In this document: positions 1 through 60,469 of the stretch, piece after piece
Layout of the letters: each line of letters begins with the position of its first letter
Numbering within the stretch: position 1 is the stretch's first letter
DNA from: Desulfobacteraceae bacterium
Lineage (GTDB): Bacteria > Desulfobacterota > Desulfobacteria > Desulfobacterales > SpSt-501
Assembly: GCA_041310935.1 (NCBI GenBank)
Contig: JBFYWS010000621.1
Span: forward strand, 1 to 60,469
Direction of reading: 5' to 3'
DNA: 60,469 nucleotides
Program-made: the position numbers and the translations under genes
The notes under the pieces: generated by a model
Database searches by the model: none
Seen by the model: the letters and a program-made list of their open reading frames with translations, nothing else
What the model was told of the DNA's origin: nothing

Positions 1-121
1 CACGGCGCGGACCTGGCCGTTGCGGGAGCGGTGGAAGCGGGGTGCGGGGATCGGGTCTGCAACGCGCAGTTCTTCGGTTGCTGTGTAGATGTACTCAATG
101 GCGGAATGCTGCATGAAATAC
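1..121. repeat. Terminal direct overlap: nt 1-121 are identical to nt 60349-60469 (circular-assembly signature)
   Basis: Read directly at both ends (cacggcgcggacctggccgttgcggg...gcggaatgctgcatgaaatac). The overlap lies inside an open reading frame. Confidence 0.95.
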
Positions 122-3100
122 GCCGGAAGTCCGTCGTAGACACCTCGATGGTAGCTGACAGCCCAATCCTTGCGAAGTCGTAGACCGCCACGCTCGGCCC
201 CGGTGTCGTAACCAGCACCTTGCGAAAACTCGCGGATGTCGTCTGAATTGACGTTTTTGAAGAATGTATCTGCGCTGACTTCCTCGGAAGAATCAAGCAT
301 CGCGTGGATTCGTTCCGCATCGGACCCGACGCAACTTGTCGCGTACTGGTAGCCTCCATCTCGCCTGACTTTCGCATCAATGTCTGCCCACGTTCTATGG
401 GATGTGGGATACTTGTCGGTTGGGTTCCATGACTGTCGAACCCTCGCCGCCTGCCCGTCGCCGCTCTCCACCGCGGCCTTGACCAACTCGTCGGCGTCGT
501 CGAACCGGCCGCCCCATGTGCCCTCAGCCGCGAACGGCACGGCGCGGGTCTCGTCGGACAGCGTGGCGTCGAACGCCTCGCGGGTTACGCCGCGGGGCTG
601 GGAACCGAGAAGGTCTGACGTGGAGAACTGCACGTTCTGCCTGAAACTCAGGTCTCGCACAGCCCTCGCTCTGTCGTCCGCCTTGTCGGGGTCGTACTTC
701 TCGACCTCGATCCCGTGCCGCTTGAGAATGGCGAACGTCTGCGGACTGGCATCGCTGGGCACCACGGCGCCCGTGAACTCCTGCAACTGAACGACGCGCT
801 GCGGCTTGGCCTCGAAGTATTCCGTCGGCATCGCCTTCAACTCGTCCGTGAACTGCCGAATCTCTTCCCAAGGCATCTGGTCGTAGTCGAAGCCGTATTC
901 CTTCAGCTTGGCTCGTGGCGTGCGGGAGCGCATGGCGTCGATGACGGCGTTCCAGAATGTTTCGCTGTATCCGAATGATTCGGAATTGTTCTCATAGGCG
1001 GACCTGCCACTGTTGGCGATCTCTTGCAGTCTCGCGTTTGCGCCCTGCTTGTCCTCGTCCATCCCAGATTTCAGTTTGCCGCGGTCGGACTGAATCTGCG
1101 CCAGCGTCCGGTACTGCCGGCTACCGATGGCGGCCCGCACGCTCCCGGCCCCGTAGAAAAACCCCTCGCCTTCCTTGGATCGGATGGCCTTGCGCAGTTC
1201 CTTCATCACGTAGTCGAGCGTGTAGGGGGCATACCGCTTGTTCCCGGCGTTCGTGAACCCCTTGAAAATCTTGCGCTCGACGAACGGGCCGAATGTGGCG
1301 TCCACCCAGGACTCGAACTCGGACTTGTGCTCGGCGATGAACGACCGCAGGGCCTCGCGCCCATCAACCTCGTCGGTGTTGCGAAAGACTTGCCCGTACC
1401 GCGTACCGGCGAAGTAGGCGCCCAACCCCAGGTCACGGTACAGGTCTTCAATGCCATGGTCCCTGAACTGTCCCGCCGCCTCAAGATGGCTATGCAGCCC
1501 GTAGAGCACGCTGCGGATGTGGTAGTCTTCCTTGTTGAGCGAGTCGCTTCGCATGTCGCCGTAGGTGGCCTGCACCCATGCCTCAATCGGCTTCCACACG
1601 GCATCAGCGCCCTTCGTCATCAGGTGAGTCGCGGATGGGTAGCGCGGGCTATACTGATCGGCGTTCGCCACGCGCATGCTGCGGTCAACCTTGGGGTCCA
1701 CCAGCTCCGGGCGTCCGATGAGCGTGATTTCACCAAAGCCTTCGTAGGGCGCTTCCGCGTTCGCCACCCCGAGGGAAGGCATGGCGAGCCCGCCCATCTC
1801 TTCGGCGAACGCAAGGTTCTTCGCTGACAGGTTGTGCATGGCGACCAGCGGAGGATTCGCTTCAGTCTCCCCCCGTGCCGCCAGCTTCCTCGGCATCACC
1901 ACGCCCTTAGCGGTCCCGTCATCGTTCGCAACCGTGATGGGCGAAAGCTCGTCCGTCAGGCCGATCTCAACCGTCTCTGAGTCCCCGGCTTTCAGAGTGT
2001 CCATCAGGTAGTCGGGGTTGAACGCGGCGGTCAGCGTATCGCCCCCGAACGCGACCTTCTCCGCGACGGGGACGGTGCGCTCCATCGTGTACTGCGGGCG
2101 ATTGCCGCTGGTCTTGACGACGATTTCCTTGCTGGATACGTCGAGATGAACGGACTCGTTTTTTCCGTACTCCGGATCGCCAGCGACGTAGGGCCTCACG
2201 TCGGCGAGTGCCTGGCCCAGCGCCTTGCGGCTGACGCGCAGCTTTATCTTCTGGCCGGCGGGGTCGGGGATGACCTGGCGGAAGTTGGGGTAGGTGCCCT
2301 CGATCAGTTTGGTGCGCAGCGTGATGTTGCCGTCGGTGATCTCGGCTATGTCGTTGCGAACCTTGATTTCATTGCCGTTGCCATCAACTTCCTTCGCCGT
2401 CGTCGTTCCCACTCTCACCGTCACTGGTCCCGCCCCGTTGCTCTGAAGCAGCAGATTTACGGCCTGCGGGCGCAGGATCATCTGCACGGACTCGCCGCCC
2501 TTGGGAGCCGCAACCGTCCCCGCTGTGGCAACGTGCAGCCGCCTTCCGTCCGTGCCGACGAGCGAGACTGCGCCGTCCTTGGCGACCTCCAACAACACGC
2601 TGTTCAACACGTAGCGGGACTGGTCCGTGCTCTGCGCCGCTTGAACGGCCAGCAGACCAGCCTTGAGCGCCTGGGCTTGGGCACCGCTGAACTTGAAGGT
2701 CTCCGTGGCCTTGCCGATGTTCATGGGGTCGGGGAACTCGTCGGGGGATTCCTCGGCCTCAACCCATGCGTTGCCGCGGGCTTCCCACAGACCATCGGCC
2801 TGCTCAGTGGGGGCGGATACCTCGTTCTCCAGGTCCGTTGTTCGGCCGATACCGCCCTTGGCGTGCATCCTGGTAAGAACCGGCAGGTTGCTGCCCTTCG
2901 GTGCGGCGGCCCGCAGAATGTCCTCGCCCTTGGCGGGCTTGCCCTTCAGTGTGTCGGGTTCCCACGCCTCAACAGCCTTCGGCGTCGTGTCGGGAGCCTT
3001 TGGCGTTTCCTCGATGGCGGACTCGAACATGGCGGCGCGGGCGGTCTTGTCCTCTGCACCTACGCCCTGCACCATGCCGAACGACAACCTGGCGCTGGTC

Positions 3101-6100
3101 CCCGCCTTGGCGGCGTCGGACAGGTATGGCATGAAGTAGGCATCGCGGGCAAGTCCGGTCTCCTGACGCGGCATGACGACCGACACCATGCCCTGCGCTT
3201 GGCGGCCGGCAGAGACTTCCACGTCCAGGGACTCGGAAAACGTCTTGCCGTTGCGGTCCTTGGTGGTCAGCGTCAGCGTGCCGTGCTCGCTGGAAATGCC
3301 CACCACAACGCCTTCACGCACCTTCCCGGCCATCTTCTTGAGCTTGGCGAGCGCCTTGTTGAACGCCTTGCGGTCCACCGTCAGCGTCTCGGCGGTCGCC
3401 TGCGATAGCAGCGGGGCGAAGTCCGGCTTGGCGACATCGGGCAACCTGGCCGTGACGGTCGTGTTGCCATTGGAAAAGCGGACGGCGCCGGGTGTTGTGC
3501 CGGTCTCTTTGACTTCCGGCTGTCCCGCCTCGATGGTCAGGCTCTCGCCGTGCGGGTCGGCCAGTAGCGCGGTCACGGCGGAGGGATTCAGCCCCACGGC
3601 CCAGCCGTCGGGCACAGCAGAGACATCAGCGGATACCGTCGTGGAGACCAGCCGCCTGCCGTCGGATGCCGATACCGCTACTGCACCGTCGTTGACCTTG
3701 GACACCCACACGTTCATCAGGGCGTAGCGTGTTTCGTCGGAAGACGCCGCCGCCTGGGCCGCCTTAAGGGCCTGCATGAACTCTCGGCCATCGGCGAGCT
3801 TCACCGTGACGGGCTTCTCCAGCTTCGCAAAGCCATACGGGAACTCTTCCAGACCTTCCGGCCCCTGCTCGATGATGAGGACGTTTGACCCCGGCAGTCG
3901 GCGGTAGATTCCGTCCGGCAGGTCCACGGGGGCCTGCACCGTGGCGTCCAGGTCGGACGCGCTGGCGACACCATCCTTCACGGCGACCATTCCGAGGATC
4001 GGGAGCGTGTTCTTCGGGTTGGCGACCTTGCCCAGCGCCTCGACGGGGTGCGTTGCGCCCCGGAACGGCGGCTTCCACGCGGTAGCGAAGGCGCGGCCCT
4101 TGTCGGCTGTTGCGCGGGCCTCGGCGTCGAACTTGGCCTGCTCGGCGGCCTTGGCCTTGGCTTCCTTCTCGATCTTCTCGTCGGACGCCTTCTCCGCTGC
4201 TTCGGCCTCGGCGGTCAACCGGGGTATGTCGGCAATCAGGTCGTCGGCCTGCTTCGCGGTCGGCTCGCTGACTTCAGGGACGGGCAGTTCAGCGGCCTTG
4301 TAGGCATCGTGGATGCGGCGGCGGCGTTGCGCCATCATCTGCAACGACTGGTCCAGTCTCGCCGCTTCCCGCAGCCGTTCGATGGTCAGGGGTTTCCCCT
4401 CGCGGGCATCGAAGTCGGCATTCCGAGCGATGTTGGGTGCCAGCGCCTTGACTTCCTCGTCCGTGGCGTCCGGGTACAGTTCGCGGGCCATCGGCTCGGC
4501 GGCGACCTCGGCCTGGGCCTGGAGGGCGTCGGCTGCATCCGTGGTCATCAAGCCGCTCTTGGCGTCACGCTGGGGGCCAAGGATAGCCGCCCGTGCCATG
4601 AGCCTTGAGACTTCCGGGGCCTTCTCGTCGCGGGCGACCGTGGCGTAGCGGGCGCGTTCAAGTTGACGCTTGGCGGGCTGCTCGACCTCGCGCAAGTGGT
4701 TCTCGAAGACGGCCTCGGCCTCTCGCGCCAGTTTGACGAGCCGCTGGTACTCCGTGACCTTGGCCTTGGGGGCGGACTTCTTGATTCGCCCTGATGGGTC
4801 AACGTAGCGGTTCATGCCGACAAATCGTCCGCGTTTCGTAGCCAGCAGGTCGTTTTCCTTGGCGTAGGTAGCGGCTTCGATGCCAGCCTTCTCCATCGCC
4901 ATTCGGAGTGTGGCTGTAACCGTGTCGGCTTCTGTCATGGCCTTCCGCGCCTCCTCGACGCTCGGGATGTCGGAGGGGATGGCGGGGGTCGCCACGGGGG
5001 CGCCCGGCTTCGGCTTGCTGGCTTCGGGCGTGGCCCCGCGGAAAGCGTGCTCGACGGCATCCTTGATGGCGGCGTCACGGCTCGGATAGTTCTGGTACAG
5101 CATCTTCCGCGTCTTGCGGTCGGGCGACGTGTACTCCAGTCCGAACGTGCCGTCGCCTTCGTCGGTGAGCTTGTAGGCCGCGTCGTTCTCCAACTGGTCG
5201 GCTCCGTACTTCGCCATGTTGCGGGCGAACTTCTGCTCAGGAGACCCCTCTGCGGACTTGGCAGCCACCTTCGCCTTCAGGGCTTCCAGCTTGGTCGCCT
5301 TCGGGGCCTCGGCCTTTAGGACTGTCCGTAACTGCTCTGTCAGCAATCCTTCTCGTTCGGTCAGCTTTGCAATTCTGGACTGCTTCTTGTCGTAATCGGC
5401 TGGAGCAGTTCTGGAAGAGTTCAACTCTTCGCGTTGACGGCGCACAGACGCCAAGCGTTCCCGTATCTCGGCTTCGGTAGTGAGTTTCGCATCCGCTACT
5501 GGAACGGGAGACTTTGTGGTCGGCGCCGGGGCCTCGGCGGTGGGGGCTTCCGGCTTCACCCAGTAGTCGTACTGGCTTTGAATCCGGTCGGCGGGCATCT
5601 TCGCCAACTCAGCGGAGAACTCAGCGCGTTTGCGGGCGACGGCCCTGTCAATGTCGGCTTTCAGCGCATCTTCAGTGGGGAAACGCTCGCCGACGGTTGT
5701 ACCCTCTCGGGCCATCATGCGGACCCAGTAGTCACCACGCGGCACAGGAACAAAGCGGGCGCGGTCTTGTGCATCCGCAGCGTCAAGAATGGCCGCGATC
5801 TTCGCTTCCCGCTCGGCGTCCACGGCCTCGACGCCTTTATTGCCCTCGCCCACACGGTCGAACTCGCCCTTGCCGATCAACTCGGCGTCGGGGGAGGCCC
5901 ACTTCACGTCCTTGTCATTCTCTACCTCAACAAGCCACGCTTCCGTAGTTCCGTCTTTGGCGGTCCCTGTTTCCAAGTAGGCGAGGCGTCCGTACACTCG
6001 GATACCTCCAACCTTCGTCTTGGAATATCCGGTGACGTGGTAAACGTCCCGCGTGTCGCCTTCCTTGTTCTCGATGGTGCCCAGTACCGGGTTGTCCTGA

Positions 6101-9100
6101 GAGATGTCGGCCTCGTCCAGCGCCCCGCTCATCCCATCGGGCATGTTGTCGGCGGCAAACTCGACAACCTGTTTCTCGGCGGTGAGTCCCTTGTCCTTGT
6201 CCTGGGCAACGAAGATTTGGCCGCGGGCCTCGTAGTTGGCCTCGATCTCGGCCTGCATTTCCTCGTACCGGCCCACGGCCTTGGCAATGCCGTCCTCGTC
6301 CTGCATGTCGGCAACGGCGTCCCCGATCTTCTCGCCTTCTACGATCATGCGGGTCATGTCCAGCCAAGTCTCGTGGTTCATGCCCTCGGCGTACCGGGCC
6401 AGCGTCTCGAAGGCGTCGTCGCCGTACTTCTGGCGCAGGCGCGTCTCGCGGGAGTTCAGGCGGCCTTGCAGGGCCACGGTCTCGGGGGTGATGGCGGAGC
6501 CGGTCGGGGTCTGGCGGGCGGCGGGGGCAGGTGGCGGGGGGGGCAGGGGGAATGGAGTCGGAACTGTGCCTTCGTCTGGTCTTGGCATCCAATCCTTGCC
6601 TCGATACGCCAGGCGTACAGCGTTGGGAATGTCCTCGCCACGATTTACCGCCCCACGCATCGCCTGTTCATGCGATATGCGCAGTGCCCGTTCATCGGAA
6701 GCCGTTGTCCGTTGTCCATTACGTTCCCGAACGGCCTTCATAGTTTGGACATACTCATGTGGTGTCTGCGCCCATTCTGGCAGTGCTGGCGCCGGGGCCT
6801 CTTCAGCAGGGGCGGCTGGTGCGGCGGCAGCAGGCTCCTTTGCCGCCATGACCGTCTTGAGCGGGTACTTGTCACTGACGTTCTCGCCCTTGGAATTGAC
6901 TACCCGCACAGATTTGTACGGGCCGCTGCCTTTGAGTGTTCCCGCGTCCTGAGCACGCACCTTAGCCGTCTTCCCGTCCTTGGTCTTGGCCTCGATCCAT
7001 AGGTCAGGCAGGCCCCGCCTTGACGGGGGTGGCTTCAGCAGGCCACGGTGAGCCGCTTCGGCCAAGGTTATCGAAACCGCCTTAGCCGTGGCCGATGGTG
7101 TTTGGGGGGCCTCTGGGGGGGACTGTGGCGCTCTAGGAATGGCCGGAGGCGGGGGGGGAGCTACTCTGATACCCCCCGGAGCGCCATTGGGCGGGGTTCT
7201 CGCATCTCTCTGCCCGGCCTCGTAGGCGGCGCGTTCTTCGTAGGAAATGGACATCCCGCCTTCGTGCATCGGGGTGCCCTTGCCAGACTTTCCGGCGTTG
7301 TAGAGTTCTCTGAACCACGGTTCTGCTGATTGGAGTTGGTCATGGCTCAGGTTCCCGCGTGGGCTTGTCATGTCGGACAGCCATTTCTTCCACACCTTCT
7401 TCCCTTCTTTGCCTACCCCGGATAGCTTATACTCTGTCTCTGCCTTCCGGTTGGCTTCATGGCGTGCCTTTTCGCGTTCGTTGTGGGCAGTCATCTCGTC
7501 GAGATAACCAGGAGAACCGGGTCCTGTAGGAGTAACAACGGGAGTCACAGCCGCCTGCCCCTCGCCGCCCGACGCTGGCGGGGGCGTAGCAGGGGCGGTC
7601 TCCGCTTCCGCCCCGCGCCCTTTCGTCTGTCGATAATGGTCTCTCCGCAGGTTGATTGTGGCCAAGTCCCATTCAAGACTTGCGATGGTCTTCTTCAACT
7701 CGGCTTGGTCATCCGCCCATGCCGGATCATCTCCTATCGCCTCAAGTTCATCCTGAGCCCTTTTGAGTGCCGGATACAGTTCCTTGGAACGACGGGTCAC
7801 GTAAGCATCGGCAGATTCGCCTGGAAGAACGCGAGATGCATCGCCCGGCGCTGGCCCCTCGCCGCCATCTTCGCCTCTCTCCCCAAGTCTTTGCTGCAAC
7901 TCCTTCTCGATCTGCGCCAGTTCGTCCTGCTCGGCTTGCGTCAGGTTGAGTGCTCCAGCCGCTTCCGGGCCTTTTTCCGCAGCCGGGACTTCCACGGGCT
8001 TGCTACCGGCTTCTCCCCCACCCGCACCGGCAGCTTCCGCAGATGGGGCGTTGCCGCCAGGAACTCCCGGTACACCTTGGGGTGCTTGTGTTTCAGATAC
8101 GCCGCCTGAGCCAACGACCGGAGCGGTGCCATGTTCGGCCTCCTTGGGTTGAGTAAGTGCAGGCCCCGCGACCGCGCCTGCTTCCGTAGTCGAGGGGGGT
8201 TCCCTCGTAGGCTCAGCGGCCTTCGTTGGTTTGGTTGGCGCGGGTGTTGGAGCCTGCAAATCTGGTGCCGCGATCAGGCCACGCCGGACGCGGGCGGGTA
8301 ACTGGGCGGCTTCTTTGAAGTAGCGGTCCCTAACCGCGGGACTCGCTCGGTCAAGGTTCACGTTCTCAGACCGGGCTATGATCTTCGCTACCTGCTCGAC
8401 TTCGTAGCGGAGTTGCGCGGTGGTGGGCGGGGCGGCGCGTTGCTCCTCGATGCTTGGGCCTTCCTCTGGGATCGAGGCTTTGAGAGCACGTTTCGGCTTC
8501 GCCTTGGCTATATCTGCAACTGGCTTCTGCCTCCTGACAAGAAACTGCCGTCCATCGGGCAGCGTCTCAACCTGAACTCCGTGCCCTGCCAAATACGCGA
8601 CATCTTCGGATGAGATGATACGGTTTGGCGGAAGCGGCAAACCGGGTCCTGACAACCCTTCGTGGAGTTCTGGCCTGATCTCGTCAGCCGTCTTCGTTTC
8701 CGTCTCTATCGCCTTGCGCACGACGGCATCAGCCGTCATTCTGGCGGCAGCGGTCGCCGCTCCCGGCGCTTGCAGTATGAGCATTGGCCCAATGGATTGG
8801 ACGCCAGCCTCAACAACATCCATGGCGCTGTACTTCATTTCTTCTGGCAGGTTGGAGGCATTGATCTGCCCGTCGATGTACTTTGCGGTAAGGCGCGTCG
8901 TTTCCTGAACCGCCTCTTGCAGCACTTCCTCGCCGACCTCTTGCCCCGTCCGTAGTAAAACCATGCCGCCGAGCCTGAGAAGGCTTCGCAAGAAAGTCTG
9001 TTTTGCCACGTCCTTCGCTCTGCGCCCAAGGCCGGGGATGATCTTATCAACCTGCGAGTACTCGATCAGCGCATACGGCAGTCCGGCGTAAGGCGCGAGC

Positions 9101-10005
9101 TTGGCGGCAGTATCGTGCGACACGCCCGAATTACGCATGGCGCGGTATATGGCGCCCGTGCCCTGGCGGAACCAATACGTTGCGCTGCCCACCGTCATCC
9201 CCATCGAGGCCGCTACGGGAACGGTAATCACTTCCTCCGGCAGCAACACCTGCGGGCCAGCCTGTCCGGCCGCTGCGGCAATGCCGGCAAACCCCATACC
9301 ATACAGGGCACCTTCCTTCTTGCCTCTGAGCATCGCCGGGGCCATGCGTACTGCTCCCAGGATGGAGTTCCAAATCCAGTTCTTGCTCTCTTGCGGAGGG
9401 GCAAGTTCAGCCTTGGACCGCAACTTGTCAGCCTTGTCGGGCGGTATCAATCCAGTTGCAGCCTGAAAATCGAGTTCGTCGAGTGCCGCCTGCTGATCGC
9501 CTTGTTGATAGGCTTGCGCCAATTCTTGTATCCAAGGCGGCCGATCATCTGGCGGCTTTGGTGGTTCAGTTTGGGTGGTTGAGGCGGGCGTTGGAGCAAT
9601 GCTAAACGACGGAACCACGTTAGTCTTTTGCGGCATGACGAACGATGCGGGGCCGACTTCGCCAACCGTCTTGCGTGCCGCCTTTGCCGCCTGCTCCCGC
9701 TGCTGAATGACGGGCGTAATGAGCGCCGCCGGCTGACTGACTCCCACGGACTGCGGAGTCGTGGGGGCGGATACATCCACGCTTCTCAGGGCTGCGCTTG
9801 GTGTTGGGACAACAGGCGGAGGCTTGGGCGTCATCTGCAACTCGGCATCGCTGAGCTGACGGACTGGCTCAACAGCCGGGGCCGATTCAACTGCCGGCGA
9901 TTCATCTGCTTCGAGAAGGTAGTCGAACCTTCCGGTCCGCTTGGGACGCTCAGAGGTTGCGGCAGGCGCAGCCTCAGTATCCAGGAGATAACTAAACCTG
10001 CCCAT
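1..10005 (-). CDS. N-terminal 3,335 codons of a giant ORF of about 4,893 aa (candidate polyvalent virion/ejected protein). It leaves the left edge and continues at 60348 through the circular junction.
   Basis: ATG at 10005-10003, with GAGG 9 nt upstream and an in-frame stop at 10021-10023. I read every plus-strand triplet starting at 1, 4, 7... from 1 to 10020 and found no tta, cta or tca. The frame (coordinate mod 3 = 1) matches ORF 55672..60462. The track omits it because no stop lies on this side of the window. Confidence 0.9.
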   Translation of the reverse strand, partial: MGRFSYLLDTEAAPAATSERPKRTGRFDYLLEADESPAVESAPAVEPVRQLSDAELQMTPKPPPVVPTPSAALRSVDVSAPTTPQSVGVSQPAALITPVIQQREQAAKAARKTVGEVGPASFVMPQKTNVVPSFSIAPTPASTTQTEPPKPPDDRPPWIQELAQAYQQGDQQAALDELDFQAATGLIPPDKADKLRSKAELAPPQESKNWIWNSILGAVRMAPAMLRGKKEGALYGMGFAGIAAAAGQAGPQVLLPEEVITVPVAASMGMTVGSATYWFRQGTGAIYRAMRNSGVSHDTAAKLAPYAGLPYALIEYSQVDKIIPGLGRRAKDVAKQTFLRSLLRLGGMVLLRTGQEVGEEVLQEAVQETTRLTAKYIDGQINASNLPEEMKYSAMDVVEAGVQSIGPMLILQAPGAATAAARMTADAVVRKAIETETKTADEIRPELHEGLSGPGLPLPPNRIISSEDVAYLAGHGVQVETLPDGRQFLVRRQKPVADIAKAKPKRALKASIPEEGPSIEEQRAAPPTTAQLRYEVEQVAKIIARSENVNLDRASPAVRDRYFKEAAQLPARVRRGLIAAPDLQAPTPAPTKPTKAAEPTREPPSTTEAGAVAGPALTQPKEAEHGTAPVVGSGGVSETQAPQGVPGVPGGNAPSAEAAGAGGGEAGSKPVEVPAAEKGPEAAGALNLTQAEQDELAQIEKELQQRLGERGEDGGEGPAPGDASRVLPGESADAYVTRRSKELYPALKRAQDELEAIGDDPAWADDQAELKKTIASLEWDLATINLRRDHYRQTKGRGAEAETAPATPPPASGGEGQAAVTPVVTPTGPGSPGYLDEMTAHNEREKARHEANRKAETEYKLSGVGKEGKKVWKKWLSDMTSPRGNLSHDQLQSAEPWFRELYNAGKSGKGTPMHEGGMSISYEERAAYEAGQRDARTPPNGAPGGIRVAPPPPPAIPRAPQSPPEAPQTPSATAKAVSITLAEAAHRGLLKPPPSRRGLPDLWIEAKTKDGKTAKVRAQDAGTLKGSGPYKSVRVVNSKGENVSDKYPLKTVMAAKEPAAAAPAAPAEEAPAPALPEWAQTPHEYVQTMKAVRERNGQRTTASDERALRISHEQAMRGAVNRGEDIPNAVRLAYRGKDWMPRPDEGTVPTPFPLPPPPPAPAARQTPTGSAITPETVALQGRLNSRETRLRQKYGDDAFETLARYAEGMNHETWLDMTRMIVEGEKIGDAVADMQDEDGIAKAVGRYEEMQAEIEANYEARGQIFVAQDKDKGLTAEKQVVEFAADNMPDGMSGALDEADISQDNPVLGTIENKEGDTRDVYHVTGYSKTKVGGIRVYGRLAYLETGTAKDGTTEAWLVEVENDKDVKWASPDAELIGKGEFDRVGEGNKGVEAVDAEREAKIAAILDAADAQDRARFVPVPRGDYWVRMMAREGTTVGERFPTEDALKADIDRAVARKRAEFSAELAKMPADRIQSQYDYWVKPEAPTAEAPAPTTKSPVPVADAKLTTEAEIRERLASVRRQREELNSSRTAPADYDKKQSRIAKLTEREGLLTEQLRTVLKAEAPKATKLEALKAKVAAKSAEGSPEQKFARNMAKYGADQLENDAAYKLTDEGDGTFGLEYTSPDRKTRKMLYQNYPSRDAAIKDAVEHAFRGATPEASKPKPGAPVATPAIPSDIPSVEEARKAMTEADTVTATLRMAMEKAGIEAATYAKENDLLATKRGRFVGMNRYVDPSGRIKKSAPKAKVTEYQRLVKLAREAEAVFENHLREVEQPAKRQLERARYATVARDEKAPEVSRLMARAAILGPQRDAKSGLMTTDAADALQAQAEVAAEPMARELYPDATDEEVKALAPNIARNADFDAREGKPLTIERLREAARLDQSLQMMAQRRRRIHDAYKAAELPVPEVSEPTAKQADDLIADIPRLTAEAEAAEKASDEKIEKEAKAKAAEQAKFDAEARATADKGRAFATAWKPPFRGATHPVEALGKVANPKNTLPILGMVAVKDGVASASDLDATVQAPVDLPDGIYRRLPGSNVLIIEQGPEGLEEFPYGFAKLEKPVTVKLADGREFMQALKAAQAAASSDETRYALMNVWVSKVNDGAVAVSASDGRRLVSTTVSADVSAVPDGWAVGLNPSAVTALLADPHGESLTIEAGQPEVKETGTTPGAVRFSNGNTTVTARLPDVAKPDFAPLLSQATAETLTVDRKAFNKALAKLKKMAGKVREGVVVGISSEHGTLTLTTKDRNGKTFSESLDVEVSAGRQAQGMVSVVMPRQETGLARDAYFMPYLSDAAKAGTSARLSFGMVQGVGAEDKTARAAMFESAIEETPKAPDTTPKAVEAWEPDTLKGKPAKGEDILRAAAPKGSNLPVLTRMHAKGGIGRTTDLENEVSAPTEQADGLWEARGNAWVEAEESPDEFPDPMNIGKATETFKFSGAQAQALKAGLLAVQAAQSTDQSRYVLNSVLLEVAKDGAVSLVGTDGRRLHVATAGTVAAPKGGESVQMILRPQAVNLLLQSNGAGPVTVRVGTTTAKEVDGNGNEIKVRNDIAEITDGNITLRTKLIEGTYPNFRQVIPDPAGQKIKLRVSRKALGQALADVRPYVAGDPEYGKNESVHLDVSSKEIVVKTSGNRPQYTMERTVPVAEKVAFGGDTLTAAFNPDYLMDTLKAGDSETVEIGLTDELSPITVANDDGTAKGVVMPRKLAARGETEANPPLVAMHNLSAKNLAFAEEMGGLAMPSLGVANAEAPYEGFGEITLIGRPELVDPKVDRSMRVANADQYSPRYPSATHLMTKGADAVWKPIEAWVQATYGDMRSDSLNKEDYHIRSVLYGLHSHLEAAGQFRDHGIEDLYRDLGLGAYFAGTRYGQVFRNTDEVDGREALRSFIAEHKSEFESWVDATFGPFVERKIFKGFTNAGNKRYAPYTLDYVMKELRKAIRSKEGEGFFYGAGSVRAAIGSRQYRTLAQIQSDRGKLKSGMDEDKQGANARLQEIANSGRSAYENNSESFGYSETFWNAVIDAMRSRTPRAKLKEYGFDYDQMPWEEIRQFTDELKAMPTEYFEAKPQRVVQLQEFTGAVVPSDASPQTFAILKRHGIEVEKYDPDKADDRARAVRDLSFRQNVQFSTSDLLGSQPRGVTREAFDATLSDETRAVPFAAEGTWGGRFDDADELVKAAVESGDGQAARVRQSWNPTDKYPTSHRTWADIDAKVRRDGGYQYATSCVGSDAERIHAMLDSSEEVSADTFFKNVNSDDIREFSQGAGYDTGAERGGLRLRKDWAVSYHRGVYDGLPAYFMQHSAIEYIYTATEELRVADPIPAPRFHRSRNGQVRAV
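1300..1860 (-). other. Conserved module inside the giant ORF (PPLVAMHNLSAKNLAFAEEMGGLAMPSLGV...GFGEITLIGRPELVDP), of a kind recurrent in large phage/plasmid polyvalent proteins. I cannot recall the family name.
   Basis: Hand translation of lines 1681-1860 and recollection of the HN(L/I)S...GG(L)xxPS(I/L)(A/G)(V/I) pattern in polyvalent proteins. The extent is approximate. Confidence 0.3.
1882..2925 (-). other. DnaN (beta sliding clamp)-like module B of the giant ORF (about residues 2361-2708)
   Basis: Hand-translated motifs: SNLPVLTRMHAKGGIGRTTDLENEV, DEFPDP, STDQSRYVLNSVLLEVAKDGAVSLVGTDGRRLHVA, RTKLIEGTYPNFRQVIP, AAFNPDYLMDTLK, GVVMPRKL. They match the DnaN hallmarks TLPIL, ATDGHRLA, (I/V)(D/E)GxYPxYxxV(I/L)P, FNxxYLxDxL and MPxR(L/I). 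Confidence 0.75.
3079..4053 (-). other. DnaN (beta sliding clamp)-like module A of the giant ORF (about residues 1985-2309)
   Basis: Hand-translated motifs: HPVEALGKVANPKNTLPILGMVAVKDGVASASDLDATVQ, EEFPYG, SSDETRYALMNVWVSKVNDGAVAVSASDGRRLVS, and a third domain (LTVDRKAFNKALAKL...GTLTLTTKD...YFMPYLSDAAK...ARLSF). The domain order matches a three-domain DnaN, but it is more diverged than module B. Confidence 0.65.
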
Positions 10006-10020
10006 CGTTCTGTGCCTCGC

Positions 10021-11688
10021 TTATTGCCAATCTCTGCCACGAGCCTTGTCTATCTGCTTCTTATTGGGCGGGACGCCCATTTCCGACTCAAAGGCCTCCT
10101 TGAACTCATCCAGGGTCATCATGCTTTGCGACGGGTCGGTTGACTGCAAAGCCTTCCGCTTCGCTTCTGCCGGCACCTTGATCTTCAGTTGCTTTGCCAG
10201 CATCCTCGCGTAGTCGGCGTCACCGCCTGTCGCCTCCACGAACTCCTTCCATGTGGCTTCGTTGAGCGGTGTCCGCTTGACATTGTGAGGAGCAAAGGAG
10301 CTGGGTATTCCGATGCCTGACTCATCCCACAGAGCGTCAAGGGCAACCTTTGCCGCGCTGTCGCGCCCGCTGTACTCGCCCCAATGGGTGCCCTTGGTCA
10401 ACTCGGCTTGCTTGGCGAGGTATTCGTCGAGACCGCCTACCGCATCAGCAACGCTCTGCTCCCGCTGGATTCCGGCGACAACCGCATCCACCTTCGCAGC
10501 ATCACCGCTGCCGACTGCGCGGTTGAGCAGGTCGCGGGTTTTGTCGTCACCCGCCACGCGCTCCGCGATGCCCGCTCTTTCCGCGATGCTCTGGGCTTCC
10601 GACTCTACCCGGTCCTTTCGCGCCTGCACCGTCTCTGGCGTCTGGCGAATAGCCTTTGCGTCCTTTCCCTGCACGGCGACAATCGCGCCCGTCTCAGGGT
10701 CGCGGATCAACTGCGTGCCAGATTCCGGCTTCCAAGTCGCCTTTCCACTCTCGTCAACTTGAAGGACCGGATTACCGTCCTTGTCGTACTCCGTGCGAAT
10801 GTACCCTTGACGGCCTTGTTGAAGCTCGAGAGCAGACGTCGCTTTCACCGCCTCTGTCTTTTCCGTGCCTTCGGCTGTGGCCTGCGCCGTGTTCTCGGGC
10901 GAGAGAGATGTGTTGAGCAACGCCTGATTGCGGACATCGGCGTCCATTTCCCGCCGCGTCGTGCCGCCCCAACGCCGCAGGCCGCCGCCACCCATGAAGT
11001 TCTGCGCCCGGAAGTTGGCATGGGCTTCGGCCTCGGCTTGCGCTCTGGCCGCGGCAGGGTTCTCCAGTGCCGCGGCGATTGCGCCGGCATTCGCCATACG
11101 TCGATCCGTCACCACGTTGCCGTCCGGCGTGTTGTAGGTGATGTAGACGGGCTGCTGGCCGCCGGCAAGGGCCGTAGCGTCCCTGGGGACTGCCCCCGAT
11201 GCCGCCACTTCCATGCGCCCTGTGCGCGGGTCCAGGATGAAGTCGGCGCTCGTATTGAGGCCGTACCGCACCCGCGTTTCAGGAGAGAGCTGAGTTCCTG
11301 CCGGAAACGAGGCGACGGCTACGCCCCTTGGCGTCTCGGCGCCGCCGACAATCATCTCCTTTTGCAGAGGCCCACCAGCCCCAACAAGGCCACGAAAACG
11401 CGGACCGAGATCGGGAAGAAGACCTTGGCGCGGCCGTTGCACGGCTTGGTTGATCGTCGGCAGGCGAACGTCTTCACCGGGCAGGGCTTGGATGACGCGG
11501 CGCCCTTCCTTTGGACTGACAGGCGCAAATTGGTTATCAGGCGTCACGATGCCGCCCTGCATTCTCGGCAGCACTCTCGCCATTCTGCCTGAATTGCCCC
11601 TCACCAGTGTCGTGCCGTCAGGCCCAGTGGCGACCATGGTGCCCCGCGGTCGTTCTTCCTCTCTCCAGAATGTATTCAGCGCACCCAT
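10021..11688 (-). CDS. Virion-module protein of unknown function (555 aa)
   Basis: ORF track 10021..11736. ATG at 11688 (MGALNTFW) lies 8 nt after the upstream stop, after an AAAGGTAGG RBS. It sits immediately upstream of the giant ORF. Confidence 0.6.
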   Translation of the reverse strand: MGALNTFWREEERPRGTMVATGPDGTTLVRGNSGRMARVLPRMQGGIVTPDNQFAPVSPKEGRRVIQALPGEDVRLPTINQAVQRPRQGLLPDLGPRFRGLVGAGGPLQKEMIVGGAETPRGVAVASFPAGTQLSPETRVRYGLNTSADFILDPRTGRMEVAASGAVPRDATALAGGQQPVYITYNTPDGNVVTDRRMANAGAIAAALENPAAARAQAEAEAHANFRAQNFMGGGGLRRWGGTTRREMDADVRNQALLNTSLSPENTAQATAEGTEKTEAVKATSALELQQGRQGYIRTEYDKDGNPVLQVDESGKATWKPESGTQLIRDPETGAIVAVQGKDAKAIRQTPETVQARKDRVESEAQSIAERAGIAERVAGDDKTRDLLNRAVGSGDAAKVDAVVAGIQREQSVADAVGGLDEYLAKQAELTKGTHWGEYSGRDSAAKVALDALWDESGIGIPSSFAPHNVKRTPLNEATWKEFVEATGGDADYARMLAKQLKIKVPAEAKRKALQSTDPSQSMMTLDEFKEAFESEMGVPPNKKQIDKARGRDWQ

Positions 11689-11695
11689 AGCGCAC

Positions 11696-12100
11696 CTACC
11701 TTTCGTTTCTCTTGATCGGGCCGCACACGGCCCCACACCTTACCGCCAGTTCAATCCCGATGTCGCTGCTCATCAGCCATGTCCAGAGCAACCCGCCGTC
11801 GCGCTGAATGCAAAAGCGGTGCCTGCCATCGAAAAACTGCATCACGATCTCGCCGCCTGCCTCCACAAAGTACACTCGCGGCATTTCGATGTTCCGGCCA
11901 GCCTGCACGGCATCGCAAATCCGCTGCCTGACGCCGGGCCGCGCCTCCTGCTCGCGTTCGATGTAGCCGTCCCACCGTCTGAACGCAAGGTCGCAAGCCG
12001 TCACGCTCGCGGGCCACACCAGCCGCGCCGCAAAACGGCTTGGCCCCGCCACGGATAGAACACGCAGTTGTTCCGCTATTGTCATGTCGTCAGAACGCAT
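11696..12100 (-). CDS. Hypothetical protein (134 aa). The FFDGRHRF motif faintly resembles the ParB/Srx-fold DGxHR motif.
   Basis: ORF track; packed between neighbours. An alternative ATG lies at 12085. Confidence 0.5.
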   Translation of the reverse strand: MRSDDMTIAEQLRVLSVAGPSRFAARLVWPASVTACDLAFRRWDGYIEREQEARPGVRQRICDAVQAGRNIEMPRVYFVEAGGEIVMQFFDGRHRFCIQRDGGLLWTWLMSSDIGIELAVRCGAVCGPIKRNER

Positions 12101-13163
12101 GGTCGTTCAGGTTGCCGGCCCACGCGCTTGTGATATGCCATCCCAGCGAGCACACATAGACGGTGGAGTTTGTTCCAGTCACCGCAAGCACATATACCAG
12201 GATGTCGCTGCCCTGCCTGCGTTGGATGATGTTTTTGACCTTCTTCGCGCCGCCGTCGGCGTACACCGCGAAACTCGCCAGCGGCAGCATGATGTAGTCG
12301 GTGTCCTGTATGGGCTGCACATACGCATTCTCATTCGTGGTTGTCATCAGCGTCGGCATTATAGAACCGGAAACAAAATATCCAGTCGTCAACTCGACCC
12401 ATATCTTCATCCACAGGATAAAATCGCCTGCGGCAAACGCACTGGCATTTACCGTGCGGGTAATGTCCGCATTGGTCGCCGTCCAATGACAGAACGCATT
12501 GGCGCTGTTTCCCGCCCAAATGTAGCCATCCCCCACCGTCAATTCCGCCGTGTCCGTCTGCGTCACCGCGAACGGGCCGTTGTACGTGTACGAGTCCCCG
12601 TACTGGTGGCGGTGCTTCTCGACTGAGAACGCAGGCGAGCCATGTATTGCCCGGTCGTAGGCGGACAACCCATCAGCAGGGCGGGGCTGAATCAACTGAT
12701 TGTGGCCCTGGCGGTTCGGGTCGGGCTGCACCGATACCGGGTCAGATGGAGCACCGCCACGCGCCGCGTCATGCGGCGAGCGCGAACTGGTGAGCGATCC
12801 CATTGGCGGAATCCGTCTGCCGATCTGACGGAGGTCTTCGGGGGGCTGTTCCCCGAGTCGTCTTGCGCTCTCAGGCGGGGCGCTGCCGACTTCGCGTGCC
12901 GGTCTGAACTCGTTCTTGGACTCGTCGCCGCCGATCTCCTTTTTGGCCTTGGCTTTTTGCGCCTCCCGCTGTGCCTGAAGTATGGCCTTGGCCTTGTTGA
13001 CGGCCTGCTGTGCTTCGCTGATGGGGGGTTGCGGCGGAGGCGGTTCCTTGGGGATCGGTTCCGGCTCGGGCGGTGGGGCTGGATGCACGGCGTCCTCGGT
13101 GCCGGGGACACCCCGCACCTTCTTGCCGAACTCCTCCATGCCAGGGTCAACCTCTGTGATCAT
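12090..13163 (-). CDS. Virion-module protein with a Pro/Ala-rich N-terminal third (357 aa)
   Basis: ORF track; AGGAAAG RBS; gene context. Confidence 0.6.
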   Translation of the reverse strand: MITEVDPGMEEFGKKVRGVPGTEDAVHPAPPPEPEPIPKEPPPPQPPISEAQQAVNKAKAILQAQREAQKAKAKKEIGGDESKNEFRPAREVGSAPPESARRLGEQPPEDLRQIGRRIPPMGSLTSSRSPHDAARGGAPSDPVSVQPDPNRQGHNQLIQPRPADGLSAYDRAIHGSPAFSVEKHRHQYGDSYTYNGPFAVTQTDTAELTVGDGYIWAGNSANAFCHWTATNADITRTVNASAFAAGDFILWMKIWVELTTGYFVSGSIMPTLMTTTNENAYVQPIQDTDYIMLPLASFAVYADGGAKKVKNIIQRRQGSDILVYVLAVTGTNSTVYVCSLGWHITSAWAGNLNDHAF

Positions 13164-13172
13164 CAGGCTTTC

Positions 13173-13643
13173 CTATTGGAGAATCTTCATCACGCCCAAC
13201 GACGACGCCGGGTAGTAGGCCCGGTTCGTGCCGTCGTAAATGCCAAGCTGGAGTTCCGCGCCGATGATGTTGGTTCGCATCGTCCAGGTCACGGAGCACA
13301 AGTTGGTTGCCGTCGCTGCCGGTGTCATGTTGGTGGTGTCGACAGTAACCGCTCGCGTTGTGGCGTCGAGTGTGGCGACGGCCAGCGTGGCGGTGCTGTA
13401 TGTCAGGTTCTGCACGTCAGCCGTGCTCGCCACGTAGAGGGTGCCCGTGAGGGTCACGCTCTGCCCCGGCGCGACATCGCCGAATGTACTGAAGTCCGTC
13501 ACCGTGCCGCGGATGAAGTTGACGTTGGTGATGACGAGGCCGGGAACATTGTCGCTCGCCATCGCCTTCGACACAAACAACGCCAGCGCAACCGCAATTG
13601 TCGCAACGACCACCACCGCGCATCCTCGTAGCCACTTCTTCAT
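13173..13643 (-). CDS. Small beta-rich protein with an N-terminal signal peptide or membrane anchor
   Basis: ATG at 13643 (MKKWLRGCAVVVVATIAVALALFVSKAMA-S), with GGAGG 8 nt upstream. Confidence 0.55.
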   Translation of the reverse strand: MKKWLRGCAVVVVATIAVALALFVSKAMASDNVPGLVITNVNFIRGTVTDFSTFGDVAPGQSVTLTGTLYVASTADVQNLTYSTATLAVATLDATTRAVTVDTTNMTPAATATNLCSVTWTMRTNIIGAELQLGIYDGTNRAYYPASSLGVMKILQ

Positions 13644-13662
13644 TTCGCGTTCCTCCATCTGT

Positions 13663-16569
13663 TTAGCCGGGCAGTCCGCCCGACGTGATAATGCCCTCTT
13701 CCGTGATGTGAACCAGCCAAATCCGCTTGAGGTAGTTGAACGTCCACGTTCCGATGGTGTCGGTGCGTGTCTCGCGTATCCATAGCGGGCCTGCCTGCTG
13801 GACGACCGACCGGCAGTCGGTGCCCGTCGCCTCCGCGTCGAGCTTGCTGAGTGAATACGTGCGAACCGTCGTTATCGTGGAATCCCTGTACCACTCGCAG
13901 ACGAAGTGGAAGATGTTAGTGCCCATCTCCTTGAATCGCAAGCGCGGGTCGGTTGCGTCTTCGTTTACGACTTCGCGTTGCGGCAGGGATTCCATGAAGA
14001 AGTGGGGATGTCGCTCGCGCATGTTGGTCGCCTCGCATACGCAGACAGCGTTGCCTGGGGTGAGACTGAGGGCGAGCAAAATGCCGTCGTAGTTGTTGGT
14101 ATCCCGGAGCGCAAGCCCTTCCACCCATTGATTCGCGCCTGTTGCCGGGGGGCTGGCGAGGTGTCGGAACACGGCGCCAGTTGTAACCAGGGGTCCGTCG
14201 ATCTTCACATTTACCGGCGACGATATTCCTGCTTTTTCCGTTTTCACGCGAGCCGTCAGCGTCAGTGATCCGTCATCGTTGGGGGTAATGGCGACATCGC
14301 GCTCGACGCCGATGTCGGTAACTGCAAGCGCGTCCGCGAGAAACGCCAGGTCTGCCGGGTCTATGTTGCCTCCGATAGTCAGTACGATGGGGGCCAGGGC
14401 CGCGCCGGCCTGCACGGTTTGAAGTACGCGCTGAACGGTCGTGCGTGTCCACTTGGCATTGACTTCGCCGCCCTCTTCCAGGTCGAGATCAGCGTTGACC
14501 CGCACCCTGGGGCCGGTTGTCGGCAGCGTCACGTCGGATGGGTCCACGTTTCTGGCCGCGCCAACGGTCACGCCGATTCCGGCCCCGCCGGTGTCCTTGC
14601 TGAACGGGCCGACTTTGGGAACCGTCTTCTTGGTGGCTTCAAATGACAAGGCTCCGCTTTCGGCTGGCGTTATTCTGGCCTCGACTCGTTCGCGCACCCC
14701 CGACGTTGGAAGAGTGATTTGGTTGGCGTCGAGGGCGCGGCCAACGGACACTTCCAGTTTCACACCCGCATTGCCGGTGTCCTTGGTCAAGGGGCCAACC
14801 TCGGGGACGTGGCGAGCCTTCCACTTCGCGGACACCTCGCCGCCCTCGCCGAGTTCGATGTCGGCGTCCACATCGTCTCTGACTCCGCTTGTTGGCAAGG
14901 TGATATCGGTAAGGTCCACGTTTCTGGCCGCGCCGATGCGGAGCGCGACGCCTGCCGCGCCAGTGTTCGCCCAATACGGGCCTACCTTGGGGACTTCGCG
15001 CACAGTGCCTTGGACTTCGGCCAGTTCGTCATCGCGCATCTTCAGATCCACGTCGACGCGCTTGCGGATGCCTGGGGCGAGCTTGGCGGCCAATGCTGCT
15101 TTATCATCCGAGTCCGACAAGTCAATGCCATGCGAGTGAATGGGCGTGATGGTTTGCCCGCCGCCGGTCAGGGAGAGGGAACCTTCGATGCTCGCCGACT
15201 GCGTGGTGATGACGGCTTCGTAGTCGAATATCCACTGGTCTTCCTTGGTGATCTTGACGTCGACGGTTTTTCCAATGCCCTTGTATGTCGTGCCGTAGCG
15301 CGTGACCAACTCCGCGCAACTGATCTCATGCTTTCGGAGCCGGATGCCGTAGTCCCGCTGAATGCCGATTCTCGTGCCCGCCCATGATGTCAGAATCACG
15401 TCGGGCAGGTATGTTTCGGTGTGATCGGTCTTGGCGCCGTAGCGCGTTTCCACGATCACGCCGTCATAGAAGCCGTCGCCGCGGGGTGGCCCCACTTCCA
15501 CCTGCCGGACCTGGGCATCGTCGCCGGCTGCGCCTTCGGCAGTCGCCACGTCGTCCGTCAGTGCGGTGTTGTGCGTCGTGCCGACCCATACCCCGATCTC
15601 GTCCTTGGTGTATCCCCATGCGAAGTGCCAGCGGCGGCGCGTGTGCAGGTCAATTTGCACCCATGCGGTCGAGTAGTTGTCCTTGAGAACGCCCGGCTTG
15701 GTCAGCGTCACGGTGCAGCGTCCACTTTCTGCGCTGTAGCCGATGCTGGTGGACTTGCCTTGCGTGGGGGCCAGGGCTTCCCACTCGGTAGCGATGGCCT
15801 GGGCCTCGTCTGCGGGCACGGTGTGGATCACGGCGATTCGTGACTCGTTGCGGGAGCCGAGGTTCGACACCAGGTTGAACGTGACTCTGGCCGTTGCCAC
15901 AACCACGTCCAAAAACGCCGAGCCGTCGTCTGCCCGTGTCGCGGTAGAGATCAGGCATTTCATGCCAGTGTATGCCTGTCCGGCGATGGTGAAGGCACCC
16001 GACAGCGTGGTCTCGATGTAGGTGTGCATGCCTGCGGCGATGGCATTGATCTGCCGGTGGTCTATGTTGGGCAAGCGCAGGAAGAGTACCCATGCCGGAT
16101 TGTCGCTTTGGGTCTTTGGCCCGGTGGGGGCCGCCGGGACGCCGGTAACTGACTCCGTGTTGGTGGGGAAGGTGTGGGCGCTGGTCAGCCGTGCGCCGGC
16201 CCATGCCGAGGCAACCGTGCTGGCGAAGCCAAGCGAGAGAGTCTGGACGATGCCTTCCTGCTGGCCGACGGCTTTGGCGGTGTCGACGAGCGTAATGGTG
16301 CCTGCACGCCATGTGCCTGGGTGTTTTTCCCCTACGGTTGTCGGGTCGGTAACGGTCAGGACGGGCAGCGTGGCGCCAGGCACGTCGTTCTTGATGTCGG
16401 TGTAGTTCTGAAGGTACTGCTGGCCGAGTCTGGCGTCTCCGCGGGTTGGGCATGGAAACCTTCGCACCAGTTCCATGTCCCCGGTCAGCGGATTGACCCC
16501 TTTGCTGACGAGGACGGCCTGCCCATCGGCCAGAGCCTTCTTCGCTTGATCGTAGGATTCTGTTGCCAT
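13663..16569 (-). CDS. Large virion (tail-associated) structural protein, 968 aa, with internal tandem repeats
   Basis: ORF track; GAGGG RBS; size and position in the structural module. No family recognised. Confidence 0.75.
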   Translation of the reverse strand: MATESYDQAKKALADGQAVLVSKGVNPLTGDMELVRRFPCPTRGDARLGQQYLQNYTDIKNDVPGATLPVLTVTDPTTVGEKHPGTWRAGTITLVDTAKAVGQQEGIVQTLSLGFASTVASAWAGARLTSAHTFPTNTESVTGVPAAPTGPKTQSDNPAWVLFLRLPNIDHRQINAIAAGMHTYIETTLSGAFTIAGQAYTGMKCLISTATRADDGSAFLDVVVATARVTFNLVSNLGSRNESRIAVIHTVPADEAQAIATEWEALAPTQGKSTSIGYSAESGRCTVTLTKPGVLKDNYSTAWVQIDLHTRRRWHFAWGYTKDEIGVWVGTTHNTALTDDVATAEGAAGDDAQVRQVEVGPPRGDGFYDGVIVETRYGAKTDHTETYLPDVILTSWAGTRIGIQRDYGIRLRKHEISCAELVTRYGTTYKGIGKTVDVKITKEDQWIFDYEAVITTQSASIEGSLSLTGGGQTITPIHSHGIDLSDSDDKAALAAKLAPGIRKRVDVDLKMRDDELAEVQGTVREVPKVGPYWANTGAAGVALRIGAARNVDLTDITLPTSGVRDDVDADIELGEGGEVSAKWKARHVPEVGPLTKDTGNAGVKLEVSVGRALDANQITLPTSGVRERVEARITPAESGALSFEATKKTVPKVGPFSKDTGGAGIGVTVGAARNVDPSDVTLPTTGPRVRVNADLDLEEGGEVNAKWTRTTVQRVLQTVQAGAALAPIVLTIGGNIDPADLAFLADALAVTDIGVERDVAITPNDDGSLTLTARVKTEKAGISSPVNVKIDGPLVTTGAVFRHLASPPATGANQWVEGLALRDTNNYDGILLALSLTPGNAVCVCEATNMRERHPHFFMESLPQREVVNEDATDPRLRFKEMGTNIFHFVCEWYRDSTITTVRTYSLSKLDAEATGTDCRSVVQQAGPLWIRETRTDTIGTWTFNYLKRIWLVHITEEGIITSGGLPG
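14437..14994 (-). repeat. Three tandem coding repeats of about 62 aa (VP(K/E)VGP...TG.AG......A..(V/L)D...(I/V)TLPT(S/T)G.R..V.A.......(G/S)....(A/E)..K...)
   Basis: Residues about 526-711 of the 968-aa protein align by eye as three units. Confidence 0.8.
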
Positions 16570-16572
16570 AGT

Positions 16573-16920
16573 CTAAGCCCTCGCAACCGTAAGGTCGTAC
16601 AGCTTCTCCTGCTCGGCGGCTTTCTGTGGCTCTTTTTCAGATGAACCGCCGCCCTGAAATACCACCGACGCAACGGCGTGCGCGAGCGCCATGAGCCACT
16701 TGCCATCAATGGAAAGCGTTCCTGTAAGGGCCGTGATGGGCGTGATGGTCAGAAGTGCGCCAGTCGCGGAGAACAGTGCATCGGGCCGGTCTGCCACAAC
16801 GCGGTCGACAGCGGCATTGATCATGGCAGGCAAGAGGTCGTTGGCGGGCTTGAACGGCTCGGTGTCGTTGGTGATCCAGCGCACCTGCTGCGCGACGTGG
16901 CTACCTGTGATTGCCGCCAT
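16573..16920 (-). CDS. Possible head-tail connector (gp6-like) protein, 115 aa
   Basis: Size, position and a loose resemblance (VRWITNDTEP...LLPAMINAAVDRV) to gp6-like adaptors. Weak. Confidence 0.3.
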   Translation of the reverse strand: MAAITGSHVAQQVRWITNDTEPFKPANDLLPAMINAAVDRVVADRPDALFSATGALLTITPITALTGTLSIDGKWLMALAHAVASVVFQGGGSSEKEPQKAAEQEKLYDLTVARA

Positions 16921-16943
16921 ACTTCACCTACCTTCCTTGAAGA

Positions 16944-17408
16944 CTACCTCTTTCCCCGCAGCACCGCGAACAACCGCACCGCCCGGTAAATGACATTCAC
17001 CCGGCGCGGCTCGACTCCGTAGGCCAGCAGCGAATCACGCAGCACGGCGTCAACCTCCCACCGCAGAAACGGCTTGAACTCAAACGGGCCTTCCAGCGTT
17101 GGCGAGACGTAGAACCCCTCGTCCCGGCACCCGCTGTCATGGAACGCATAGCAGGGCCGGGCTTCGTCCGGCGGGTACAGGCCGTGGAACGGCGGCGGGA
17201 TGCTGCCCCAGTCGGTTTCCTGGCAGTGGCGGTCGGGTTGGATGAAGTGGCCGTTGGACAACTGGAACGTCGCCGGGTTTACGGGGTGCAAGGTGAACTC
17301 GTAGACCGTCTTGTGGTACGGCGATGGGACGTGCGGCCACGGCCAATGCTCGCAACGGATGAAGCGGGCGTCGAAGTTCTCGGGATTATGCCACTGGCCG
17401 ACGTTCAT
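16944..17408 (-). CDS. DUF1353-family protein
   Basis: ETDWGSIPPPF plus AFHDSGC plus RWEVDAVLRDSLL...IYRAVRLF match the TDGASIP / HDxxY / aD..f pattern of DUF1353. Confidence 0.6.
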   Translation of the reverse strand: MNVGQWHNPENFDARFIRCEHWPWPHVPSPYHKTVYEFTLHPVNPATFQLSNGHFIQPDRHCQETDWGSIPPPFHGLYPPDEARPCYAFHDSGCRDEGFYVSPTLEGPFEFKPFLRWEVDAVLRDSLLAYGVEPRRVNVIYRAVRLFAVLRGKR

Positions 17409-17656
17409 TTCCCGCCTCCGTTTCTCAGCCGCCGCGCCTCATCCGCCTTGGCCTTCGCGCTGTTGAGCAGAGCCAAGAGCGACAGCAAAGCGCCCGACAG
17501 CCCGCGCAAGATTGCCGCGACCATCTTGACTTGTGACGGCGGGTACTCATACTGAGCGCACGCGTTGTAAGTGTCCGAGATGGGCACGATGAAGTTGGCC
17601 GCGAAGAAGACCGCGATGTAGAAGATCAGCCAGCCGGTCTCGACAGAGATTTTCAT
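17405..17656 (-). CDS. Small membrane protein (two predicted TM helices), holin-like
   Basis: ATG at 17656 (MKISVETGWLIFYIAVFFAANFIV...), one nt after the upstream stop. Next to the peptidase candidate. Confidence 0.45.
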   Translation of the reverse strand: MKISVETGWLIFYIAVFFAANFIVPISDTYNACAQYEYPPSQVKMVAAILRGLSGALLSLLALLNSAKAKADEARRLRNGGGK

Positions 17657-17657
17657 A

Positions 17658-17909
17658 TCAGCCCCCCTTGACCGCGAGCGCACGCAACACGACAACCACC
17701 CCGCTGACAATGCTGACCAGCAGCGCCCCGACAACGATAGACGTTACCCAGGTCAATGCCTGCAAAATCTGGTCATGCTTCGCCAGTCGCGTCTGAATCG
17801 AGACGGAGCCATTGTCGTGGAAGAGCCGGTTGTCAATAGACTCCAACTTCGCCAGCACTTTGTCCGTCGCCATCTGGCACTCGCTGCGAGTAACGTATTC
17901 CTCGGTCAT
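17658..17909 (-). CDS. Small protein with a C-terminal TM helix, holin/antiholin-like
   Basis: Strong GGAGG-type RBS; C-terminal WVTSIVVGALLVSIVSGVVVVL. Confidence 0.45.
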   Translation of the reverse strand: MTEEYVTRSECQMATDKVLAKLESIDNRLFHDNGSVSIQTRLAKHDQILQALTWVTSIVVGALLVSIVSGVVVVLRALAVKGG

Positions 17910-17926
17910 GGCCTTCCTCCCTCTCC

Positions 17927-18667
17927 CTAGCTGATGTGCAACCGCCAGCCGTCGTGCTGCCAGTACCGATCCGGGAACCGCAACGCGTAGGCGCTGTCCC
18001 TGCTTCGGTATTTCAGATAGCAGGCCCGGTGATAAAGTACCACGCCCTGCACCCCGAATCCGCGCCCCCAGTGAATATGCTTGGCATGCCAGCAGTTCTC
18101 GCCCGCGAACAGCATCGCCAGCCTCACCGAACTGTGATATCCCTGAATGGCCGGGTGCGCCGTCGCATCAAAGTAGCCGTTGGCGCGGTTGACGTGCTGC
18201 GGTTGCCATCCCTCCGTCACCGCCTCCACATCAATCAGCGGGAGCCGCCCCATTGCAGCCGCCTCAGACTCCTCCCCCTCCACACGCTCCCACCGCGTGC
18301 CGCCGGGGAACAGTCCCGTTTGCAACGCCCCCCAGAACGCCTCCTCCTGGAACAGCCCGCCTGTCGAGCCGTCCTGAGCGTGGTACTTCTGTCGTGCGGC
18401 ATAATAGGCCGTCGTGCCGCGCAGATTTGGCACCGCCACGCCCTTCAGCCGCCATGCGATCTCTACGAGGTCAAGGCAGCTTTGCACCGTGCAGGTCGGC
18501 AGGTTGCCCTGGTCATCCCACGCACTCACGCCGAACCACGCCACGTCGCGCCCGCCAGTTGAGCCAATCAACAGGGGATGCTGCTCGGGAATCTCCGGCA
18601 TGGGCCGGTCGGCAATCAGGGCCGCGTCCAGCGGGCTAACCAATGCGCCAGTTGTGCAGAGACTCAT
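17927..18667 (-). CDS. Papain-like cysteine peptidase candidate (possible endolysin)
   Basis: QGNLPTCTVQSCLDLVE (Gln...Cys), later GYHSS (His) and ENCWH resemble the C1-type catalytic order. ATGA overlap with the upstream gene at 18664-18667. Confidence 0.35.
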   Translation of the reverse strand: MSLCTTGALVSPLDAALIADRPMPEIPEQHPLLIGSTGGRDVAWFGVSAWDDQGNLPTCTVQSCLDLVEIAWRLKGVAVPNLRGTTAYYAARQKYHAQDGSTGGLFQEEAFWGALQTGLFPGGTRWERVEGEESEAAAMGRLPLIDVEAVTEGWQPQHVNRANGYFDATAHPAIQGYHSSVRLAMLFAGENCWHAKHIHWGRGFGVQGVVLYHRACYLKYRSRDSAYALRFPDRYWQHDGWRLHIS

Positions 18668-18885
18668 TCCCACACCCCCATAACCCGGCCGTCAGCCGTC
18701 AGGATCAATCGCAGCATGATCGTTTTGTCCACGTTCGTTGCCGTGCCCCCCGCAATCACGGCCCGCCGCCCGTCAACGTAAATGCCGTCCGCGTGCGGGT
18801 ACGGAACAATGTTGCCGGGCTTCTCCGTGCTTCGGCACGAGCATCCCATCAGCAAACAGACCGCGAGAGTGAGTAGGTGCTTCAT
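18664..18885 (-). CDS. Small lipoprotein (73 aa), o-spanin-like
   Basis: MKHLLTLAVCLLMGC lipobox; ATGA overlap with the upstream gene. Confidence 0.55.
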   Translation of the reverse strand: MKHLLTLAVCLLMGCSCRSTEKPGNIVPYPHADGIYVDGRRAVIAGGTATNVDKTIMLRLILTADGRVMGVWE

Positions 18886-19271
18886 TCGCCGGTCGCCTCG
18901 TCCCGCTGTTGCCGAGTCTCGTTCCCCTGCCCGATTACCTGCTGGATCGTCACGTCGCCGCCCGCCTGAATGGACGGCAGCGCGGTCCCGCCTGATGTCT
19001 TGTCGTCGTCGGCCAGAGCGTCGGCAATCAGATAGCCGCCGCCCCACCCGAGCAGTTTGCCCACGTCGGCCCACATCGAATCCGACAGTCCCACGTCCTC
19101 GGAAGCCTGGCTGATGCCGGTCCCGCGCACGATATCGCCCGCCGCCCGCCGCCGCACGTTGTTGTCTCTAACCGTCTGCCACGTCGAACCACCGGGGACG
19201 ACCGCACACCCACTCACCACGAGCACCGCCACCGCAACCGCCAGCCACGCAGCGTCTAGAATCCTCTTCAT
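18882..19271 (-). CDS. Lipoprotein (129 aa)
   Basis: MKRILDAAWLAVAVAVLVVSGC lipobox; ATGA overlap at 19268-19271. Confidence 0.55.
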   Translation of the reverse strand: MKRILDAAWLAVAVAVLVVSGCAVVPGGSTWQTVRDNNVRRRAAGDIVRGTGISQASEDVGLSDSMWADVGKLLGWGGGYLIADALADDDKTSGGTALPSIQAGGDVTIQQVIGQGNETRQQRDEATGE

Positions 19272-19711
19272 TGTCCGCCTCCTTTGTGAACCGTCACCGA
19301 ATGAACACGCAAACTCCCCGGTGCGGATGGAAACCCTCCTCCGAGCAGCCATACCAGGTATGCGCCGTCGGAGGTCTCCCCATCTTCCGCGACCGCCACG
19401 CAGCCAAATACGTTCGTGCCCGCCTGCACCGTGAACACGCCCGTTGTCGCCGATGCCTTCCCGATTGCCGCCACGTCCTCAACCGTCACCCATGCGTTAG
19501 AGACCAGCCGGAAAAACCGGATCGCCACCAGGTCCGTCAACGCCGTGCCGTCGTCGTTCTTGGTCGGGCAGTCAGCTACCAACCGGATGTCCGCCGCCGT
19601 GATCCGCACTGGCGGAATCGGCGGAATCCCCTGCGCCAGCGCCGCCCCCGCCAGCAGCAGCCACAGGGCCGCGCCAAGCAACGAGCCAAGAATCGGTATC
19701 CGCAGTTTCAT
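19268..19711 (-). CDS. Secreted protein (Sec signal peptide)
   Basis: ATG at 19711 preceded by AAGGAGGG; MKLRIPILGSLLGAALWLLLAGAALA-QG. Confidence 0.55.
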   Translation of the reverse strand: MKLRIPILGSLLGAALWLLLAGAALAQGIPPIPPVRITAADIRLVADCPTKNDDGTALTDLVAIRFFRLVSNAWVTVEDVAAIGKASATTGVFTVQAGTNVFGCVAVAEDGETSDGAYLVWLLGGGFPSAPGSLRVHSVTVHKGGGQ

Positions 19712-19722
19712 TTCGCCCTCCT

Positions 19723-20148
19723 TCACTTCGGCGCAATCACCGCGTTCGTTTTGCCGTCGTCTATCGCGCTTTTCGGCGGGGCCAGCCCCAGCTTCTTCAG
19801 TGTCACCAGCGGATCATCCGTGGCAATCATCTTCACCGCCGCGTCACCCGCCGCCGTGCTCACCTCCGCCAGGCTGTTGCTCGTCACCTGCGTCTTGCCG
19901 CTCAACCATGCGCCCACCGCGTTCGTCACCGCTGCCTGCTTGGTCCTGTTGGTCCATGCCGAGTAAGGCGAGACAAACAGAACGTGCCGCCCCTTACAAG
20001 CGGTGTCAATCTTAGGAAACTGCTCGCGCCAGTAACACGCCACGGAATACCCATTGCTCGCGGCGTCATACCATACGACGGGCGCAATGGACTCAGCCCA
20101 AATAACAGGAATCGGCAACAGCAACAGCAAGTAAAATACGCGCTTCAT
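19723..20148 (-). CDS. Secreted protein (Sec signal peptide)
   Basis: ATG at 20148 in an ATGA overlap; MKRVFYLLLLLPIPVIWA-E. Confidence 0.55.
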   Translation of the reverse strand: MKRVFYLLLLLPIPVIWAESIAPVVWYDAASNGYSVACYWREQFPKIDTACKGRHVLFVSPYSAWTNRTKQAAVTNAVGAWLSGKTQVTSNSLAEVSTAAGDAAVKMIATDDPLVTLKKLGLAPPKSAIDDGKTNAVIAPK

Positions 20149-20915
20149 GGTCGAGGCCGATCCTTTGTGGCGTCGTAGTGCGCCTTGACATCTGCGGCCT
20201 GCATGAGTCCGGTGTGCAGTATGTCCGACATATAACCGTTGAGCGGAGCAGCCAAGTCGATCCATATCCCAAGCCTAGCGTTCTCGCCTTCAGTATAGTT
20301 ATATCTGTCGGTGTCACTGACGTTCAGGACTCCGTTGGTATATATTCTCTTGCCTCCATTAAAGTCATAGACGATGCCGATGTGAATCCATACATTAGAG
20401 GCAAGAACAGCCCCTTGGAGCTGAGGGCTTCCGAACTTATCTGTCATAATCTTCCCAGTTGTTATATCTCGGTAAACGGTCATGCGTTTACCCCCATCAT
20501 CTATTCCGCGATAGAAAAAAACATGATACACGTCCGTTCCGCCCACAATCTTTGTCCAGAACAGGAAAGATGCAGAAGACGAAACTGGGTTCAAATCGTT
20601 AGTAATGGTAATCCAATCGTCAATACCGTCGAACTTGTACGTGCCGGACACAAACAACGGACGGCAGGAGGCATTGGTTTGATAACCGTCGCTTAGGCGG
20701 GATAGGAAATCTTCCGCCGTCCATGTAGGCAATTGCGCCGGATCGCGTGCCCCATTCGGAAACCAAAATCCTTCCAACTCCGTGTTCGTCCAAAATGTGT
20801 ACGGGAGCGTAGCCGCTGCGGTCGTGTGGTAGGTGCTCCCGCTGGCAATGCGATTTTGCGCCTGCGCGGTCCCGGCGGCGAGCGTCAGCAGCAGTATGGC
20901 GAGGGCACGGTTCAT
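20145..20915 (-). CDS. LamG / concanavalin-A-like lectin domain protein with a signal peptide (receptor-binding candidate)
   Basis: MNRALAILLLTLAAGTAQA-Q; YKFDGIDDWITI...FLFWTK...WIHIGIVYD..GGKRIYTNG...LNGYMSDI fits the Laminin_G_3 pattern. Locally lower GC. Confidence 0.65.
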   Translation of the reverse strand: MNRALAILLLTLAAGTAQAQNRIASGSTYHTTAAATLPYTFWTNTELEGFWFPNGARDPAQLPTWTAEDFLSRLSDGYQTNASCRPLFVSGTYKFDGIDDWITITNDLNPVSSSASFLFWTKIVGGTDVYHVFFYRGIDDGGKRMTVYRDITTGKIMTDKFGSPQLQGAVLASNVWIHIGIVYDFNGGKRIYTNGVLNVSDTDRYNYTEGENARLGIWIDLAAPLNGYMSDILHTGLMQAADVKAHYDATKDRPRP

Positions 20916-23548
20916 GGGTTGACCTGCATGATGTTAGTCACGATTGCGCCGTTGCTGCATGACAGGAAGTGCATGAAGCCGAGCGACAGCGCCTTCATGT
21001 CCACGTAGTTGGTCGTATCCGTGTACCACCGGATCGCCGCGCCCATCGGCACCGTCAGCGCGAGCGTGGCGTTGGTAAGCGTCAACTGATTGACCCCACT
21101 CAACGAGTACCCGCCGCCGTCCACGTTGTTGGTCCACGGCGTCTGACTGCCTCCGCCCGTGGCCGTGCTGGCAATCGTCCAGTCCTGCGCCGAGTTGGTT
21201 GTGATCGTGATGCTGGTGCCCGCCGTGATGGTTGGCGTCACGGATTGCGCGACGGTGTACTCCGTGCCGTTGGTCGTTACGGTGATCCCGCTGCCCGCGA
21301 CAACGCTCGCGCCCGCCGATCCCGTCGCCTGCCACGTCACAAGCCCGGTTGTCGCGTTAGTCGCAATCGGACTCCATGTGACCGTCGCCGTGTTGCTGGG
21401 ATAGAAACCGGCGGGCGCGTTGGTCACGTCCGCAATCGCGTGCGCGTGCCCCGGCTGGCTGGCCGACGCCGCCAGCGCCACGGTCTGCGTGTAGGTGGTG
21501 TCGTTTGTCTGGACATACCCCATAAGACTGCCCACCCCCGGCGTTTCCAAGTGCGTGTCGTAGGGATCGCCGCCGTACGTGATGACCGTGGGGGCCGTAC
21601 CGCTCCCGCTCACCGTCAGGTAGTACAGCACGCCCCAATATAACCCCGCGCCGCTGATGTTGTTGTCGTTGTGCGTCGTTACCCGATAGCTGGCAAGCGA
21701 CGTACCGATTGCCCCCGAGACTGCGGAGGTGTCAATCACGTTCGTCGTCGCCCCGTTGTCGTCCGTGTAGACCAGCGCGATCTTGCCCGTCACGGTCTTG
21801 GTGCCGCTTTTCACGGCGTAGAACCGTCCAATGTAAGTCCCTGCGCGAATCATGTCCGTGCTGTTGGTGTACCAAAACGCCCCCACCAGAGTGTCGCCCG
21901 CCGCCAGCGCCGCATTTGTCACCGACCACGCTGGCGACGGCGCAACGTCCGCCAGTGATCCAGCCGTGCTGATAACCGGATGCGCGTTCGTGCTGCCGAA
22001 CAGCGTCGCCTCCGACAGCCCCTCTAGCAAATCATAGACCTGCTTGCGGTTGACGTACTGATTCGTGGTTACGCCCGCAGGGCCGTACAGCCCAGTAACG
22101 AGCGTGTCGCCGTCTTGCAAGGCGCTGTCGGCCAGCAGCAGGCTAGCCACGCTGGCCGCGTTGAGAGTGCCGGTGGGGGCCGAGGAGGTTCCGGCGTTCG
22201 TCAGACCCGTCCCAGCCGCCCATTGGTCGTGCGCCGTCGGCGTGCGGGCGTCAGTCAGCCGCGAGTCGTTGGTATAGACGACGGTGTTGCTTTTCGAGAG
22301 CCAATCCGCGCCGCCAGCCGCGCCAGCCGCAAGCGCGTTGCTGACTGCGGTAGCCGAGCCTGCCGCGTCGAATGCCGCCGCATTGGTCAGCCCACCCGCA
22401 GCCGCGATTGCCGCCCCGCTCAGGTCTGTTATGCCCGCCCCTTTCCCGACCAGATTAGACGCCGTGAGTGTCCCCGAGAAGCTGCCAGCGATCCCGTAAA
22501 CCGTGCCCCAGCGAAACGAGCCGTCGCCTAAATCCACAGAGTCGGCATTGGGCAATAACGAGCCGAGCATCTTGAGAGAGCCGTCGCGCATGACAAACGC
22601 CCCCGCCGCATTCGTCGCCGCCGTGCCGAGGCCCATCGTCCCCCGCGCCGTCGCCGCGTCCGCGTCGTCAACAAGGGTCTGCCCGAAAGCGGAAATCCCA
22701 ACCTTGCTCGGCGTCAGACTGCCATCGGCCAGGTCGTCAAGATCGGCGTCCCATGCCTGCACATGCGTCCCCGGCACAAGGCTGAGATTCGTCCGGGCGG
22801 TCGCCGCGCTGGCCAGGTCGCTCAGGTTGCTGGAAATGGCGAGGTAAATGCCCGCGCCAGAGACAACCCCCGTCAGTCCGCTGCCGTCGCCGGTGAACGT
22901 GCCGCCCAGCGAGACGCCCGTGGAGCCGTTCGTAACCGCCCCCGCCAGCACGGGGTACACCCGGCCATAGCTGTCAGTCGTGCTCGTCCAGCCGTTCGAT
23001 GACGCGAAGATGTTCGGGCCGTGCGTGGCGGTGTGGCTGTAGGGACCGCGCAACGCCCAATCCAACGGCATGTTCGGATCAGTGGCCGCCGGCACATCGA
23101 GTTCAGGGCTATCAAAAACCGTGATCTTGCCCCTGGCGTAGCTGTGGGATTCCGTGGCACTGGTGATGCACAGGGCCGCATATCCATCCTCGACGACCAC
23201 GGTCAAGTTGCTGGCGGCAACCGTCACCGTGCAGTAACCTGATGTCGAAACCGTGCAGTTCGTCATGGAAAACCCGTTCGTGATGCTCTGCAAGCTGGCA
23301 AGGCTGTTGGTCGAGTAAAAGAACTTGGCAGTGTAGTTCGTCGGATACCAGCGCGTGTCTTCATCGAGCCACAGGTTGAACTGCCATTGCGGGGTGTTAC
23401 CGCGGCTGGTCTTGACGTGGAACTGGTCGGCGGTGTGCTCGTCGAATCTGACATTGTGTGTCTCGGTCGGCGGGGACTGCGCGAGGGCAACCGTTGCGAG
23501 AAGCGCGGCAAGAAGTGCGATGATCGTGGTTCTCATACAAAGCTCCAT
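20912..23548 (-). CDS. Tail fibre-like protein (878 aa) with an N-terminal Sec-type signal peptide
   Basis: GGTFTGDGSGLTGV and LSDLASAATARTNLSL motifs are typical of phage fibres. N-terminus MRTTIIALLAALLATVALA-Q. An alternative ATG at 23536 makes an ATGA overlap. Confidence 0.7.
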   Translation of the reverse strand: MELCMRTTIIALLAALLATVALAQSPPTETHNVRFDEHTADQFHVKTSRGNTPQWQFNLWLDEDTRWYPTNYTAKFFYSTNSLASLQSITNGFSMTNCTVSTSGYCTVTVAASNLTVVVEDGYAALCITSATESHSYARGKITVFDSPELDVPAATDPNMPLDWALRGPYSHTATHGPNIFASSNGWTSTTDSYGRVYPVLAGAVTNGSTGVSLGGTFTGDGSGLTGVVSGAGIYLAISSNLSDLASAATARTNLSLVPGTHVQAWDADLDDLADGSLTPSKVGISAFGQTLVDDADAATARGTMGLGTAATNAAGAFVMRDGSLKMLGSLLPNADSVDLGDGSFRWGTVYGIAGSFSGTLTASNLVGKGAGITDLSGAAIAAAGGLTNAAAFDAAGSATAVSNALAAGAAGGADWLSKSNTVVYTNDSRLTDARTPTAHDQWAAGTGLTNAGTSSAPTGTLNAASVASLLLADSALQDGDTLVTGLYGPAGVTTNQYVNRKQVYDLLEGLSEATLFGSTNAHPVISTAGSLADVAPSPAWSVTNAALAAGDTLVGAFWYTNSTDMIRAGTYIGRFYAVKSGTKTVTGKIALVYTDDNGATTNVIDTSAVSGAIGTSLASYRVTTHNDNNISGAGLYWGVLYYLTVSGSGTAPTVITYGGDPYDTHLETPGVGSLMGYVQTNDTTYTQTVALAASASQPGHAHAIADVTNAPAGFYPSNTATVTWSPIATNATTGLVTWQATGSAGASVVAGSGITVTTNGTEYTVAQSVTPTITAGTSITITTNSAQDWTIASTATGGGSQTPWTNNVDGGGYSLSGVNQLTLTNATLALTVPMGAAIRWYTDTTNYVDMKALSLGFMHFLSCSNGAIVTNIMQVNP

Positions 23549-24168
23549 CCCGGTTGTGCCAACAACGATCCATCCATCCGGCCCATTTGCATATCCCGCG
23601 TCCAGTACGCTACCAGTCGGCGGTACTCAGCGGATGCGTCCTTGAACACGTCGGCGTCATAGTACGGCTTCCGCTTGTTGCCGCACAGCCAGACCAAGGC
23701 GGACGCAACGAATGCCTCATGGAATCGGTTCAGCACCCATGCCGGCAGTTCCTTTGTCGGGTTCAACTTCGGCACGAGCGCGGCCTTGACCAGCAATCCG
23801 TCCGTCACGTCGCTGGCGGGATAGGCTGGCAGCGCAAGGTTCCCAGAAGCCGGGTCATAGGAGACGCCATTCAAAGACTGCTCGGTGCCGTCCTCGCTCG
23901 CGGCCACTTCTGCGGCAGTACGGAAAAAAACCTTAATGATCTTGAGGATGTCGGCCTCGCTGGCAGAGACCGTGGCAAGCGTGTACTCCAGTTCGTCCGT
24001 GTCGAGATTGTTTGGTTCGAGGTCTTCGCGCCACAACGTCGTATCAATCAAGAATCGCCGGGTGCCGGCATGGACGGATCGCAGCCGCATGCCCGCAGAC
24101 ACATCGCTCGGAGCGCGAGCCATAACGAACGGAATAAGGTCAGAATACGCTGATAATCCTGCCGCCAT
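23533..24168 (-). CDS. Virion structural protein (possible head-tail adaptor), 211 aa
   Basis: ATG at 24168 after GGGAGGG. Position two genes downstream of the major capsid gene. No family recognised. Confidence 0.4.
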   Translation of the reverse strand: MAAGLSAYSDLIPFVMARAPSDVSAGMRLRSVHAGTRRFLIDTTLWREDLEPNNLDTDELEYTLATVSASEADILKIIKVFFRTAAEVAASEDGTEQSLNGVSYDPASGNLALPAYPASDVTDGLLVKAALVPKLNPTKELPAWVLNRFHEAFVASALVWLCGNKRKPYYDADVFKDASAEYRRLVAYWTRDMQMGRMDGSLLAQPGWSFV

Positions 24169-24246
24169 GATCCCGCCCTCCCGATGAAGAAACGGGGTGT
24201 AGCCGTAGGGCATACACCCCGCTCAGTTTGCCGAGGTTACACGCCG

Positions 24247-24711
24247 CTACGGCATCACGTCGAACTTGACGATCAGCGCCCTCAGCACCACGACGCCGTT
24301 CGTCAGCGTACTGTCGGAGACCAGATCGATTGTGCCTGCCGTGCCATACAACTGCCATGTGGTCGCGGCAGACATATTCGTCGCAGCCGTTTGAGCGGCG
24401 ATGTTGCTGAGGAACTGGGTATCGGTGTCCCCGTCCCCCACATCCCATGTGCCGCTCAACGTGCTCGCCGTTGTGATCTGGTACTCGACGGCGATTACCG
24501 CGCACCCAGCCGGAATCCCAAACATCTGGATGCGATCATCGTCCGCCATGTTGTATGTGGCGAAGTTGACCGAGTTTTCCAGCACGAACACCTTGCCCAG
24601 ACCCGACGCCGGCATCGTGGCCGCGCCCGTCCAGTTCGTCGTTGTTCCGGCCTGAGCCGCGAACCCCATGACGAACAGGATGAGCATAGCCGTCATCACA
24701 CTCTGAATCAT
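24247..24711 (-). CDS. Small beta-rich protein with a signal peptide, downstream of the capsid gene
   Basis: ATG at 24711; MIQSVMTAMLILFVMGFAAQA-G. Confidence 0.5.
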   Translation of the reverse strand: MIQSVMTAMLILFVMGFAAQAGTTTNWTGAATMPASGLGKVFVLENSVNFATYNMADDDRIQMFGIPAGCAVIAVEYQITTASTLSGTWDVGDGDTDTQFLSNIAAQTAATNMSAATTWQLYGTAGTIDLVSDSTLTNGVVVLRALIVKFDVMP

Positions 24712-24811
24712 CTTTCTCACTTTCTCTATCCTCCTGTTACTACACCGCATGAATGCGAGGCGGGCCGCGGCAGACTCTTCCGCCAGCCCGCCCCGCGAAC
24801 TGTCCCCTTTC

Positions 24812-25732
24812 CTACGCCTCGGCGGCCTTGTAGGCGTAAGCGTTGACGAGACCCTCCGGCTTCACGGCCTTCCAGCCCCACACCATGAGGCCCTGGATGT
24901 ACGTCTCGAAGTTCCCGTTGTCCCACAGCTTCGCCTCATTCATGCGAAGCGTGTAACTGATGGCTTCCTTGTTGCCCGCGAGAATCGCGGTCGGATGGGT
25001 CGCGTCGGCGCCCGTGCCACTCAGGTACGTGTTGACGTAGAACTTGGCCCGATCCACCATGCCAAGGAATCCGGTCCTCAGTACGGAGGTTGCATCGCCC
25101 ATCGCCATGGCGTTCTTCAGCTCGCTGTTGAGCAGCAGATGGCGCATCCACACGGGAATGACCACCCACACGTTCTCGTTGGCGACCTGCTCAGCCATGA
25201 CGGCGGTGATGCGGGTCAGGAACTCCACCACGTTCGAGGTGTTGACGCCGACTCCGGCGCCGGAAGTACCGAGGGCGTACTGTCCGCTGATGACGCCGGC
25301 CGTGGCCCCCTTGTTCGAGGCGTGGGCCGCGTCCACCATGGCCGCGAAGAACGCCTGGTCGATGTACTTCTGGCCGGCTTTCTGCCCGACTTCCTGGTAC
25401 TTCCTCTGGAGGTCCAGATGCGAGAGTTCCTTGTCGACGGCATTCAGCGCGACATTGAAGTAACCGGCCTTGTCGATCAGCAGTTGGGTCGGCGTGAGGT
25501 TGATGCGCTCGACATCGAGCGTCTGGCCCGCCTCATACGCATTGAACGTAACGGTAGGCTCGTTCTCGACCTGCACTTCGTCCCCGACGTTCAGTTCGTC
25601 GAAGTACTTGCTGGTCGTGATGTCCGGCAGAATGGCGGTCTGCCAGTACTTCGCATTCCACACCTTCGAGTACCGCGTCAGGATTGCTGAGGCGGTCTTC
25701 AGGTTGGGAACGCCCTGTGCATACGTAATCAT
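24812..25732 (-). CDS. Major capsid protein (HK97-fold type), 306 aa
   Basis: Position after the scaffold gene, size, strong RBS and composition typical of roughly 300-aa podovirus/Mu-T-like capsid proteins. The fold was not verified. Confidence 0.7.
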   Translation of the reverse strand: MITYAQGVPNLKTASAILTRYSKVWNAKYWQTAILPDITTSKYFDELNVGDEVQVENEPTVTFNAYEAGQTLDVERINLTPTQLLIDKAGYFNVALNAVDKELSHLDLQRKYQEVGQKAGQKYIDQAFFAAMVDAAHASNKGATAGVISGQYALGTSGAGVGVNTSNVVEFLTRITAVMAEQVANENVWVVIPVWMRHLLLNSELKNAMAMGDATSVLRTGFLGMVDRAKFYVNTYLSGTGADATHPTAILAGNKEAISYTLRMNEAKLWDNGNFETYIQGLMVWGWKAVKPEGLVNAYAYKAAEA

Positions 25733-25793
25733 AGAATCCCTCTCTCACTTCTCGGGCCGGTCGGGGTTCCATGATCCCGATGCTGTGGCCCGT

Positions 25794-26732
25794 TTACTCG
25801 CCCAGTTCGCCCCGCTCTTCCGCATCGCAGAGCCGCTCGTATTCATCAGCCTCGTCTTTCGTCGCGGCTTTCAGGATGAATATTCGCTGGTGCAACTGCT
25901 TCATGCGGGCGCGGGAATACTTCGGTTTCCCGGATGCTTCGGCTGCTGGAGAACCGGCGCCCTTCTTCGGCCCCACCTGGCCCGCGACGGAAGGCTTGGG
26001 AGTTACCGTCGCCTTGCCCGCCTTGTGCTGGGTGTAAGTCTCAAACTGATAGGCTACGCCGTCCACGTCAAACGCATCCTCGCACTCGCGCAGCCTGTCC
26101 AGGCGGGTCACGCCCGTCCGGTCGCCGGGCTGCTGCTCGGCAAGGAACTCTAGGAAGTCGTCGTTCTCGTTGAGCGCGGACCAATTCGGCACCTTGGCCG
26201 TCAGTTCGCGCAGGAAGTTGCGGCGTGTCTGATCCACGGCAATACGCTTCGCGTCCTCGGCCTCGGCCTTGGCCCGCTCTGCGGCGCTCTGCGCGGCGCT
26301 GAGTCCGTCGCCAACCTTGTCCACTGCGGCACCAAGGTCCCCGAACTCATCACCGAACTTTCGCGCCGGCTGCGCTGGCTCTGCCGGCTTGGCCTCTTTG
26401 AGCTTGGCGTTCTCGCTGACAAGCCCCTGCACTTGGACGGTGAGGGCCTCGACGCGCTGGCGCAGGGTAGTCAGTTCACCCCCGCGTCGGCCATCCTCGG
26501 CGTTGAGCCGTCTGGTAAGTGCCTTGATCCGTTCGTCCTTCTCGGCCAGTTCAGCCTTCAGGGCGTCCAGTTCGGTAGGCGCTTCCGGCGGCTCTTCCTT
26601 CTTCTCGCCCGGCGTGGGTTCGCCGACCGCAGCCGCGGCATCAGCCTCGGCCTTTTCCTTGGCCTCGGCGGCAGCCACTTCCGCTTCCTCCTTCTCGATC
26701 TCTTCCTGCAATTTCTCCAGTTCCGCTTGCAT
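25794..26732 (-). CDS. Scaffolding protein (coiled-coil, E/A/K-rich)
   Basis: ATG at 26732 (MQAELEKLQEEIEKEEAEVAAAEAKEKAEAD...) lies between the portal and capsid genes. Confidence 0.65.
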   Translation of the reverse strand: MQAELEKLQEEIEKEEAEVAAAEAKEKAEADAAAAVGEPTPGEKKEEPPEAPTELDALKAELAEKDERIKALTRRLNAEDGRRGGELTTLRQRVEALTVQVQGLVSENAKLKEAKPAEPAQPARKFGDEFGDLGAAVDKVGDGLSAAQSAAERAKAEAEDAKRIAVDQTRRNFLRELTAKVPNWSALNENDDFLEFLAEQQPGDRTGVTRLDRLRECEDAFDVDGVAYQFETYTQHKAGKATVTPKPSVAGQVGPKKGAGSPAAEASGKPKYSRARMKQLHQRIFILKAATKDEADEYERLCDAEERGELGE

Positions 26733-26788
26733 CTCGGCCTCGTTTCCGTCGTCAGTCTCGGCTATTCGGCGGGGTGCGTGGCCCCGTC

Positions 26789-27061
26789 TCAACCTTCACC
26801 GGCGACAGTTACCGCACTCTGCTCCTGCTTCGTACCGGCGCCCCCAAGGGCGTCGGCCACGCATTCCAACACTTCCGTCAGGACTTTGGCGCCCGAAACC
26901 TTGTTCTCCATGCCGACGAGGCGGTTCTGGGCGTCGAGGGCGTCCCGCGCCCCCTGGATGCGTCCTACGAGAATGCGGAAGCTCGGCCCGTTCGCCGCGG
27001 CCAGCCCCCGTATGGCTCTCGCCAAGTCGCTCCATTCATCTTCACTCGCCGGCTTGAACAT
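26789..27061 (-). CDS. Hypothetical protein (90 aa)
   Basis: ORF track; fills the gap between neighbours. ATG lies 4 nt after the upstream stop. Confidence 0.5.
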   Translation of the reverse strand: MFKPASEDEWSDLARAIRGLAAANGPSFRILVGRIQGARDALDAQNRLVGMENKVSGAKVLTEVLECVADALGGAGTKQEQSAVTVAGEG

Positions 27062-27064
27062 CGC

Positions 27065-27472
27065 TCAGTTGTCCCACTTGATGCGGGCCTTCCATGTCAG
27101 GTTCGAGTCGCTGACATTGGTGACGGCGAACTTGATGCTCTCCTTCACCAGCATGTAGCGATCCTCGGTGTTGATGCGGGGACGCACCGTGACGTTGTTG
27201 CTGACCGCATTCGTAGTCACCAGCGTCCATGCCGCAAAGGACGTATCCTTCGGCGTAACCGTAACGCTCCAGATGCCCGTCGCCGTCGCGGGGCAGTAGA
27301 AATCGATCTGATCGAGATAGCCCCTGATGTCGTCCGGGCCGAGCGTTTGGCTCACTTCGTTCGTCACGTTGGCGTCAGTCGGCAGCGTCACGACCAAGGA
27401 ACGCGGTTCAGCCAAGGCGACCGCGGCCCCGATGCCGCACACCAGCGCGATCAATGCTCTCCATGCCTTCAT
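27065..27472 (-). CDS. Small beta-rich protein with a signal peptide
   Basis: MKAWRALIALVCGIGAAVALA-E. Confidence 0.55.
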   Translation of the reverse strand: MKAWRALIALVCGIGAAVALAEPRSLVVTLPTDANVTNEVSQTLGPDDIRGYLDQIDFYCPATATGIWSVTVTPKDTSFAAWTLVTTNAVSNNVTVRPRINTEDRYMLVKESIKFAVTNVSDSNLTWKARIKWDN

Positions 27473-27534
27473 GCTGTCCGCCTTTCAGCCGGGCGAGCGC
27501 CGGGTTGAGCCGACGCCCGCTGGGCGGTTGATCG

Positions 27535-28857
27535 TTACGGAACCACCGACGTGCCGTTTGTGGTCCACGCTGTCAGAATGCCATTGGCATACGTCCAGAC
27601 GTTCGTGACAGGATTCGTGCCGCCATCGAGCCAGATCATCGTGTTTGTCACGGTGATGCCGGTGAACGCTGCGGCATAGTCCGATCCCGCTGACGCCGCG
27701 CTTACCGTCCCGCTGCCGTTCGCCTTTAGAATGCCGCTCGCCGTGCCCGCGCCGCCATTGGCTCCGGCCAGAACGCCATTGGTGAACCCGCTGATGTCAT
27801 AGGCCGCGAAGGGCACTCGCGCTGCCGCCAGTACGCCATTCGTGAACCCCGACACGTCGAAGGCCGCGAAGGGCACCCGCGCCGCCGCCAGCGTCCCGTT
27901 CGTAAACCCGCTCACGTCGAAGGCCGCAGCAGCGGCATTGAAGGTTGACCCTGGCGCGATATAGTCAGTTCCTGCAACCGCCGCGCTCATGACCGATGTT
28001 CCATTCCCTTTCGCAACACCAGTCAGTGTGGCAACACCTGTGCCGCCTTGAGCAACGGTAAGAGTCCCATTTGTGAACCCCGTGATGTCAAATGTCGCCA
28101 ACGCGACCTTGGAGGCGGCAATGGGATCATCCAGGCCAATCGTAATCGTGCCCGCGCCGTTGGCAACCGTCGTCTCGCCAGTGGTCGCAGTGATCGTCGC
28201 CAAGACCGGATCGGTCGTGCCGTCGCCAATCGGTATCTGCCCGTTGGATGCTACACCAAGCGCCGTAATTGCGTCAGTGCCGCTGCCGAGCAGGATGCCG
28301 CCGTCGGTGAACGTGGCCGCGCCGCTGCCGCCGTTGGCAACGCTCAGGGGCGTGGTCAGAGTCGTTATTTCGGTGGCCGTCACAGCCTTTAACGCCGTGA
28401 TGCCCTTCGCCACGCTCACGGCATGCGTGCCTTCCGCCGTAATGACCAGCGTAGCTTCCGCGGCCGTGTTGGCGGTATCGCCTGTTCGCGCATCCGTAAT
28501 GGCGATCAATGGAACGGTGGCCGTCCCCGCGACATTCGTCTGGTCAATAGTCATTTCCTCGGTCGCCGAACCGAAGTTGATGTCCACGTCGGCGTTGGCT
28601 TCCAGTTCGCCGTTGGCCGTGGTCTTGCCGCTCACGGTCGCGGTCGTCGGTGTGATGTCTGCGGAGCTTCCAGCGCCCGCCGCGTTGAGTTGCGAGGCGG
28701 TCGCCGTCACAGCGGTCCCCCCGATTTTCAGGGGTTCGTTGCCGTATAGGTGAATGGACCGCGCCCGGACAACGTTGAAGTCTGCGTTCACGTTCTGAGC
28801 CACTGCCGCCGAGACCGCCATCAGCACCGCCACTCCCACTGCCAGATACTTCTTCAT
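27535..28857 (-). CDS. Fibre-like protein (440 aa) with a signal peptide, located between the portal and scaffold genes
   Basis: AAGGAG RBS; MKKYLAVGVAVLMAVSAAVA-Q. Recurrent (A/V)(N/Q)GG(S/T/A)G(A/V/T)(A/T) fibre motifs and FD(V/I)(S/T)GFTNG repeats. Confidence 0.65.
   Translation of the reverse strand: MKKYLAVGVAVLMAVSAAVAQNVNADFNVVRARSIHLYGNEPLKIGGTAVTATASQLNAAGAGSSADITPTTATVSGKTTANGELEANADVDINFGSATEEMTIDQTNVAGTATVPLIAITDARTGDTANTAAEATLVITAEGTHAVSVAKGITALKAVTATEITTLTTPLSVANGGSGAATFTDGGILLGSGTDAITALGVASNGQIPIGDGTTDPVLATITATTGETTVANGAGTITIGLDDPIAASKVALATFDITGFTNGTLTVAQGGTGVATLTGVAKGNGTSVMSAAVAGTDYIAPGSTFNAAAAAFDVSGFTNGTLAAARVPFAAFDVSGFTNGVLAAARVPFAAYDISGFTNGVLAGANGGAGTASGILKANGSGTVSAASAGSDYAAAFTGITVTNTMIWLDGGTNPVTNVWTYANGILTAWTTNGTSVVP
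27768..27935 (-). repeat. About three tandem 60-bp coding repeats (FDVSGFTNG(T/V)LAAARVPFAA)
   Basis: Lines 27721-27960 align with a 60-nt period by eye. Confidence 0.8.
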
Positions 28858-28870
28858 CGCTGCTTCTCCT

Positions 28871-30958
28871 TCATCCTTCGATGGGGACCCTCATGTTTTC
28901 CGCTCTTGGGACCGTCCCCATCGTGTTCGCCCCTCCAGCGTTAGGTTTTGAAGCCGCGAGAGCAGCCGCCTCTTCCTTCTGCTGCCGTTCCCTGGCGTCG
29001 AGTTCCTTGTCTGACGGTATCAGTTCCGTAAAGTCGGCCATTTTGAGCTGATCGGCCATCTTGCGTAGCAGTTTCGCCCGCCCCTTGAGTCCTATGATCG
29101 AGAGATCGACGGGGTTGTTAGTGCGATCCATGAACTCCGTGAGCTTCTGCATCTGGAGTTCCTTCACGAACAGTCCCGTAGCGCCCGTCGTGATGACCTT
29201 CACGTCGCCCTTGATGTTATCGTCTGGATCGTACTTGTTCAGCCAGTCCACCCAGTTCGAGATCAGGGGGCCGACGCCGTTGGTATCGACCTCGGCGAAG
29301 GCATCCTTGATGCCCCGGGCGGCCGAGTTCATCAACGCGGTCAACCCTGAAAAGGTTGTCGCCGCGCCCGCCGCCCGGTCGCTGCCGTAGGTGTACGCGG
29401 GTACGCCGCTTTCGTTGTCGGAGTCGGCCACGGCCTGATTGTAGATCGCCATGAGTTCACTCGCGTTGCTCGGCACCGTGTACCACTGCGCCGGCGGCAC
29501 GGTTAGCCCCATTTCGTTCGTCGTCTGAAGCACCTTGCCGGGATGCCAGGTAAGGGCGTCACCCTTCTCGACCAACCGTGTCACGTCAACCCATGCCATC
29601 GGACCCGACGCCCAGCTCATGTTGTGGAGCATGGCGACCATCGATCCGTTCGCCCTGTCCTGCGAAGAGATCATCAGCATCGGAACGCCGACGCCCCAAA
29701 AACTTCCCGGGATGCGCTTGTAAACAGCCTTGAAGTAGGGGCGGGTCCCCAGGTCGGACCAGTTCGGCATGACTTTCAGGATGTGATCCCGCGACCAGAT
29801 GATCTGCACTTCGTAGTCGCGGCCCGGCTGAAAGTCCTGTCCGGGCAGTTTGGCGTCCGCCAGCAGAAAACCTGGCACCGGCCCCCAGAACTCGAAACAC
29901 TCTATGCGAACGTCCTTTGATCCAAGGGCCTTCTGCTCGGATGCGGCTCGCTGATCGTCGCCAGGCAGGTTTGACTGGCTGAGTCCCATGTCGGCTGGCG
30001 TCTCGGCAAGAAGCGCGGTGATCTCGTTGTCGAGGTAGTTTTCCACTCCAATGCACGCTTCCAGCCCTGAGCGGTATGTCTTGATGCGCTCGATGATGTA
30101 GCCGTCCTCGACCCCGACAGACCAGGGCGATGGGTACATATCATGCGGGGATGGAGCCTGGACGGTTGGAAACGGTTCGTAGTCCACCGTGATCGCGCCG
30201 TCCGCCCAGTGTCGGCGCTTTACGCGCTGAATGACCGGCCCTTTGAGGAAGCCGGTGCCAAAGGTGACGGCATTCGACAGGAACTCCTGGAAGACCTGCG
30301 GCCAGGCGCTCTCGGACAACTGATCCTCGATGCGCGTTTCCATGGCTTTAGCGCGAGCCATGGCAGCCTTGCGGAGTTCATCCTTCTCGGCCTCGATCAT
30401 GTCGTCGAGGATTTGTTGGAGTCCGCCAGCCGGAACCTGCTGCCCGCTCTCCGTCATGGCCTGCACATGAGCCGCGGCAGCCACCCGCGCAATCTGCGCC
30501 CTTGTCTCCGGGACTTCCGGCTCAACGGTGGGCTTCAGCGTCCATATCTTCTCACCGTAGGGCAGGAGGATGTCGCGCATCCACGCTTCCGCGGCGTTGC
30601 ACTTGATCTGCGTCAGGGGAACCCAGAAGGGCTTGATGCTGAACTTTGCCAGTTCCGCAAGGCGGGTGGCGTCGTACTCGCCCTTGCGGCGCCGTTGGGC
30701 ATTGACGAGATTGTCGGTAACGCCGGCCTGCTGCCGTGCGTTCTGAGAGTCAGAGAAGCAGGACTGGACGTAGGCGAGAAGCTGGCTCTTTATGGCTTGA
30801 CCGGCGAGAGCGGCCGCCGCCTGGTGCGACTTGGACTCTTCGGCAGCCTGCACTTCTTGAGCGGACAGCACCGGCATCAGCGGCATCGCCCCTTGCATGA
30901 GCGGGGCAACGGGCATTCCGGCTGCCGCCCGTATCTGCGTCGTGAGAGGTAGCGCCAT
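28871..30958 (-). CDS. Portal protein (695 aa)
   Basis: Size and position directly downstream of the large terminase. The RBS at 30958 is weak, so the exact start is uncertain. Confidence 0.7.
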   Translation of the reverse strand: MALPLTTQIRAAAGMPVAPLMQGAMPLMPVLSAQEVQAAEESKSHQAAAALAGQAIKSQLLAYVQSCFSDSQNARQQAGVTDNLVNAQRRRKGEYDATRLAELAKFSIKPFWVPLTQIKCNAAEAWMRDILLPYGEKIWTLKPTVEPEVPETRAQIARVAAAAHVQAMTESGQQVPAGGLQQILDDMIEAEKDELRKAAMARAKAMETRIEDQLSESAWPQVFQEFLSNAVTFGTGFLKGPVIQRVKRRHWADGAITVDYEPFPTVQAPSPHDMYPSPWSVGVEDGYIIERIKTYRSGLEACIGVENYLDNEITALLAETPADMGLSQSNLPGDDQRAASEQKALGSKDVRIECFEFWGPVPGFLLADAKLPGQDFQPGRDYEVQIIWSRDHILKVMPNWSDLGTRPYFKAVYKRIPGSFWGVGVPMLMISSQDRANGSMVAMLHNMSWASGPMAWVDVTRLVEKGDALTWHPGKVLQTTNEMGLTVPPAQWYTVPSNASELMAIYNQAVADSDNESGVPAYTYGSDRAAGAATTFSGLTALMNSAARGIKDAFAEVDTNGVGPLISNWVDWLNKYDPDDNIKGDVKVITTGATGLFVKELQMQKLTEFMDRTNNPVDLSIIGLKGRAKLLRKMADQLKMADFTELIPSDKELDARERQQKEEAAALAASKPNAGGANTMGTVPRAENMRVPIEG

Positions 30959-31238
30959 TTACAAGCTCATTGCGTTTTCCGTGGGCAGAGGCACCCGTTA
31001 CGTCTGACTTACCCTTTACGGCGCGAAGGACACACCTAGATTTTGTGCGCGTCAACATCTTTTTCACCTTCGCCAACCCTTTTTTCGCACCCTTGCGAGC
31101 GTCTATCCATCTGCACGCCCATCCGGCAGCGAGGACGCCATCTCCAATCATCACAAACCAGCGCCATCCATTCAGCGAACGCCGGATGATCGTGTGCGTG
31201 ATTGCTGGCAAGCGGCATCCCCTTCGTCCATGAGGCTC

Positions 31239-32762
31239 TCAGAACGTCTCGTACTTCACCGTCAGCGGCCTGCGTTGTCCACGCTGTATAAGCCGGTCGT
31301 GGAACTGCGCGAACACCATGAACGCCGAGGCGCCGTGCGAATGCCGATCATGCAGCGGCCTGTCCTTCCAGACGCCGTGCCGCCGATCCCATTCCTTCCG
31401 GTAGCATTCCATGTGCTCTATGCCCAGAGCGCAGTTTGCCTTGTCGAAGCAGCACCGCGGCAAGATCATCCTGGCCGACTCGACGGCATCCGCAATGGAG
31501 CGCGGACGCTCCACGTACTCGAAGGTTATGCCGTGCTGCGCGGCAGTCTGCCGCTTCGTCCTGGCGGTAAACGCATCGCGGGTGTTGATGTCGTGCGGGC
31601 CAACGTGCCGCCCGTAGCGCCGGCCCCACGGCTTCGCTTTCATCACGTCGATGTAGTGCAAGAGGCCCTCGCCGCTGTTCTCGTAGAAGTCGATCATGTT
31701 CACCATGTTGCCGGTCGTCTGCGAGAACCAAATGCTCATTTCGTCGTTGATGCCGATGTCCCACCACGTATCCACCATGTACCGCGGATCGTATGCGTAG
31801 CGCCCTATGCGCCCGGTTTTGGCCGCCTCGTTCATCGCCTTGGAGAAGTAGGCGCCTTCCATGCTCGCCTCGAAGGCTTCCTCGGCCACGCTTGGGTAGT
31901 TCGAGCGCATGAACTCGCCCTGCTCGTCAGCCGTCACCACGTACCACGCCTTCTGCTCCCGCGTGAGTTTGACGCCGTGCTTCACCGCAAGCGCATCGAA
32001 GTACTCATCCAGGTACTTGGGAATGATGACTTCCGCATCCAGCACCTTGGTGTCGTCCTCCCACCAGCCGAAAAAGTGGAAGCGGTAGTCCAGGTCGTTT
32101 TCAGGGCGAACCTTGGCCGCGATCTCCGCGTTGGCCTTCTGCGCCCGCTGCACCATTTCGTAAAAAACGCCGGTCGTTCCCGCCGCGGTAGACTCGATGA
32201 ACACGTAGGTCGACGCCGTGCGGACAGTCGGCAGCGTGCCGGAGACGAACTCTTCAGCCTTCTCGGGGGCCGTCTTGCTCATGGGGCCAAGCTCGGAAGA
32301 GTGAATAACCTGGTAGGTGCCAGAACGCAGGCCAACGTCCACCCTGATGACGCTGCCGTTGGCAAACACCAGTTCCGTTTGACTGCCCTGTGTGCCGGCG
32401 GCCAGAGGTATCCGCACTTCCGGTATGCGGTAGTTGTCGTAGCCGTAGCGGATATGGTCTCTGAAAATGTCCTTGGCCTTTTCCTCGGTGTGCGCCGTGA
32501 TGCCGACGTTGATTCCAGGGTTGTGCATGGCAAGATCAAGCTCGAACAGACAGAGCAGCGTCGTGAACCCGATGCCCCTAGGCTTCAAGATCACGTTGCG
32601 GTTCTTCATGGCCCAATAGAACTTCTCCTGGATGGGGTTCGTCTTGAAGACGACGCCCTCGCCACCCTCCCTCGGCTTGACGAGGTAAAGGTTGTTGATG
32701 CGCCACGCCGGGTTGTCAAACTCGGCGGCCAGCACCTTGATGTCTACAGCGGAGTCAGTCAC
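31239..32762 (-). CDS. terL: Terminase large subunit
   Basis: ILKPRGIGFTT (Walker A-like), VIHSSE, WWDIGINDEMSIW and HGASAF nuclease-domain motifs. GTG start with AAGGAG 8 nt upstream. Confidence 0.9.
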   Translation of the reverse strand: MTDSAVDIKVLAAEFDNPAWRINNLYLVKPREGGEGVVFKTNPIQEKFYWAMKNRNVILKPRGIGFTTLLCLFELDLAMHNPGINVGITAHTEEKAKDIFRDHIRYGYDNYRIPEVRIPLAAGTQGSQTELVFANGSVIRVDVGLRSGTYQVIHSSELGPMSKTAPEKAEEFVSGTLPTVRTASTYVFIESTAAGTTGVFYEMVQRAQKANAEIAAKVRPENDLDYRFHFFGWWEDDTKVLDAEVIIPKYLDEYFDALAVKHGVKLTREQKAWYVVTADEQGEFMRSNYPSVAEEAFEASMEGAYFSKAMNEAAKTGRIGRYAYDPRYMVDTWWDIGINDEMSIWFSQTTGNMVNMIDFYENSGEGLLHYIDVMKAKPWGRRYGRHVGPHDINTRDAFTARTKRQTAAQHGITFEYVERPRSIADAVESARMILPRCCFDKANCALGIEHMECYRKEWDRRHGVWKDRPLHDRHSHGASAFMVFAQFHDRLIQRGQRRPLTVKYETF

Positions 32763-33592
32763 AGATCACTCCTTCACTGGGCAGCGCGTACCCTCTTGTT
32801 GGGGCTACAGAACAGGCCGCACCTATCCTGCGCCAGTTTCGCGTACTCCGGGTTCAACTCGACCAGGATGCAGTCCCGTCCGTTGCTGGCGGCTACCTCG
32901 CCGGTTGTGCCACTGCCGCCGAAGGGGTCAAGGACTGTGCCCGGCTTCGTCGCGCCGTTGCAGGAGCAGGTCGGGCGGTGGCCGATAGTGCGGGACGTGT
33001 CAGCATCGAGGGCGCGCCATCCGGGTTGGTGCGACGACCTACCTCGAGGCGTGCATGTGTGCCCTATTGCCAGCCGTGATGGGTTGATCGTTTTCGCCCG
33101 CCCGCCAGGTTCCTTCTCCGTGACCCGTTCCCACGGCTTCCCGCACACCGCGCAGACCTTCGACGGGCATCCTGCCAGGATGCAGGGCCGGATCAGGGCA
33201 GGCGGAAATGTGGCGAAGTGGGCCTCGCGGTAGGGTGCGGTCGGGACCGTCCAGACGGAGCGGCGGTTGCGGGTAGCGTATGTCGCGCTTCCGGGGCGAA
33301 TCCCCGCCACATCTCCCGTAGGCATTCTCTTCTGTTCGGGAGCCGACCTTGCCTTTCTGTCGTCGTCCGGGTACACGCTCGGCTCAGAAATAGCCTCCGC
33401 GTCGTAGTAGTACCGCGCCGACTTCGACAGCAAGAACAGGTACTCATGGGACTTGGTGCATCGGTCGGTAACGGACTCCGGCATCGGGTTCGGTTTGGCC
33501 CAGATGATGTCCTGCCGCAGATACCAGCCGTCGGCCTGCAACGCAAACGCCACGCGCCAGGGGATGCCTACCAGGTCTTTGGGTTTGAGGTG

Positions 33593-33621
33593 TTGACTCC
33601 ATCCGGCGTCCGTGGTACATT
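33593..33621 (+). promoter_or_regulatory. Sigma70-like promoter of the HNH cassette (TTGACT, 17 nt, TACATT)
   Basis: TTGACT at 33593-33598, TACATT at 33616-33621, AGGAGG at 33637-33642, ATG at 33649. Confidence 0.5.
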
Positions 33622-33648
33622 CTGGATGAACTATACAGGAGGTGTCCG

Positions 33649-34161
33649 ATGAAACGCGAAGCGAACAACTCTCGGAAGTGCATCGAATGTGGCGCGGAGG
33701 TTCCGCGCAAGGTGAAGCGGTGCTCGCCGTGCAACTCGGCTTTTCTGTTGCGGCGTCCGACGTACCAGCGAACCGATGAGCACAAGGAATTGATGAGCGA
33801 ACGGTTGACAGGTCAGCCCCACACATGGCGCAGCGCCAGCGAGACGCCGGAAGTTGCGGCGAAGATTCGGGCGTGGTGGACTCCTGAACGCAGAAGCGCG
33901 AAGTCCGAGGCGATTGCGAATCGCGGTCGTTATCACGGACTGTCTCACGGAAGGCGAAAGCAGATGGTTGCGGAAGCCGGGAAGTGCTCTCGCTGCGGGA
34001 CCGCAACACGCCGACTAGACACCCATCACAAAGACAGGGATACTCGCAATCAAAGCCCGGCGAATCTGGAAGTGCTGTGCCATCGGTGCCACATGCAGGA
34101 GCATCGGGCCGAGATTGGATGGGCGGCGTACCACAAGGCGCGCGGGACGGGCAAGCGGTAG
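33649..34161 (+). CDS. HNH homing endonuclease (N-terminal zinc ribbon, NUMOD3-like repeats, C-terminal HNH)
   Basis: CIECGAEVPRKVKRCSPCN; TDEHKELMSERLTG / TPEVAAKIRAWW; CSRCGTATRRLDTHHKDRDTRNQSPANLEVLCHRCHMQEH. Confidence 0.85.
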   Translation: MKREANNSRKCIECGAEVPRKVKRCSPCNSAFLLRRPTYQRTDEHKELMSERLTGQPHTWRSASETPEVAAKIRAWWTPERRSAKSEAIANRGRYHGLSHGRRKQMVAEAGKCSRCGTATRRLDTHHKDRDTRNQSPANLEVLCHRCHMQEHRAEIGWAAYHKARGTGKR

Positions 34162-34690
34162 ACCCTCGGCATGTTCGTTGCTTCGGGCCTGCTGAATCCG
34201 TTGCCTTTCTTTGTCCGGGTTGCGACATGAAACTATCGCCTATGTTCAAAAACAGAACGCCGTCCGGCCTCAGCAATCTCCGCACCTCACGGAACACGGC
34301 GACCAGGTTGACGACATAGGCTTCGGGCGTGGGTTCAAGTCCGATCTGGGCGTCAATGCGACGGGCGCCGCACTTGCGACACACACTCGCGTCAACACCG
34401 GGACGCTGGCCGGTAGTGATTGCGCCCGGAGCTTTGCTGTCCTGCACCTGTCCGCCCACCGAATGCTCGCACCCCGCATCCCCGCCTTCCCACGTCGCTG
34501 TTCCGTAGTCTCTGAGGCCGCATGTTACCAGTATGGCGGACTCGTCACTACGCAGTTGACGCTACAGTCAGGCAAGGTTTTCAGGACTTGCCTACAATCC
34601 CCGGTGAGGATTGTCACCATACTTTTACCCTCCTTTCTGGTTGATGAGTTTGAACAAGCGCCTTCAGACTACGCCGCTATCGCGGCGCGT

Positions 34691-34852
34691 CTAATGCGCG
34701 GTGTTGGCTTCATCATGTTCTCGCCCAAGTATTCCGATCACCACAAGCAGGTCATCGCGATCCATTTCGCCGACACGCATTCCGTCGATCACGGATGTTT
34801 CAGCTTCTTGCTTCAGCTTCTCGGCATCCAGCCATTCGATCATCATCTTCAC
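34691..34852 (-). CDS. Small hypothetical protein (53 aa)
   Basis: GTG at 34852, 6 nt after AAGGAGG (34865-34859). Overlaps the 3' end of the Lar-like ORF. Confidence 0.45.
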   Translation of the reverse strand: MKMMIEWLDAEKLKQEAETSVIDGMRVGEMDRDDLLVVIGILGREHDEANTAH

Positions 34853-35105
34853 GACAATCCTCCTTGGCCTGTACTCTGCGGTTCCATTTCGCGGCAGCCT
34901 CCGCCCGGTCCTCACATGGCGCAGTGTTCAGGTCGCAGCCGAGGCACGCCACCATCCAGTCACACGGCCCCACTTCGTCGTGTAACTTGGCCTCTCCCCC
35001 ACAACACGGACAGGCCAACAAAGGAATCGAGCGCGACGGCTCACCCGCCGCCGCTTCATGCCCGCAAGTGGGGCACCTGGTAAGTCCGCAGTTGTGTTCC
35101 GTCAC
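34800..35105 (-). CDS. Lar-family restriction-alleviation-like protein
   Basis: LLACPCCGGEAKLHDEVGPCDWMVACLGCDL...EDRAEAAAKWNRR matches the Lar CPxCG...C..C...eAi..WNrR pattern. GTG start after GGAG. Confidence 0.6.
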   Translation of the reverse strand: MTEHNCGLTRCPTCGHEAAAGEPSRSIPLLACPCCGGEAKLHDEVGPCDWMVACLGCDLNTAPCEDRAEAAAKWNRRVQAKEDCREDDDRMAGCREAEARS

Positions 35106-35153
35106 TGTCGTTTCTCCCCGGCGGGTAAGCCGCCGCTCATTCCTGCGTTGGAT

Positions 35154-35315
35154 CTACTTCGGTTCATGTGCCTGCAACCTCCGCCAGTAGTCGACTCGGC
35201 TTTCACCGGGCCTGCGCGTCAGGTCCGGCTGCCCGGCCTCCATGTTCAGATTCAGACGGACGAGTTGCGCCCTGATCTCGTCCAGCACCTTGACCAGCGC
35301 CCACAGCACTTTCAC
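35154..35315 (-). CDS. Possible small ORF (53 aa), not in the track
   Basis: GTG overlaps the upstream TGA (GTGA). Hand translation: VKVLWALVKVLDEIRAQLVRLNLNMEAGQPDLTRRPGESRVDYWRRLQAHEPK. Confidence 0.3.
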   Translation of the reverse strand: MKVLWALVKVLDEIRAQLVRLNLNMEAGQPDLTRRPGESRVDYWRRLQAHEPK

Positions 35316-35569
35316 CGTTCACCGCCTTTCAGATTCGGAGTTCCAACATCGGCCTGCACGCTACCGTCGCTCCGCTCCGGCGCGTGAGGCCGGGCGTTGG
35401 CGGCAAGCCGTTCCTCGATGCGTTCAAGAACCTTCAACGTTTGCACTTGGATGCTCATGGACAGTAGCGTAATGGCGGATGCCACCTTCAGCGACCCATT
35501 GTCGCCCTGTTCCTTCAGCACCGCTGTTACATCCTTCAGTGATTCCAACGCTTCTTCCCATGCTTTCAT
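35312..35569 (-). CDS. Hypothetical protein (85 aa)
   Basis: ATG at 35569 (MKAWEEALESLKD) after a GAAAGGAGAAC RBS. Confidence 0.5.
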   Translation of the reverse strand: MKAWEEALESLKDVTAVLKEQGDNGSLKVASAITLLSMSIQVQTLKVLERIEERLAANARPHAPERSDGSVQADVGTPNLKGGER

Positions 35570-35580
35570 GTTCTCCTTTC

Positions 35581-35611
35581 GCGCTGGCTGACGGAAACCG
35601 CCAACCAGTGC
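35581..35611 (-). repeat. Intergenic hairpin (14-bp stem), one copy of a repeated gene-junction element
   Basis: Minus strand: GCACTGGTTGGCGG-TTT-CCGTCAGCCAGCGC, followed directly by the RBS. Homologous to 51523-51554. Confidence 0.6.
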
Positions 35612-35626
35612 AGGCACCGTACGTCG

Positions 35627-35995
35627 CTACGCGCCGAAGGTGCTGCTTTTGTTGGCCTTCCTCCACGGCACGATCTTCGCGCCTGCGGGCAGAGCGTTTC
35701 TCGGCAGCAGCTTCTCGACGCCGACGCCCCACAGGTTCGCGTCCTTCCGCAATGGCTCCCGCTTGTCGCCTGGGCCAACGACAAAGCACGCCTGGTGCAG
35801 CATGTAGCAGACGACGACCCCGCGACTCCACGTATTCGCGGCGGCGTCCCCCTCGCGGAGCAGAACGAGGTCGCCGAGGTGAAAGCGGCAGCATCGGTTC
35901 AGTTGGTCAATCGCCTCTCGCGCAGGCGTGCCGGCTTCGGACTTGTCGGCCCCGTATGCGGTCAACACGTCGATCAGTCGCTTCAGGTCGATCAT
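35627..35995 (-). CDS. Hypothetical protein (122 aa)
   Basis: ATG at 35995 in an ATGA overlap with the upstream stop. The track gives a longer 36019 start. Confidence 0.5.
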   Translation of the reverse strand: MIDLKRLIDVLTAYGADKSEAGTPAREAIDQLNRCCRFHLGDLVLLREGDAAANTWSRGVVVCYMLHQACFVVGPGDKREPLRKDANLWGVGVEKLLPRNALPAGAKIVPWRKANKSSTFGA

Positions 35996-37338
35996 CTCTC
36001 CACCGTGCATGACTGCCATCCTTTCTTGCCCGGCGCGTCAGCCGGGGCGTTCGGCCATTCCCTTCGCTTCCACTCCTTCCGCTTGTCGAAGAAGCACGGC
36101 GACTCTGCCGCCAGCGCGTCAATCCATGCGTCGTCACAGGGACGGGCCTTCGGGCCGGTTTCTGGGCCGGCAATCACGAGATCCAGGTACGCCCCTTGAT
36201 GATGTCCCAAATCGTCTGGTACGCGACCCCGTGCTCGCGCGCTAGTGTCGCAATCATTCGTCCATGCCGCGTCTTCATGTCTCGCATGATGTACTCCGCA
36301 TAGGTTCTGATTCGCTCCACGTCTTTCGCGGTCAACTTGCTCTGGCAGTTCTTCTCGCCGTTCTGATCGGCGGCCTTGCCGACTTTCAGAACTCTGACCG
36401 CATGAATGTTGTTCTGCGAGTAGGTAACTGCCTCCAAGTTGTCCGGGTGATTGTCGTCCTTGATCCCGTTCTTGTGATTGATCGTCATCCCGTGTGGTAT
36501 CGTCCCGACTAGCGCCATGTAGACAATCCTGTGCGCCCCTATGTGATGCCTCTGTCCGCGAATCATCATTCGCACCTGAAGGTATCCCTGCGGCATCCTG
36601 TGTTCCGCTCGTTTCGGGGCAATGCTCCTCACCAGTACCCGTTCTTTGCTCCATCGGTTTCCGCTTCTGTTGGTGCAGCGCCATATCGCCCCCGATTGAT
36701 CCACCCTCAACTCTCCGCGCCGTATCGCTGCCATAATCTCCGCCTCGCCCGCATGGTTGGTTTTCATAGCGTGGCATACTACCAGGGCACAGGAACCGAG
36801 TCAACGTAATTTTTTCGAGCAATGGTTCGCACGATACGAACCGCACCGCTGCCGGGATGCTCAACAGGATCGGTATTCGCTCTTCGGCTCGCGCCTGGTT
36901 CTCGACCGTCACGCCCAGCCACACGTTCGACCACGCGATAGGGCCTCCCGCTTTCGTGCATCGCTTGAAAAACTCTGCCATTTGTTGCGGACGCTTCGTC
37001 AGCACGAGGTATGTATGCGGACTCGGTTGGAGTAGGTCGGGGTGCATGGCGTTGAATATCTGCATGATGGTCTCATCCTGCAAAGACTCATGGAACAGGT
37101 CCGACATGGGCGCGACGAACACCCGGCAGGGCTTGCGCGTGTGCGCGGGCATGTCGAGGTTCTCCGGCAGGAAGTGCGGCTCGCCCCACGGCGGCAGGCC
37201 CATGTATTTGGCGAAGCGATGATGCCAGGATGCGGCGTAACAGTTCATGCACCCCTCGCTTGCGGCCGAACATCCGCGCAGGATCGGCCATTGCTGGTCT
37301 GCCCAGGGTATGTCTGTTTTCGGAAGACTTTTGTTCAT
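35992..37338 (-). CDS. Phage Gp37/Gp68-family (DUF5131) protein gene, interrupted by an HNH cassette of about 610 bp but still open in frame
   Basis: ATG at 37338. DIPWADQQWPILRGCSAASEGCMNCYA...VFVAPMSDLFHE...LVLTKRP...NVWLGVTVENQ...RFVSCEPLLEKITL, then about 200 aa of junk read-through, then LDLVIAGPETGPKARP...CFFDKRKEW. The first 72 codons of track ORF 35992..37554 look spurious. Confidence 0.75.
   Translation of the reverse strand: MNKSLPKTDIPWADQQWPILRGCSAASEGCMNCYAASWHHRFAKYMGLPPWGEPHFLPENLDMPAHTRKPCRVFVAPMSDLFHESLQDETIMQIFNAMHPDLLQPSPHTYLVLTKRPQQMAEFFKRCTKAGGPIAWSNVWLGVTVENQARAEERIPILLSIPAAVRFVSCEPLLEKITLTRFLCPGSMPRYENQPCGRGGDYGSDTARRVEGGSIGGDMALHQQKRKPMEQRTGTGEEHCPETSGTQDAAGIPSGANDDSRTEASHRGAQDCLHGASRDDTTRDDDQSQERDQGRQSPGQLGGSYLLAEQHSCGQSSESRQGRRSERREELPEQVDRERRGANQNLCGVHHARHEDAAWTNDCDTSARARGRVPDDLGHHQGAYLDLVIAGPETGPKARPCDDAWIDALAAESPCFFDKRKEWKRREWPNAPADAPGKKGWQSCTVER
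36174..36767 (-). CDS. HNH_3-type homing endonuclease with a C-terminal HTH-like tail
   Basis: GYLQVRMMIRGQRHHIGAHRIVYMALVGTIPHGMTINHKNGIKDDNHPDNLEAVTYSQNNIHA. Confidence 0.85.
   Translation of the reverse strand: MKTNHAGEAEIMAAIRRGELRVDQSGAIWRCTNRSGNRWSKERVLVRSIAPKRAEHRMPQGYLQVRMMIRGQRHHIGAHRIVYMALVGTIPHGMTINHKNGIKDDNHPDNLEAVTYSQNNIHAVRVLKVGKAADQNGEKNCQSKLTAKDVERIRTYAEYIMRDMKTRHGRMIATLAREHGVAYQTIWDIIKGRTWIS
36190..36805 (-). mobile_element. HNH homing-endonuclease cassette (own promoter, near-leaderless ORF) inserted in the Gp37/Gp68-family gene
   Basis: Family homology breaks after EPLLEKITL (about 36802) and resumes at LDLVIAG (about 36186). The interval is almost filled by the HNH ORF, in another frame of the same strand. 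Confidence 0.7.
36776..36804 (-). promoter_or_regulatory. Sigma70-like promoter (TTGACT, 17 nt, TAGTAT) driving the HNH ORF, with an upstream A-tract
   Basis: Minus strand: GAAAAAATTACG TTGACT cggttcctgtgccctgg TAGTAT gccacgct ATG. Confidence 0.5.
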
Positions 37339-37366
37339 CGCCCTTTGCCCTTCATGTTGTGCCCGC

Positions 37367-37972
37367 TCAGAACTCCCTCGCGTATTCCGCGGCTTGCGTG
37401 ACAGTCGCCCGCTGTTGGGGATGCCCGATGGTCTTGCAGAACTCGTCGTATGCCTTGGCGCGTTCGTACTCCTCGCCGACGGCCAGACCCGCCGCATTGA
37501 TCGCGCCGTTCTGCCGGCGGGCCAAATCGAACAGTGCGTCGGGACTCCTGCCAAAGTAGGCTTCCGCCTCGTGGCCGGCCCGGCACCGGCATGCGATCAT
37601 CAGGACGCGGCGGCATACGAGGTCCGGTATGGTCCAGGGCGGCTCCGGGTTGTCGGGGTATACCGCGATGTGCCCATTGCAGCAGAGGTCGCAGTCCTGG
37701 GGTTTACCTTCCGCCCGCTTGGGACTCTTGGCCCATCGCGCCTTGATGATGGCGCTCTTGAGTTGCGGGCCGGTTGGGGCCTTGAGGCGCTGGCCCTTGT
37801 CCCTCGCTTCTTCGGCCAGCGTCTCTATTGCCTGTCCGAGTTCATCCCCGCTCCATCCGCGATCCGTGCCATGGGCAGGGAACTGGTCGTCGAGCCACCT
37901 TTCCAGGGCGGTGCCCTCGGCCTCGTCCATCGTAAACCCGCAGCATATTCGCCAGTGCTCAGTCCACTTCAT
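37367..37972 (-). CDS. Hypothetical protein (201 aa)
   Basis: ORF track; 1-nt TGATG overlap with the upstream gene. Confidence 0.55.
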   Translation of the reverse strand: MKWTEHWRICCGFTMDEAEGTALERWLDDQFPAHGTDRGWSGDELGQAIETLAEEARDKGQRLKAPTGPQLKSAIIKARWAKSPKRAEGKPQDCDLCCNGHIAVYPDNPEPPWTIPDLVCRRVLMIACRCRAGHEAEAYFGRSPDALFDLARRQNGAINAAGLAVGEEYERAKAYDEFCKTIGHPQQRATVTQAAEYAREF

Positions 37973-38772
37973 CAGTCCCTCCCTTCAAAGCGTTCACGCC
38001 TTGGCGCCCGCTGAAGTGGGGGCACGTATGGCGCGTACTCGTCGTCCCAGCAGGCGTTGTTGAGCCATGTGGCCGGCAGCTTCGTCTTGTCTATCGGCGT
38101 GCTCCTGTCCCGGCAGGCAGTGGCGTAGCGGTTCGACCCCGTGATGATCTTCTGGGCGTCCACCCCGGACGCCAGCGCCGCCTTCCATGACTCCCAGGCT
38201 GTCTTCTTGGCCTCGCGCCGCGGGTAGGCCTGCCAGAAGGCGTCGAACTCCGGCGAGTAGTCAGGGATGATGCTCGCCTTCTTGGGCCTCGCGGGTTTCC
38301 CCCCCACAACCCCCTCTTTCTCAGAAGAAGACTCTTCAGAAGCAGAAGAAGAAGCATAAGCAGAAGCAGGGTTAGCACGCGGTAAATCCGTGTAAACGTT
38401 TTTGTTTACATCGGCGCGGTAGTCCCGCATGTATTTCCGCATGTAGTGACGCCGATCTTCTTCGCTCCGCATCCCGCGATACCGTTCATGCGTCACCACA
38501 AAATATCGCAACCCGCCAGAATGAAGAAGCCTACGCCCTTCGTGGTCCTTGCATTGAGAGTCCGGGTCAGGCGATAGCAGAAACTCAATTGCACTTCTGA
38601 CTTCCGCTTCCGTGATCTTTCCGATCTTGGCTACCAGAACGCTGGGATTCAAAAGCACGGTATGATCTTCAGGGTCGGCTTTGGCGCAGCAGTATCCCCA
38701 CACCGCCAGCACGATGGGTCCGCTCCCGGCCATTGACCCTTCATACACGGAGTCGAACCACTTGCCGTACAT
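37972..38772 (-). CDS. Replication initiation / replisome-organiser-like protein
   Basis: N-terminal wHTH-like region and C-terminal FDAFWQAYPRREAKKTAWESWKAAL...TWLNNACWDDE, a pattern I associate with phage replication organisers. Confidence 0.45.
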   Translation of the reverse strand: MYGKWFDSVYEGSMAGSGPIVLAVWGYCCAKADPEDHTVLLNPSVLVAKIGKITEAEVRSAIEFLLSPDPDSQCKDHEGRRLLHSGGLRYFVVTHERYRGMRSEEDRRHYMRKYMRDYRADVNKNVYTDLPRANPASAYASSSASEESSSEKEGVVGGKPARPKKASIIPDYSPEFDAFWQAYPRREAKKTAWESWKAALASGVDAQKIITGSNRYATACRDRSTPIDKTKLPATWLNNACWDDEYAPYVPPLQRAPRRERFEGRD

Positions 38773-38941
38773 CAGAAACCCCTCCTGCCGTATCCCGGCC
38801 GCCTGAGTGCTCCCCGTGGCGCAGGTTCAGCCTGACGGCTGGACTCCACACGAACGGCACAGACGGACGGGTTACGACATGAGAGTTTGGATAACATTTG
38901 CCTGCCTTTTGTCCGGGGAGCATTTCCCATTCACGTCCGCG

Positions 38942-38971
38942 ACTCTACACCAAACCGCAACCGCAAGTCAA
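38942..38971 (-). promoter_or_regulatory. Sigma70-like promoter (TTGACT, 18 nt, TAGAGT) with an upstream A/T tract
   Basis: Minus strand: TAAAAAACGGAAATTTTCGG TTGACT tgcggttgcggtttggtg TAGAGT CGCGG. About 165-nt leader to the ATG at 38772. Confidence 0.55.
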
Positions 38972-38988
38972 CCGAAAATTTCCGTTTT

Positions 38989-39699
38989 TTATCCCTGACT
39001 CCGCGGGTTGTGCGTCAATGGCAGCCGCCCCTGCCGCAGTTCGTTTTCCAGCCGCGCCCGTGCCGTGGCGAAGTGCCCGGCGTCTATCTCGATCCCGATG
39101 AACTTGCGCCCGGTCCTGATGCACGCGATTCCCGTTGTGCCGCTGCCCATGTACGGGTCGAGCACGGTCGCGCCTTCCGGCACCTTAGCCCGATCCATCG
39201 TCCATTGCATGATTCCGACTGGCTTCTGTGTCGGGTGAAGCCTGTTCGATGATTCCCCGTTCATGGATGTGTCCCGGCGGCAGTAAACGCCGTGTCCGCC
39301 CTTCACCCATGCAAGCTCGGCGTCGGACAGGAACGTACCGAACGCCGGGTCAAGACGCTTGATCCAGACCAACGTTGTCCCCACCGGCACGCGGGCGGAG
39401 AAGTGGTTTCCACCCCACAGCCCCACCGAGGGGAAGTCCAGCCAAGGCGCAGGGTCGAACGCTTCGCGGTCGCCATGCACCGGCTTGAAATCGTTTCGCC
39501 CTTGGCGGCCACGCGCTTCTGGATTGTGCCCGCCAGTGAACCGGCGCGAGTTGACGTTCCAATCCATGCCGTATGGCGGATCGGAAATCACGGCATCGGC
39601 CTCAATCGGAAGGCACGCCCGGCAGTCGCCGAGGATGATGGTCACGGAATCGGAAAGACGCACAACGACTGGTTTCTGCCTATCCTTCTGTCTGTCCAT
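38989..39699 (-). CDS. DNA methyltransferase (N6-adenine/N4-cytosine, DPPY type), intact
   Basis: AVISDPPYG ... HPTQKPV ... VLDPYMGSGTTGIACIRTGRKFIGIEID. Confidence 0.85.
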   Translation of the reverse strand: MDRQKDRQKPVVVRLSDSVTIILGDCRACLPIEADAVISDPPYGMDWNVNSRRFTGGHNPEARGRQGRNDFKPVHGDREAFDPAPWLDFPSVGLWGGNHFSARVPVGTTLVWIKRLDPAFGTFLSDAELAWVKGGHGVYCRRDTSMNGESSNRLHPTQKPVGIMQWTMDRAKVPEGATVLDPYMGSGTTGIACIRTGRKFIGIEIDAGHFATARARLENELRQGRLPLTHNPRSQG

Positions 39700-39887
39700 C
39701 GCGCCCCCCCCCCTGCCACCAAAAAGCCATACGCCTCCCGCAAACTACAAAAAAGCATACCCCCCCCCACCCAGTTTCATTTTTCGGACTGTCGCGTGAG
39801 GGACAGAAGGGGGTATAGGGGGACCCAGCCATACGGAGCCACGCGCCGCTTCCCCCCGTACCCCCTGCCCCCCCCGTCCCCGCGCCG
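39700..39887. repeat. Intergenic region rich in G-tracts on the minus strand, with short GTATG(G)C-T-run repeats
   Basis: Plus-strand C runs: C10 at 39704-39713, C9 at 39760-39768, and C6/C5/C8/C4 at 39852-39881 (minus strand: GGGG ac GGGGGGGG ca GGGGG tac GGGGGG). Confidence 0.8.
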
Positions 39888-40631
39888 TCACCCGCTCGCC
39901 CGCCGCCTCGACTCGTCCGCCGCGAGCCGCTGCTCGGCACTCAGCGACTCGGATGGCGGCTTGAGCGTCCTGCCCTTCGCCCTCTTCGCCAACTCAGCCA
40001 GAAGTTCTCGCGCCTGACCTGGCTGGAGAACCACGCTGCGATTGTCCACGATGACAGACGCACCATCCCGGTGGTAGGGGTTATAGCGGGCCGGGTCCCC
40101 GGCGGCCAGAGCCACCTTCAGGGCGCCTGGCTCCCGTTCGTCGGTCTCTTCCACGGTCACACTGCCGTCCGGTGCGGTCGTAACGCGCCGCCTGTGCCTC
40201 CCCAGCTTCCCAAGGGCGCGCTCTTGCAGTTCGGCCTCAAGCTGGTCCTGCCTAACCTTCCTGCCCACCTTGCCAGCCGCCTCGATGCGGTCATGCCACG
40301 CTTCAGACTCCAACCGTCTCGAAACCTGCGCCCAGTGCATACCGAGGGCTGGGAGTATGTCCCGCCAAAACCCGCCAGCAGCGAGCAATTCCTCGCATTT
40401 CGACAGTTGGGCGTCGGTCGCAACCTTCCAGCCGGCAGCCTTCGAGACGCTCGCGCGCGAATCAGGCGACAGCTTCCCCGCCGACTGCATTCGTCCCCGC
40501 CCTTTTCCTCCCTTCGTTTTCCTTCTTTCCGTCCGGCTTGGAGAGGGCTGATCATCTAGGCCGGTTGGGGTCGTTGGCTGGTGGTTGATGGATGCGGTTT
40601 CGGTGTCGGTCTTGGTTTCGCTCGTTGTCAC
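39888..40631 (-). CDS. Hypothetical DNA-binding-like protein, possibly a small terminase-like protein
   Basis: ORF track. KVALAAGDPARYNP faintly resembles small-terminase C-terminal regions. Not adjacent to terL. Confidence 0.25.
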   Translation of the reverse strand: MTTSETKTDTETASINHQPTTPTGLDDQPSPSRTERRKTKGGKGRGRMQSAGKLSPDSRASVSKAAGWKVATDAQLSKCEELLAAGGFWRDILPALGMHWAQVSRRLESEAWHDRIEAAGKVGRKVRQDQLEAELQERALGKLGRHRRRVTTAPDGSVTVEETDEREPGALKVALAAGDPARYNPYHRDGASVIVDNRSVVLQPGQARELLAELAKRAKGRTLKPPSESLSAEQRLAADESRRRASG

Positions 40632-40650
40632 AGAAGACTTCCCCCCTTCC

Positions 40651-41235
40651 TTACCCCCCTATTATCCCCCCTAGGTTTCCCCCGTTTCCCGTTTGAGACT
40701 TCGCTTCGCTCCCTTGGCTCTCCCATTTTTTCAGTGCGGCGAGGGCCTCGTCCACCGAGCGGCAGACGGTCGGGTGCAGGGCGGACTGGATCGGGGAGAG
40801 CTGACCGCAGGCGGTCTTCAACTCCAATTCCAGAAAGCGGCCGTCGTTGGCGAGGACGAGCACGTCCAGCAGGTAGGGGTTTCCGATGGCGCGCGGGACG
40901 TGGATGTACCAGCCGCGGGAGCCGGTTCCGTGCCGAGGGCCGAGGATGTGGGCTTTGTCGCGCGGTGCGTAGCCGTGGCGGCGGAGGGACGCGTTGACCT
41001 GGGCCTGGAGGTCCGATTCCTTCCCATGCCAATGGCCAGGGTTGGGGGGCGGCTTGGCCGAGCGGCGGCGGGGCGTGGGAAGCGGGGTCGCTGGCGGCGC
41101 CTGGCGATCCGGGCGGGGCGTGGGGGGCGCATCGGGCCGGGGGCAGGGCGAGAGTAGGCCCTGTTCGCGGGCGAGGCGCAGGACGTTCGCGGCTGAGGCT
41201 GGGGGTAGGTCCGTCAGGCGAGGGGCGGCGCTCAT
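40651..41235 (-). CDS. VRR-NUC domain nuclease
   Basis: ATG at 41235 after GGAAGGAAGGAG. ESDLQAQVNASLRRHGY...GNPYLLDVLVLANDGRFLELELKTACGQLSPIQ fits the E...PD-(D/E)xK VRR-NUC pattern. Confidence 0.55.
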   Translation of the reverse strand: MSAAPRLTDLPPASAANVLRLAREQGLLSPCPRPDAPPTPRPDRQAPPATPLPTPRRRSAKPPPNPGHWHGKESDLQAQVNASLRRHGYAPRDKAHILGPRHGTGSRGWYIHVPRAIGNPYLLDVLVLANDGRFLELELKTACGQLSPIQSALHPTVCRSVDEALAALKKWESQGSEAKSQTGNGGNLGGIIGG

Positions 41236-41308
41236 GCTGCTCTGTCTCCTTCCTTCCGACAGCTGGCGCCCGTCCCCGGACACGTCACACAACCCCACGA
41301 CGAGCGCG

Positions 41309-41337
41309 ACTCTATCAGTTCCCGCAGGTCGGCGCAA
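41309..41337 (-). promoter_or_regulatory. Sigma70-like promoter (TTGCGC, 17 nt, TAGAGT) preceded by an A9 tract
   Basis: Minus strand: GAAAAAAAAAGCCC TTGCGC cgacctgcgggaactga TAGAGT CGCGC. Confidence 0.45.
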
Positions 41338-41522
41338 GGGCTTTTTTTTTCGCAGTTGAGAATCAGTTTTCAGTTTTGCAACTCTGCGCGGGTTTTGGCG
41401 GGGTAATCGTCGAGTTTCCTAAGGATTTCGCGTCTCGGCATGGCGTTGGAGGGGTTGGCCTGAAAACTGCTTATCTATGCGGCATGAAGAGCGAAAACAA
41501 AAGAGTGAACCGGAGTTCATCA

Positions 41523-41768
41523 ATGAAAATACATGGGCGCGGACGTGGGGCAAATCCTGAGAGTCGGCGTGCGTTGCGAGAGGCGCGGCACTGGTGGGTG
41601 TACGGGCGCGACGCCAACGGGGTAGAGTCGACGCTGTTCGGTCCTTCCACGGCGAAGACGGCATGGGATCGTTGCTATCGCCTCGGCGGTGCGGCGACGG
41701 GCTACAGCGTGCGGCAGGGAGTCGATGGCGGGATTGCGGACGTAATAGCGGCGAAGGTGGCGGCGTGA
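41523..41768 (+). CDS. Hypothetical protein (81 aa)
   Basis: ATG at 41523, 7 nt after GGAG. The track start at 41376 is a TTG. Confidence 0.4.
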   Translation: MKIHGRGRGANPESRRALREARHWWVYGRDANGVESTLFGPSTAKTAWDRCYRLGGAATGYSVRQGVDGGIADVIAAKVAA

Positions 41769-41805
41769 TGAGCAGACACGGAAAACAGAAGCAGGAAGGA
41801 ACAAG

Positions 41806-42024
41806 ATGAACTGCCCACACTGCCACGCCGTCCCGCTAACCCCTCTCCCTGATGCCTGCTCACTCTGTCGCGCCGTACTTCGCGCCGACGCAGCGGTGAG
41901 GCGATACCTGCCGATAGGCGCGTGCGATCAGTTGATGCTGGTATGTGCGGACTGCATGACGCTTGCTATAACATCGGGCAGAAGATCGAAACAGGCAACA
42001 CCAACACAGGAGGGCGGGAGATGA
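41806..42024 (+). CDS. Cys-rich small protein (72 aa)
   Basis: AGGAAGG RBS; CPHC...CSLC...CADC. Confidence 0.5.
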   Translation: MNCPHCHAVPLTPLPDACSLCRAVLRADAAVRRYLPIGACDQLMLVCADCMTLAITSGRRSKQATPTQEGGR

Positions 42025-42557
42025 AGAAGTTTTGCTTCGCCAGTCAGGGGATTCCGACCGGCACAGAGTTTGTTGGCGAGTCGTGGGAGGAGGGTGGTCT
42101 CCGGGTTGACGACGAGGGCAACCCAACCCACGACTGGAATAGAAACACCGTGACAAACCACAGCGTGACCGACCTCACGGAGGAGGACGCCGACCTGTTG
42201 GCAGACGCCTTCTACGGGGAGGACGGGGTAACGTCTCTGGAAGGGCTGCGCGAATGGCTCGCCGGATTGCCCGAGGCCGTCATCTCCGCTACGGTTGCGG
42301 TTGCAGAAGCGCGCAAGCGCGAACCCGTAGTGGACGAGCAGGAGGGCGGAGGTCTTTCACCTTACGAGGCTGAACTGGCGGGCCTAGACGCTGGAGCGGC
42401 AAGCGTGCGGATTGAATTGGACAACGGCAAGCTTTGGGCATACCACGGCGGCGACGGCACGCTGCTGTTGGAGGTGTCCGGCGTGAAGGCAGGCACTTGG
42501 GATGCACTGTGGGCGATCCTGGAGAACTGCGGAAGCGTTGACATGCGCGTATCCTGA
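42021..42557 (+). CDS. Acidic hypothetical protein (178 aa)
   Basis: ATG at 42021 after AGGAGGGCGGGAG; ATGA overlap with the upstream gene. Confidence 0.55.
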   Translation: MKKFCFASQGIPTGTEFVGESWEEGGLRVDDEGNPTHDWNRNTVTNHSVTDLTEEDADLLADAFYGEDGVTSLEGLREWLAGLPEAVISATVAVAEARKREPVVDEQEGGGLSPYEAELAGLDAGAASVRIELDNGKLWAYHGGDGTLLLEVSGVKAGTWDALWAILENCGSVDMRVS

Positions 42558-42585
42558 TCGTTGGAAAGCATAGGAGGGCGGGAAG

Positions 42586-42801
42586 ATGAAGACGATTATC
42601 GAAGTGGGAATCAGTGATCCGGTTGGAAAGCCGAAGTTGAAGCAGTACAGTCCCGGCCATTGGGCGGTAACATTCGAGATTGTACAGCGCGCTCAATACA
42701 CGCGGGCTGTATGGGTCCGCACGTCGCCGGACTGGGACGAGATGCCGAAAGACGGCAAGGGTTTCGTGGTGGGGCCGACACGCAAGCTGACGGTTGGTTG
42801 A
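42586..42801 (+). CDS. Hypothetical protein (71 aa)
   Basis: TAGGAGGGCGGGAAG-ATG. Confidence 0.55.
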   Translation: MKTIIEVGISDPVGKPKLKQYSPGHWAVTFEIVQRAQYTRAVWVRTSPDWDEMPKDGKGFVVGPTRKLTVG

Positions 42802-42859
42802 ACAGGGGGCGGTCGGGATGAACTTGGCAGCGGCAGGACGAGAGAAGGAGGGTGGGAAG

Positions 42860-43069
42860 ATGAATAACGCGACGAAATTCAGAGTGATCGGGATTAGCAA
42901 TAATATCGCCATGCTTGAGCGGCTCGGCGGCGGCTTCCAAGCCTTTGCAGACGACGCCACATATATCGGCAAGATCGGCGATGTGGTTGAGATTCGTGAA
43001 AAAGATTACACGCCGGAGGGCGATCTTGCTGCATTCCAAGAGATGTCAGATCGCTACGATAAGGAGTAA
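42860..43069 (+). CDS. Hypothetical protein (69 aa)
   Basis: AAGGAGGGTGGGAAG-ATG at 42860. Confidence 0.5.
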   Translation: MNNATKFRVIGISNNIAMLERLGGGFQAFADDATYIGKIGDVVEIREKDYTPEGDLAAFQEMSDRYDKE

Positions 43070-43125
43070 GCGGTGCGTGCGGCCACTGATGAGGGCAGAA
43101 GTTTCTGACAAGGAGGGCAAGAGGC

Positions 43126-43287
43126 ATGAAAATCAGAGTGTGGGGGCTGGCAGCCGGACACGGAACGACGGCAGAAGCCGCACGCGGAGCTTTCACTTGG
43201 AAGGAATACGCAGACATGCAGACGGCGAAAGCGGCGGTATCTGTCGGCGATTGGTTGCATATCCTATGGTTTGAGGAGATTCGGTAA
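43126..43287 (+). CDS. Small ORF (53 aa), not in the track
   Basis: AAGGAGGGCAAGAGGC-ATG. Hand translation: MKIRVWGLAAGHGTTAEAARGAFTWKEYADMQTAKAAVSVGDWLHILWFEEIR. Confidence 0.45.
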   Translation: MKIRVWGLAAGHGTTAEAARGAFTWKEYADMQTAKAAVSVGDWLHILWFEEIR

Positions 43288-43375
43288 ACACGCCGGCCGC
43301 AAGCGCCGGCACAGAACGGGCGGCGCCCTGGCTGCACGCTGGGGCGCTCGCTCATAACACACAGGAGGGGCACGT

Positions 43376-43804
43376 ATGAACTGGCACGCGGTTTTTGTGG
43401 AGATCGGGCGGGAGGTTGGCTTTCTGCTGCTGGCGGTGATTGTCCTGGCGTTCGCGCTGGGCGTCTGGTTCCTGATCCGGCGATCCCTGGAACTGTGGGA
43501 CGAGCGGACATTCTGGAAGCGGCGGGCGGCACGGAAGCGCGAAAGGGCGAACGCGGTGAGGCGGATGACGGCAAAGAACGAACAAATGCTGAAAAAAGCC
43601 TTTGACATGGCCACTGATGGAATAAGACCGATGTACCACAAGATTGAGAAAGAAAAATCTGGCCGATGGTGCATAGTCTGTCCTTCCGGGGAACGATTCG
43701 GAGACTATCTGAGTGACGTTTACGCCACCGCCGATGCCCTCAGACTTGAGGGGCTTCATCTTTCTGGTTCCAACATGGTATTAACCAACAACGACGCCAA
43801 CTGA
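43376..43804 (+). CDS. Membrane protein (one N-terminal TM helix), 142 aa
   Basis: CAGGAGGGGCACGT-ATG; VGFLLLAVIVLAFALGVWFLI. Confidence 0.55.
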   Translation: MNWHAVFVEIGREVGFLLLAVIVLAFALGVWFLIRRSLELWDERTFWKRRAARKRERANAVRRMTAKNEQMLKKAFDMATDGIRPMYHKIEKEKSGRWCIVCPSGERFGDYLSDVYATADALRLEGLHLSGSNMVLTNNDAN

Positions 43805-43805
43805 A

Positions 43806-44210
43806 ATGAGGAATGCCGATCACGATCAGTTGTCTTTCCTGGAGTCCGAAGAACCGGAGACCGGCGCGACGACCGAAACCCCGTTTTTCTTCGGGGCGAA
43901 GTTCTACCCGCATTGCCCGGGCGTCAAGAGCATGGACGACACGACAGCCAAAGCAGCCCTAGACATCGAGGGCCGCGCCACTACGCTCAGGAACAAGGTC
44001 ATGGCCATACTGAGCCATCATCCATTGACAGCCGACGAGTGCGCCGAGAAAATGGGGGAGTCTATCCTGTCAATCCGTCCGCGGCTCTCAGAACTGCGGC
44101 TTGTCGGGAAGATCGTGGCCACAGGGGAACGTCGGAAGAACGCCAGCGGCAAGTCAGCTATCGTGTGGCAGGTGACAATTCAGGGGGACGGGCAGGAAAG
44201 GCGACCATGA
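43806..44210 (+). CDS. Winged-helix (MarR-like) DNA-binding protein
   Basis: LTADECAEKMGESILSIRPRLSELRLVGKIVATGERRKNASGKSAIVWQV. Confidence 0.5.
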   Translation: MRNADHDQLSFLESEEPETGATTETPFFFGAKFYPHCPGVKSMDDTTAKAALDIEGRATTLRNKVMAILSHHPLTADECAEKMGESILSIRPRLSELRLVGKIVATGERRKNASGKSAIVWQVTIQGDGQERRP

Positions 44211-44371
44211 ACGGCGATGCGGTAAAGCAGTATCTTGCGGAAATCGGACGGCGGGGCGGCTCTACCATCACAGAGAAGAAGCGCAGAGCGGCCCGGCGTA
44301 ACGCGGTCAAAGCCAGAAAGCACCTCGCGTCTAAGCGGAAGACGGCGGGACAGGATCGCGCTCAGGCGTAG
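44207..44371 (+). CDS. Small basic protein (54 aa)
   Basis: ATGA overlap at 44207-44210. MNGDAVKQYLAEIGRRGGSTITEKKRRAARRNAVKARK... Confidence 0.4.
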   Translation: MNGDAVKQYLAEIGRRGGSTITEKKRRAARRNAVKARKHLASKRKTAGQDRAQA

Positions 44372-44798
44372 CGGGTCCGCGCTTCTTCTGAACCCTCACC
44401 CTGTACCCACAGGCCAACTCGAACGGCGGCAATCCTTCCTCTACCGGGTTGCCGTTGTTCCCTAGAGCCACTGTGCGATGCCACAGATGCACCACATACG
44501 GCTCAGGGTTCGTCAGAAGTTCCTCAGACGGCAGCCATACCGCCACACTCTCCCGCGGCTCGAAGAACAGCCGCTGCACGAAACGGATTTCCGGCAGGGT
44601 GGGAGATCGGCGGCGGTCCATCGGACGCAAGGCGACGACATCCCAACCGAGAAAATCGATCTGCACGATCACTTGTAGACGCTGGTTGGTTGTCCAGGAC
44701 AGGACAAGAAACGCGCCGCAACGTGCGCCGGGTTCGCTTGCCAGCGGGCCGGCGACGACGCGGCCCAGTTCAAGAGCAGGGCAATATGGGTGTTTCAT
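44331..44798 (-). CDS. Hypothetical protein (155 aa). Its 3' end converges on and overlaps the plus-strand island.
   Basis: ATG at 44798 (MKHPYCPALELG). The track start is 44828. Confidence 0.45.
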   Translation of the reverse strand: MKHPYCPALELGRVVAGPLASEPGARCGAFLVLSWTTNQRLQVIVQIDFLGWDVVALRPMDRRRSPTLPEIRFVQRLFFEPRESVAVWLPSEELLTNPEPYVVHLWHRTVALGNNGNPVEEGLPPFELACGYRVRVQKKRGPATPERDPVPPSSA

Positions 44799-44964
44799 GC
44801 ATGGCCTCCATTTCACGCAACGCCGCATCCCGCTCGTCCTGGGGCACGAGGGACACGATCACTAGCCGCGCCAACATGACGACAGGGCACACACCCTGCG
44901 CCTTCGCCGTGTCCTCCAAGGATCGGGCGGCAACGTCAGGCAAGTTGACCGTCAGCGTTTTCAT
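44770..44964 (-). CDS. Ribbon-helix-helix-like small protein
   Basis: MKTLTVNLPDVAARSLEDTAKAQG N-terminal beta-strand/helix pattern. Confidence 0.4.
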   Translation of the reverse strand: MKTLTVNLPDVAARSLEDTAKAQGVCPVVMLARLVIVSLVPQDERDAALREMEAMHETPILPCS

Positions 44965-45146
44965 GGGGTGCCTACGTCTACTTGTTCCTCTTCATCGAGC
45001 AGACCGAGTTTTTCCCGCATCACCTTCTCGAACATCCAGCTTCTTGACCGTTCGATTTGCTTGCAATGCCGGTCAACTTCCCTGAGTAGTTCATAACTGA
45101 GGTAGACGCTGGTTTCAACCTTCTGACGTGGCCGTTGCGCCGCCAT
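44961..45146 (-). CDS. Ribbon-helix-helix (CopG-like) DNA-binding protein
   Basis: VETSVYLSYELLREVDRHCKQIERSRSWMFEKVMREKL. Confidence 0.5.
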   Translation of the reverse strand: MAAQRPRQKVETSVYLSYELLREVDRHCKQIERSRSWMFEKVMREKLGLLDEEEQVDVGTP

Positions 45147-45180
45147 ACTTCGTTCTCCAGCCGCTAGGTTCTAACAGATG

Positions 45181-45357
45181 CTAACAGACGGCAGGTTCCG
45201 GCGTCAACGCCCTTCCGCCCCTCCGCCGCCCCGCCGTTCTCTCAATCACATAGCCGCAGTAGTCGCACACCAAGCCGTCAGCCGTGCGCCGCCTCAGCTT
45301 CCCGCAGTCCGGGCAGCGAAGACGACGGTGCAGGTACAGTTTTCCTTTGAGGCGCAT
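45181..45357 (-). CDS. Zinc-ribbon small protein (58 aa)
   Basis: ATG at 45357; CPDCG...CDYCG. Confidence 0.45.
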   Translation of the reverse strand: MRLKGKLYLHRRLRCPDCGKLRRRTADGLVCDYCGYVIERTAGRRRGGRALTPEPAVC

Positions 45358-45382
45358 GGGGTCAACCGTGTCAGGCTCCCTC

Positions 45383-46648
45383 TCAGTTCTCCTTGATCTT
45401 GGCGCAGAAGTCGGCCAACTGCCCATCCGTTAGGCTGTCCAGGTCATCAACTGACGGCAGCTCCATGGCGGCCAAAACCCGTTTCCGCGGTCCAACCGGC
45501 GCGATGCCTGCCAGCATTTTCGCCTCTTTCAGAAGGTCCTCCCTGTCGGGCGTGGCATCCTGGCCCTTGTCATCCCCCTGCTCAGCCCCGTCCGACGCGC
45601 TGGCGCCCCCCTGGGGGCTTTCAGCCGCGGCAATAGCGGTGACGTTCCGGTACTTGCCGTCCTGAGTCCATGTCAGGGTGACTTTCTGCCCTTTCAGCCG
45701 GACAGCCTCGGCACCAATCGTCTTGTCAAACGTACCGTAACGCTCATCGCCAATGTAGAGTCCATAGCCGATGAACGGGCCGCGGGCGTTTTTCCCCGGC
45801 TTCTCCGTCACCTTTTCCAGCACGCCGGTAACGGTGTTATCGCCGTCCGCGGAAGGTGTCGAAGCCTCCTTCGCCTTGGCCTTCTCGCCTGTGGGTGCGG
45901 GAGGCGTCATCGTCTCCCTGGCCGGCGGGAGCGCCTGCGGCTCCATGATCGGGGTACGGTCCTCTGGCAAGGCGAGGCCGAGGGCTTGGTTGTCGTAAGC
46001 GATAGCCGTCTGCAACTGGGGCGAGGCGGAAAACACCTTCAGCGCCCGTTTCACGACCGTCTTGATCCGCATGGCGTCGGCGTCAGTCACCCACGGCCCT
46101 TCGTCCTTGGCCTTGCTGCGGTTCTGGATGGCGTCCAATTCCTCCCGGTTCATCCATTCGATGTGCTTGGAGTCGTCGGGCAGGACGCAGACGCAGTAGG
46201 CGCCCACGGTTTCCCCGCGATCCTTCAGCGCCGGCTTGTGGGTGATACTGGGGGCATCGCCAAGCTGGTAGTCGAAAGCATCGTTCGCCTTCACGACTTC
46301 GCCATAGGCGTGCTTGATCTGGCCGACTTCGTTCCCAGGCCCCGGCTTCTTCGCCAACTGGATCATGCCTCGCCAATCCGGGATAAAGACGACTTCCTTC
46401 TTCCCGGTGTACTTGTTCTTGAACGGCACGGCCCAACAGCCGCCCGCGCCAATCGGCTCTAACCCTGTCTCCGCAGACCGCAGACAGAAGTTGAGGAAGC
46501 TCTCCTTCGTGCATTCCAGCAACGCGGGCTGACGCGAGGTTGCCGACAGCATCAGGTGAACCAACCGCTCCACGCTGAACCACTTGGGAGCCACGCTCTG
46601 AAACGCCGACTGCGACTGCACCAACAACGCTTTGAGATCATCTGCCAT
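45383..46648 (-). CDS. recT: RecT-family single-strand annealing protein with a C-terminal extension of about 180 aa
   Basis: SFLNFCLRSAETGLEPIGAGGCWAVPF...VVFIPDWRGMIQLA...AYCVCVLPDDSKHIEWMNREELDAIQNRSKA...PWVTDADAMRIKTVVKRALK. Confidence 0.8.
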   Translation of the reverse strand: MADDLKALLVQSQSAFQSVAPKWFSVERLVHLMLSATSRQPALLECTKESFLNFCLRSAETGLEPIGAGGCWAVPFKNKYTGKKEVVFIPDWRGMIQLAKKPGPGNEVGQIKHAYGEVVKANDAFDYQLGDAPSITHKPALKDRGETVGAYCVCVLPDDSKHIEWMNREELDAIQNRSKAKDEGPWVTDADAMRIKTVVKRALKVFSASPQLQTAIAYDNQALGLALPEDRTPIMEPQALPPARETMTPPAPTGEKAKAKEASTPSADGDNTVTGVLEKVTEKPGKNARGPFIGYGLYIGDERYGTFDKTIGAEAVRLKGQKVTLTWTQDGKYRNVTAIAAAESPQGGASASDGAEQGDDKGQDATPDREDLLKEAKMLAGIAPVGPRKRVLAAMELPSVDDLDSLTDGQLADFCAKIKEN

Positions 46649-46689
46649 GACTGCACCCTCCTGTCTTTACCGCCTCTTGAAACAGAGTC

Positions 46690-47400
46690 TTACCCCGCCC
46701 TCACGCTGAGGCTCTGAACCTCGACGAACGTCACGCCGGGCACGCTGATTTTCCCTTTACTGCCACGGGCGAAAGCGTCGGCCGCCTTCTGATCGAACGC
46801 GAGCAACGATGCCGCCACGCTGCCGGGGACCGCTGCGGCTATCAGCGCATCCTTGTCCACACACTCGGCCTTCCACGTCGTGCGCGTTGCCGTGCCAGCC
46901 GCCTCGGCTTGGGGCACCGCCACCGTCACCACCTGTGCCTGCACCGCCGCCGCCTGCTCCAAGCGTTCCGCCCGTTTCTCTGGCGTCTTCAGCTTCGCGG
47001 CTTCCTTCTCCAACCGCTCGCGCTCGCGCCGCGCCGCCTCGTCTGCCGCGGCCTGAAGTCGAGCCTGTTCGACCGCCGCCTTCCTCTGTTCGGCCTGCTG
47101 CCAGGCCAACACTTTCTGCTTCACCACCACTTCGGCCTTGTCGCAGATGTCCGTCAAATCCTTCTCGCGGCTGACGATCCCCTTCCAAGCGTCATGCGCC
47201 GCCTTCTTGACGGGAGACCAGTAGACCACGATTCGGGCACGAACGCCCTTGATGTCCGAGAGGCGAGTCATGGCCGTGTCAGCCTCGGCCTTGGTCGTTA
47301 CCATCACCGTCTCGGCCCAGACTACCATGCCCTGCGCCTCGTTTTTCAGAACCGTCACCGCCTTGTCGTTCTCGCTCACGTTCCATCTCCTTTCTTCCAT
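46690..47400 (-). CDS. Coiled-coil hypothetical protein (about 236 aa)
   Basis: ATG at 47400, or GTG at 47379 after AAGGAG. The N-terminal 114 codons of the track ORF look spurious. Confidence 0.5.
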   Translation of the reverse strand: MEERRWNVSENDKAVTVLKNEAQGMVVWAETVMVTTKAEADTAMTRLSDIKGVRARIVVYWSPVKKAAHDAWKGIVSREKDLTDICDKAEVVVKQKVLAWQQAEQRKAAVEQARLQAAADEAARRERERLEKEAAKLKTPEKRAERLEQAAAVQAQVVTVAVPQAEAAGTATRTTWKAECVDKDALIAAAVPGSVAASLLAFDQKAADAFARGSKGKISVPGVTFVEVQSLSVRAG

Positions 47401-47414
47401 ATCCACTTCATGTG

Positions 47415-47735
47415 TCAGATAATCCTCCGCCTGCTCAGCGGTCGGGCGATCTTGCGGCCCGACGCGCGGAAGATCGCGCCAATCCCGCCACGCCGCCAGA
47501 ACTCGCCATCCAGATGCGCGTCGAACACATTGCTCCGCCTGGTGCTTGTCAGCCAGATTTCGCGCGGCGCGTGAACCAGATACCCGTCGAGCCTGATCCG
47601 CAGCATAGGCGAACCAGCCGGCAGCTCGCGCGGATAATCCGGCGCCGGCGCCGCCGCCTTGCGGCGCGCCTGCGCCCGGTTCGCGTTGCGGCTCCACGCA
47701 CGCCGCCCGTCTCTTTGTTGCACCCACTGTCTCAT
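47415..47735 (-). CDS. Hypothetical basic protein (106 aa)
   Basis: ATG at 47735 in an ATGA overlap with the upstream stop. Fills an otherwise 330-nt gap. Confidence 0.4.
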   Translation of the reverse strand: MRQWVQQRDGRRAWSRNANRAQARRKAAAPAPDYPRELPAGSPMLRIRLDGYLVHAPREIWLTSTRRSNVFDAHLDGEFWRRGGIGAIFRASGRKIARPLSRRRII

Positions 47736-48319
47736 GCAACACCTTCCGCGCCGGTTTTGCCTATCCCAATGTTGGGCTTCAACCATCGCTCGATTGCCTG
47801 CACGGACTCGCGCCGCGCCTGCCGGTACGTCTCCGGGCATTTCGCAAGGCTCTCGCGCACTCCGCAGGCGTCAGAGTCGCGGACGAGCGACAGAGCGAAC
47901 TCGACGCCCTTGACAAACTCGGACGCAAGCCCAACATCACGCCGGACGGTATCCGGCGAAGCGCCGGAACCGTCATCGTGGGCGTTCGGCATAGAATCGC
48001 GCTCGGCTGCCATGCGGGCCTCTGCCGCGTCGTTCGTGATCTGCGGGTGTGGCTCGCACGACAACGCCCCGACCTCTTGCAGGTTGTCCAGCGCGTCGTC
48101 GGAGTCCGCGCCGTAGGTCATCGTGCAGGCTCCCGGCGAGTCGGCAATGAACGCCATCAGCATGTCTTCCTCGGCCAGCGCCCGCTCGCCCTCGTTCTCG
48201 GACACGAGGCGGCGCAACACCGCCTTAGTCGCCTCAGTCAATCCTTCCGGCTCGTCGGTCACGTCAATCACGAGCTTCAGCGGAATCTCGATGCGGTCGC
48301 GGAATATCTTCTCGTTCAT
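47732..48319 (-). CDS. Acidic hypothetical protein (195 aa)
   Basis: ATG at 48319 after GAGGAGGGAAG; ATGA overlap. Confidence 0.55.
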   Translation of the reverse strand: MNEKIFRDRIEIPLKLVIDVTDEPEGLTEATKAVLRRLVSENEGERALAEEDMLMAFIADSPGACTMTYGADSDDALDNLQEVGALSCEPHPQITNDAAEARMAAERDSMPNAHDDGSGASPDTVRRDVGLASEFVKGVEFALSLVRDSDACGVRESLAKCPETYRQARRESVQAIERWLKPNIGIGKTGAEGVA

Positions 48320-48642
48320 TTTCTCGGCTTCCCTCCTCTTCGGATCAGTCCGCAGATGTCCTGCACCAGCAGTTCTTCGGCCTGTCGTTGTTCCTTCGGT
48401 TTGCGTTTGTCCATCTTCACGACGGCGATCACCGCCGCGTGCAGAACCTCGTGCGTCAGATACAAGGCCGGCTCCGGCCCCTCTCGTCGGTCCCATGTCC
48501 CGATGCTGAATCGGTTGCTCATCCGACCACCCCACGATGCGCCGTGGTTGAAGGGGTCATCCACCATGCGCACGATCCAGCCGTCCAGAACCCGAAAATG
48601 CCGAACCAAGCGCCGGAGGGTATTGCTCTTCGCTGCGCTCAT
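48316..48642 (-). CDS. Hypothetical protein with an HExxH motif (LTHEVLHAAV), a possible minimal metallopeptidase
   Basis: ORF track; single motif only. Confidence 0.3.
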   Translation of the reverse strand: MSAAKSNTLRRLVRHFRVLDGWIVRMVDDPFNHGASWGGRMSNRFSIGTWDRREGPEPALYLTHEVLHAAVIAVVKMDKRKPKEQRQAEELLVQDICGLIRRGGKPRK

Positions 48643-48881
48643 CGCAAACCCTCAGCTTTCTCGTTGGAACGACCATGAGTCCATGCCCTTACCTGATGGT
48701 CATACGACAGCCTTGGGCTCTGATGCCGTCCGCATCGGTGGCAACCGATGTAACAGGTGCGGTACGCCTGGTCATATCCGATATGTGCCGGTCCATCGCA
48801 GTACGGGCACGGCGGCAGGGTCTTGGCCAGATCAAGCCGCAACCCAAGATCGGACACGTCGCGAGTTTCTCGGTCAAGCAT
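48639..48881 (-). CDS. Lar-like Cys-rich small protein
   Basis: ATG at 48881 after GGAGG; PCPYCDGPAHIGYD...YIGCHRCG. Confidence 0.4.
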   Translation of the reverse strand: MLDRETRDVSDLGLRLDLAKTLPPCPYCDGPAHIGYDQAYRTCYIGCHRCGRHQSPRLSYDHQVRAWTHGRSNEKAEGLR

Positions 48882-49200
48882 GGTCAACCTCCGTTCCAAC
48901 CACGCCGTTCGACGGTACGGCTTCGCCGCCCGTCAACGCGGCGTTCGCAGTATGAGCATCCATCGCCGCCAAGTCTGCCTTGCGCTGTTCCATTTGCTGC
49001 TCGTGCTTGAACTGGCGCACGGCGTAACAGACCGGACAAATACGCTTGATCCTGGCCTTGCGCTTTGGGTTCCAGTAGTGATCCGGCTTCTCGGTGTTCA
49101 GAAGGCGCGGCCCGCGTTCATCGTCGTGCAACGGGTCTTCGCATTCAGACTTGGGGAATGCCGGGGTCACGCTCTTGATGAAGTACGGATGATGACTCAT
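48874..49200 (-). CDS. Hypothetical protein (108 aa) with a CPVC motif
   Basis: ATG at 49200 in an ATGA overlap. Contains the repeated ...TGGEAVP... junction peptide internally. Confidence 0.45.
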   Translation of the reverse strand: MSHHPYFIKSVTPAFPKSECEDPLHDDERGPRLLNTEKPDHYWNPKRKARIKRICPVCYAVRQFKHEQQMEQRKADLAAMDAHTANAALTGGEAVPSNGVVGTEVDHA

Positions 49201-49529
49201 GCTTGACCTCCAGAACTGCGAACAAGAGGCGGCAGCGTACCCGCTACCGCGGGCCGCTGCGCCTCGGCGTTGGCCGGAACGACGAGGCCGCTCCAGCGGA
49301 TCAGCCAATATGCGAATGCGTACACACCAGATCGATAGCGTCGGCCTCCAATCTCCTTCGGCAACGTCTTGCGATGCTCGGACCATGCCGCCATCGCCTT
49401 GTCCAGACATGCGCGGTAATCTGGTGCCATACAACACACCGCGATATTGCCTACGTAACGGACGCGAGTGCCACGGCCAACAACGCGGTGGAGAGGTACG
49501 GAAACCCGCCGCTTGGCTTTCTTCTTCAT
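49197..49529 (-). CDS. Hypothetical protein (110 aa)
   Basis: ORF track (MKKKAKRRVSVPLHRVVGRG...). Confidence 0.5.
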   Translation of the reverse strand: MKKKAKRRVSVPLHRVVGRGTRVRYVGNIAVCCMAPDYRACLDKAMAAWSEHRKTLPKEIGGRRYRSGVYAFAYWLIRWSGLVVPANAEAQRPAVAGTLPPLVRSSGGQA

Positions 49530-49783
49530 GCAGTCCTTCCCGAGGCGGGTTTCCGCCCCTCACCGGCAGCGTTCGGTTTGCGAAACCACGGCGGCGACAA
49601 GTACCATGCGAGCATGAGGCCGCACCCAGCAAGGCTTTCCCACATGACGAGCCACGTCCGGCAAAACCTGTCGAAAGCGTCTGCACCTGACCGCGCCCAC
49701 ACATACCCGGCAGCGACGGCCAGCGCATATAACAGCGTCCCGACCGTGTTCCATCCGTTCTGTGTATGAAGAAACCGAACCAT
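49526..49783 (-). CDS. Small membrane protein (85 aa)
   Basis: ATG at 49783; WNTVGTLLYALAVAAGYVW and AGCGLMLAWYL hydrophobic segments. Confidence 0.45.
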   Translation of the reverse strand: MVRFLHTQNGWNTVGTLLYALAVAAGYVWARSGADAFDRFCRTWLVMWESLAGCGLMLAWYLSPPWFRKPNAAGEGRKPASGRTA

Positions 49784-49788
49784 GCGCT

Positions 49789-50040
49789 TCAAGATACGCC
49801 TCCTTCGTCGGCGCTCTTGAGCGCCGTGTTCGCAGGATCGCTCTCCGCGATGTCCTGCTTGTGGATTTCGCGCGCCCACCGCTGGGCCGCGCCGTTGAGC
49901 GCAATCAGCACTTCGGCGGCGGTTACGCCGTCGGGGCGTGCCACGGCGGAAGAGACGGCCTGCCCGATCTCCAGTTGGAGGCGGGAGATAACGCATTCGC
50001 GCTGGTGCATGTAGTCTGTGGTGACGTGCGGCATGGTCAA
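49789..50040 (-). CDS. Hypothetical protein (83 aa)
   Basis: ORF track; ATGA overlap with the downstream gene at 50037-50040. Confidence 0.45.
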   Translation of the reverse strand: MTMPHVTTDYMHQRECVISRLQLEIGQAVSSAVARPDGVTAAEVLIALNGAAQRWAREIHKQDIAESDPANTALKSADEGGVS

Positions 50041-50333
50041 TCCTCCTGCGAACCATGTGGTGGAGAGGTACGCGGCGAAGCGCCGCGCCCCTCACCACCG
50101 TTGTTGGCCCTTGCCTGGTCCCGGTCCACGTCGATCTGTCGTTCCGGCTTCCAACGGTCGCCGCCGGAACACCGGCCACACATCTCGGATGCCCATTGCC
50201 ACCGGCAGTTCAGGCAATTGTGCGACTCGCCGGGGCCAACCAAGGATCGGAGGCGACGGCATACCACGCGCTCGGCCGTCTCGACATGCAGACGCTTCAA
50301 CTCCGCTTTGAGGTTTTCGGTTTTGCTATCCAT
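50037..50333 (-). CDS. Cys-rich hypothetical protein (98 aa)
   Basis: ATG at 50333 after GAGG; CLNC...CGRC. Confidence 0.45.
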   Translation of the reverse strand: MDSKTENLKAELKRLHVETAERVVCRRLRSLVGPGESHNCLNCRWQWASEMCGRCSGGDRWKPERQIDVDRDQARANNGGEGRGASPRTSPPHGSQED

Positions 50334-50359
50334 GCCGCGCCTCAATCCCATTGTTCGCG

Positions 50360-50692
50360 CTACTCACGCTTGAAGTCCTCCGACGGGCAGAACCAGTCAT
50401 CCTTGACGATATGCCCGATGGCGTGGACTCCGCTATGCTCCGCCTTAGCTCGGATCGTCTTCCCCTTGAGGTCGTCCCACCGCGACACGCCAGCGATCTC
50501 CATCACGCGCCAGATGAAGTGGCCGGCCACGCTCTTGAGTTCGTGATGTGTGGACGACTTGGGCAGGTACAGGGCGTAGCCTCCGAATCCCTGGCCAGTG
50601 CCGCCGTAGTCTAGGGTAAGCCACGCCGACAGGCATCCGTGATCGTCGCTCGTGATGCGGGCCGATGCGATGATTGCGTTTCTCGTTTCCAT
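50360..50692 (-). CDS. Hypothetical protein (110 aa)
   Basis: ATG at 50692 after CAGGAGGAAGAC. Confidence 0.55.
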
Positions 50693-50732
50693 GTCTTCCT
50701 CCTGATTCGGAGCGCCAACAAGGCGCTCCAGG

Positions 50733-51212
50733 TTATCTCGCTTCGCTCGAAACCTGAGCTTTGGTGTTGGGGCACTCTGCAAACGCGGCTTCCGGAGTCG
50801 CGTAGAACTCGACTTGCGGCAACCAATGAAACAGGTTCTCCCGATGGCCGACCACCAACACGCGCTTGCCCAGAGCCAGCGCGATTCCGTACTCGACGTG
50901 TCGCCCGCCCCTATTCGCGTTGCTCCGGGGCGGCTCGGTGAACGAGATCACGGCGTCAGCCCCGGTCACGTCCTCAAAGTCGTCTTGCGCAAACTTGGCG
51001 CGAAGCGCCGCGTTGCACACCTGTGTCGAGCCGTCGTCAACGCCTTCCACCAGCGCCTCTCCGTGGTCGCCAATCGGCTTCCCGGTGTCGGAAATCTGGT
51101 GTTTCCCGTCGAGCCAGCGGGATTGAACGTCGTGCCCCACCGCTCGCAGTTGTTCCCGGTACCGGCAAAGCTCCTCGCGCCGGCTGTAGCGTGCCGCCAG
51201 ATAAATCCTCAT
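50733..51212 (-). CDS. Nucleoside 2-deoxyribosyltransferase-like protein
   Basis: [14 protein letters not shown]... and [22 protein letters not shown] fit the N-terminal YLAG and GtxxExGxAxAlgKP pattern of the superfamily. Confidence 0.4.
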
Positions 51213-51511
51213 GTCTCTGCGTTCTCCTTTCGCGCCGCAACATCCGGCTGGAGGCTACGGCTACGCCGCGCCTCAGCCGGGGCGTTGGCCTTCATCTTCA
51301 CCGTCCCGATATGCGTCACGACCTTCTGGAGGTTCTTGTCCTGATCGTAGACGTGTTCAGAAAAGCAGTGCGGACACACCGGGTTTACCCTGTCCGGCTT
51401 TCCGTCCTCGCTGATGATGTGGATCGTAACGTCGTTCTTGTCGCACAGCCGACACTGCTTCATGTCCTCGGACTTACGTGCCGCCGAATCGTAATAGTCT
51501 TTCGCTGTCAT
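51209..51511 (-). CDS. Zinc-binding small protein (100 aa)
   Basis: ATG at 51511 after GGAAGGGGAAC; CRLC...CPHC. Confidence 0.5.
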   Translation of the reverse strand: MTAKDYYDSAARKSEDMKQCRLCDKNDVTIHIISEDGKPDRVNPVCPHCFSEHVYDQDKNLQKVVTHIGTVKMKANAPAEARRSRSLQPDVAARKENAET

Positions 51512-51522
51512 GTTCCCCTTCC

Positions 51523-51580
51523 GCACTGGCTGACCAAAAAAGGCCAACCAGTGCATTCACGGTACGGCTTCGCCGCCCGT
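51523..51580 (-). repeat. Gene-junction element: a conserved 22-mer (encoding TGGEAVP plus stop), then a 13-bp-stem hairpin just upstream of the next RBS
   Basis: Minus strand: ACGGGCGGCGAAGCCGTACCGT GAAT GCACTGGTTGGCC TTTTTT GGTCAGCCAGTGC GGAAGGGGAAC ATG. The 22-mer recurs at 48912-48933 and, diverged, at 52358-52379. The hairpin recurs at 35581-35611. Confidence 0.7.
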
Positions 51581-52066
51581 GATGCTGTTGTTGGCCTGAT
51601 TCAGTTCCGCGCACAATGCGACTGCGGATTGCCTGTCGGCGTCGGCGATCTCCCATCCAGCCGGACGCCGCTGTCCGCACGTCGGACACGTATCGTTTTG
51701 CGGAGTTCCGTGCCAGTATCGGACGACTCCGGTTGTGTCGGGATGCAGGCCCGGATATTCCGGGTCGGTCTGCTCTCGGTCTCGCACGGCGATGCAACCG
51801 CCGCGCTCGTCAACGAAGTATCTGTCCATGTTTCCTTTCCGCACCGGCTGACCAATACGAAGCACCTCGCGGCAGAACACGAGTAGTTCAGCAGGCCCGA
51901 AGGACAACTGCTCGTCGCCGAAGCCTTTGCCATTCTCCGCCGCGTCATACACGGTCAGCCACACGTCGTTGACCGCCGTGCATTTGTTGATCCCCATCCT
52001 TCCGATCCGCAACCCATCGAGATTGCGAACCAGAAGGTCCAGGTTATCTCCATTCGCTCCGCTCAT
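51557..52066 (-). CDS. Hypothetical protein (169 aa) carrying an internal copy of the junction motif (GQPVRKGNM)
   Basis: ATG at 52066 in an ATGA overlap. C-terminal half has CPTCG and ends in TGGEAVP. It may instead be two genes, with a second start at 51829. Confidence 0.4.
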   Translation of the reverse strand: MSGANGDNLDLLVRNLDGLRIGRMGINKCTAVNDVWLTVYDAAENGKGFGDEQLSFGPAELLVFCREVLRIGQPVRKGNMDRYFVDERGGCIAVRDREQTDPEYPGLHPDTTGVVRYWHGTPQNDTCPTCGQRRPAGWEIADADRQSAVALCAELNQANNSITGGEAVP

Positions 52067-52359
52067 TCCGAAACCTGACCTTTCTCGTTCGCATCGTAGA
52101 GCCAAAACAGCTTGGCCCCGTGCATTCGGTTCTTCATCTCGATTCGCTTACAGGTGTAGCCCGGTATCGGACGCGGCCACACCCGATGATAGGTCCTGTC
52201 CGACCAGCGGCAGGCGTGAATGTATAGGCTGTCCGGGTTGCTGTTGTCGGTCCACCACCAGTGAGAGGACAAACCGGCAATCGGGGCCGAGCCACACGTC
52301 GAGTTGCGCGGGTTGAACACGTCCCGGCGAAGAATGGAATTGCGAACCAGTGCGTTCAC
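52063..52359 (-). CDS. Hypothetical protein (98 aa)
   Basis: GTG at 52359, 6 nt after GGAGG; GTGA overlap with the upstream stop. Confidence 0.45.
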   Translation of the reverse strand: MNALVRNSILRRDVFNPRNSTCGSAPIAGLSSHWWWTDNSNPDSLYIHACRWSDRTYHRVWPRPIPGYTCKRIEMKNRMHGAKLFWLYDANEKGQVSE

Positions 52360-52625
52360 GGTACGCCTCCGGCGCCCGTGACGCCTTTGTCGGCGTGACG
52401 GCGGTTCCATAGTCGCACAGCAGCTTCCATGTCGCCCCATTCGGCGGCTACGTTAGAGGTGTCGTCGTCGGCCCCCTCGAATATCGGCCCGGTCATAAAG
52501 CAACCGCGACACCCGACCGCCGTAGCGTCAGGGTAGTACCACAGGTCGAGGCTCCCGCAAAACGGGCACGCCAACAATGGGGTGGACTCTATTGCCACCC
52601 CGCCATCCGCTTCTGGTTTACTCAT
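52356..52625 (-). CDS. Lar-family restriction-alleviation-like protein
   Basis: ATG at 52625 after CAGGAG; LLACPFCGSLDLWYYPDATAVGCRGC...MEAAVRLWNRRH. Confidence 0.55.
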   Translation of the reverse strand: MSKPEADGGVAIESTPLLACPFCGSLDLWYYPDATAVGCRGCFMTGPIFEGADDDTSNVAAEWGDMEAAVRLWNRRHADKGVTGAGGVP

Positions 52626-52854
52626 GGGTTTTCTCCTGGGGTGGCACAGAGTCACCCCTTGCGTTGGCAATATGGCGCTTCATCACCCGTTCAACGGACA
52701 CCCAATCCTCCGGCGAGAACTCTCCGTAGTCGTTGTGCGGATTGGATTCCGCGCAGATCGTTTTCCACCGGGCGAAGACCTGATCCCGCGTCTCGTTCGG
52801 AAACGCTTTGCACAGGTCCGACCAGCACTTTTCAAGGCACGGCGTATCGTTCAT
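52618..52854 (-). CDS. Hypothetical protein (78 aa)
   Basis: ORF track. Confidence 0.45.
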   Translation of the reverse strand: MNDTPCLEKCWSDLCKAFPNETRDQVFARWKTICAESNPHNDYGEFSPEDWVSVERVMKRHIANARGDSVPPQEKTHE

Positions 52855-53126
52855 TGTCCACCTCCAGAATTGCCAACAACCCCTCCGAGCGTATCTCCGC
52901 TCCGCTCCGAACGCTCAAGGGGAGCGTTGGCGGTATGGCCCAGGCTGGCTTTGATCGCCCGCCACAGGTCACGCGCCGTCATGTGAAACGGGTTTGTTTG
53001 CTCGGTGTCGTCAGAGTCCTGAACCATCTCCAACACGGCATCGAGGTGCTTGAATCGGTCATAGGCCGCCAACAACGGCTCGACCCGTACAGGAGGAAGC
53101 GCGGCGTCAGCGTCAAAGTAGTTCAT
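52851..53126 (-). CDS. Hypothetical protein (91 aa)
   Basis: ORF track; overlapping start/stop with neighbours. Confidence 0.45.
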   Translation of the reverse strand: MNYFDADAALPPVRVEPLLAAYDRFKHLDAVLEMVQDSDDTEQTNPFHMTARDLWRAIKASLGHTANAPLERSERSGDTLGGVVGNSGGGQ

Positions 53127-53797
53127 TGGGCACCGTCCAACATCCCCTCAGCCTTCATCCATCCGTACACAGAGAATAGCGCCTTGAACAGGCCAATGCA
53201 GCGCCACGGCTTGAGGGTATCCATTCGGTAGGTGCCGTCCTCGTGTAGTTCTATGGACAGGCACTTCTTCACCTTGAGCTGGTGCTGTTCGCAAAGGAGC
53301 GCGTAACCCCCAAGTTGCGGAACGACGCTCAGGTCCGCAGCGCCACTCTTGTAGTCAACAAGGCTGCCTTCATGTGTCAGCAGGTCCAGCGTTCCGGCGT
53401 AACCCATCACGGGATGCGCCTGCATGTGTTCGATCAACACCGGGGTCTCGGCCAGGTGCCACAGAGCATCCTGCCCCGCCTTCACAAAGCCACGTATCCG
53501 CTCGTCCAGCGTGGCGGGATCAATGAGGGAACCCCTGGCTACGAACGCCATGCAACGGTGGATCATCTTGCCGCGATCAAGATACCAATCGTCCACGCTC
53601 CACCGCGCCGCAACGACAGCTCTCACGATCTGCGTCACCGAGGGGTAGATGGTGTCCCCGTCGCGGTATGTGTGCGTTGTCTCGTCGAGGGTCAGCATGG
53701 CATCAGCCTCACACGAAGCGCCGTCCGGGGAAGGGGTGGCTTTGCCACACGCCCCGGCCTCGTTTCCGAGTAATTCACCAGTTTCCGGCGCTTCCAT
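53123..53797 (-). CDS. PD-(D/E)XK (YqaJ/Cas4-like) recombination exonuclease
   Basis: THTY...YPSVTQIV N-terminal motif and GYAGTLDLL...GSLVDYKSG...QLGGYALL core (D...D/ExK). An alternative start lies at 53698. Confidence 0.6.
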   Translation of the reverse strand: MEAPETGELLGNEAGACGKATPSPDGASCEADAMLTLDETTHTYRDGDTIYPSVTQIVRAVVAARWSVDDWYLDRGKMIHRCMAFVARGSLIDPATLDERIRGFVKAGQDALWHLAETPVLIEHMQAHPVMGYAGTLDLLTHEGSLVDYKSGAADLSVVPQLGGYALLCEQHQLKVKKCLSIELHEDGTYRMDTLKPWRCIGLFKALFSVYGWMKAEGMLDGAQ

Positions 53798-53813
53798 CGT
53801 CAGCGTCCCTCTC

Positions 53814-54056
53814 TTACCCCAAGGTCACGGTCGGCGCGACCGGCTTCGGCGGCTTGGCCCTGACGGGGATCATCAGAGACAGGAACACCGCCTTGCCTTC
53901 CAGCACGAACTTCTTGGCCGCCTCCAGCGCGTCCGGCCTCGTCTTGAGTCCGGCAACGAGCATCGTGTAGTGCTCGGCATCCACAGCCTCGACGACTTCC
54001 CACTGCCCCTTCCTCTGAGGGGCCTTCCGCTGCTTCTCTTCTTTCTTCTCCGGCAT
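53814..54056 (-). CDS. Hypothetical protein (80 aa)
   Basis: ORF track. Confidence 0.45.
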   Translation of the reverse strand: MPEKKEEKQRKAPQRKGQWEVVEAVDAEHYTMLVAGLKTRPDALEAAKKFVLEGKAVFLSLMIPVRAKPPKPVAPTVTLG

Positions 54057-54075
54057 CGCACTGCCCTCCTTCTTG

Positions 54076-54588
54076 TTACTGCCCCGTATTCCGCTCGATC
54101 CATGTTCCCTCTCTGTAGAAGGTCATGCCGTGTTGTGCGTTTGTGGTCACGATCTGCCGCAGAATGTCGAAGAGCGGGCGAGCAGGACGGCCCTCGTATG
54201 CAAATGGTTCCCAGGGGTCGTCTGATTTTGACAGCGTGATCCTCGGCCTATGCGCCCCGACCGTTATTCGCTCGACCGTCGCCACGTGGACGACCTCGTT
54301 CGTGAAATGCCAGAGCGGACAGAGTCGCCTCTTCTCATTGCGATACGTAGCCGCCCGACACTTGCAGTTCTGGACGTGGTACATTTGCTGATTGTCAGCA
54401 ATCCACATTGCTGGACACTCCGGGTCTCGGTACGCCGGCTCAACCTCGATCTGCACATCGCATTCCGTCCAGTTCGTGCAGCCCGCCTGCTCGCATGTGA
54501 TCCCGACTTGGTTCGTCTCGTAGATCGGCGTTGTCTCCGCCGCCATAACAACCAGCACCGCTCCGACAAGGTTTGTCAATGGTTCCAT
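54076..54588 (-). CDS. Cys-rich protein with an N-terminal hydrophobic segment (170 aa)
   Basis: GAAGGAGCAAGCAG-ATG; MEPLTNLVGAVLVVMAA. Confidence 0.5.
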   Translation of the reverse strand: MEPLTNLVGAVLVVMAAETTPIYETNQVGITCEQAGCTNWTECDVQIEVEPAYRDPECPAMWIADNQQMYHVQNCKCRAATYRNEKRRLCPLWHFTNEVVHVATVERITVGAHRPRITLSKSDDPWEPFAYEGRPARPLFDILRQIVTTNAQHGMTFYREGTWIERNTGQ

Positions 54589-54861
54589 CTGCTTGCTCCT
54601 TCTCTACGTGTCTGTTTCACAATCAAAGGCAGCGGGGGACGCCGTGCGTCACGCACCGGGGACGGGCATTGTTCGCTATGGCGATCCCGCTGCCAAAAGT
54701 AACTCCCGATGATGCCCACGCCTTAGCCTCAAACGTAGTTGGGTTGCGAACCTCATCATCGGGGAAATGAGAAAAGGGGGCCGGTTCGGGCTTTTGCCCT
54801 GATGGCGAAACACCGGGCTTTTGTCCTGTGACCAGCCCCCACATGATAGCGTCCTTCCTCA

Positions 54862-55350
54862 CTACGGGCGCCGAGGTCTTTCCCCGTACTGCTGAGTTGC
54901 CAGCAAGTACTGGATGGCCTCGCGTCCGAGCGCGGTTACGGAACAGAGCCGAGCGTCGGCGAGGCGCTTCAAGCCCATGCGCATTTCCTTCGTCACAGTT
55001 ACGGTCAGTGGACGTCCCGCAAACTTCGCTATTCTTCCTATGCCTATCGAGCTTCGCGGGTCTCCGTATGCCTTGCCGGCATGATTGACATTGCCTATGG
55101 GGTTTAGGTGCGCAATGATAGACTTTTCGAGTCGCAACGCCTCCTGGCGAGACCGGCAGGACTTGAAATGCAGGGTGTATCCTTTGCGGGCTTGAGCACC
55201 TAATCTGGCAAGAAGCAAGCTCGAAGACCCCACATAAACGACTTGGCCGCTTTTATTCTGCGTCATGGCGTACACGCCGGGGGACATCAAAGCCTGCGGC
55301 ACTTCCTCCATGTCTGGAACAGAGACTGTGCATTTATTCATTTTAGGCAT
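54862..55350 (-). CDS. GIY-YIG nuclease domain fused to a C-terminal RHH-like domain
   Basis: GVYAMTQNKSGQVVYVGSSSLLLARL...EALRLEKSIIAHLNPIGN, then LTVTVTKEMRMGLKRLADARLCSVTALGREAIQYLL. Locally lower GC. Confidence 0.5.
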   Translation of the reverse strand: MPKMNKCTVSVPDMEEVPQALMSPGVYAMTQNKSGQVVYVGSSSLLLARLGAQARKGYTLHFKSCRSRQEALRLEKSIIAHLNPIGNVNHAGKAYGDPRSSIGIGRIAKFAGRPLTVTVTKEMRMGLKRLADARLCSVTALGREAIQYLLATQQYGERPRRP

Positions 55351-55360
55351 GGGTCCTTCC

Positions 55361-55528
55361 TTATGCGGACACTTTGAGTCCGCTCCGTTTCCATGCGGGC
55401 AAGGCAGACTCGATGGCTCTATTCACATAGAAACTGATCGGCAGGCGAGTGCGATCCGCAAGGGTCTTGATGGCCGCATAGAGAGTAGCATCCATCTTCA
55501 CCGACCGGCTGCGTGGTTCTCTTTTCAT
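55361..55528 (-). CDS. Ribbon-helix-helix (CopG/Arc-like) regulator, first gene after the early promoter
   Basis: ATG at 55528 (MKREPRSRSVKMDATLYAAIKTLADRTRLPISFYVNRAIESAL). The track start at 55546 is a GTG inside the promoter. Confidence 0.55.
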   Translation of the reverse strand: MKREPRSRSVKMDATLYAAIKTLADRTRLPISFYVNRAIESALPAWKRSGLKVSA

Positions 55529-55530
55529 GC

Positions 55531-55564
55531 GGTGACTATACGACACTCGCAGTCACCGCGTCAA
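55531..55564 (-). promoter_or_regulatory. Sigma70-like promoter (TTGACG, 18 nt, TATAGT) with an AT-rich UP-like tract and an overlapping 7-bp inverted repeat (operator candidate). The downstream ATG is effectively leaderless.
   Basis: Minus strand: TCAAAAAAACGAAAATTTGTACGCAAAGGAC TTGACG cGGTGACTgcgagtgtcg TATAGTCACC gc ATG. The inverted repeat is GGTGACT / AGTCACC (55551-55557 and 55531-55537). Confidence 0.6.
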
Positions 55565-55671
55565 GTCCTTTGCGTACAAATTTTCGTTTTTTTGACAGGA
55601 CACATGCGCGAAGGTGTAGAGCGAATAGCGCGGCTGGCACAGGGTGGGCGGTTCCGGCGTCAAGGCTTGGT

Positions 55672-58600
55672 CTACGGCCTTGGCCGCCAGTTCTCGTTGC
55701 GGCGCTTGAACTGCTGCCATGCCGTGCGCTGCTCAGGGGTGAGTTGTGCGCTGAACGAGACGCCAAACACGTTGCGCTGTTCGCGCTCGTCGTAGGCTCG
55801 GCCCGTTGTCGCTGACTTCGTGGCGACGAGGCCCTGCCGCTGGGCGTCCTCGTAAGTTGACTTGAAGGCTTCGTTGATGTCGTAGCCGCTCGCACCTGGG
55901 GGGATCGTGCTGACGGACCTCTCGATCATCTCCACCTTCGGAGTGAAGCCGCGGGCACGGCGAGGCTCGATCACGCCGGCAGTCGTCAGCCCCAACTCGC
56001 CAGCCTTCATTACCTGCCCTGCCGGCAACCCTGTGGACGCCGACAGCAAAATGTCCGCCGCACGGCTGGCCTGCTCGTATACACGCCGGGCGTCGACATC
56101 ATCCTTGTTCAGTTCGTTGGCCGCGCCCATTGTGCCTTCCCATGCCGCCCGCACCATGCCGGAGACTAGGGAGCGATCCTCAAACCGCCCACGTTCGGCC
56201 CATGTCGTTATCATTTCCAGCACTCGGCCCGCCACCGGGAAGATGCCCTGCACAAGTTCCGTAGCCCCGCGTATCGCCGTTCGGTTCTCCTTGATCCGGC
56301 GGGATACTTTGGCACTGAATGAACGCACGCGCTCGTCCTCTTCGCCCTCCGGTTCGTCGGGCTTTGCCTTCTTCTTCTTCGACAGAGCCTCCAGAACGGT
56401 TGAGAGAGTGACAAGCGAGGTCACTGTCGAGAGGATGGCGTTGAGCACCGAGGACCACAGATCGGCGGCTGCCGCTTTTGTCTCGCTGCGCACGTCGCCC
56501 TCACGGCCGCGCATGGCCCTGGCGAGGCGCATGGCGGCAAAGCGCAGCCGTGCCGCGAGGATGGTCTGCTGGCCCATCACCGGGAACACCGTCCGAAGCC
56601 ACAGACTTTGTTTCATGCCGGCATACTCAACAGTCGCTTCGCCCTCGGTCGAGGGGTTCTGAGTGTCGGCTATCCCGTCAGCCACGATGGCCGTTGCCTC
56701 CCGCTTCGACAGCCCGGCATCCCGCAGCATGACGTAGAGGATCGCGCTGTTGTCGCGCTCGCCCCGGATAGCCGACTGCTGCATGAGCCACTCCGCAGTC
56801 TGGGTTGTGGTCGTCCTGAGCCGCGCCAGGGCCAAGGTGATCTCATGCTTCGTCTTGCCCGATGAGCGTACAAGCGGCAGGTTCGTCTGCGTCTCGATAG
56901 CCTCCAAGTCCCAGCGCCGGAAGAAGTAACCGTCCTCCATCAGATCGGCAAGCGCCTGGGCGTACTTCGTAGACTGGAGGTTGACGGGCAGGAGGCTACG
57001 GGCTGCAAACTTCGCAGCATACTGAGGATGGTTTCGTACCAGCCACGCCCACACGCTCGAACCGCCACCGAACTTGTTGAGAGCGTACTGCCGCAGCGGG
57101 TTGCCGGCCACGCGGGACATGATGTAACTCGACGCCATCTTGGAGATCGTGCTTTCCTCGGGGACCGTCTTCTGTGACCGCTCCAAGCCAGCGAGGCCCT
57201 GAACCCTCTGCTTCATTTCGGCCACGGGGCGCGTACCGTACTTCCGGGCCACAGCATCGGAGAAATCGGTGTTCTGGGCCATGGCGATCCAGTCGCGCTG
57301 AAGCTCGGCCATCTTCGCAAACCGCCCCATGCGCTCAACGTGATCCATGAACGTCTGGTAGGCGTCCTGAGCGACGACGGGATTGCCGTGCTCCGTCACA
57401 GGTTTCAGTTCCCCTATCTGATCGAGCATGGCCGCCCTGACGCCCATCGCGCCGCCTGTCACGTCCATCACGTCCACCAGCGGCTTGTTCTTGCGGAATA
57501 CCGAAACGTGCCAGTAGTTCGGGCGGTCAGCCACGTCGCGGCCAAAGACTTCCCGCGCCATGTGGTTGATGTCCGGCACCAGTTCATGTACTTGGTCACG
57601 CATGAACCGCCCGAAAGCCTGGTCCTCTGGGGAGAGTTGCGAGAACAGCGTCCGGTACATAGCGGCGGTATTGTCGCGGAGTTCCTCAGAATCGCCTTCC
57701 CCTTTGGGCGTGTAGGCTCGGCGGTCGTCGTAGTTATAGAAGCCACCTTGCCCCTTCAGCATGACCTCCGCGCCGTGCGGGTCCTGATACTGGAGCCAGA
57801 GTCCAAGCAGTTGCATGTCCGTCAGCCATACCTGGCGGCCATCTCCCAAGTCCCGCGGCTTGCGGAGCCGCTGTTTCTCCAGCATATCGAAACTGTGCTG
57901 CTTGATGTAGTTGCGGACGGCCGCTATGCGCGGTACAGCCAAGGTTTCCCCGTCCCGACTCGCCTGGTTCACCTTCCGCGTAAGGTCGGCCAGCACGGAG
58001 TTGCGGCTACCACCTATCTTTTCGGCCAGTTGCGGAAGGGTCATCGCCCGGTCTACCAGGTGACGCTTCAGAAGCCCGCGCTCGGTATGCGCCCCATCGA
58101 GTTCCTCAACCGGCGAGTTCTGCACCTGCTCTGCGGCCAACTGCCCCAAGCCGGAACGCCTTACCTTCTGGCCGTATTCCAGCATCTTCTTCATCCGGCC
58201 GCTTTCATGCAGCACGGCCAGGAAGTCATTGTAGAGGTCGAGGATTTCCGATGCGCTCATATTGCGGATGTCGGGCAGGGTGATCCCATTCCGCACGGTG
58301 GCCTTGGTAGCCGGCAGGGAGTCCCTGACAGCCGCAAAGGCCGCCTGGAAGTTGTTGCCGTGGTTGTCCTGGTAGAGCGCCTTTACCCGCTTCTCTGGCA
58401 GCGCGTAGAGGCGCTGGAGCCGCTTGCCGATGTATGTCCTCACCTGCTGCTGCGCCCGCTCCCTGATAGCGTCCAGCGTGGCATGGGTGTCTCCGCGAAG
58501 AAACCGGGCGACGGCCCTGCGACGGGTTTCCCCGAACATGCCATTGAGCTGCTCACGGATGAAGTCAGGCCGGTCCGCTTCGGGCAGGGCCGCAGCAGCC

Positions 58601-60348
58601 GTTGTCATGGACTCCAGGTAGCGGTGCTGGTCCCCCAGCCAGCGCATGTACGTTCTCTGGCCGCCAGCGCCCTGAGATCGCTCGTAAACCGCCTTGAAGC
58701 TGGCGTCTATGGCGTCGGGCAGAGCGGCGTAGAACTCGCGTTTCCCGCGCTTCTCGGCACCGAGGGCCTCGGCGGCGCTCGTCAGGCCGGCCAGCGTCTT
58801 GGCGGGGCCTTTCGGGGGCTTGTAGCCAAGGTCGGCGCGAGCCTTTTCACGGGCGGTTTGCACCTTGGCGGCAGCGGCGACGATCTTGGCCTTGCGCTTG
58901 GCCTCGGCCCTCTCGATCAGCTTCTTGGCACGGCGGCTGCCGGCCTCGACGGTCTTCTCGGCCTTGGCAGCGGCCTGCTCCTGGGCAAGCGTCTGTCCGA
59001 TTCGCTGGAAGCCGGAAGCGGCCTCTTCCCGCGTCATGCCCATGATCTGCCTGAGCATGGCGTCAATCTCCTCGCGGGGTATCGGCTCAGGGCTAATGCG
59101 GGCAAACCGTATATCCGCCTTGCCCGCGTCGCCCCACTCGGACGGCGGCGGGATGCGGCCCGTGGAGTCGGGGGTCACTTCGGCGGATTTGATCTGGGAG
59201 GGGTCGAGCACAAATAGGTATCTGGTTTTGTCACCGCCGCGTTCTCTGGTGAATGCTCCGTCAAACCCAGCCCGCTTTAACAGTTCTCTGTTTTCCTCTT
59301 GGAGATAGGGATATTTCGCTCGTGCGATGTCTTCCGAAAGCCATTCGACATACTCCTCGCCGCCTTCTGGCAAGCCGAACTGTTTCCTTTGTTCCGCAGT
59401 CTCGCTGCTCTCAGAAGCTATTATGCGAGCAAGCCGCAACCTGTGATCCTTCCGGTCCATGTCGAAGATGTCTTGCGCCCGTGCATACAGACGCATAACC
59501 AACAGTTCGTCTGCTCGTTTTTGACCTGCATTGACGTATCTGTTAAGGAAACTTCTCGCTCCAGCTTCGGTATAGGCGAGCGAAATACCCTTAGTCGTCT
59601 TCGCTGACGATCCAACTTGAGCCTCGTGTGATAGGTCGTATTTAGTCCAATCTGCGAAGGTCGCATGCCACACCGGCCCGACGTTGTACCCCTGCGCCTT
59701 CAGCACGTCCGCCCGCATCTTCTCAAGCTCGGCGTACTCGTCGGTCTTCTTGAACTCGTCCCACGCGGCCTTGATGTCGGCTTCGCTGGTCTTGCCCTGC
59801 GCCCTGAGTGCTTCCATGCGGGAGTCCCATGCGGGCGTCAGCTCGCGGAAGCGGGCGTCATCGGCAGGGGTGGAGGGGGATGGCTTTCCCTTGGCGTAGG
59901 CGGGCAACCGTTCCCCGACTGGCCCCCTGCCCCGATCCATGGCCATCGCCCTACGCTTGGCGTCCAAGATGCGGCGCAAGAAGGCTCGAACCTCGGCGTC
60001 GGACACCGCCAGCTTGGCCCCCAGCCGCCGCATGAGGGCCTTGAACGTCGCCACCAGGGCGTCGAGGAACCGGCGCCAGAGCGGGGCGTTGTGCTCTCCG
60101 TCGCGGGCTGCCTTCGCCGCGAGTTCATGGAAAAACTCCAAGGAACCCGGCTTTACCCCATAGTTGTGCTCGATCTCGTCGCGGATGGCATTCCACTTGC
60201 CGCGGTAGGTCAGCAGGCCCAGGAGTCGCACATCGGCGGCCCCGAACTGGTTGACGACACGGTGGTAGGCTTCCTCGCGGATGTCGCCCCGGAGCTGGCT
60301 CAGGTTGTCGTAGCGGTCGAGGAAGAAGTAGCTGCGCTGGCCGATGGT
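55672..60348 (-). CDS. C-terminal 1,558 codons (plus stop) of the giant ORF of about 4,893 aa
   Basis: Track ORF 55672..60462 starts at an internal Met. The same frame stays open upstream through 60349-60469 (= nt 1-121) and on to the ATG at 10005. Confidence 0.9.
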   Translation of the reverse strand, partial: TIGQRSYFFLDRYDNLSQLRGDIREEAYHRVVNQFGAADVRLLGLLTYRGKWNAIRDEIEHNYGVKPGSLEFFHELAAKAARDGEHNAPLWRRFLDALVATFKALMRRLGAKLAVSDAEVRAFLRRILDAKRRAMAMDRGRGPVGERLPAYAKGKPSPSTPADDARFRELTPAWDSRMEALRAQGKTSEADIKAAWDEFKKTDEYAELEKMRADVLKAQGYNVGPVWHATFADWTKYDLSHEAQVGSSAKTTKGISLAYTEAGARSFLNRYVNAGQKRADELLVMRLYARAQDIFDMDRKDHRLRLARIIASESSETAEQRKQFGLPEGGEEYVEWLSEDIARAKYPYLQEENRELLKRAGFDGAFTRERGGDKTRYLFVLDPSQIKSAEVTPDSTGRIPPPSEWGDAGKADIRFARISPEPIPREEIDAMLRQIMGMTREEAASGFQRIGQTLAQEQAAAKAEKTVEAGSRRAKKLIERAEAKRKAKIVAAAAKVQTAREKARADLGYKPPKGPAKTLAGLTSAAEALGAEKRGKREFYAALPDAIDASFKAVYERSQGAGGQRTYMRWLGDQHRYLESMTTAAAALPEADRPDFIREQLNGMFGETRRRAVARFLRGDTHATLDAIRERAQQQVRTYIGKRLQRLYALPEKRVKALYQDNHGNNFQAAFAAVRDSLPATKATVRNGITLPDIRNMSASEILDLYNDFLAVLHESGRMKKMLEYGQKVRRSGLGQLAAEQVQNSPVEELDGAHTERGLLKRHLVDRAMTLPQLAEKIGGSRNSVLADLTRKVNQASRDGETLAVPRIAAVRNYIKQHSFDMLEKQRLRKPRDLGDGRQVWLTDMQLLGLWLQYQDPHGAEVMLKGQGGFYNYDDRRAYTPKGEGDSEELRDNTAAMYRTLFSQLSPEDQAFGRFMRDQVHELVPDINHMAREVFGRDVADRPNYWHVSVFRKNKPLVDVMDVTGGAMGVRAAMLDQIGELKPVTEHGNPVVAQDAYQTFMDHVERMGRFAKMAELQRDWIAMAQNTDFSDAVARKYGTRPVAEMKQRVQGLAGLERSQKTVPEESTISKMASSYIMSRVAGNPLRQYALNKFGGGSSVWAWLVRNHPQYAAKFAARSLLPVNLQSTKYAQALADLMEDGYFFRRWDLEAIETQTNLPLVRSSGKTKHEITLALARLRTTTTQTAEWLMQQSAIRGERDNSAILYVMLRDAGLSKREATAIVADGIADTQNPSTEGEATVEYAGMKQSLWLRTVFPVMGQQTILAARLRFAAMRLARAMRGREGDVRSETKAAAADLWSSVLNAILSTVTSLVTLSTVLEALSKKKKAKPDEPEGEEDERVRSFSAKVSRRIKENRTAIRGATELVQGIFPVAGRVLEMITTWAERGRFEDRSLVSGMVRAAWEGTMGAANELNKDDVDARRVYEQASRAADILLSASTGLPAGQVMKAGELGLTTAGVIEPRRARGFTPKVEMIERSVSTIPPGASGYDINEAFKSTYEDAQRQGLVATKSATTGRAYDEREQRNVFGVSFSAQLTPEQRTAWQQFKRRNENWRPRP
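59098..59691 (-). other. ART-PolyVal-like (ADP-ribosyltransferase of polyvalent proteins) module in the giant ORF, possibly catalytically altered
   Basis: GPVWHATF...KGISLAYTEAGARSF...LLKRAGFDGAF...RYLFVLDPSQIKSAE...ADIRFARIS resembles the remembered pattern YHGT...G.YFT...GYDGI...EYVVFDPxQIKSA...DIRFS. Here HGT is HAT, and the position I recall as the conserved Glu is Arg. Confidence 0.45.
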
Positions 60349-60469
60349 CACGGCGCGGACCTGGCCGTTGCGGGAGCGGTGGAAGCGGGGTGCGGGGATC
60401 GGGTCTGCAACGCGCAGTTCTTCGGTTGCTGTGTAGATGTACTCAATGGCGGAATGCTGCATGAAATAC
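60349..60469. repeat. Second copy of the 121-bp terminal overlap
   Basis: Identical to nt 1-121. Confidence 0.95.

Follow-up and report, generated by a model that had tools for sequence, protein, structure and literature searches.

Does contig JBFYWS010000621.1 of a Desulfobacteraceae bacterium (assembly GCA_041310935.1) carry one giant gene whose two halves lie at its opposite ends, and if so, what might its product do? The window, meaning the entire 60,469-nt contig, begins and ends with the same 121 nt (positions 1-121 and 60349-60469), which is its sole terminal overlap in the range of 20-2,000 nt. The second copy contributes no extra sequence; it reflects the overlapping ends of an assembly that is circular or terminally redundant. 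Dropping one copy yields a circle of 60,348 nt, on whose minus strand a single open frame of 4,898 codons starts at 10020, descends across the 1/60348 join and ends at 55672. Counted from its first ATG at 10005 to a TAG at 55674-55672, the ORF spans 14,682 nt with the stop, encodes 4,893 amino acids and occupies 24.3% of the 60,348-nt genome. Among plus-strand triplets at positions 1, 4, 7 and onwards to 10021, the only reverse-complemented stop is the TTA at 10021-10023, which is the TAA (10023-10021) that terminates an upstream 571-aa gene in frame with the giant ORF. The original prediction had claimed the end repeat, the continuity of frame and the length of the gene, together with the stop-free stretch over 1-10020, the GAGG, the ATG at 10005 and the upstream stop at 10021-10023, and all of this holds on the 60,348-nt circle. 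The gene is hidden from the ORF list because the lister drops ORFs that run off sequence ends; the fragment that was listed is a 1,596-aa C-terminal piece whose start, as had been suspected, is an internal Met of the giant protein, located inside the repeat.

Exact terminal repeats near 121 nt exist in some phages, and viral and metagenome contigs, when searched for the joined sequence, contained no match. Both points would suit a linear genome with a physical terminal repeat, in which the ORF pieces are joined only in concatemers or are separate or defective genes. We regard this explanation as very improbable, since the frame is maintained over the join and the only start available to the C-terminal piece is the internal Met within the repeat. 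The two remaining minus-strand frames contain 141 and 122 stops, and base composition predicts approximately 140 for the giant frame, which has none (P of no stop ~1e-62). GC content at the three codon positions (0.66/0.48/0.75) resembles that of the TerL, portal and major capsid protein genes, and is uniform in all 300-codon blocks. Furthermore, the join falls between V3335 and T3336, within a strongly conserved motif (F[HY]RSRNGQVRAVT[IM]G.RS.FFLDRY) that is unbroken in five homologues from other assemblies (P0040, P0032, P0080, P0101 and P0055). P0040 (5,478 aa) matches the giant protein in one HSP that spans the join (aa 1564-3498, 60.7% identity, 2,187 bits), the DNA is 72% identical to L008 over window positions 523-5244 and also over 60158-60382, and the orthologous genes of P0032 and P0040 are internal and intact on their contigs. 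These observations confirm that both halves form one real, coding, continuous gene that was split by the assembler's linearisation point.

The product is a modular mosaic, in which a variable N-terminal 'cargo' part, itself containing a conserved cassette (X1, X2, the two tandem beta-clamp modules, PBECR5 and the junction domain), is followed by an ART-like domain and a constant C-terminal module (Table 1). Close to the N-terminus, aa 2-10 and aa 25-33 are two copies of a GRF[SD]YLL[DE] motif; further on, phrog_28077 is matched by a moderately hydrophobic stretch (aa 164-323, nt 9037-9516); a search for homologues of aa 1-1155 among the family members examined gave nothing beyond one weak match. 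The cassette includes domain X2, which matches neither Pfam nor PDB entries, a Pfam PBECR5 match at aa 2715-2814 (57 bits versus a cut-off of 25, 3e-15) and a phrog_22978-like region at aa 2878-3119. The junction domain, likewise with no match in Pfam or PDB, has 50 invariant columns in six sequences, including DRY, DIxEEAxHR, NYG, ExxHE and KAxRDG. In the ART-like region, the position of the strand-2 Tyr is ambiguous by eye.

Table 1. Coordinates of the giant gene, its modules and adjoining features in the window
Feature	Residues (aa)	Position (nt)	Strand	Remarks
Giant ORF, N-terminal part	1-3335	1..10005	-	3,335 codons; ATG 10005-10003; runs off left contig end
Giant ORF, C-terminal part	3336-4893	55672..60348	-	1,558 codons plus TAG 55674-55672
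Shine-Dalgarno-like GAGG		10015..10018	-	Nine nt before giant ATG
Terminal overlap copy		60349..60469	.	Exact duplicate of nt 1-121
Variable N-terminal region	1-1155	6541..10005	-	Contains 7 of 11 Pro-rich linkers
Unnamed conserved domain X1	1156-1388	5842..6540	-	Common to clamp-bearing P0032 and P0080 (33-35% identity)
Unnamed domain X2	1564-1974	4084..5316	-	Always immediately 5' of clamps in P0040, P0032 and P0080
Beta-clamp module A	1975-2345	2971..4083	-	DnaN-like; tandem duplicate of module B
Beta-clamp module B	2346-2712	1870..2970	-	PF02767 and PF02768 above cut-off
PBECR5 predicted RNase domain, continuation and phrog_22978-like region	2715-3119	649..1863	-	Pfam, PHROGs
Unnamed region	3120-3319	49..648	-	Common to P0101, P0032 and P0040; first ~70 residues conserved
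Junction domain, first part	3320-3335	1..48	-	Alignment A4; continues at 60348
Junction domain, remainder	3336-3475	59929..60348	-	~150-aa domain overall
ART-PolyVal-like region	3561-3725	59179..59673	-	Pfam 16 bits, under 31.2 cut-off; homologous to P0001/P0002 ART regions
Boundary motif SAEVTPDSTGRIPPPSEWGDAGKADIRFAR	3723-3752	59098..59187	-	Nearly identical in P0001 and P0002
Conserved C-terminal module	3755-4893	55675..59091	-	~1,100 aa; family-defining
Sole strongly hydrophobic helix	4636-4657	56383..56448	-	Followed by basic, then acidic (DDEE-like) cluster
Promoter-like TTGACG-18-TATAGT		55564-55535	-	Directly downstream of giant gene
55-aa RHH_3 gene		55528-55361	-	Directly downstream of giant gene

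The identity of the gene to its relatives is uneven, with the central cassette 61% identical to P0040 and the C-terminal module only ~22%, and the flanking genes show no similarity. Such a pattern might arise if the contig were a chimeric mis-assembly that fused parts of different giant genes, and the truncation of P0001 and P0002 at contig ends indicates that genes of this kind are hard to assemble. However, the order X1, X2, clamps, junction domain and C-terminal module recurs in P0032 and P0080, codon statistics are uniform throughout the ORF with no frame break, and polyvalent proteins have been described as mosaic (PMC5512222). Thus, a chimera is highly unlikely. Precomputed Pfam annotation of P0040 lists a clamp, PBECR5 and ART-PolyVal.

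The tandem clamp pair is the unusual feature of this protein, and the clamp cassette appears to be undescribed; the word 'clamp' is absent from the survey of polyvalent proteins (PMC5512222). Module B has canonical domains II and III and a shortened domain I, retains the TDGRRL, YPN, QVIP, FNPxYL and VVMPR motifs, and has a predicted structure (pLDDT 80-95) that superposes on DnaN structures (Foldseek E 1e-22, TM 0.69-0.74). Module A, judged by its match to 5wce at aa 2071-2263 (E 3e-10), its VVMPR and DGRRL motifs and its 28% identity to module B over 356 aa (E 2e-24), is a predicted DnaN-like clamp. Unlike DnaN, a free, homodimerising protein of ~370 aa, the giant carries two diverged copies in tandem within one 4,893-aa chain, and the clamp score of 116.9 is below the TIGR00663 equivalog cut-off of 137.65. 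Domain I, which PF00712 did not detect, lacks ~45 residues in both modules, and therefore a closed ring cannot be assumed. The clamp part has no cysteine, whereas all 11 standalone relatives found have 2-10 each. Clamps are carried by three of the 150 listed family members.

What defines the family is the C-terminal module, the part that stays constant across a large group of giant proteins comprising at least 407 cluster representatives at E<=1e-3 (60 at E<=1e-30). It lies at the extreme C-terminus in 27 of 27 members checked, ending within a few tens of residues of the last one in most and within ~240 at most. The giant had been described as larger than N4 vRNAP or P1 DarB; for its family, its size is not exceptional. 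Of the 150 listed members, 40 are longer than 3,000 aa and seven equal or surpass the giant, the largest reaching 6,301 aa. No isolated phage carried the module when 50,697 phage records (INPHARED) were searched by tblastn with the C-terminal 1,558 aa and two family members, the search giving two short weak matches, one of them outside the module; for this reason, the giant has no characterised relative.

Scarcity of cysteine is another family trait. The giant has a single cysteine in 4,893 residues, compared with 179 in 11,427 (1.57%) for the other 35 phage ORFs (binomial P = 2e-32); the family-wide content is 0.043%, and 97 of the 150 listed proteins have none. The long Pro-rich linkers noted originally are real (11 segments), and a single segment, aa 4636-4657, is strongly hydrophobic, where several hydrophobic segments had been noted. 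This helix lies at the same alignment position in 18 of 18 aligned members, and its hydropathy peak is >=1.5 in 14.

The genomic setting offers further guidance. Genes for TerL (32762-31239), portal (30958-28871) and major capsid protein (25732-24812) are followed on the minus strand by genes matching virion-structural and tail-chaperone PHROGs and then by the giant, which is the final gene of this head/tail-like late block; the promoter-like site and RHH_3 gene beyond it show where the next (early) block begins. A terminal place in the virion module had been proposed and fits this arrangement, but the tail and fibre identities then given to the upstream genes are weak, their matches being limited to one tail-assembly-chaperone PHROG and two 'virion structural protein' PHROGs. 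The P0032 contig (59,865 nt) has the same layout. A tailed phage of ~60.3 kb, transcribed from a single strand, best explains the genome.

Given this location, the giant might be mainly structural, as a central fibre, a tape-measure-like protein or a trans-envelope conduit, with its enzyme-like domains as minor decorations. Its gene comes after tail-like genes, the AF2 model of the C-terminal core (aa 4225-4800, mean pLDDT 57.8) is all alpha-helical and holds the conserved hydrophobic helix, and the conserved residues of the module, mostly G, P, N, R and W, point to structure over catalysis. The module has no matching Pfam model, and Foldseek and PDB searches of its fold gave no match or recognisable fold. 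However, a 968-aa ORF immediately 3' of the tail-assembly-chaperone-like gene holds the more usual tape-measure position, and a purely structural protein would not be expected to devote ~3,700 residues to variable, mosaic modules that carry enzymes. We consider a mainly structural role improbable, although it overlaps in part with our favoured explanation, in which the C-terminal module may itself be structural.

The presence of a clamp could just as well indicate that the protein works in replication in the cytoplasm. The giant would then be made late, remain unpackaged and serve as a scaffold for replication or recombination, its clamps recruiting host Pol III and repair enzymes. Both DnaN-like modules keep the motifs lining the pocket in which clamp partners bind. 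Among the 39 ORFs scanned, replication-related matches are confined to a replication initiator, RecT and exonucleases; neither a DNA polymerase nor a clamp loader of the phage was detected, which leaves it dependent on the host replisome. Nevertheless, the gene ends the head/tail-like block rather than lying in the replication block, clamps are rare in a family in which the C-terminal module, cysteine depletion and giant size are general, and PBECR5 and ART-PolyVal have been described in proteins believed to accompany the DNA into the host (PMC5512222). A scaffold role therefore seems unlikely, if slightly less so than a mainly structural one.

We believe that the giant probably belongs to the polyvalent proteins as Iyer et al. 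(2017) define them, and that it is likely to be made late, packaged and ejected with the DNA; its packaging and ejection are inferred. Its assignment to this class, proposed originally, has gained support from the PBECR5 match, the ART-PolyVal-like region and the homology of its C-terminal half to proteins with ART-PolyVal and LPD23 above threshold, PBECR5 and ART-PolyVal being in the published inventory (PMC5512222). Like the proteins of that inventory, which are proposed to be delivered with phage DNA, it is very large, multidomain and mosaic, and its gene adjoins the late/virion genes of a portal-terminase phage. It differs in ending in a ~1,100-aa module that has no Pfam model and in having no MuF or portal fusion or zincin peptidase (HExxH), elements that are common in phage polyvalent proteins (Iyer et al. 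2017; PMC5512222), and the cysteine scarcity seen throughout its family is not mentioned there.

Comparison with DarB of phage P1 and the virion RNA polymerase of coliphage N4, drawn at the outset, survives as analogy and not as homology, given that no RNAP, methylase or helicase domain and no Walker A motif was found in the giant. DarB has 2,255 aa and the N4 enzyme ~3,500 aa. The P1 virion head contains DarB, and the N4 polymerase is packaged in its virion; travel with the DNA is known or proposed for such large proteins (PMC5512222). DarB, an antirestriction protein, is an adenine methylase and SF2 helicase dyad with LPD36, and has no sequence relationship to the giant. The N4 polymerase is giant, virion-carried, early-acting and encoded among late genes, and ART and PBECR domains occur in some N4-like proteins (PMC5512222), but neither its RNAP module nor an MPTase was detected in the giant by Pfam, PHROGs and PDB searches.

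On the polyvalent reading, the product would be a ~0.5-MDa string of independently folding modules linked by Pro-rich segments, made late, packaged in the virion and released via the tail together with the DNA. Scarce cysteine and flexible linkers would suit largely unfolded passage via a narrow channel and the periplasm, and the C-terminal module, which contains the conserved hydrophobic helix, may have a packaging or ejection role, as conduit or anchor. Early in infection of the host, the N-terminal modules might then become active, with PBECR5 serving as an RNase and the ART-like domain modifying proteins, while the tandem clamps could tether the giant to incoming DNA or bind host proteins with clamp-binding motifs (Pol III, repair factors). 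PTXU04_00025, a putative polyvalent protein of 2,198 aa from coliphage PTXU04, is assigned to the same proposed class and is needed for infection; its knock-down strongly lowers plating (PMC11879866), which shows that polyvalent-type proteins can be essential. If the clamps of the giant ride on the incoming genome, the idea of cis-protection of the DarB type could apply here as well.

The two ends of the contig (60,469 nt, 61.8% G+C) are identical over 121 nt (1-121 and 60349-60469), which is the sole terminal overlap within 20-2,000 nt. After one repeat copy was removed and the resulting 60,348-nt sequence was rotated before ORF reading, the minus strand showed one open frame of 4,898 codons running from 10020 through 1/60348 to 55672. 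On the plus strand, the triplets from nt 1 up to 10023 contain a single reverse-complement stop, the TTA at 10021-10023, which is the TAA (10023-10021) that ends a preceding 571-aa gene. Counted from its first ATG, at 10005 and preceded by GAGG nine nucleotides 5', the giant ORF encodes 4,893 aa in 14,682 nt including the TAG, or 24.3% of the genome. Both the repeat with its preserved frame and the start, GAGG and length of the ORF had been proposed in the original prediction, and rotation of the contig reproduced them. The listed ORFs over 1-10 kb are on the plus strand only, and a minus-strand ORF of 1,596 aa is listed at 55672-60462. The gene was overlooked because the ORF listing omits ORFs that leave a sequence end; that it was 'hidden' is an artefact, produced when a circular contig was linearised.

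The composition of the frame is that of a coding gene. It contains no stops, whereas the two alternative frames of this strand have 141 and 122, and about 140 would be expected from base composition (P for no stop ~1e-62). G+C values at the three codon positions (0.66/0.48/0.75) resemble those of the TerL, portal, major capsid protein and RecT genes of the same genome. The second position is the lowest in all 300-codon blocks, and from codon 1201 onwards GC3 equals or exceeds GC1 in every such block but one; GC3 is lower, at 0.57-0.67, across the linker-rich first 1,200 codons. Plus-strand ORFs lie antisense to the gene across 1024-9582, the longest being 522 aa (5434-7002), and the least stop-rich of the antisense frames has 37 over 14.7 kb, as is usual for G+C-rich coding DNA. 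The upstream 571-aa gene (10021-11736, minus strand) is in frame with the giant ORF, the two being separated by the TAA and five codons. On L008, the contig carrying the gene of the relative P0040, an unrelated 589-aa upstream gene (2561-4330) is likewise in frame with the 5,478-aa gene (4334), and on the contig of another relative, P0032, the upstream gene is out of frame with the giant-type gene; this shared frame is probably a coincidence.

Continuity of the gene through the join is confirmed at the protein-homology level. P0040 (5,478 aa) aligns with residues 1564-3498 of the giant in a single HSP (60.7% identity, 2,187 bits) that spans the join between residues 3335 and 3336, and alignments with four further relatives (P0032, P0080, P0101 and P0055) also cross it. 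A domain of ~150 aa with 50 invariant columns among six sequences contains the join, which is located in its motif F[HY]RSRNGQVRAVT[IM]G.RS.FFLDRY. At the DNA level, L008 (7556-13044) is collinear with, and 72% identical to, positions 523-5244 and 60158-60382 of our contig, and the P0040 and P0032 genes are intact and internal on their own contigs. The viral and metagenome contigs searched lack the pattern that joins the left flank to the 121-nt repeat and the right flank, and therefore include no second assembly of the same phage. The relatives that span the join were recovered by exhaustive profile search rather than by word-indexed search, which with residues 2801-3500 as query returned only PBECR5-type proteins (matching residues ~2801-3030), none of them spanning the join.

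Features of the giant protein (residues, aa) and of the contig (nucleotide positions)
Feature	Location	Strand	Remarks
Variable N-terminal region	aa 1-1155		bears most of the 11 Pro-rich linkers
phrog_28077-like region	aa 164-323		
X1	aa 1156-1388		unnamed; common to clamp-bearing relatives
X2	aa 1564-1974		unnamed; common to clamp-bearing relatives
Clamp module A	aa 1975-2345		DnaN-like; tandem duplicate of B (28% identity, 356 aa, E 2e-24)
Clamp module B	aa 2346-2712		DnaN-like; tandem duplicate of A
PBECR5	aa 2715-2814		57.1 bits against a cut-off of 25; 3e-15
PBECR5 continuation and phrog_22978-like stretch	to aa ~3119		
Region with junction domain	aa 3120-3475		
Junction domain itself	aa 3320-3475; 59929-60348 and 1-48	-	
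ART-PolyVal-like region	aa 3561-3725		16.1 bits, under the Pfam cut-off of 31.2
Boundary motif SAEVTPDSTGRIPPPSEWGDAG..DIRF.R	directly after ART-like region		nearly identical to P0001, P0002
C-terminal module	aa ~3746/3755-4893		modelled core aa 4225-4800 all helical (AF2)
Promoter-like TTGACG-18-TATAGT (sigma-70-like)	55564-55535	-	~110 nt past the stop of the giant gene
RHH_3 (ribbon-helix-helix) gene	55528-55361	-	55 aa
Endonuclease-like and exonuclease-like genes, exonuclease, RecT	after RHH_3	-	transcription order
DNA methyltransferase, replication-initiation protein, DUF5131, second methyltransferase	next	-	transcription order
Methyltransferase genes	32774-34459, 38989-39699	-	561 aa and 236 aa, phrog_67
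DUF5131 (Gp37/Gp68-like) gene	35992-37554	-	
TerL	32762-31239	-	
Portal	30958-28871	-	
Major capsid protein	25732-24812	-	
Two 'virion structural protein' matches	downstream of major capsid protein	-	PHROG
Tail-assembly-chaperone match	17408-16944	-	PHROG
ORFs of 968, 161, 357 and 571 aa	between tail chaperone and giant gene	-	without matches

The giant combines PBECR5, two clamp modules, an ART-like region, at least five unnamed conserved regions and 11 Pro-rich linkers. Its N-terminus begins with the repeat GRFSYLLD/GRFDYLLE (GRF[SD]YLL[DE]; aa 2-33, 9907-10002 on the minus strand), and P0040 has three copies of YPGTELV at aa 15-50; these short N-terminal repeats could be a targeting or docking peptide. 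The junction domain has no Pfam or PDB sequence match and carries the invariant polar motifs DRY, DIxEEAxHR, NYG, ExxHE and KAxRDG, which suggest that it is an enzyme. It also occurs in two contigs of metagenome-assembled genomes, L010 (Planctomycetaceae label, 65% identity) and L011 (Verrucomicrobia label, 50%, in a 2,587-aa ORF), and these two labels are the sole taxonomic hints for the family. Regions homologous to the ART-like region pass the Pfam ART-PolyVal cut-off in the relatives P0001 (34.9 bits) and P0002 (68.2 bits) and at locus L007 (68.1 bits). A motif scan of all 4,893 residues revealed no HExxH, HxxEH, Walker A or canonical clamp-binding motif, and the giant has no Pfam peptidase match. 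PDB profile searches with the junction-domain alignment (A4) and with alignments A3 and A5 yielded chance matches only, and the divergence within A3 was too great for search patterns to be drawn from it.

The unusual part of this architecture is the tandem pair of beta-clamp modules. Module B exceeds the cut-offs for PF02767 and PF02768, matches phrog_947 at 1e-47, and has an AF2 model (pLDDT 80-95) that Foldseek aligns with DnaN structures at E ~1e-22 and TM 0.69-0.74 over ~390 columns. Module A matches DnaN chains in a PDB phmmer search at 3e-10 and has no confident AF2 model because the alignment spanned module B only; the model of the tandem reached a pTM of 0.50. The DnaN motifs TDGRRL, YPN, QVIP, FNPxYL and C-terminal VVMPR are retained in module B, and DGRRL and VVMPR in module A; in both modules domain I is shortened and PF00712 undetected, that of module B being ~45 aa short with one helix in the model. 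The TIGR00663 score of 116.9 bits, summed over two stretches, is under the equivalog cut-off of 137.65. The nearest clamps in the databases are free proteins of 400-500 aa with 29-36% identity, and the surroundings of one are those of a cellular chromosome. Whereas DnaN is a free protomer that forms a head-to-tail dimeric ring on DNA, the clamp modules of the giant are covalently linked in one chain, and the shortness of domain I cautions against assuming a canonical six-domain ring.

Among the 150 family members listed, the clamp cassette occurs in three (P0040, P0032 and P0080) and the junction domain in about six. A clamp-like protein of 846 aa, P0007 (L004, 1331-3871), has the same short domain I, a long Pro/Gly-rich N-terminal extension and no cysteine; its gene is on a 5.2-kb contig and adjoins a Vint-domain gene, and it may be another polyvalent-type clamp carrier. 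The cassette of ~5.8 kb that comprises X2, the clamps, PBECR5 and the junction domain is 72% identical to L008 in DNA and 61% in protein, compared with ~22% identity between the C-terminal modules of the giant and P0040, and the flanking genes are without BLASTP similarity. The gene is therefore a mosaic, as has been described for polyvalent proteins (Iyer et al. 2017, PMC5512222), and the cassette match suggests horizontal exchange of a module smaller than a gene.

The C-terminal module defines a large family. A profile (A2) built from this module of the giant, P0001 and P0002 and scored against 1.84 billion representative proteins gave 407 matches at E<=1e-3, 60 of them at E<=1e-30, and the family comprises at least 407 clusters at 50% identity. 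The module is near the C-terminus in 27 of 27 proteins examined, mostly within a few tens of residues of it and at most ~240 away; this placement was seen in all 26 others, the giant being one of the three seeds and its own match holding by construction. Among the 150 matches listed, 40 reach 3,000 aa or more, seven reach 4,893 aa or more, and the longest has 6,301 aa. Shorter entries often begin at contig ends. Such is the case for P0001 (2,160 aa, beginning at nt 2 of L003) and P0002 (2,134 aa, nt 20 of L002), the closest relatives by word search, both of which therefore lack N-terminal sequence. Assembly often breaks the giant genes of this family.

Homologs of the module were scarce or absent in the other collections searched. 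An IMG/VR scan with A2 gave one locus, L007, and a scan with one query protein, the C-terminal half, gave no match; a complete 2,248-aa IMG/VR relative carries LPD23, ART-PolyVal and the C-terminal module. In tblastn searches of 50,697 phage records, the N-terminal part of the giant found only weak clamp- or PBECR-type matches and the C-terminal 1,558 aa found none, and two family members used as queries gave two short weak matches and no homolog of the module. It is absent from the isolated phages in INPHARED, a genome-contig profile scan with A2 gave no match, and the searches of Pfam and the PDB returned nothing for the module. The AF2 model of its core is of low confidence, and the Foldseek matches to membrane transporters (E>=0.04, TM<=0.24) are not meaningful. 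Residues 4636-4657 form the only strongly hydrophobic segment of the giant, followed by basic and then acidic residues, and the hydrophobic helix with its acidic cluster is present in 18 of 18 aligned family members. Of the Pro/Ala/Glu-rich linkers and the hydrophobic segments anticipated earlier, Pro-rich linkers were thus recovered in number and the strongly hydrophobic segments reduce to this one.

The giant is also nearly devoid of cysteine: it has one in 4,893 residues, whereas the remaining 35 phage ORFs have 179 in 11,427 (1.57%; binomial P 2e-32). The 150 listed family members together contain 132 cysteines in 308,543 aa (0.043%), and 97 have none at all; the free clamps most like modules A and B have 2-10 each. 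Proteins exported in an unfolded state, whether across the periplasm or via narrow channels, typically show such depletion. In the giant, the scarcity of cysteine, the flexible linkers and the helical C-terminal module jointly lend indirect support to translocation. Cysteine is not mentioned in the description of polyvalent proteins by Iyer et al. (PMC5512222).

The minus strand carries the PHROG and Pfam matches and essentially all of the long ORFs interpreted as genes. The promoter-like site and the RHH gene probably mark the start of the early or regulatory block, in a genome with transcription from one strand only, and the giant gene closes the late block, on the same strand as the TerL, portal and capsid genes. 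The placement of the gene last in the virion module, after tail and fibre genes, holds as to position, although a tail or fibre identity of its neighbours is weakly supported. A tape-measure identity for the giant was considered and rejected, the 968-aa ORF being the better-placed candidate. Scans of the genome found no DNA polymerase, clamp loader, tRNA or Rfam family. The P0032 contig (59,865 nt) has the same layout, with tail-like genes ahead of a 5,194-aa gene and SLT, integrase, RecT, PDDEXK and a methylase after it, which suggests a group of ~60-kb temperate phages.

Polyvalent proteins, which are large, multidomain and encoded by phages and conjugative elements, were proposed to be delivered together with DNA and to act early (Iyer et al. 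2017, PMC5512222). They often exceed 2,000 aa and join unrelated globular domains from an inventory that includes PBECR, ART-PolyVal, LPDs and MPTase, and their genes are found beside late or packaging genes in phages and beside T4SS genes in conjugative elements (PMC5512222). The giant is the product of a continuous, modular and mosaic coding gene in late position, with two clamp-fold modules and a conserved C-terminal module, and its domain content and late-gene context place it in this class. The proposal that it is a polyvalent protein is upheld by PBECR5 above its cut-off, a multidomain chain of 4,893 aa and the late-block position. It differs in that MPTase, MuF and portal elements, common in the class, are all missing; the zincin-like MPTase for self-processing is pervasive among polyvalent proteins but not universal (PMC5512222). 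Homology to N4 vRNAP was rejected, since searches with the whole protein in Pfam, PHROGs, NCBIfam and PDB sequences gave no RNAP match, as was homology to DarB, since the giant has no LPD36, adenine methylase or SF2 helicase match (Pfam, PHROG) and no Walker A motif. The comparison with these two proteins is apt only at the general level of giant early proteins associated with the virion, and their defining domains are absent.

We envisage that the giant would be packaged into the capsid and then ejected, as its late position, cysteine depletion, linkers and helical C-terminal module suggest. The C-terminal module would serve as the packaging or ejection element, and PBECR5 and the ART-like domain are predicted to be catalytically active. 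The clamps might tether the giant to the entering DNA, acting in cis as is known for DarB, or might trap host proteins that dock in the clamp pocket. By our own estimate, a chain of ~0.5 MDa would take about 1% of the interior of a 60-kb capsid, and thus size alone is no argument against packaging. A bolder proposal, which we consider rather unlikely, is phage delivery of a sliding clamp together with the genome, the tandem DnaN-like modules being a single-chain pseudo-dimer within a virion-carried giant. Such a clamp could encircle the incoming DNA and keep the RNase, ART and other effectors on that genome in cis. Alternatively, it could seize host partners of the clamp pocket such as Pol III alpha, Hda and MutL, and so hijack or paralyse the host replisome ahead of any phage gene expression. 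On this view, X1, X2, the two clamps and the junction domain would make up an 'early replication take-over' unit that is mobile and exchangeable.

The polyvalent class is already known, and members larger than the giant are present without annotation in public protein sets. The word 'clamp' is absent from Iyer et al. 2017 (PMC5512222), no description of a tandem beta-clamp cassette in a polyvalent protein was found in the searchable literature, and the one paper there that names polyvalent proteins, sliding clamps and phages treats them separately. The tandem clamp cassette and the C-terminal-module family with its avoidance of cysteine both seem undescribed.

A quarter of this genome was missed by gene callers because the contig is cut inside one gene. 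This oversight and the truncation of P0001 and P0002 indicate that giant polyvalent genes are systematically under-annotated in metagenomic phage genomes, and rotating circular contigs ahead of ORF calling recovers them. The C-terminal-module family offers a concrete handle on how giant cargo proteins are built, and the tandem clamp cassette is a concrete, testable oddity demonstrating that clamps can belong to a polyvalent protein. If the giant is ejected, it would represent a new route by which a phage without a polymerase engages the host replisome at entry.

Follow-up and report, generated by a model that had tools for sequence, protein, structure and literature searches.

Bacterial beta clamps (DnaN; PF00712/PF02767/PF02768, E. 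coli 2POL/1MMI) are free homodimers. Their dimer-interface core is formed by I78, F106, I272 and L273 with R103, E298 and E304, and K74, I78 and L82 also belong to the interface; R73 and R80 contact DNA and are part of the basic channel/DNA-contact set Q15, R24, R73, R80 and Q149 (PMC11139829). The same work lists 19 residues, in subsites I and II, for the clamp-binding-motif (CBM) pocket, and reports that clamps can do without a loader when binding linear DNA in vitro (PMC11139829). An engineered head-to-tail E. coli beta tandem (Sutton lab, PMC3022782) is a synthetic chain in which a short linker connects two identical full-length protomers; this linker is proteolysed in vivo, and one functional cleft per E. 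coli clamp dimer suffices in vivo. Stand-alone phage clamps (PHROG 947; BFVD entries of 323-470 aa) are separate small genes with early-gene neighbours where the context is readable.

The T4 gp45 clamp serves phage late transcription. Mu MuC works with the host beta clamp (PMC12867686). Polyvalent proteins are very large multidomain proteins from virion-gene neighbourhoods, predicted to deliver early-acting activities along with the DNA and proposed to undergo peptidase processing (PMC5512222). The main text of this founding paper does not mention clamp, DnaN or PCNA once, and our full-text literature searches turned up no account of clamps within polyvalent proteins, in line with an earlier sequence-only reading of the DNA studied here, which knew of none. 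We report that this DNA (the window, the whole analysed stretch of 60,469 nucleotides) encodes two homologous beta-clamp (DnaN) modules at positions 1876-4080 of the minus strand, within a giant protein. All parts of the giant ORF given below lie on the minus strand.

Results

Both window ends carry an identical 121-bp repeat (1-121 = 60349-60469), and the giant ORF therefore crosses the window junction. The phage genome is a circle of ~60.3 kb, and the ORF of 4,893 aa spans its junction, running from a start codon at 10005 to position 1 and on from 60348 to 55672. Its first 3,335 codons (1..10005) follow from the reading frame and the alignment with the relative P0003; the last 1,558 codons and the stop (55672..60348) continue from position 1 via the 121-bp identity. 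The frame is open over 14.7 kb with no interruption, and a colinear alignment with P0003 at 61% identity spans the junction. The start codon lies 13 nt past the stop of a 571-aa gene upstream, and hydrophobic segments are found at both the N- and C-terminal ends of the giant.

TerL, portal, MCP and tail-size genes follow each other on one strand, and the giant gene directly downstream closes the virion-gene block. Synteny with the P0003 locus is identical, and a giant with a clamp and LPD38 likewise ends the structural block of an unrelated lineage whose MCP is of the SU10 type (loci L088 and L091). The phage genome carries a replication-initiator-like protein, RecT and exonucleases; as had been noted before, neither a polymerase nor a helicase was found among its scanned ORFs, and the phage appears to lack a polymerase of its own.

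A predicted RNase domain of polyvalent proteins, PBECR5, begins five residues past the second clamp module (1564..1863; Pfam PF18814, E 2.9e-15, 57 bits vs a cut-off of 25). An ADP-ribosyltransferase domain of polyvalent proteins, ART-PolyVal, is matched weakly and below the cut-off at 59179..59673 (PF18760, E 4.8e-3); the ortholog P0003 has the same weak match in precomputed data, and the clamp-bearing relative P0019 carries LPD38. The giant thus resembles the large multi-effector polyvalent proteins of PMC5512222 in size, domains and virion-gene neighbourhood, and the same logic of early delivery is predicted for it. It differs from them by its sliding-clamp domains, which that main text does not contain, and by its lack of a detected MuF, MPTase or portal fusion: across the 4,893 aa no Pfam or PHROG match to an MPTase/zincin, MuF or portal anchor was obtained. 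Profile searches also detected no peptidase or DNA-binding domain in the giant. Since it is polyvalent and last in the virion-gene block, the giant is likely to be packaged in the virion and to enter the host with the DNA.

The DnaN motifs quoted in the sequence-only reading were all found in a single frame at the positions given there and, as it had stated, inside the giant protein (residues ~1999-2708). In the first module (A) these are NTLPILGMV (3985-4011), EEFPYG (3832-3849) and SSDETRYAL (3718-3744), in the second (B) SNLPVLTRM (2866-2892), DEFPDP (2725-2742), STDQSRYVL (2605-2631), RTKLIEGTYPNFRQVIP (2266-2316) and AAFNPDYLMDTLK (1990-2028). A conserved [WF]-[KE]-P motif opens each module upstream of the TLPIL helix. 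Both modules match beta clamps in a PDB sequence search (E ~1e-11 to 2e-12), PHROG 947 'DNA polymerase processivity factor' is matched with E 1.3e-47, and modules A and B align to each other with 29% identity over 336 aa (E 8e-23). Judged by these comparisons, the clamp similarity is far above chance.

Module B ('type B', canonical C-terminus, ~aa 2347-2710, 1876..2967) was assigned by Pfam, PHROG 947 and PDB. It consists of an AWEPD lead-in (2953-2967), domain I' (~2716-2910), domain II (~2266-2715) and domain III (1876-2265). Its Pfam scores exceed the gathering cut-off of 27 bits for both DNA_pol3_beta_2 (PF02767, E 6.4e-8, 33.3 bits) and DNA_pol3_beta_3 (PF02768, E 1.7e-11, 44.4 bits), its PDB matches reach E 2e-12, and its pLDDT in a model of the tandem is mostly 70-90 (mean ~78). 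Module A ('type A', ~aa 1976-2329, 3019..4080) comprises an AWKPP lead-in (4066-4080), a half-size domain I' (~3838-4053), domain II (~3391-3837) and domain III (~3019-3390). In Pfam it matches PF02767 weakly (E 1.5e-3, 19.3 bits vs a cut-off of 27) and PF02768 not at all. We count it as DnaN because of its similarity to module B (E 8e-23), its PDB matches at E 1e-11 (phmmer, Caulobacter beta, E 1.3e-11) and its structure match: the AF2 model (81-sequence alignment, pLDDT 90, pTM 0.89) superposes on solved beta clamps with a Foldseek TMq of 0.64-0.70. The clamp modules noticed in the sequence-only reading are confirmed by these profile and fold comparisons.

The modules share fold and domain order with bacterial DnaN (Foldseek TM ~0.65-0.70), and their domains II and III can be recognised from the sequence. 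They differ from it by a half-size domain I, in which alpha2 and its flanking strands are deleted. The alignment shows that both modules lack ~33 residues (E. coli ~61-93, beta4-alpha2-beta5) as well as strand beta1; neither matches the full-size N-terminal domain PF00712 in Pfam, and domain I' in the model is composed of one helix and five strands. The shortened first domain had been correctly seen in the sequence-only reading. The two consecutive three-part DnaN-like modules described there are supported as well. Its count of six domains for the tandem is not borne out: each module amounts to ~2.5 domains rather than 3.

In both modules the deletion removes the DNA contacts R73 and R80 and the interface residues K74, I78 and L82. 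In place of I272/L273, module B has P-Y and module A has K-M, and the E298/E304 positions are non-acidic. The R24 position is K in module A, G in module B and K or R in most relatives, and the Q149 position is D as in Verrucomicrobial DnaNs. Neither the conserved dimer-interface core nor the basic channel/DNA-contact set of DnaN is retained. What the modules have lost is exactly what lets DnaN form a ring around DNA. Both modules are members of a 'short-N' clamp family specific to phages. This family has a conserved P-[YF] of its own at 272/273, and a remodelled interface is therefore possible.

The CBM pocket is essentially kept whole in module B. Here 13 of the 19 listed residues are identical to E. 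coli (R152, L155, T172, G174, R176, L177, P242, V247, N320, Y323, V360, M362 and P363). GTDGRRLH (2533..2556, subsite I) contains the equivalents of T172/G174/R176/L177, YPNFRQVIP (2266..2292) those of P242/V247, and the C-terminal pocket strand GVVMPRKL (1882..1905) those of V360/M362/P363. Changes compared to E. coli are M364R, R365K and R246Q; three further listed residues of module B, R175, Q246 and L344, are shared with Verrucomicrobial DnaN, whose pocket is almost residue-for-residue that of module B. Throughout the short-N modules, whether giant-borne or stand-alone, the subsite I residues hardly vary. The pocket of module A is degenerate (T172S, 246P, V247L, N320 changed), and its MPxR strand, 'MVSVVMPRQ' (3163..3189; alignment, DSSP strand 289-293 in the model), has moved from the C-terminus to a place before helix alpha2 of domain III. 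This decay goes further in P0002_A and P0003_A, while module A is 72-85% identical among relatives, a pattern that fits a structural partner. One cleft per dimer is all that the E. coli clamp needs in vivo (PMC3022782).

A Pro/Lys/Thr-rich spacer, located by the tandem model and the alignment of relatives (~aa 2330-2346, 2968..3018), separates the modules; with a measured ~15-30 aa it is shorter than the linker of ~50 aa previously proposed. It is predicted to be disordered (model residues 347-361, ~aa 2331-2345, pLDDT <50), and aa 2336-2365, which overlap it, are 67-73% identical to P0002/P0003 with invariant residues in the alignment. At a pTM of 0.48, the AlphaFold model of the A-B tandem, calculated from a 5-sequence alignment, does not place the modules confidently relative to each other. 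MAFFT puts every single-module homolog on module B, which limits the depth of a tandem alignment. A single-chain six-domain ring of modules A and B is not established. The modules fall into separate clades and are, on this basis, old paralogs that retained their side-by-side arrangement. This paralogy, together with the conservation of both modules (63-85% identity among relatives) and an intact ligand pocket in B alone, favours their joint action. In contrast to the free DnaN homodimer, two unlike copies share one chain within 4,893 aa, and unlike the engineered tandem (PMC3022782), which also joins two protomers into one chain through a short linker, the natural A-B pair has a conserved spacer between two old paralogs that are not alike.

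Of the 150 cluster representatives that scored best in a clamp-module search, 22 are giant proteins. Most of these giants have one clamp module, and among these 150 the tandem is restricted to the lineage of the window phage. The same tandem occurs in giant ORFs of independent contigs from other samples (P0002; P0003, two JGI contigs), where the sequence-only reading had suggested looking for it. The orthologous giants P0005, P0007 and P0008 contain a single module, and the first module (A) of P0004 lacks domain III. The short-N subgroup with which the window modules group also occurs as free phage proteins of 329-356 aa (P0011, P0012, P0013, P0018, P0089 and others); in readable contexts their genes lie within arrays of small early-type genes and not beside polymerase genes. 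Compared to these, the window modules are fused, duplicated and part of a late virion-associated giant. A tblastn search of 50,697 GenBank phage records gave no tandem clamp match and only stand-alone clamp-sized matches with <300 residues aligned, which are annotated as pol III beta/clamp where annotation exists.

Discussion

Most likely the modules capture host clamp-binding proteins, either docking them at the incoming DNA or sequestering them. In the explanation that we favour, whose chances as a whole we regard as evenly balanced, a short-N A-B unit would act within an injected polyvalent protein. The giant would be carried in the virion and enter the cell along with the DNA. Module A, its pocket decayed, would most likely be the structural partner of module B, the two forming an intramolecular pseudo-heterodimer, either a ring with a hinge or a clamp left open in a C shape. 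The pocket of module B could then dock host DnaN binders such as Pol III alpha/epsilon, the clamp-loader delta wrench, translesion polymerases and MutL/MutS, and bring them to the phage genome as infection begins. The phage may thus travel with its own clamp or clamp mimic. The loss of the ring-making DnaN features and the pTM of the tandem count against this explanation, as do the absence of a detected peptidase or DNA-binding domain in the giant, the single-module orthologous giants and the incomplete module A of P0004.

Loss of the channel arginines and canonical interface residues with retention of the pocket would also suit a decoy, a soluble or tethered DnaN mimic that never encircles DNA and soaks up host clamp-binding proteins, arresting host replication/repair or blunting a clamp-dependent host response. 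The early-type neighbourhoods of the stand-alone homologs, away from polymerase genes, point in the same direction. A handful of injected molecules could hardly soak up abundant host proteins stoichiometrically, yet a tethered mimic delivered in few copies could work locally. With K or R kept at the R24 position in most modules, ordinary clamp annotation of 323-345-aa phage clamps in BFVD and no explanation for the retention of the pocket-dead module A, we consider the decoy possible but doubtful.

Somewhat unlikely in our view is a single-chain hinged clamp that would thread, or be pre-threaded, onto the injected DNA end without a loader and hand the genome over, via the module B pocket, to host Pol III, repair or transcription factors. 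T4 gp45 and Mu MuC/host beta (PMC12867686) are precedents for a DNA-tracking clamp as recruitment platform for phage gene expression, but there a free clamp and a clamp loader are used, and for the window modules there is no transcription-partner evidence. If true, such an 'injected processivity factor' would be a new functional class of polyvalent-protein domain.

The disordered spacers, the peptidase processing proposed for polyvalent proteins (PMC5512222) and the in vivo cleavage of the engineered linker (PMC3022782) would fit a polyprotein, cut at Pro/Lys-rich spacers to release a free A + B heterodimer clamp for normal replication by host Pol III. This is improbable considering that the giant has no detected peptidase domain, that the spacer sequence is conserved and not free to vary, and that a late-block gene comes too late for a replication factor unless virion-delivered. 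Equally improbable is a purely structural use of the clamp fold as a ring or arc of the internal/ejection apparatus, e.g. round the DNA end or ejection conduit, with no contact to host replication proteins: position in the virion block, hydrophobic terminal segments and remodelled interface and channel agree with it, but without a CBM-type ligand it is difficult to see why the pocket should be near-invariant in dozens of diverged modules. A mis-assembly, or a gene call that fuses an ordinary phage dnaN with its neighbours, for which nothing but the unusual length speaks, can be dismissed with near certainty, as it is contradicted by the uninterrupted 14.7-kb frame, the tandem on independent contigs and the 22 clamp-bearing giants among the 150 best-scoring representatives.

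Clamp Modules in the Giant Protein

Two consecutive modules of the giant protein, module A (about aa 1976–2329, 3019–4080) and module B (about aa 2347–2710, 1876–2967), are beta sliding clamp (DnaN) modules by several independent measures. Their existence had been proposed in a sequence-only reading and is borne out by PDB, Pfam and PHROG searches, by comparison of A with B and by structure comparison. All motifs named in that reading were found where it had placed them, in a single minus-strand frame. Searched by sequence against the PDB, aa 1976–2712 gave 56 matches at E ≤1, almost all of them beta sliding clamps, with E-values of 2e-12 for module B and 1.3e-11 for module A and alignments over DnaN domains II–III in each case. 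In Pfam, module B matched DNA_pol3_beta_2 (E 6.4e-8) and DNA_pol3_beta_3 (E 1.7e-11), both above the gathering score, and module A gave only a weak beta_2 match (E 1.5e-3); neither module matched the N-terminal domain model PF00712. PHROG 947, "DNA polymerase processivity factor", was matched at E 1.3e-47. The two modules also align with one another, at 29% identity over 336 aa (E 8e-23), which marks them as homologs. From an alignment of 81 sequences, AlphaFold2 gave a confident model of module A (pLDDT 90, pTM 0.89), and all 50 matches listed in the comparison with solved structures are beta clamps (query-normalised TM 0.64–0.70, rmsd 7–8 Å). The model of the tandem matches clamps as well (E 1e-21, target-normalised TM about 0.70).

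Genome Layout and the Remaining Giant Protein

The giant ORF starts at 10005, 13 nt past the preceding gene, leaves the window at its left end and re-enters at the right end. Because the ends are identical (121-bp direct repeat, 1–121 and 60349–60469), we regard the window as a complete phage genome, circular or circularly permuted, of 60,348 bp and 62% GC. The product of 4,893 aa spans the genome junction, and continuity across it was confirmed by a colinear alignment of 61% identity to the metagenomic protein P0003 (5,478 aa), whose contigs carry the same upstream genes. Plus-strand ORFs over the clamp region (2146–3408 and others) were set aside as artefacts antisense to a high-GC gene, since all homology lies on the minus strand.

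The minus-strand gene order runs from the large terminase (31239–32762), portal (28871–30958) and major head protein (24812–25732) through several large unannotated genes to the giant gene and, beyond it, to early-type genes. The latter encode RecT, two exonucleases, a replication-initiator-like protein, a DUF5131 (phage Gp37/Gp68 family) protein and two DNA methyltransferases (last three: 35992–37554, 32774–34459 and 38989–39699, minus strand). Polymerase genes, helicase genes and tRNAs were not found in the phage genome. No close DNA relative was found among GenBank phages. Within the searched 25-kb stretch 10001–35000, the sole nucleotide match to them is a segment of 195 bp (23393–23587) that shares 81% identity with a stretch of Bordetella phage PHB04 carrying a methyltransferase annotation; in the window it is the junction of two structural-block ORFs (20912–23548 and 23533–24213).

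Directly after module B follows a PBECR5 domain (E 2.9e-15), and further along the giant a weak match to ART-PolyVal was obtained. Together with the gene context, these domains constitute the polyvalent-protein pattern of Iyer et al. (PMC5512222), in whose text clamps are not mentioned. The four remaining segments of the giant gave no sequence match in the PDB. Two domains of unknown function on the minus strand, at 5845–6501 (aa 1169–1387) and 59914–60408 (aa about 3316–3480), have no match in Pfam or the PDB. Both accompany the clamp in orthologous giants where alignable, the first being absent from the P0003 alignment. The second bears an invariant "RSRNGQVRAVT..FFLDRYDN..EEAGHRL..NHE" pattern; a profile of "RSRNGQVRAVT...FFLDRYDN...EEAGHRL" likewise found nothing in the PDB or Pfam. 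Hydrophobic segments near both ends of the giant, at about 9016–9393 (aa 205–330, minus strand; matching PHROG 28077 of unknown function) and about 56380–56470 (aa about 4628–4657, minus strand), are possibly membrane-inserting and consistent with an ejection-type protein. No clamp-binding motifs (CBMs) were found within the giant, where about one or fewer would be expected by chance.

Anatomy of the Modules

For residue assignment, the modules were aligned with canonical Verrucomicrobiota DnaN and with E. coli DnaN. The E. coli numbering used agrees with every residue cited in PMC11139829. The shortened first domain seen earlier was recovered: in both modules the N-terminal strand is absent, as are about 33 residues of domain I, corresponding approximately to E. 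coli 61–93 (beta4, helix alpha2, beta5) in the alignment. The same deletion is common to a set of free proteins of 329–356 aa, and we refer to the whole family as short-N; in the models, its domain I' consists of one helix and five strands. The deleted segment bears the DNA contacts R73 and R80 and the dimer-interface residues K74, I78 and L82 (PMC11139829). At the other interface core positions, I272/L273, module B has P-Y and module A K-M, and across the whole short-N family a conserved P-[YF] is present there. The interface residues E298 and E304 are not conserved.

The CBM pocket of module B is kept (R152, L155, T172, G174, R176, L177, P242, V247, V360, M362, N320, Y323 and P363), and the subsite I residues are nearly invariant over the short-N modules with the exception of module A. 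There, the pocket shows T172S, 246P, V247L and an altered N320, and in P0002 and P0003 the pocket of module A has decayed further. Selection has kept the ligand pocket and relaxed the DNA-ring apparatus.

A second difference concerns the last domain. Type B modules have the canonical C-terminal GVxMPxRL strand. Type A modules are without a C-terminal strand and carry an MPxR strand ahead of the domain III helix alpha2 (3163–3189, minus strand, in module A); the single modules of P0010, P0014, P0016, P0019, P0039, P0040, P0105, P0127 and P0144 belong to this type. The placement resembles relocation of a strand, or a partial circular permutation, within the last clamp domain; it may serve to free the chain exit where the clamp is fused to other sequence.

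A conserved [WF]-[KET]-P motif, about 9–15 residues ahead of the first helix, precedes module A (AWKPP, 4066–4080, minus strand), module B (AWEPD, 2953–2967, minus strand) and the single modules of the closest orthologous giants (P0002–P0009); it is not evident in the more distant P0010–P0019. It is probably a remnant or replacement of strand beta1. Given this lead-in before each module, the linker of about 50 aa described earlier shrinks to a spacer of only about 15–30 residues, which is predicted to be disordered yet is conserved and not a free linker.

Relatives and History of the Tandem

When 1.84 billion cluster representatives (50% identity clusters) were searched exhaustively with HMMER, 5,585 matched; 22 of the best 150 are giants of 1,270–5,478 aa with clamp modules. 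The full tandem occurs in P0002 and P0003, about 71–72% identical to the window, in P0006, which is a fragment, and in the more distant P0137. In P0004 (5,194 aa) the first module (residues 2629–2821, about 193 aa) ends after domain II and is followed by a complete module B; this is a natural intermediate of the tandem or else a stage in its decay. The orthologous giants P0005, P0007 and P0008 share the flanks of the window protein and carry a single type B module. In the remaining giants the clamp module is the sole common part; one of these, P0019, also contains LPD38, a hallmark of polyvalent proteins, and stands at the end of the structural block in an unrelated phage whose capsid protein is of SU10 type.

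In a neighbour-joining tree without support values, the A modules form one clade and the B modules another, which indicates an old pairing of paralogs, not a recent duplication. Between the window and P0002/P0003 both modules are 63–85% identical. Neither the upstream flank nor the part beyond aa 3131 is better conserved than this, and the PBECR5 stretch is conserved to a comparable degree.

The giants were recovered only by the exhaustive representative search. A word-index protein search returned one DnaN for the 737-aa region and only canonical DnaN, no giants, for the module alignment. A metagenome scan with back-translated patterns matched the universal DnaN motif, mostly at match lengths typical of ordinary dnaN; the one match inspected (L008) carried a giant. 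Scans of IMG/VR gave nothing, then one stand-alone gene. In tblastn searches, GenBank phages and PLSDB plasmids yielded only clamp-sized matches, lying under dnaN or pol III beta genes where annotated.

Free short-N clamp genes encoding 329–356 aa (L099, 10001–10990; L096, 4705–5775; L090, 219–1214) sit amid many small early-type phage ORFs, one adjoining RadC, and none of the three is beside polymerase genes. This setting hints at early host engagement rather than classical processivity.

Ring, Pair and Possible Function

The sequence-only reading proposed that modules A and B may form a single-chain ring. Several findings speak against a canonical beta2-like ring: each module comprises 2.5 domains, the canonical interface is missing along with two channel arginines, orthologous giants manage with a single module, the first module of P0004 is truncated, and the tandem model reaches a pTM of just 0.48. 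A deeper tandem alignment was not obtained, MAFFT placing every single-module homolog onto module B even when given type A singles only. A and B may nevertheless act as a pair: the unlike paralogs have long been kept side by side, the pocket-dead module A is under purifying selection, and the spacer is short and conserved. The co-occurrence of the family-specific P-[YF] with the domain I deletion suggests a remodelled interface. A head-to-tail tandem of the E. coli clamp has been tried by engineering, and a single cleft per dimer is enough in vivo (PMC3022782). The natural unit is asymmetric: one of its clefts is live and the other dead, a design earlier attempted by engineering. Loader-free threading onto a free linear DNA end is physically plausible.

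Our best reading, at about even odds, is that the A–B unit is a host-compatible docking platform for early replication or repair. The giant would be injected with the unit as part of it; the unit would engage host clamp-binding proteins at the entering phage genome; and this engagement would give an early start to replication or repair in a phage that has no polymerase of its own. A pure decoy, for which the same preserved pocket would serve, is rather unlikely. Processing of a polyprotein into a free heterodimeric clamp appears improbable, as does structural exaptation of the clamp fold. That the arrangement is an artefact is hardly credible.

Sliding clamps are known as free, loader-dependent rings, and polyvalent proteins as injected toolkits of nucleases, methylases, ADP-ribosyltransferases and polymerases; each is well known. 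For their combination, the tandem asymmetric arrangement and the type A strand relocation, no description was found in the literature searched, and all three are absent from GenBank phages, PLSDB plasmids and the best 50 BFVD fold matches. Giants with clamp modules account for at least 22 cluster representatives (50% identity clusters) and come from at least two phage lineages. A clamp with a host-type pocket inside polyvalent proteins would amount to a new strategy of early infection, in which the host's central replication hub is brought along or mimicked at DNA entry. The A–B pair represents a natural tandem asymmetric clamp, and short-N a truncated clamp family uncoupling pocket conservation from ring features, useful for defining the minimal clamp and, as a scaffold, for inhibitors that target clamps.

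As to the host, a genome scan gave weak matches in Opitutus and Luteolibacter MAGs, with no giant ORF at the match in the two loci inspected (L001, L003) and no prophage copy identified. Among cellular proteins, the module profile matches DnaN of Verrucomicrobiota and Kiritimatiellota best (a comparison covering the whole window and loci L001, L003 and L006), and R175, Q246 and L344 of module B are common to Verrucomicrobial DnaN. Taken together, these sequence affinities suggest a Verrucomicrobial host for the phage.

What the first reader, a model, noticed from the sequence alone, without database searches (positions are those of the whole stretch)
13173..28857. At least ten proteins in the virion/lysis module carry Sec or lipoprotein signal peptides, including two fibre-like proteins
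Canonical n-h-c signal peptides with AxA-type sites start the following ORFs. 27535..28857: MKKYLAVGVAVLMAVSAAVA-Q (fibre-like, between portal and scaffold). 27065..27472: ...AAVALA-E. 24247..24711: ...GFAAQA-G. 20912..23548: ...LATVALA-Q (878-aa fibre). 20145..20915: ...AGTAQA-Q (LamG). 19723..20148: ...PVIWA-E. 19268..19711: ...GAALA-Q. 13173..13643: ...SKAMA-S. Two consecutive lipoproteins have lipoboxes LMGC and VSGC (18664..18885 and 18882..19271). Tailed-phage virions assemble in the cytoplasm, so exported fibre-like proteins interleaved with capsid genes are hard to explain. Three explanations are possible. They may be non-virion surface or periplasmic proteins (superinfection exclusion, receptor masking, biofilm or host-envelope remodelling). 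The hydrophobic N-termini may be uncleaved anchors with another role. Or the host may have unusual cell biology.
Basis: partly seen in the sequence, partly recalled or inferred. Interest (0 to 1): 0.65.

Follow-up and report, generated by a model that had tools for sequence, protein, structure and literature searches.

The report
Phage coat accessories carrying export signals
In this uncultured phage and its relatives, the outer add-on parts of the virus particle, including a capsid cement protein and fibres, start with export signals, so they are probably sent outside the compartment where the particle is built, which no textbook assembly pathway explains.

Summary
Eight ORFs between 13173 and 28857 start with Sec/signal-peptidase-I-type signal peptides and two with lipoboxes. 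None of about 34 other genes in this 60.3-kb circular phage genome does (Fisher p about 4e-5).

The signals are not annotation artefacts. Shine-Dalgarno motifs or ATGA coupling support the start codons.

- The gene after the major capsid gene encodes a real capsid cement protein. Its family profile hits PDB 7EEL_H, and an AlphaFold model (pLDDT 92) matches the Pam1, KHP30/40 and GP4 cement proteins.
- In this family, 60-65 of about 147 representative clusters carry a signal peptide. The predicted cleavage site recreates exactly the N-terminus of the forms without one.
- A clade of uncultured podophages (GC 47-62%) keeps signal peptides on the post-portal protein and the cement protein, and often on a tail-module fibre. 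Core particle proteins never have them. No cultured phage searched shows this.

The best reading is that peripheral virion proteins are exported and join the particle only when the holin breaches the inner membrane. This is inferred, not shown. The main rival is that virion-derived proteins took on envelope functions. Uncleaved anchors are disfavoured. One in-frame capsid–cement fusion in a relative is unexplained. The host is unknown.

The parts
27535..28857 (-). A 440-aa fibre-like protein encoded directly after the portal gene. Its signal peptide is MKKYLAVGVAVLMAVSAAVA|Q. A conserved mature N-terminal module follows, then a repeat-rich distal part.
   Evidence: ORF and heuristic signal call. 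A GAAGGAG Shine-Dalgarno motif lies upstream of the start. Homologues keep the same position and a signal peptide in L002, L009, L013, L017, L018, L019, L030, L031 and L032. No Pfam, PHROG or PDB sequence hit.
27065..27472 (-). A 135-aa protein with signal peptide MKAWRALIALVCGIGAAVALA|E. The function of the mature part was not determined.
   Evidence: No homologue in the related loci. No family or PDB hit.
24247..24720 (-). Capsid cement (decoration) protein homologue with a jellyroll fold, carrying the signal peptide M(RK)MIQSVMTAMLILFVMGFAAQA|GTTTNWTG. The gene lies directly downstream of the major capsid gene.
   Evidence: The family profile hits PDB 7eel_H 'Cement (decoration) proteins' at E = 7.7e-6. 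The AlphaFold2 model has pLDDT 92. The top Foldseek hits are the cement proteins of Pam1, KHP30, GP4 and KHP40. There are 211 homologous clusters, and about 44% of the top 147 carry a signal peptide. The predicted cleavage point aligns to the N-terminus of the forms without a signal peptide.
20912..23536 (-). An 874-aa fibre protein (878 aa from the upstream ATG) with signal peptide MRTTIIALLAALLATVALA|Q. It carries phage tail-fibre motifs (GTFTGDGSGLTGV and NLSDLASAATARTNLSL).
   Evidence: It overlaps the adaptor-like gene upstream by 4 nt. Seven of its 19 motif-level homologues also have signal peptides, including proteins in unrelated Mu-like and HK97-like phages.
20145..20915 (-). A 256-aa LamG/concanavalin-like lectin-fold protein with signal peptide MNRALAILLLTLAAGTAQA|Q.
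   Evidence: PF13385, E = 1.4e-7, 32.2 bits against a cut-off of 27.6. Its GC3 of 0.59 is atypical against about 0.78 for its neighbours, which suggests recent acquisition. The start is ATGA-coupled to the upstream gene.
19723..20148 (-). A 141-aa protein with signal peptide MKRVFYLLLLLPIPVIWA|E. Function unknown.
   Evidence: No family hits.
19268..19711 (-). A 147-aa protein with signal peptide MKLRIPILGSLLGAALWLLLAGAALA|Q. The function of the mature part is unknown.
   Evidence: A GAAGGAGG Shine-Dalgarno motif lies upstream. No PDB or family hit.
18882..19271 (-). A 129-aa predicted lipoprotein (lipobox VSGC, Cys22) at the head of the lysis cassette.
   Evidence: An AAAGGAGG Shine-Dalgarno motif lies upstream. 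Only a weak PHROG hit.
18664..18885 (-). A 73-aa predicted lipoprotein (lipobox LMGC, Cys15), ATGA-coupled to the preceding lipoprotein gene. It is a candidate outer-membrane spanin or superinfection-exclusion lipoprotein.
   Evidence: Met at -2 of the lipobox is unusual, so this is the weakest of the ten calls.
13173..13643 (-). A 156-aa protein with signal peptide MKKWLRGCAVVVVATIAVALALFVSKAMA|S, encoded between the 968-aa and 357-aa tail-module genes.
   Evidence: Only marginal similarity to Ig V domains (E about 0.013). The long h-region and a Lys in the c-region mean a signal anchor cannot be excluded.
28871..30958 (-). Context: portal protein, with no signal peptide.
   Evidence: phrog_332 at 6e-37 and phrog_1216. 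Homologous to the portals of the related loci.
24812..25732 (-). Context: major capsid protein, with no signal peptide.
   Evidence: phrog_267 at 3e-29. 31% identical to the major capsid protein of Rhizobium phage RHph_TM3_14A.
25794..26792 (-). Context: scaffold-like protein, with no signal peptide.
   Evidence: Position and coiled-coil composition. Homologues lie in all related loci. phrog_13678.
23533..24213 (-). Context: adaptor-like virion protein, with no signal peptide.
   Evidence: phrog_437. The positional counterpart in L031 (220 aa; no direct sequence comparison with the window gene was made) carries a weak PF24175 SU10_adaptor hit.
16944..18673 (-). Context: the rest of the lysis cassette. 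It comprises a 248-aa putative endolysin with no signal peptide or membrane segment, an 83-aa protein with a C-terminal membrane segment, an 83-aa holin-like protein with two membrane segments, and a 154-aa DUF1353 protein.
   Evidence: ORFs and N-termini. The DUF1353 hit is weak. The endolysin and holin roles are inferred from position and sequence features only.

Best explanation
The ten N-termini are real export signals: eight cleavable Sec/signal-peptidase-I signal peptides and two lipoprotein signals.

In this phage lineage the core particle is made in the cytoplasm without signals. The core comprises the portal, scaffold, major capsid protein, adaptor, the large tail proteins and the giant 4,893-aa protein.

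The peripheral add-ons are translocated to the periplasm. They are the capsid cement protein, a post-portal fibre and a tail-module fibre. In this genome there are also several small proteins of unknown function and a LamG lectin.

Proposed mechanism. The exported proteins fold and oligomerise in the periplasm. They bind the DNA-filled particles only when the holin opens the inner membrane at the end of infection. Virion completion would then be a two-compartment process gated by lysis. The two lipoproteins most likely belong to the lysis cassette, either as spanin-like proteins or as exclusion lipoproteins.

What is shown:
- the signals are there;
- they are conserved and phylogenetically retained;
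- the mature cement domain is identical in kind to that of cytoplasmic cement proteins.

What is inferred:
- actual export and cleavage;
- attachment to virions after holin action;
- any selective advantage.
For: SIGNALS AND STARTS.
- The signal anatomy is present in all ten proteins, with supported start codons.
- The signals are confined to the late module.

CEMENT PROTEIN.
- Its identity is established by sequence and by fold.
- 60-65 of about 147 representative family clusters have a signal peptide. Ala is at -1 in 57 of 63, and the median predicted cut is at residue 22.
- The predicted mature N-termini (ATYTNFTGS..., TTYDQTVGG...) align with residue 2 of the forms without a signal peptide (M-ATYDLTxG...).
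- The presence or absence of a signal is phylogenetically clustered: 13 changes on the tree against about 46 expected by chance.
- Per-column conservation of the two classes correlates at r = 0.81. The consensus residue is the same in 26 of the 30 most conserved columns, and the N-terminal arm is included. This argues that the binding partner is unchanged.

LINEAGE-LEVEL TRAIT.
- All nine contigs that cover both genes (window, L002, L009, L017, L018, L019, L030, L031, L032; GC 47-62%) have a signal peptide on both the post-portal protein and the cement protein.
- Five contigs also have a signal-bearing fibre just upstream of the nozzle-like gene.
- No core protein ever has one.

ARCHITECTURE AND OPERON CONTEXT.
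- The post-portal fibre family has the pattern [variable signal][conserved mature N-terminal module][variable distal part], which is typical of virion appendages. In the tail-module fibre of relatives only two sequences were read, and they fit the same pattern.
- The genes are ATGA-coupled or closely spaced inside the late operon, with no excess of promoters or terminators.
- The putative endolysin has no signal, and a holin-like protein with two membrane segments is present. This fits a large-hole holin that would let virions and periplasm mix. The latter point rests on established knowledge of holin lesions.
Against: - No experiment and no dedicated predictor (SignalP or LipoP) was available.
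- Cement proteins in model phages bind in the cytoplasm, and I know of no tailed phage shown to add virion parts from the periplasm. The paper searches found none either.
- I found no rationale for export. Cys is not enriched, and N-x-S/T sequons occur as often as composition predicts.
- One relative (L035, L036, L037) encodes an in-frame fusion of capsid protein, hydrophobic segment and cement domain, identical in three independent samples. There the segment would be internal unless translation restarts at the internal ATG.
- Seven of the ten window proteins have no homologues in the related loci, so they could be accessory envelope proteins rather than virion parts.
- The LamG gene has atypical composition.
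- The host and its envelope type are unknown.
Confidence: 0.4

Rival explanations
1. Co-option. The proteins are exported but never join the virion. Copies of virion parts (cement jellyroll, fibres) together with lectin and small unassigned modules act in the periplasm or on the cell surface of the infected cell. Possible roles are superinfection exclusion, masking or destroying the receptor, stopping progeny from sticking to debris, or remodelling the envelope.
For: - Phage-encoded exported proteins within late regions are well known: lambda Lom and Bor, T5 Llp, and the Cor lipoproteins (my own knowledge).
- Seven of the ten window proteins are specific to this genome.
- The LamG gene looks recently acquired, with GC3 of 0.59.
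- In L033 a signal-bearing fibre-like protein sits beside an Amidase_3 lysis gene rather than in the tail module.
- The jellyroll fold also resembles carbohydrate-binding modules (lower-ranked hits).
- Candidate fibre or spike proteins without signal peptides also exist: the 968-aa and 357-aa proteins here, and a Collar-domain protein in L032.
Against: - The cement homologue is the only cement gene. It keeps its place directly after the capsid gene, and it keeps the same conserved positions, N-terminal arm included, as the cytoplasmic forms.
- Signals on the post-portal and cement proteins co-occur in nine of nine contigs covering both genes. That looks like one strategy rather than independent co-options.
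- The genes are translationally coupled and lack their own promoters or terminators.
- There are no hits to defence or exclusion families.
Confidence: 0.3
2. Not exported. The hydrophobic N-terminus is a structural or tethering element, for example an uncleaved anchor, an oligomerisation helix or a capsid-surface linker, and the proteins assemble in the cytoplasm as usual.
For: - In the fusion protein of L035, L036 and L037 the same kind of segment lies inside the polypeptide, between the capsid protein and the cement domain.
- The segments of the 147-aa and 156-aa proteins are long enough (18-22 residues) to span a membrane.
Against: - Ala at -1 and a small or aliphatic residue at -3 are conserved next to a hydrophobic core whose sequence is not conserved.
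- K/R-rich n-regions place the mature domain outside by the positive-inside rule.
- Most h-regions are 14-18 residues long.
- The extension is a clean add-on of about 22 residues. More than half of the family (82 clusters) lack it, as do the solved cement proteins.
Confidence: 0.1
3. Host-specific cell biology. The host may be a monoderm, or may have an unusual envelope or internal compartment. A Sec signal would then deliver proteins to wherever particles mature or are released, and the two lipoproteins would be exclusion proteins rather than spanins.
For: - The trait is confined to uncultured lineages.
- No cultured phage in the 50,697-record collection has a signal-bearing cement protein.
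- The host could not be identified.
Against: - The clade spans GC 47-62% and several environments. This suggests diverse hosts rather than one peculiar organism.
- The closest cultured relatives infect ordinary alphaproteobacteria and lack the signals.
- DNA packaging needs cytoplasmic ATP (established knowledge).
Confidence: 0.08

Closest known systems
Jellyroll capsid cement proteins of cyanophage Pam1 (PDB 7EEL chain H), Helicobacter phages KHP30/KHP40 (7DN2, 7DOU) and Ralstonia phage GP4 (8H89)
   Same: - Sequence homology: the family profile gives E = 7.7e-6.
- The same fold: these are the top four phage hits in Foldseek.
- Similar size.
- In this clade and its cultured HMO-2011-type relatives the gene lies directly downstream of the major capsid gene.
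   Different: The solved chain 7EEL_H, like the 82 family clusters without a signal, lacks the N-terminal hydrophobic extension. It aligns from about its residue 21 to profile position 42. The window protein and 60-65 other clusters carry a cleavable-looking Sec signal of about 22 residues.
Phage-encoded exported proteins within late regions: lambda Lom and Bor, T5 Llp, Cor lipoproteins, spanins, and SAR or secreted endolysins (my own knowledge)
   Same: These are Sec or lipoprotein signals on proteins encoded next to structural or lysis genes. The two lipoproteins here sit in a lysis cassette, as o-spanins and Llp- or Cor-type proteins do.
   Different: - Those are one or two envelope proteins per phage, not homologues of virion components.
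- The moron-type examples (Lom, Bor) have their own promoter and terminator.
- Here eight signal-peptidase-I-type signals sit on homologues of virion parts, translationally coupled into the operon, and the arrangement is conserved across a clade.
Streptococcus mitis phage SM1 PblA/PblB, and phage-fibre-like surface adhesins of Bdellovibrio (my own knowledge)
   Same: Phage tail-fibre-type proteins that act outside the cytoplasm, on a cell surface.
   Different: PblA and PblB have no signal peptide and reach the surface through holin- and lysin-mediated leakage. The Bdellovibrio fibres are bacterial genes. Neither case includes a capsid cement protein.
HMO-2011-type and Rhizobium RHph_TM3_14A-type podophages, and SU10-like portal, adaptor and capsid families
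   Same: - The gene order portal, small ORFs, scaffold, capsid, cement, adaptor is shared.
- Cement genes without a signal lie in HTVC033P directly downstream of its capsid gene, and in HMO-2011.
- Relatives L031, L032 and L035 carry the Pfam families SU10_portal, SU10_adaptor and Phage_capsid_4.
   Different: The major capsid protein is only 31% identical to the Rhizobium phage and 24-26% to the full-length roseophage and pelagiphage matches. The structural module of the closest cultured relative, RHph_TM3_14A, has no signal peptides.

Membership tests
Sec-type (signal peptidase I) signal peptide | A positively charged n-region within the first few residues | tested here: met
   All eight have K or R in residues 2-6. 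The cement gene does so only when read from the Shine-Dalgarno-supported GTG at 24720. 58 of 63 signal-bearing cement homologues also do.
Sec-type (signal peptidase I) signal peptide | An uncharged hydrophobic h-region shorter than a membrane-spanning helix, with a total signal length of about 18-30 residues | tested here: met
   The h-regions are 14-18 residues in six of the eight, and 18-22 residues in 19268-19711 and 13173-13643. The predicted cuts fall at residues 18-29.
Sec-type (signal peptidase I) signal peptide | Small neutral residues at -3 and -1 (the AxA rule), conserved among homologues | tested here: met
   Ala is at -1 in 8 of 8 window proteins, in all post-portal and cement homologues of the clade, and in 57 of 63 family representatives, where -3 is Ala or Val in 56 of 63.
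Sec-type (signal peptidase I) signal peptide | Recognised by a trained predictor (SignalP or DeepTMHMM), and cleaved and exported in vivo | not testable with these tools
   No predictor and no experiment was available. Only my own heuristic was used.
Bacterial lipoprotein (signal peptidase II) signal | Lipobox [LVI][ASTVI][GAS]C after a short hydrophobic region and a charged n-region | tested here: met
   18882-19271 has MKR...LVVSGC, which is canonical.
Bacterial lipoprotein (signal peptidase II) signal | The same lipobox rule, applied to the second gene, 18664-18885 | tested here: inconclusive
   The sequence is MKHLLTLAVCLLMGC. Met at -2 falls outside the strict lipobox, and the signal is only 14 residues long.
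Capsid cement/decoration protein (Pam1, KHP30, GP4 jellyroll type) | Sequence homology to a structurally proven cement protein | tested here: met
   The profile of six clade members matches 7eel_H at E = 7.7e-6, profile positions 42-147 against chain residues 21-133.
Capsid cement/decoration protein (Pam1, KHP30, GP4 jellyroll type) | The same fold | tested here: met
   The AlphaFold2 model has pLDDT 92 and pTM 0.81. Foldseek ranks 7eel_H, 7dn2_1 and 8h89_J first to third and 7dou_4 fifth, with probability 1.0 and TM-scores of 0.48-0.65.
Capsid cement/decoration protein (Pam1, KHP30, GP4 jellyroll type) | The gene lies adjacent to the major capsid gene | tested here: met
   It is directly downstream in the window and in all related loci that cover the gene, and in the cultured phage HTVC033P for the form without a signal.
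Capsid cement/decoration protein (Pam1, KHP30, GP4 jellyroll type) | Made in the cytoplasm with no export signal, and bound to the capsid exterior | tested here: not met
   An N-terminal Sec-type signal is present. Whether the protein is on the capsid could not be tested. I therefore file it as a homologue of cement proteins, not as a proven virion cement protein.
Phage tail fibre | Homology to known fibre domains, and trimeric attachment to the tail through the N-terminus | tested here: inconclusive
   For the 874-aa protein there are only motif-level matches, over residues about 190-330, to proteins with the Peptidase_S74, Collar, T7 tail-fibre or PTR domains. There is no Pfam, PHROG or PDB hit for the whole protein. 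Oligomeric state and attachment could not be tested.
Two-component spanin (o-spanin lipoprotein plus i-spanin) | A small outer-membrane lipoprotein in the lysis cassette, with an adjacent or embedded type-II membrane partner | tested here: inconclusive
   Two lipoprotein genes lie directly upstream of the putative endolysin and holin genes. No clear i-spanin, meaning an N-terminal membrane segment followed by a periplasmic coiled coil, was identified.
Moron (independently transcribed accessory gene such as lom or bor) | Own promoter and terminator, and atypical base composition | tested here: not met
   Promoter-like and terminator-like sites are no more frequent than in shuffled sequence. The genes overlap or are tightly spaced. 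Only the LamG gene has atypical GC3.
SAR (signal-arrest-release) domain | A weakly hydrophobic, uncleaved N-terminal membrane segment on a muralytic enzyme | tested here: not met
   AxA cleavage motifs are present, and none of the ten proteins has a muralytic domain.

The most novel reading that the evidence does not exclude
A broad, so far uncultured group of podophages builds its virions in two compartments. The DNA-filled core is assembled in the cytoplasm. The capsid cement protein, the head or neck fibres and the tail fibres are secreted by Sec, matured in the periplasm and added only after the holin breaches the inner membrane. The lysis clock would then also be the last step of morphogenesis.
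Probability: 0.3. Interest if true: 0.9.

Novelty: new variant of a known kind. Interest (0 to 1): 0.72.

Why it matters
Tailed-phage assembly is taken to be wholly cytoplasmic. Capsid decoration proteins are textbook cytoplasmic add-ons and are used for cytoplasmic phage display.

This analysis finds a large, conserved class of cement-protein homologues with cleavable-looking Sec signals: at least 60 clusters at 50% identity. They occur together with signal-bearing fibres in the same genomes. Two readings follow, and either is of interest:
- an unrecognised assembly step that happens after export and is gated by lysis;
- repeated co-option of virion parts as envelope proteins.

The question can be tested directly with reporter fusions, N-terminal proteomics and cryo-electron tomography.

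There is also a practical consequence. Annotation pipelines that use 'signal peptide' as evidence against a virion role, or that label these genes as host-like secreted proteins, would mis-annotate them.

Tried and rejected
DATABASE SEARCHES THAT GAVE LITTLE.
- Pfam, PHROGs, NCBIfam and PADLOC scans of the ten proteins gave almost nothing: only LamG and two weak PHROG hits.
- A word-indexed homologue search found only the cement protein itself. For the post-portal family it found almost nothing.
- PDB sequence searches for the 874-aa, 440-aa, 147-aa, 135-aa and 156-aa proteins and for the L009 fibre gave nothing significant.
- Three paper searches found no report of signal-bearing cement or fibre proteins.

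STRUCTURE PREDICTION.
- The single-sequence AlphaFold2 run on the cement protein failed, with pLDDT 39. It succeeded only with a 128-sequence alignment.

HOST IDENTIFICATION FAILED.
- Two scans of 185,579 species genomes found no relatives.
- The window has no tRNA genes.
- The window contig is a binned contig, GCA_041307725.1, whose taxonomy I could not read.
- Accession searches in the paper library showed only that one relative comes from a landfill leachate metagenome.

RATIONALES FOR EXPORT THAT WERE NOT SUPPORTED.
- Disulfide bonds: Cys counts are the same in forms with and without a signal peptide.
- Periplasmic N-glycosylation: sequon density equals what composition predicts. Only a modest excess of N-x-S/T occurs in the N-terminal arm, 16 of 60 against 6 of 82.

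OTHER IDEAS REJECTED.
- Paralogy among the ten proteins: none found.
- Tat export: the window signals have no twin-arginine motif.
- Sorting signals: read by eye, the 440-aa and 878-aa proteins end in ...NGTSVVP and ...NIMQVNP, which do not look like C-terminal sorting signals.
- Phage-encoded export helpers: the window genes scanned showed no signal peptidase, chaperone or glycosylation gene.

Full report
WHAT THE WINDOW IS. The first 121 bases repeat the last 121, so the contig is a circularly closed genome of 60,348 bp. GC is about 62%. There are no tRNA genes, and nearly all genes lie on the minus strand. The same sequence occurs as a 60.3-kb contig in five sequencing runs and in one binned assembly.

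It is a tailed phage. The portal matches phrog_332 and phrog_1216, the major capsid protein phrog_267, and a virion protein phrog_437. RecT, DUF5131 and two N6/N4 methylases are also present. The closest cultured relatives are Rhizobium phage RHph_TM3_14A (major capsid protein 31% identical) and HMO-2011-type roseophages and pelagiphages. Some relatives carry the Pfam families SU10_portal, SU10_adaptor and Phage_capsid_4.

All ten ORFs are present at the stated coordinates. My heuristic n-h-c scan flags eight signal-peptidase-I-type signals and two lipoboxes, all between 13173 and 28857. The rest of the genome gives one weak false positive. The enrichment is significant at p = 3.8e-5. Every one of the eight has Ala at -1, and the predicted signals are 18-29 residues long.

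The start codons are credible. Several are preceded by strong Shine-Dalgarno motifs, and the others overlap the upstream stop codon in ATGA. The same scan gives no hits in the structural module of the closest cultured phage or in more distant uncultured relatives. The signals are therefore not a by-product of high GC or of the detector. SignalP was not available, and this remains a limitation.

WHAT THE PROTEINS ARE. Most have no family assignment.

The informative one is the gene directly after the major capsid gene (24247-24720).
- A profile of six clade members hits PDB 7EEL chain H, 'Cement (decoration) proteins', at E = 7.7e-6.
- With a 128-sequence alignment, AlphaFold2 gives a confident model (pLDDT 92): an N-terminal helix followed by a beta-jellyroll.
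- Foldseek ranks the cement proteins of cyanophage Pam1, Helicobacter phage KHP30 and Ralstonia phage GP4 first to third, with the KHP40 cement protein fifth.

This is a real cement-protein homologue that carries a signal peptide.

The 256-aa protein is a LamG lectin-fold protein. The 874-aa protein shares classic fibre motifs with proteins that contain Peptidase_S74, Collar, T7 tail-fibre and PTR domains. The two lipoproteins sit at the head of a lysis cassette made up of a putative endolysin, two small membrane proteins and a DUF1353 protein. Exported proteins are ordinary in that position.

THE SIGNAL IS A CLEAN, CLEAVABLE ADD-ON. An exhaustive HMMER search of 1.84 billion representative proteins found 211 clusters of the cement family.
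- Of the top 147 short members, 63-65 carry signal-like N-termini. Ala is at -1 in 57 of 63, Ala or Val at -3 in 56 of 63, and the median cut is at residue 22.
- The other 82 begin directly with M[ASPT].
- After the predicted signals are trimmed, the mature N-termini (ATYTNFTGS, TTYDQTVGG, ETQDLTVGG) align with residue 2 of the proteins without a signal (M-ATYDLTAG, M-STIDNTVGG). The median offsets are 0 and 1.
- The two classes have the same conserved columns (r = 0.81) and almost the same consensus sequence.
- On a tree, presence of the signal changes 13 times, against about 46 expected by chance.

This pattern is what a signal-peptidase site under selection looks like. It is hard to reconcile with an uncleaved anchor.

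IT IS A LINEAGE-LEVEL TRAIT. Scans for relatives of the portal and capsid proteins recovered contigs with 40-45% portal identity and GC from 47% to 62%.
- All nine contigs that cover both genes have a signal on the post-portal protein. There the conserved mature motif EEPAINP...YGTNPL starts right at the predicted cut.
- All nine also have a signal on the cement protein.
- Five have in addition a signal-bearing fibre of 291-448 aa just upstream of the nozzle-like gene; the two sequences read in full carry the F-x-G-N-G-S-G-x-T motif.
- The portal, scaffold, capsid, adaptor, nozzle-like and giant proteins never have a signal.
- More distant relatives (portal identity 31-35%) and the cultured phages HTVC033P and HMO-2011 have cement genes without a signal, or no cement gene.
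- Signal-bearing fibre-like proteins also occur in unrelated Mu-like and HK97-like phage contigs.

In the window, the block from 16944 to 23548 has no counterpart in the relatives. It contains the fibre, LamG, two small signal-bearing proteins, the lipoproteins and the lysis genes. It sits where relatives go straight from the adaptor genes to the connector and the large tail gene.

HOW IT MOST LIKELY WORKS. It is well supported, though not experimentally shown, that these are functional Sec and lipoprotein signals and that the mature domains end up outside the cytoplasm. The mechanism below is inferred.

Several facts point one way:
- the signal-bearing set consists of peripheral particle parts;
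- the cement domain keeps the constraints of capsid-binding relatives;
- the post-portal fibre keeps a conserved mature N-terminal module with a variable distal part;
- the genes are translationally coupled into the late operon, with no promoter or terminator signals of their own.

The most economical reading is that these proteins still serve the virion. They would meet it only when the holin opens the inner membrane, before or as the outer membrane fails. In vitro attachment of decoration proteins and fibres to particles is well established for model phages, so the step is physically plausible. I give this reading about 0.4.

The main rival, at about 0.3, is that these proteins have been co-opted as periplasmic or surface proteins. 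It fits best for the genome-specific small proteins and the LamG gene, which has atypical GC3.

UNEXPLAINED OR CONTRARY POINTS.
- I found no reason why export would help. There is no Cys enrichment, and sequon density matches composition.
- The genes scanned showed no phage-encoded export helpers.
- One relative encodes a 484-aa in-frame fusion of capsid protein, hydrophobic segment and cement domain. It is identical in three independent samples. An internal ATG preceded by GAAGG could still yield a separate signal-bearing cement protein. The full-length product, however, would carry the segment internally, which gives some weight to a role other than export.
- The host is unknown. One relative comes from landfill leachate.

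COMPARISON WITH KNOWN SYSTEMS AND NOVELTY. The known precedents are of three kinds (my own knowledge):
- single exported envelope proteins in late regions, such as Lom, Bor, Llp and Cor;
- lysis proteins, such as spanins and SAR or secreted endolysins;
- fibre proteins that reach a surface without signals, such as PblA and PblB.

None of these is a cement-protein homologue, and none is a conserved set of several signal-bearing virion-part homologues. Three full-text searches found no description of such proteins, and no cultured phage in the collection has one.

I classify the finding as a new variant of a known kind: it combines phage-encoded exported proteins with capsid cement proteins. There is about a 0.3 chance that it reflects a truly new, two-compartment assembly route.

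Noticed in passing
window 1-121 and 60349-60469: The first and last 121 bases are identical. The window is therefore a circularly closed or terminally redundant genome with 60,348 unique bases.
   Followed up: yes
window 10005 down to 1, continuing 60462 down to 55672 (minus strand): A single ORF of 4,893 aa runs across the contig junction. Residues about 2446-2814 contain the DNA polymerase III beta-clamp domains PF02767 and PF02768 and a PBECR5 nuclease-like domain. Relatives L031 and L032 also have giant ORFs, of more than 2,257 aa and of 3,163 aa, downstream of the tail genes.
   Followed up: partly
L035 3975-5429 (the same protein lies at L036 2262-3716 and L037 882-2336): A 484-aa in-frame fusion of the major capsid protein, a signal-like hydrophobic segment and the cement domain (...KPEGIGHMYAKLSALAILIGSLAFGVPAQA|ATFTNAVGG...). 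It is identical in three independent samples. An internal ATG with GAAGG 10 nt upstream might give a separate product.
   Followed up: partly
window 20145-20915: The LamG gene has GC3 of 0.59, against about 0.75-0.85 for neighbouring late genes. This suggests recent horizontal acquisition.
   Followed up: no
window 16944-23548: This block of about 6.6 kb has no counterpart in the related contigs, where the adaptor genes are followed directly by the connector and the large tail gene. It holds the fibre, LamG, two small signal-bearing proteins, two lipoproteins and the lysis genes, and it looks like an inserted cassette.
   Followed up: partly
window 17927-18673: The putative endolysin (248 aa) has no Pfam, PHROG or NCBIfam hit. 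Read by eye, it contains a Q-x5-C motif and a later His, reminiscent of papain-like cysteine peptidases. This was not tested.
   Followed up: no
L034 9562-12430 and L033 10001-11527: Unrelated phage types also encode signal-bearing proteins in late regions. L034 is an HK97-like siphophage with Peptidase_S78 and Phage_capsid. L033 is Mu-like with Portal_Mu. L034 has two signal-bearing proteins in its head module, two genes downstream of the capsid gene, and L033 has one next to an Amidase_3 lysis gene.
   Followed up: partly
window 32774-33553 and 38989-39699: There are two separate N6/N4 DNA methyltransferase genes (PF01555). An HNH_3 endonuclease fragment lies at 36174-36488, close to the DUF5131 gene (35992-37554).
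   Followed up: no
Cement-family representatives P0007, P0009, P0015, P0042, P0050 and P0136: Some signal-bearing cement homologues (188-274 aa) carry a long Thr/Ser/Val-rich insertion between the N-terminal and C-terminal halves of the jellyroll. This is the kind of variable loop expected on a surface-exposed protein.
   Followed up: no
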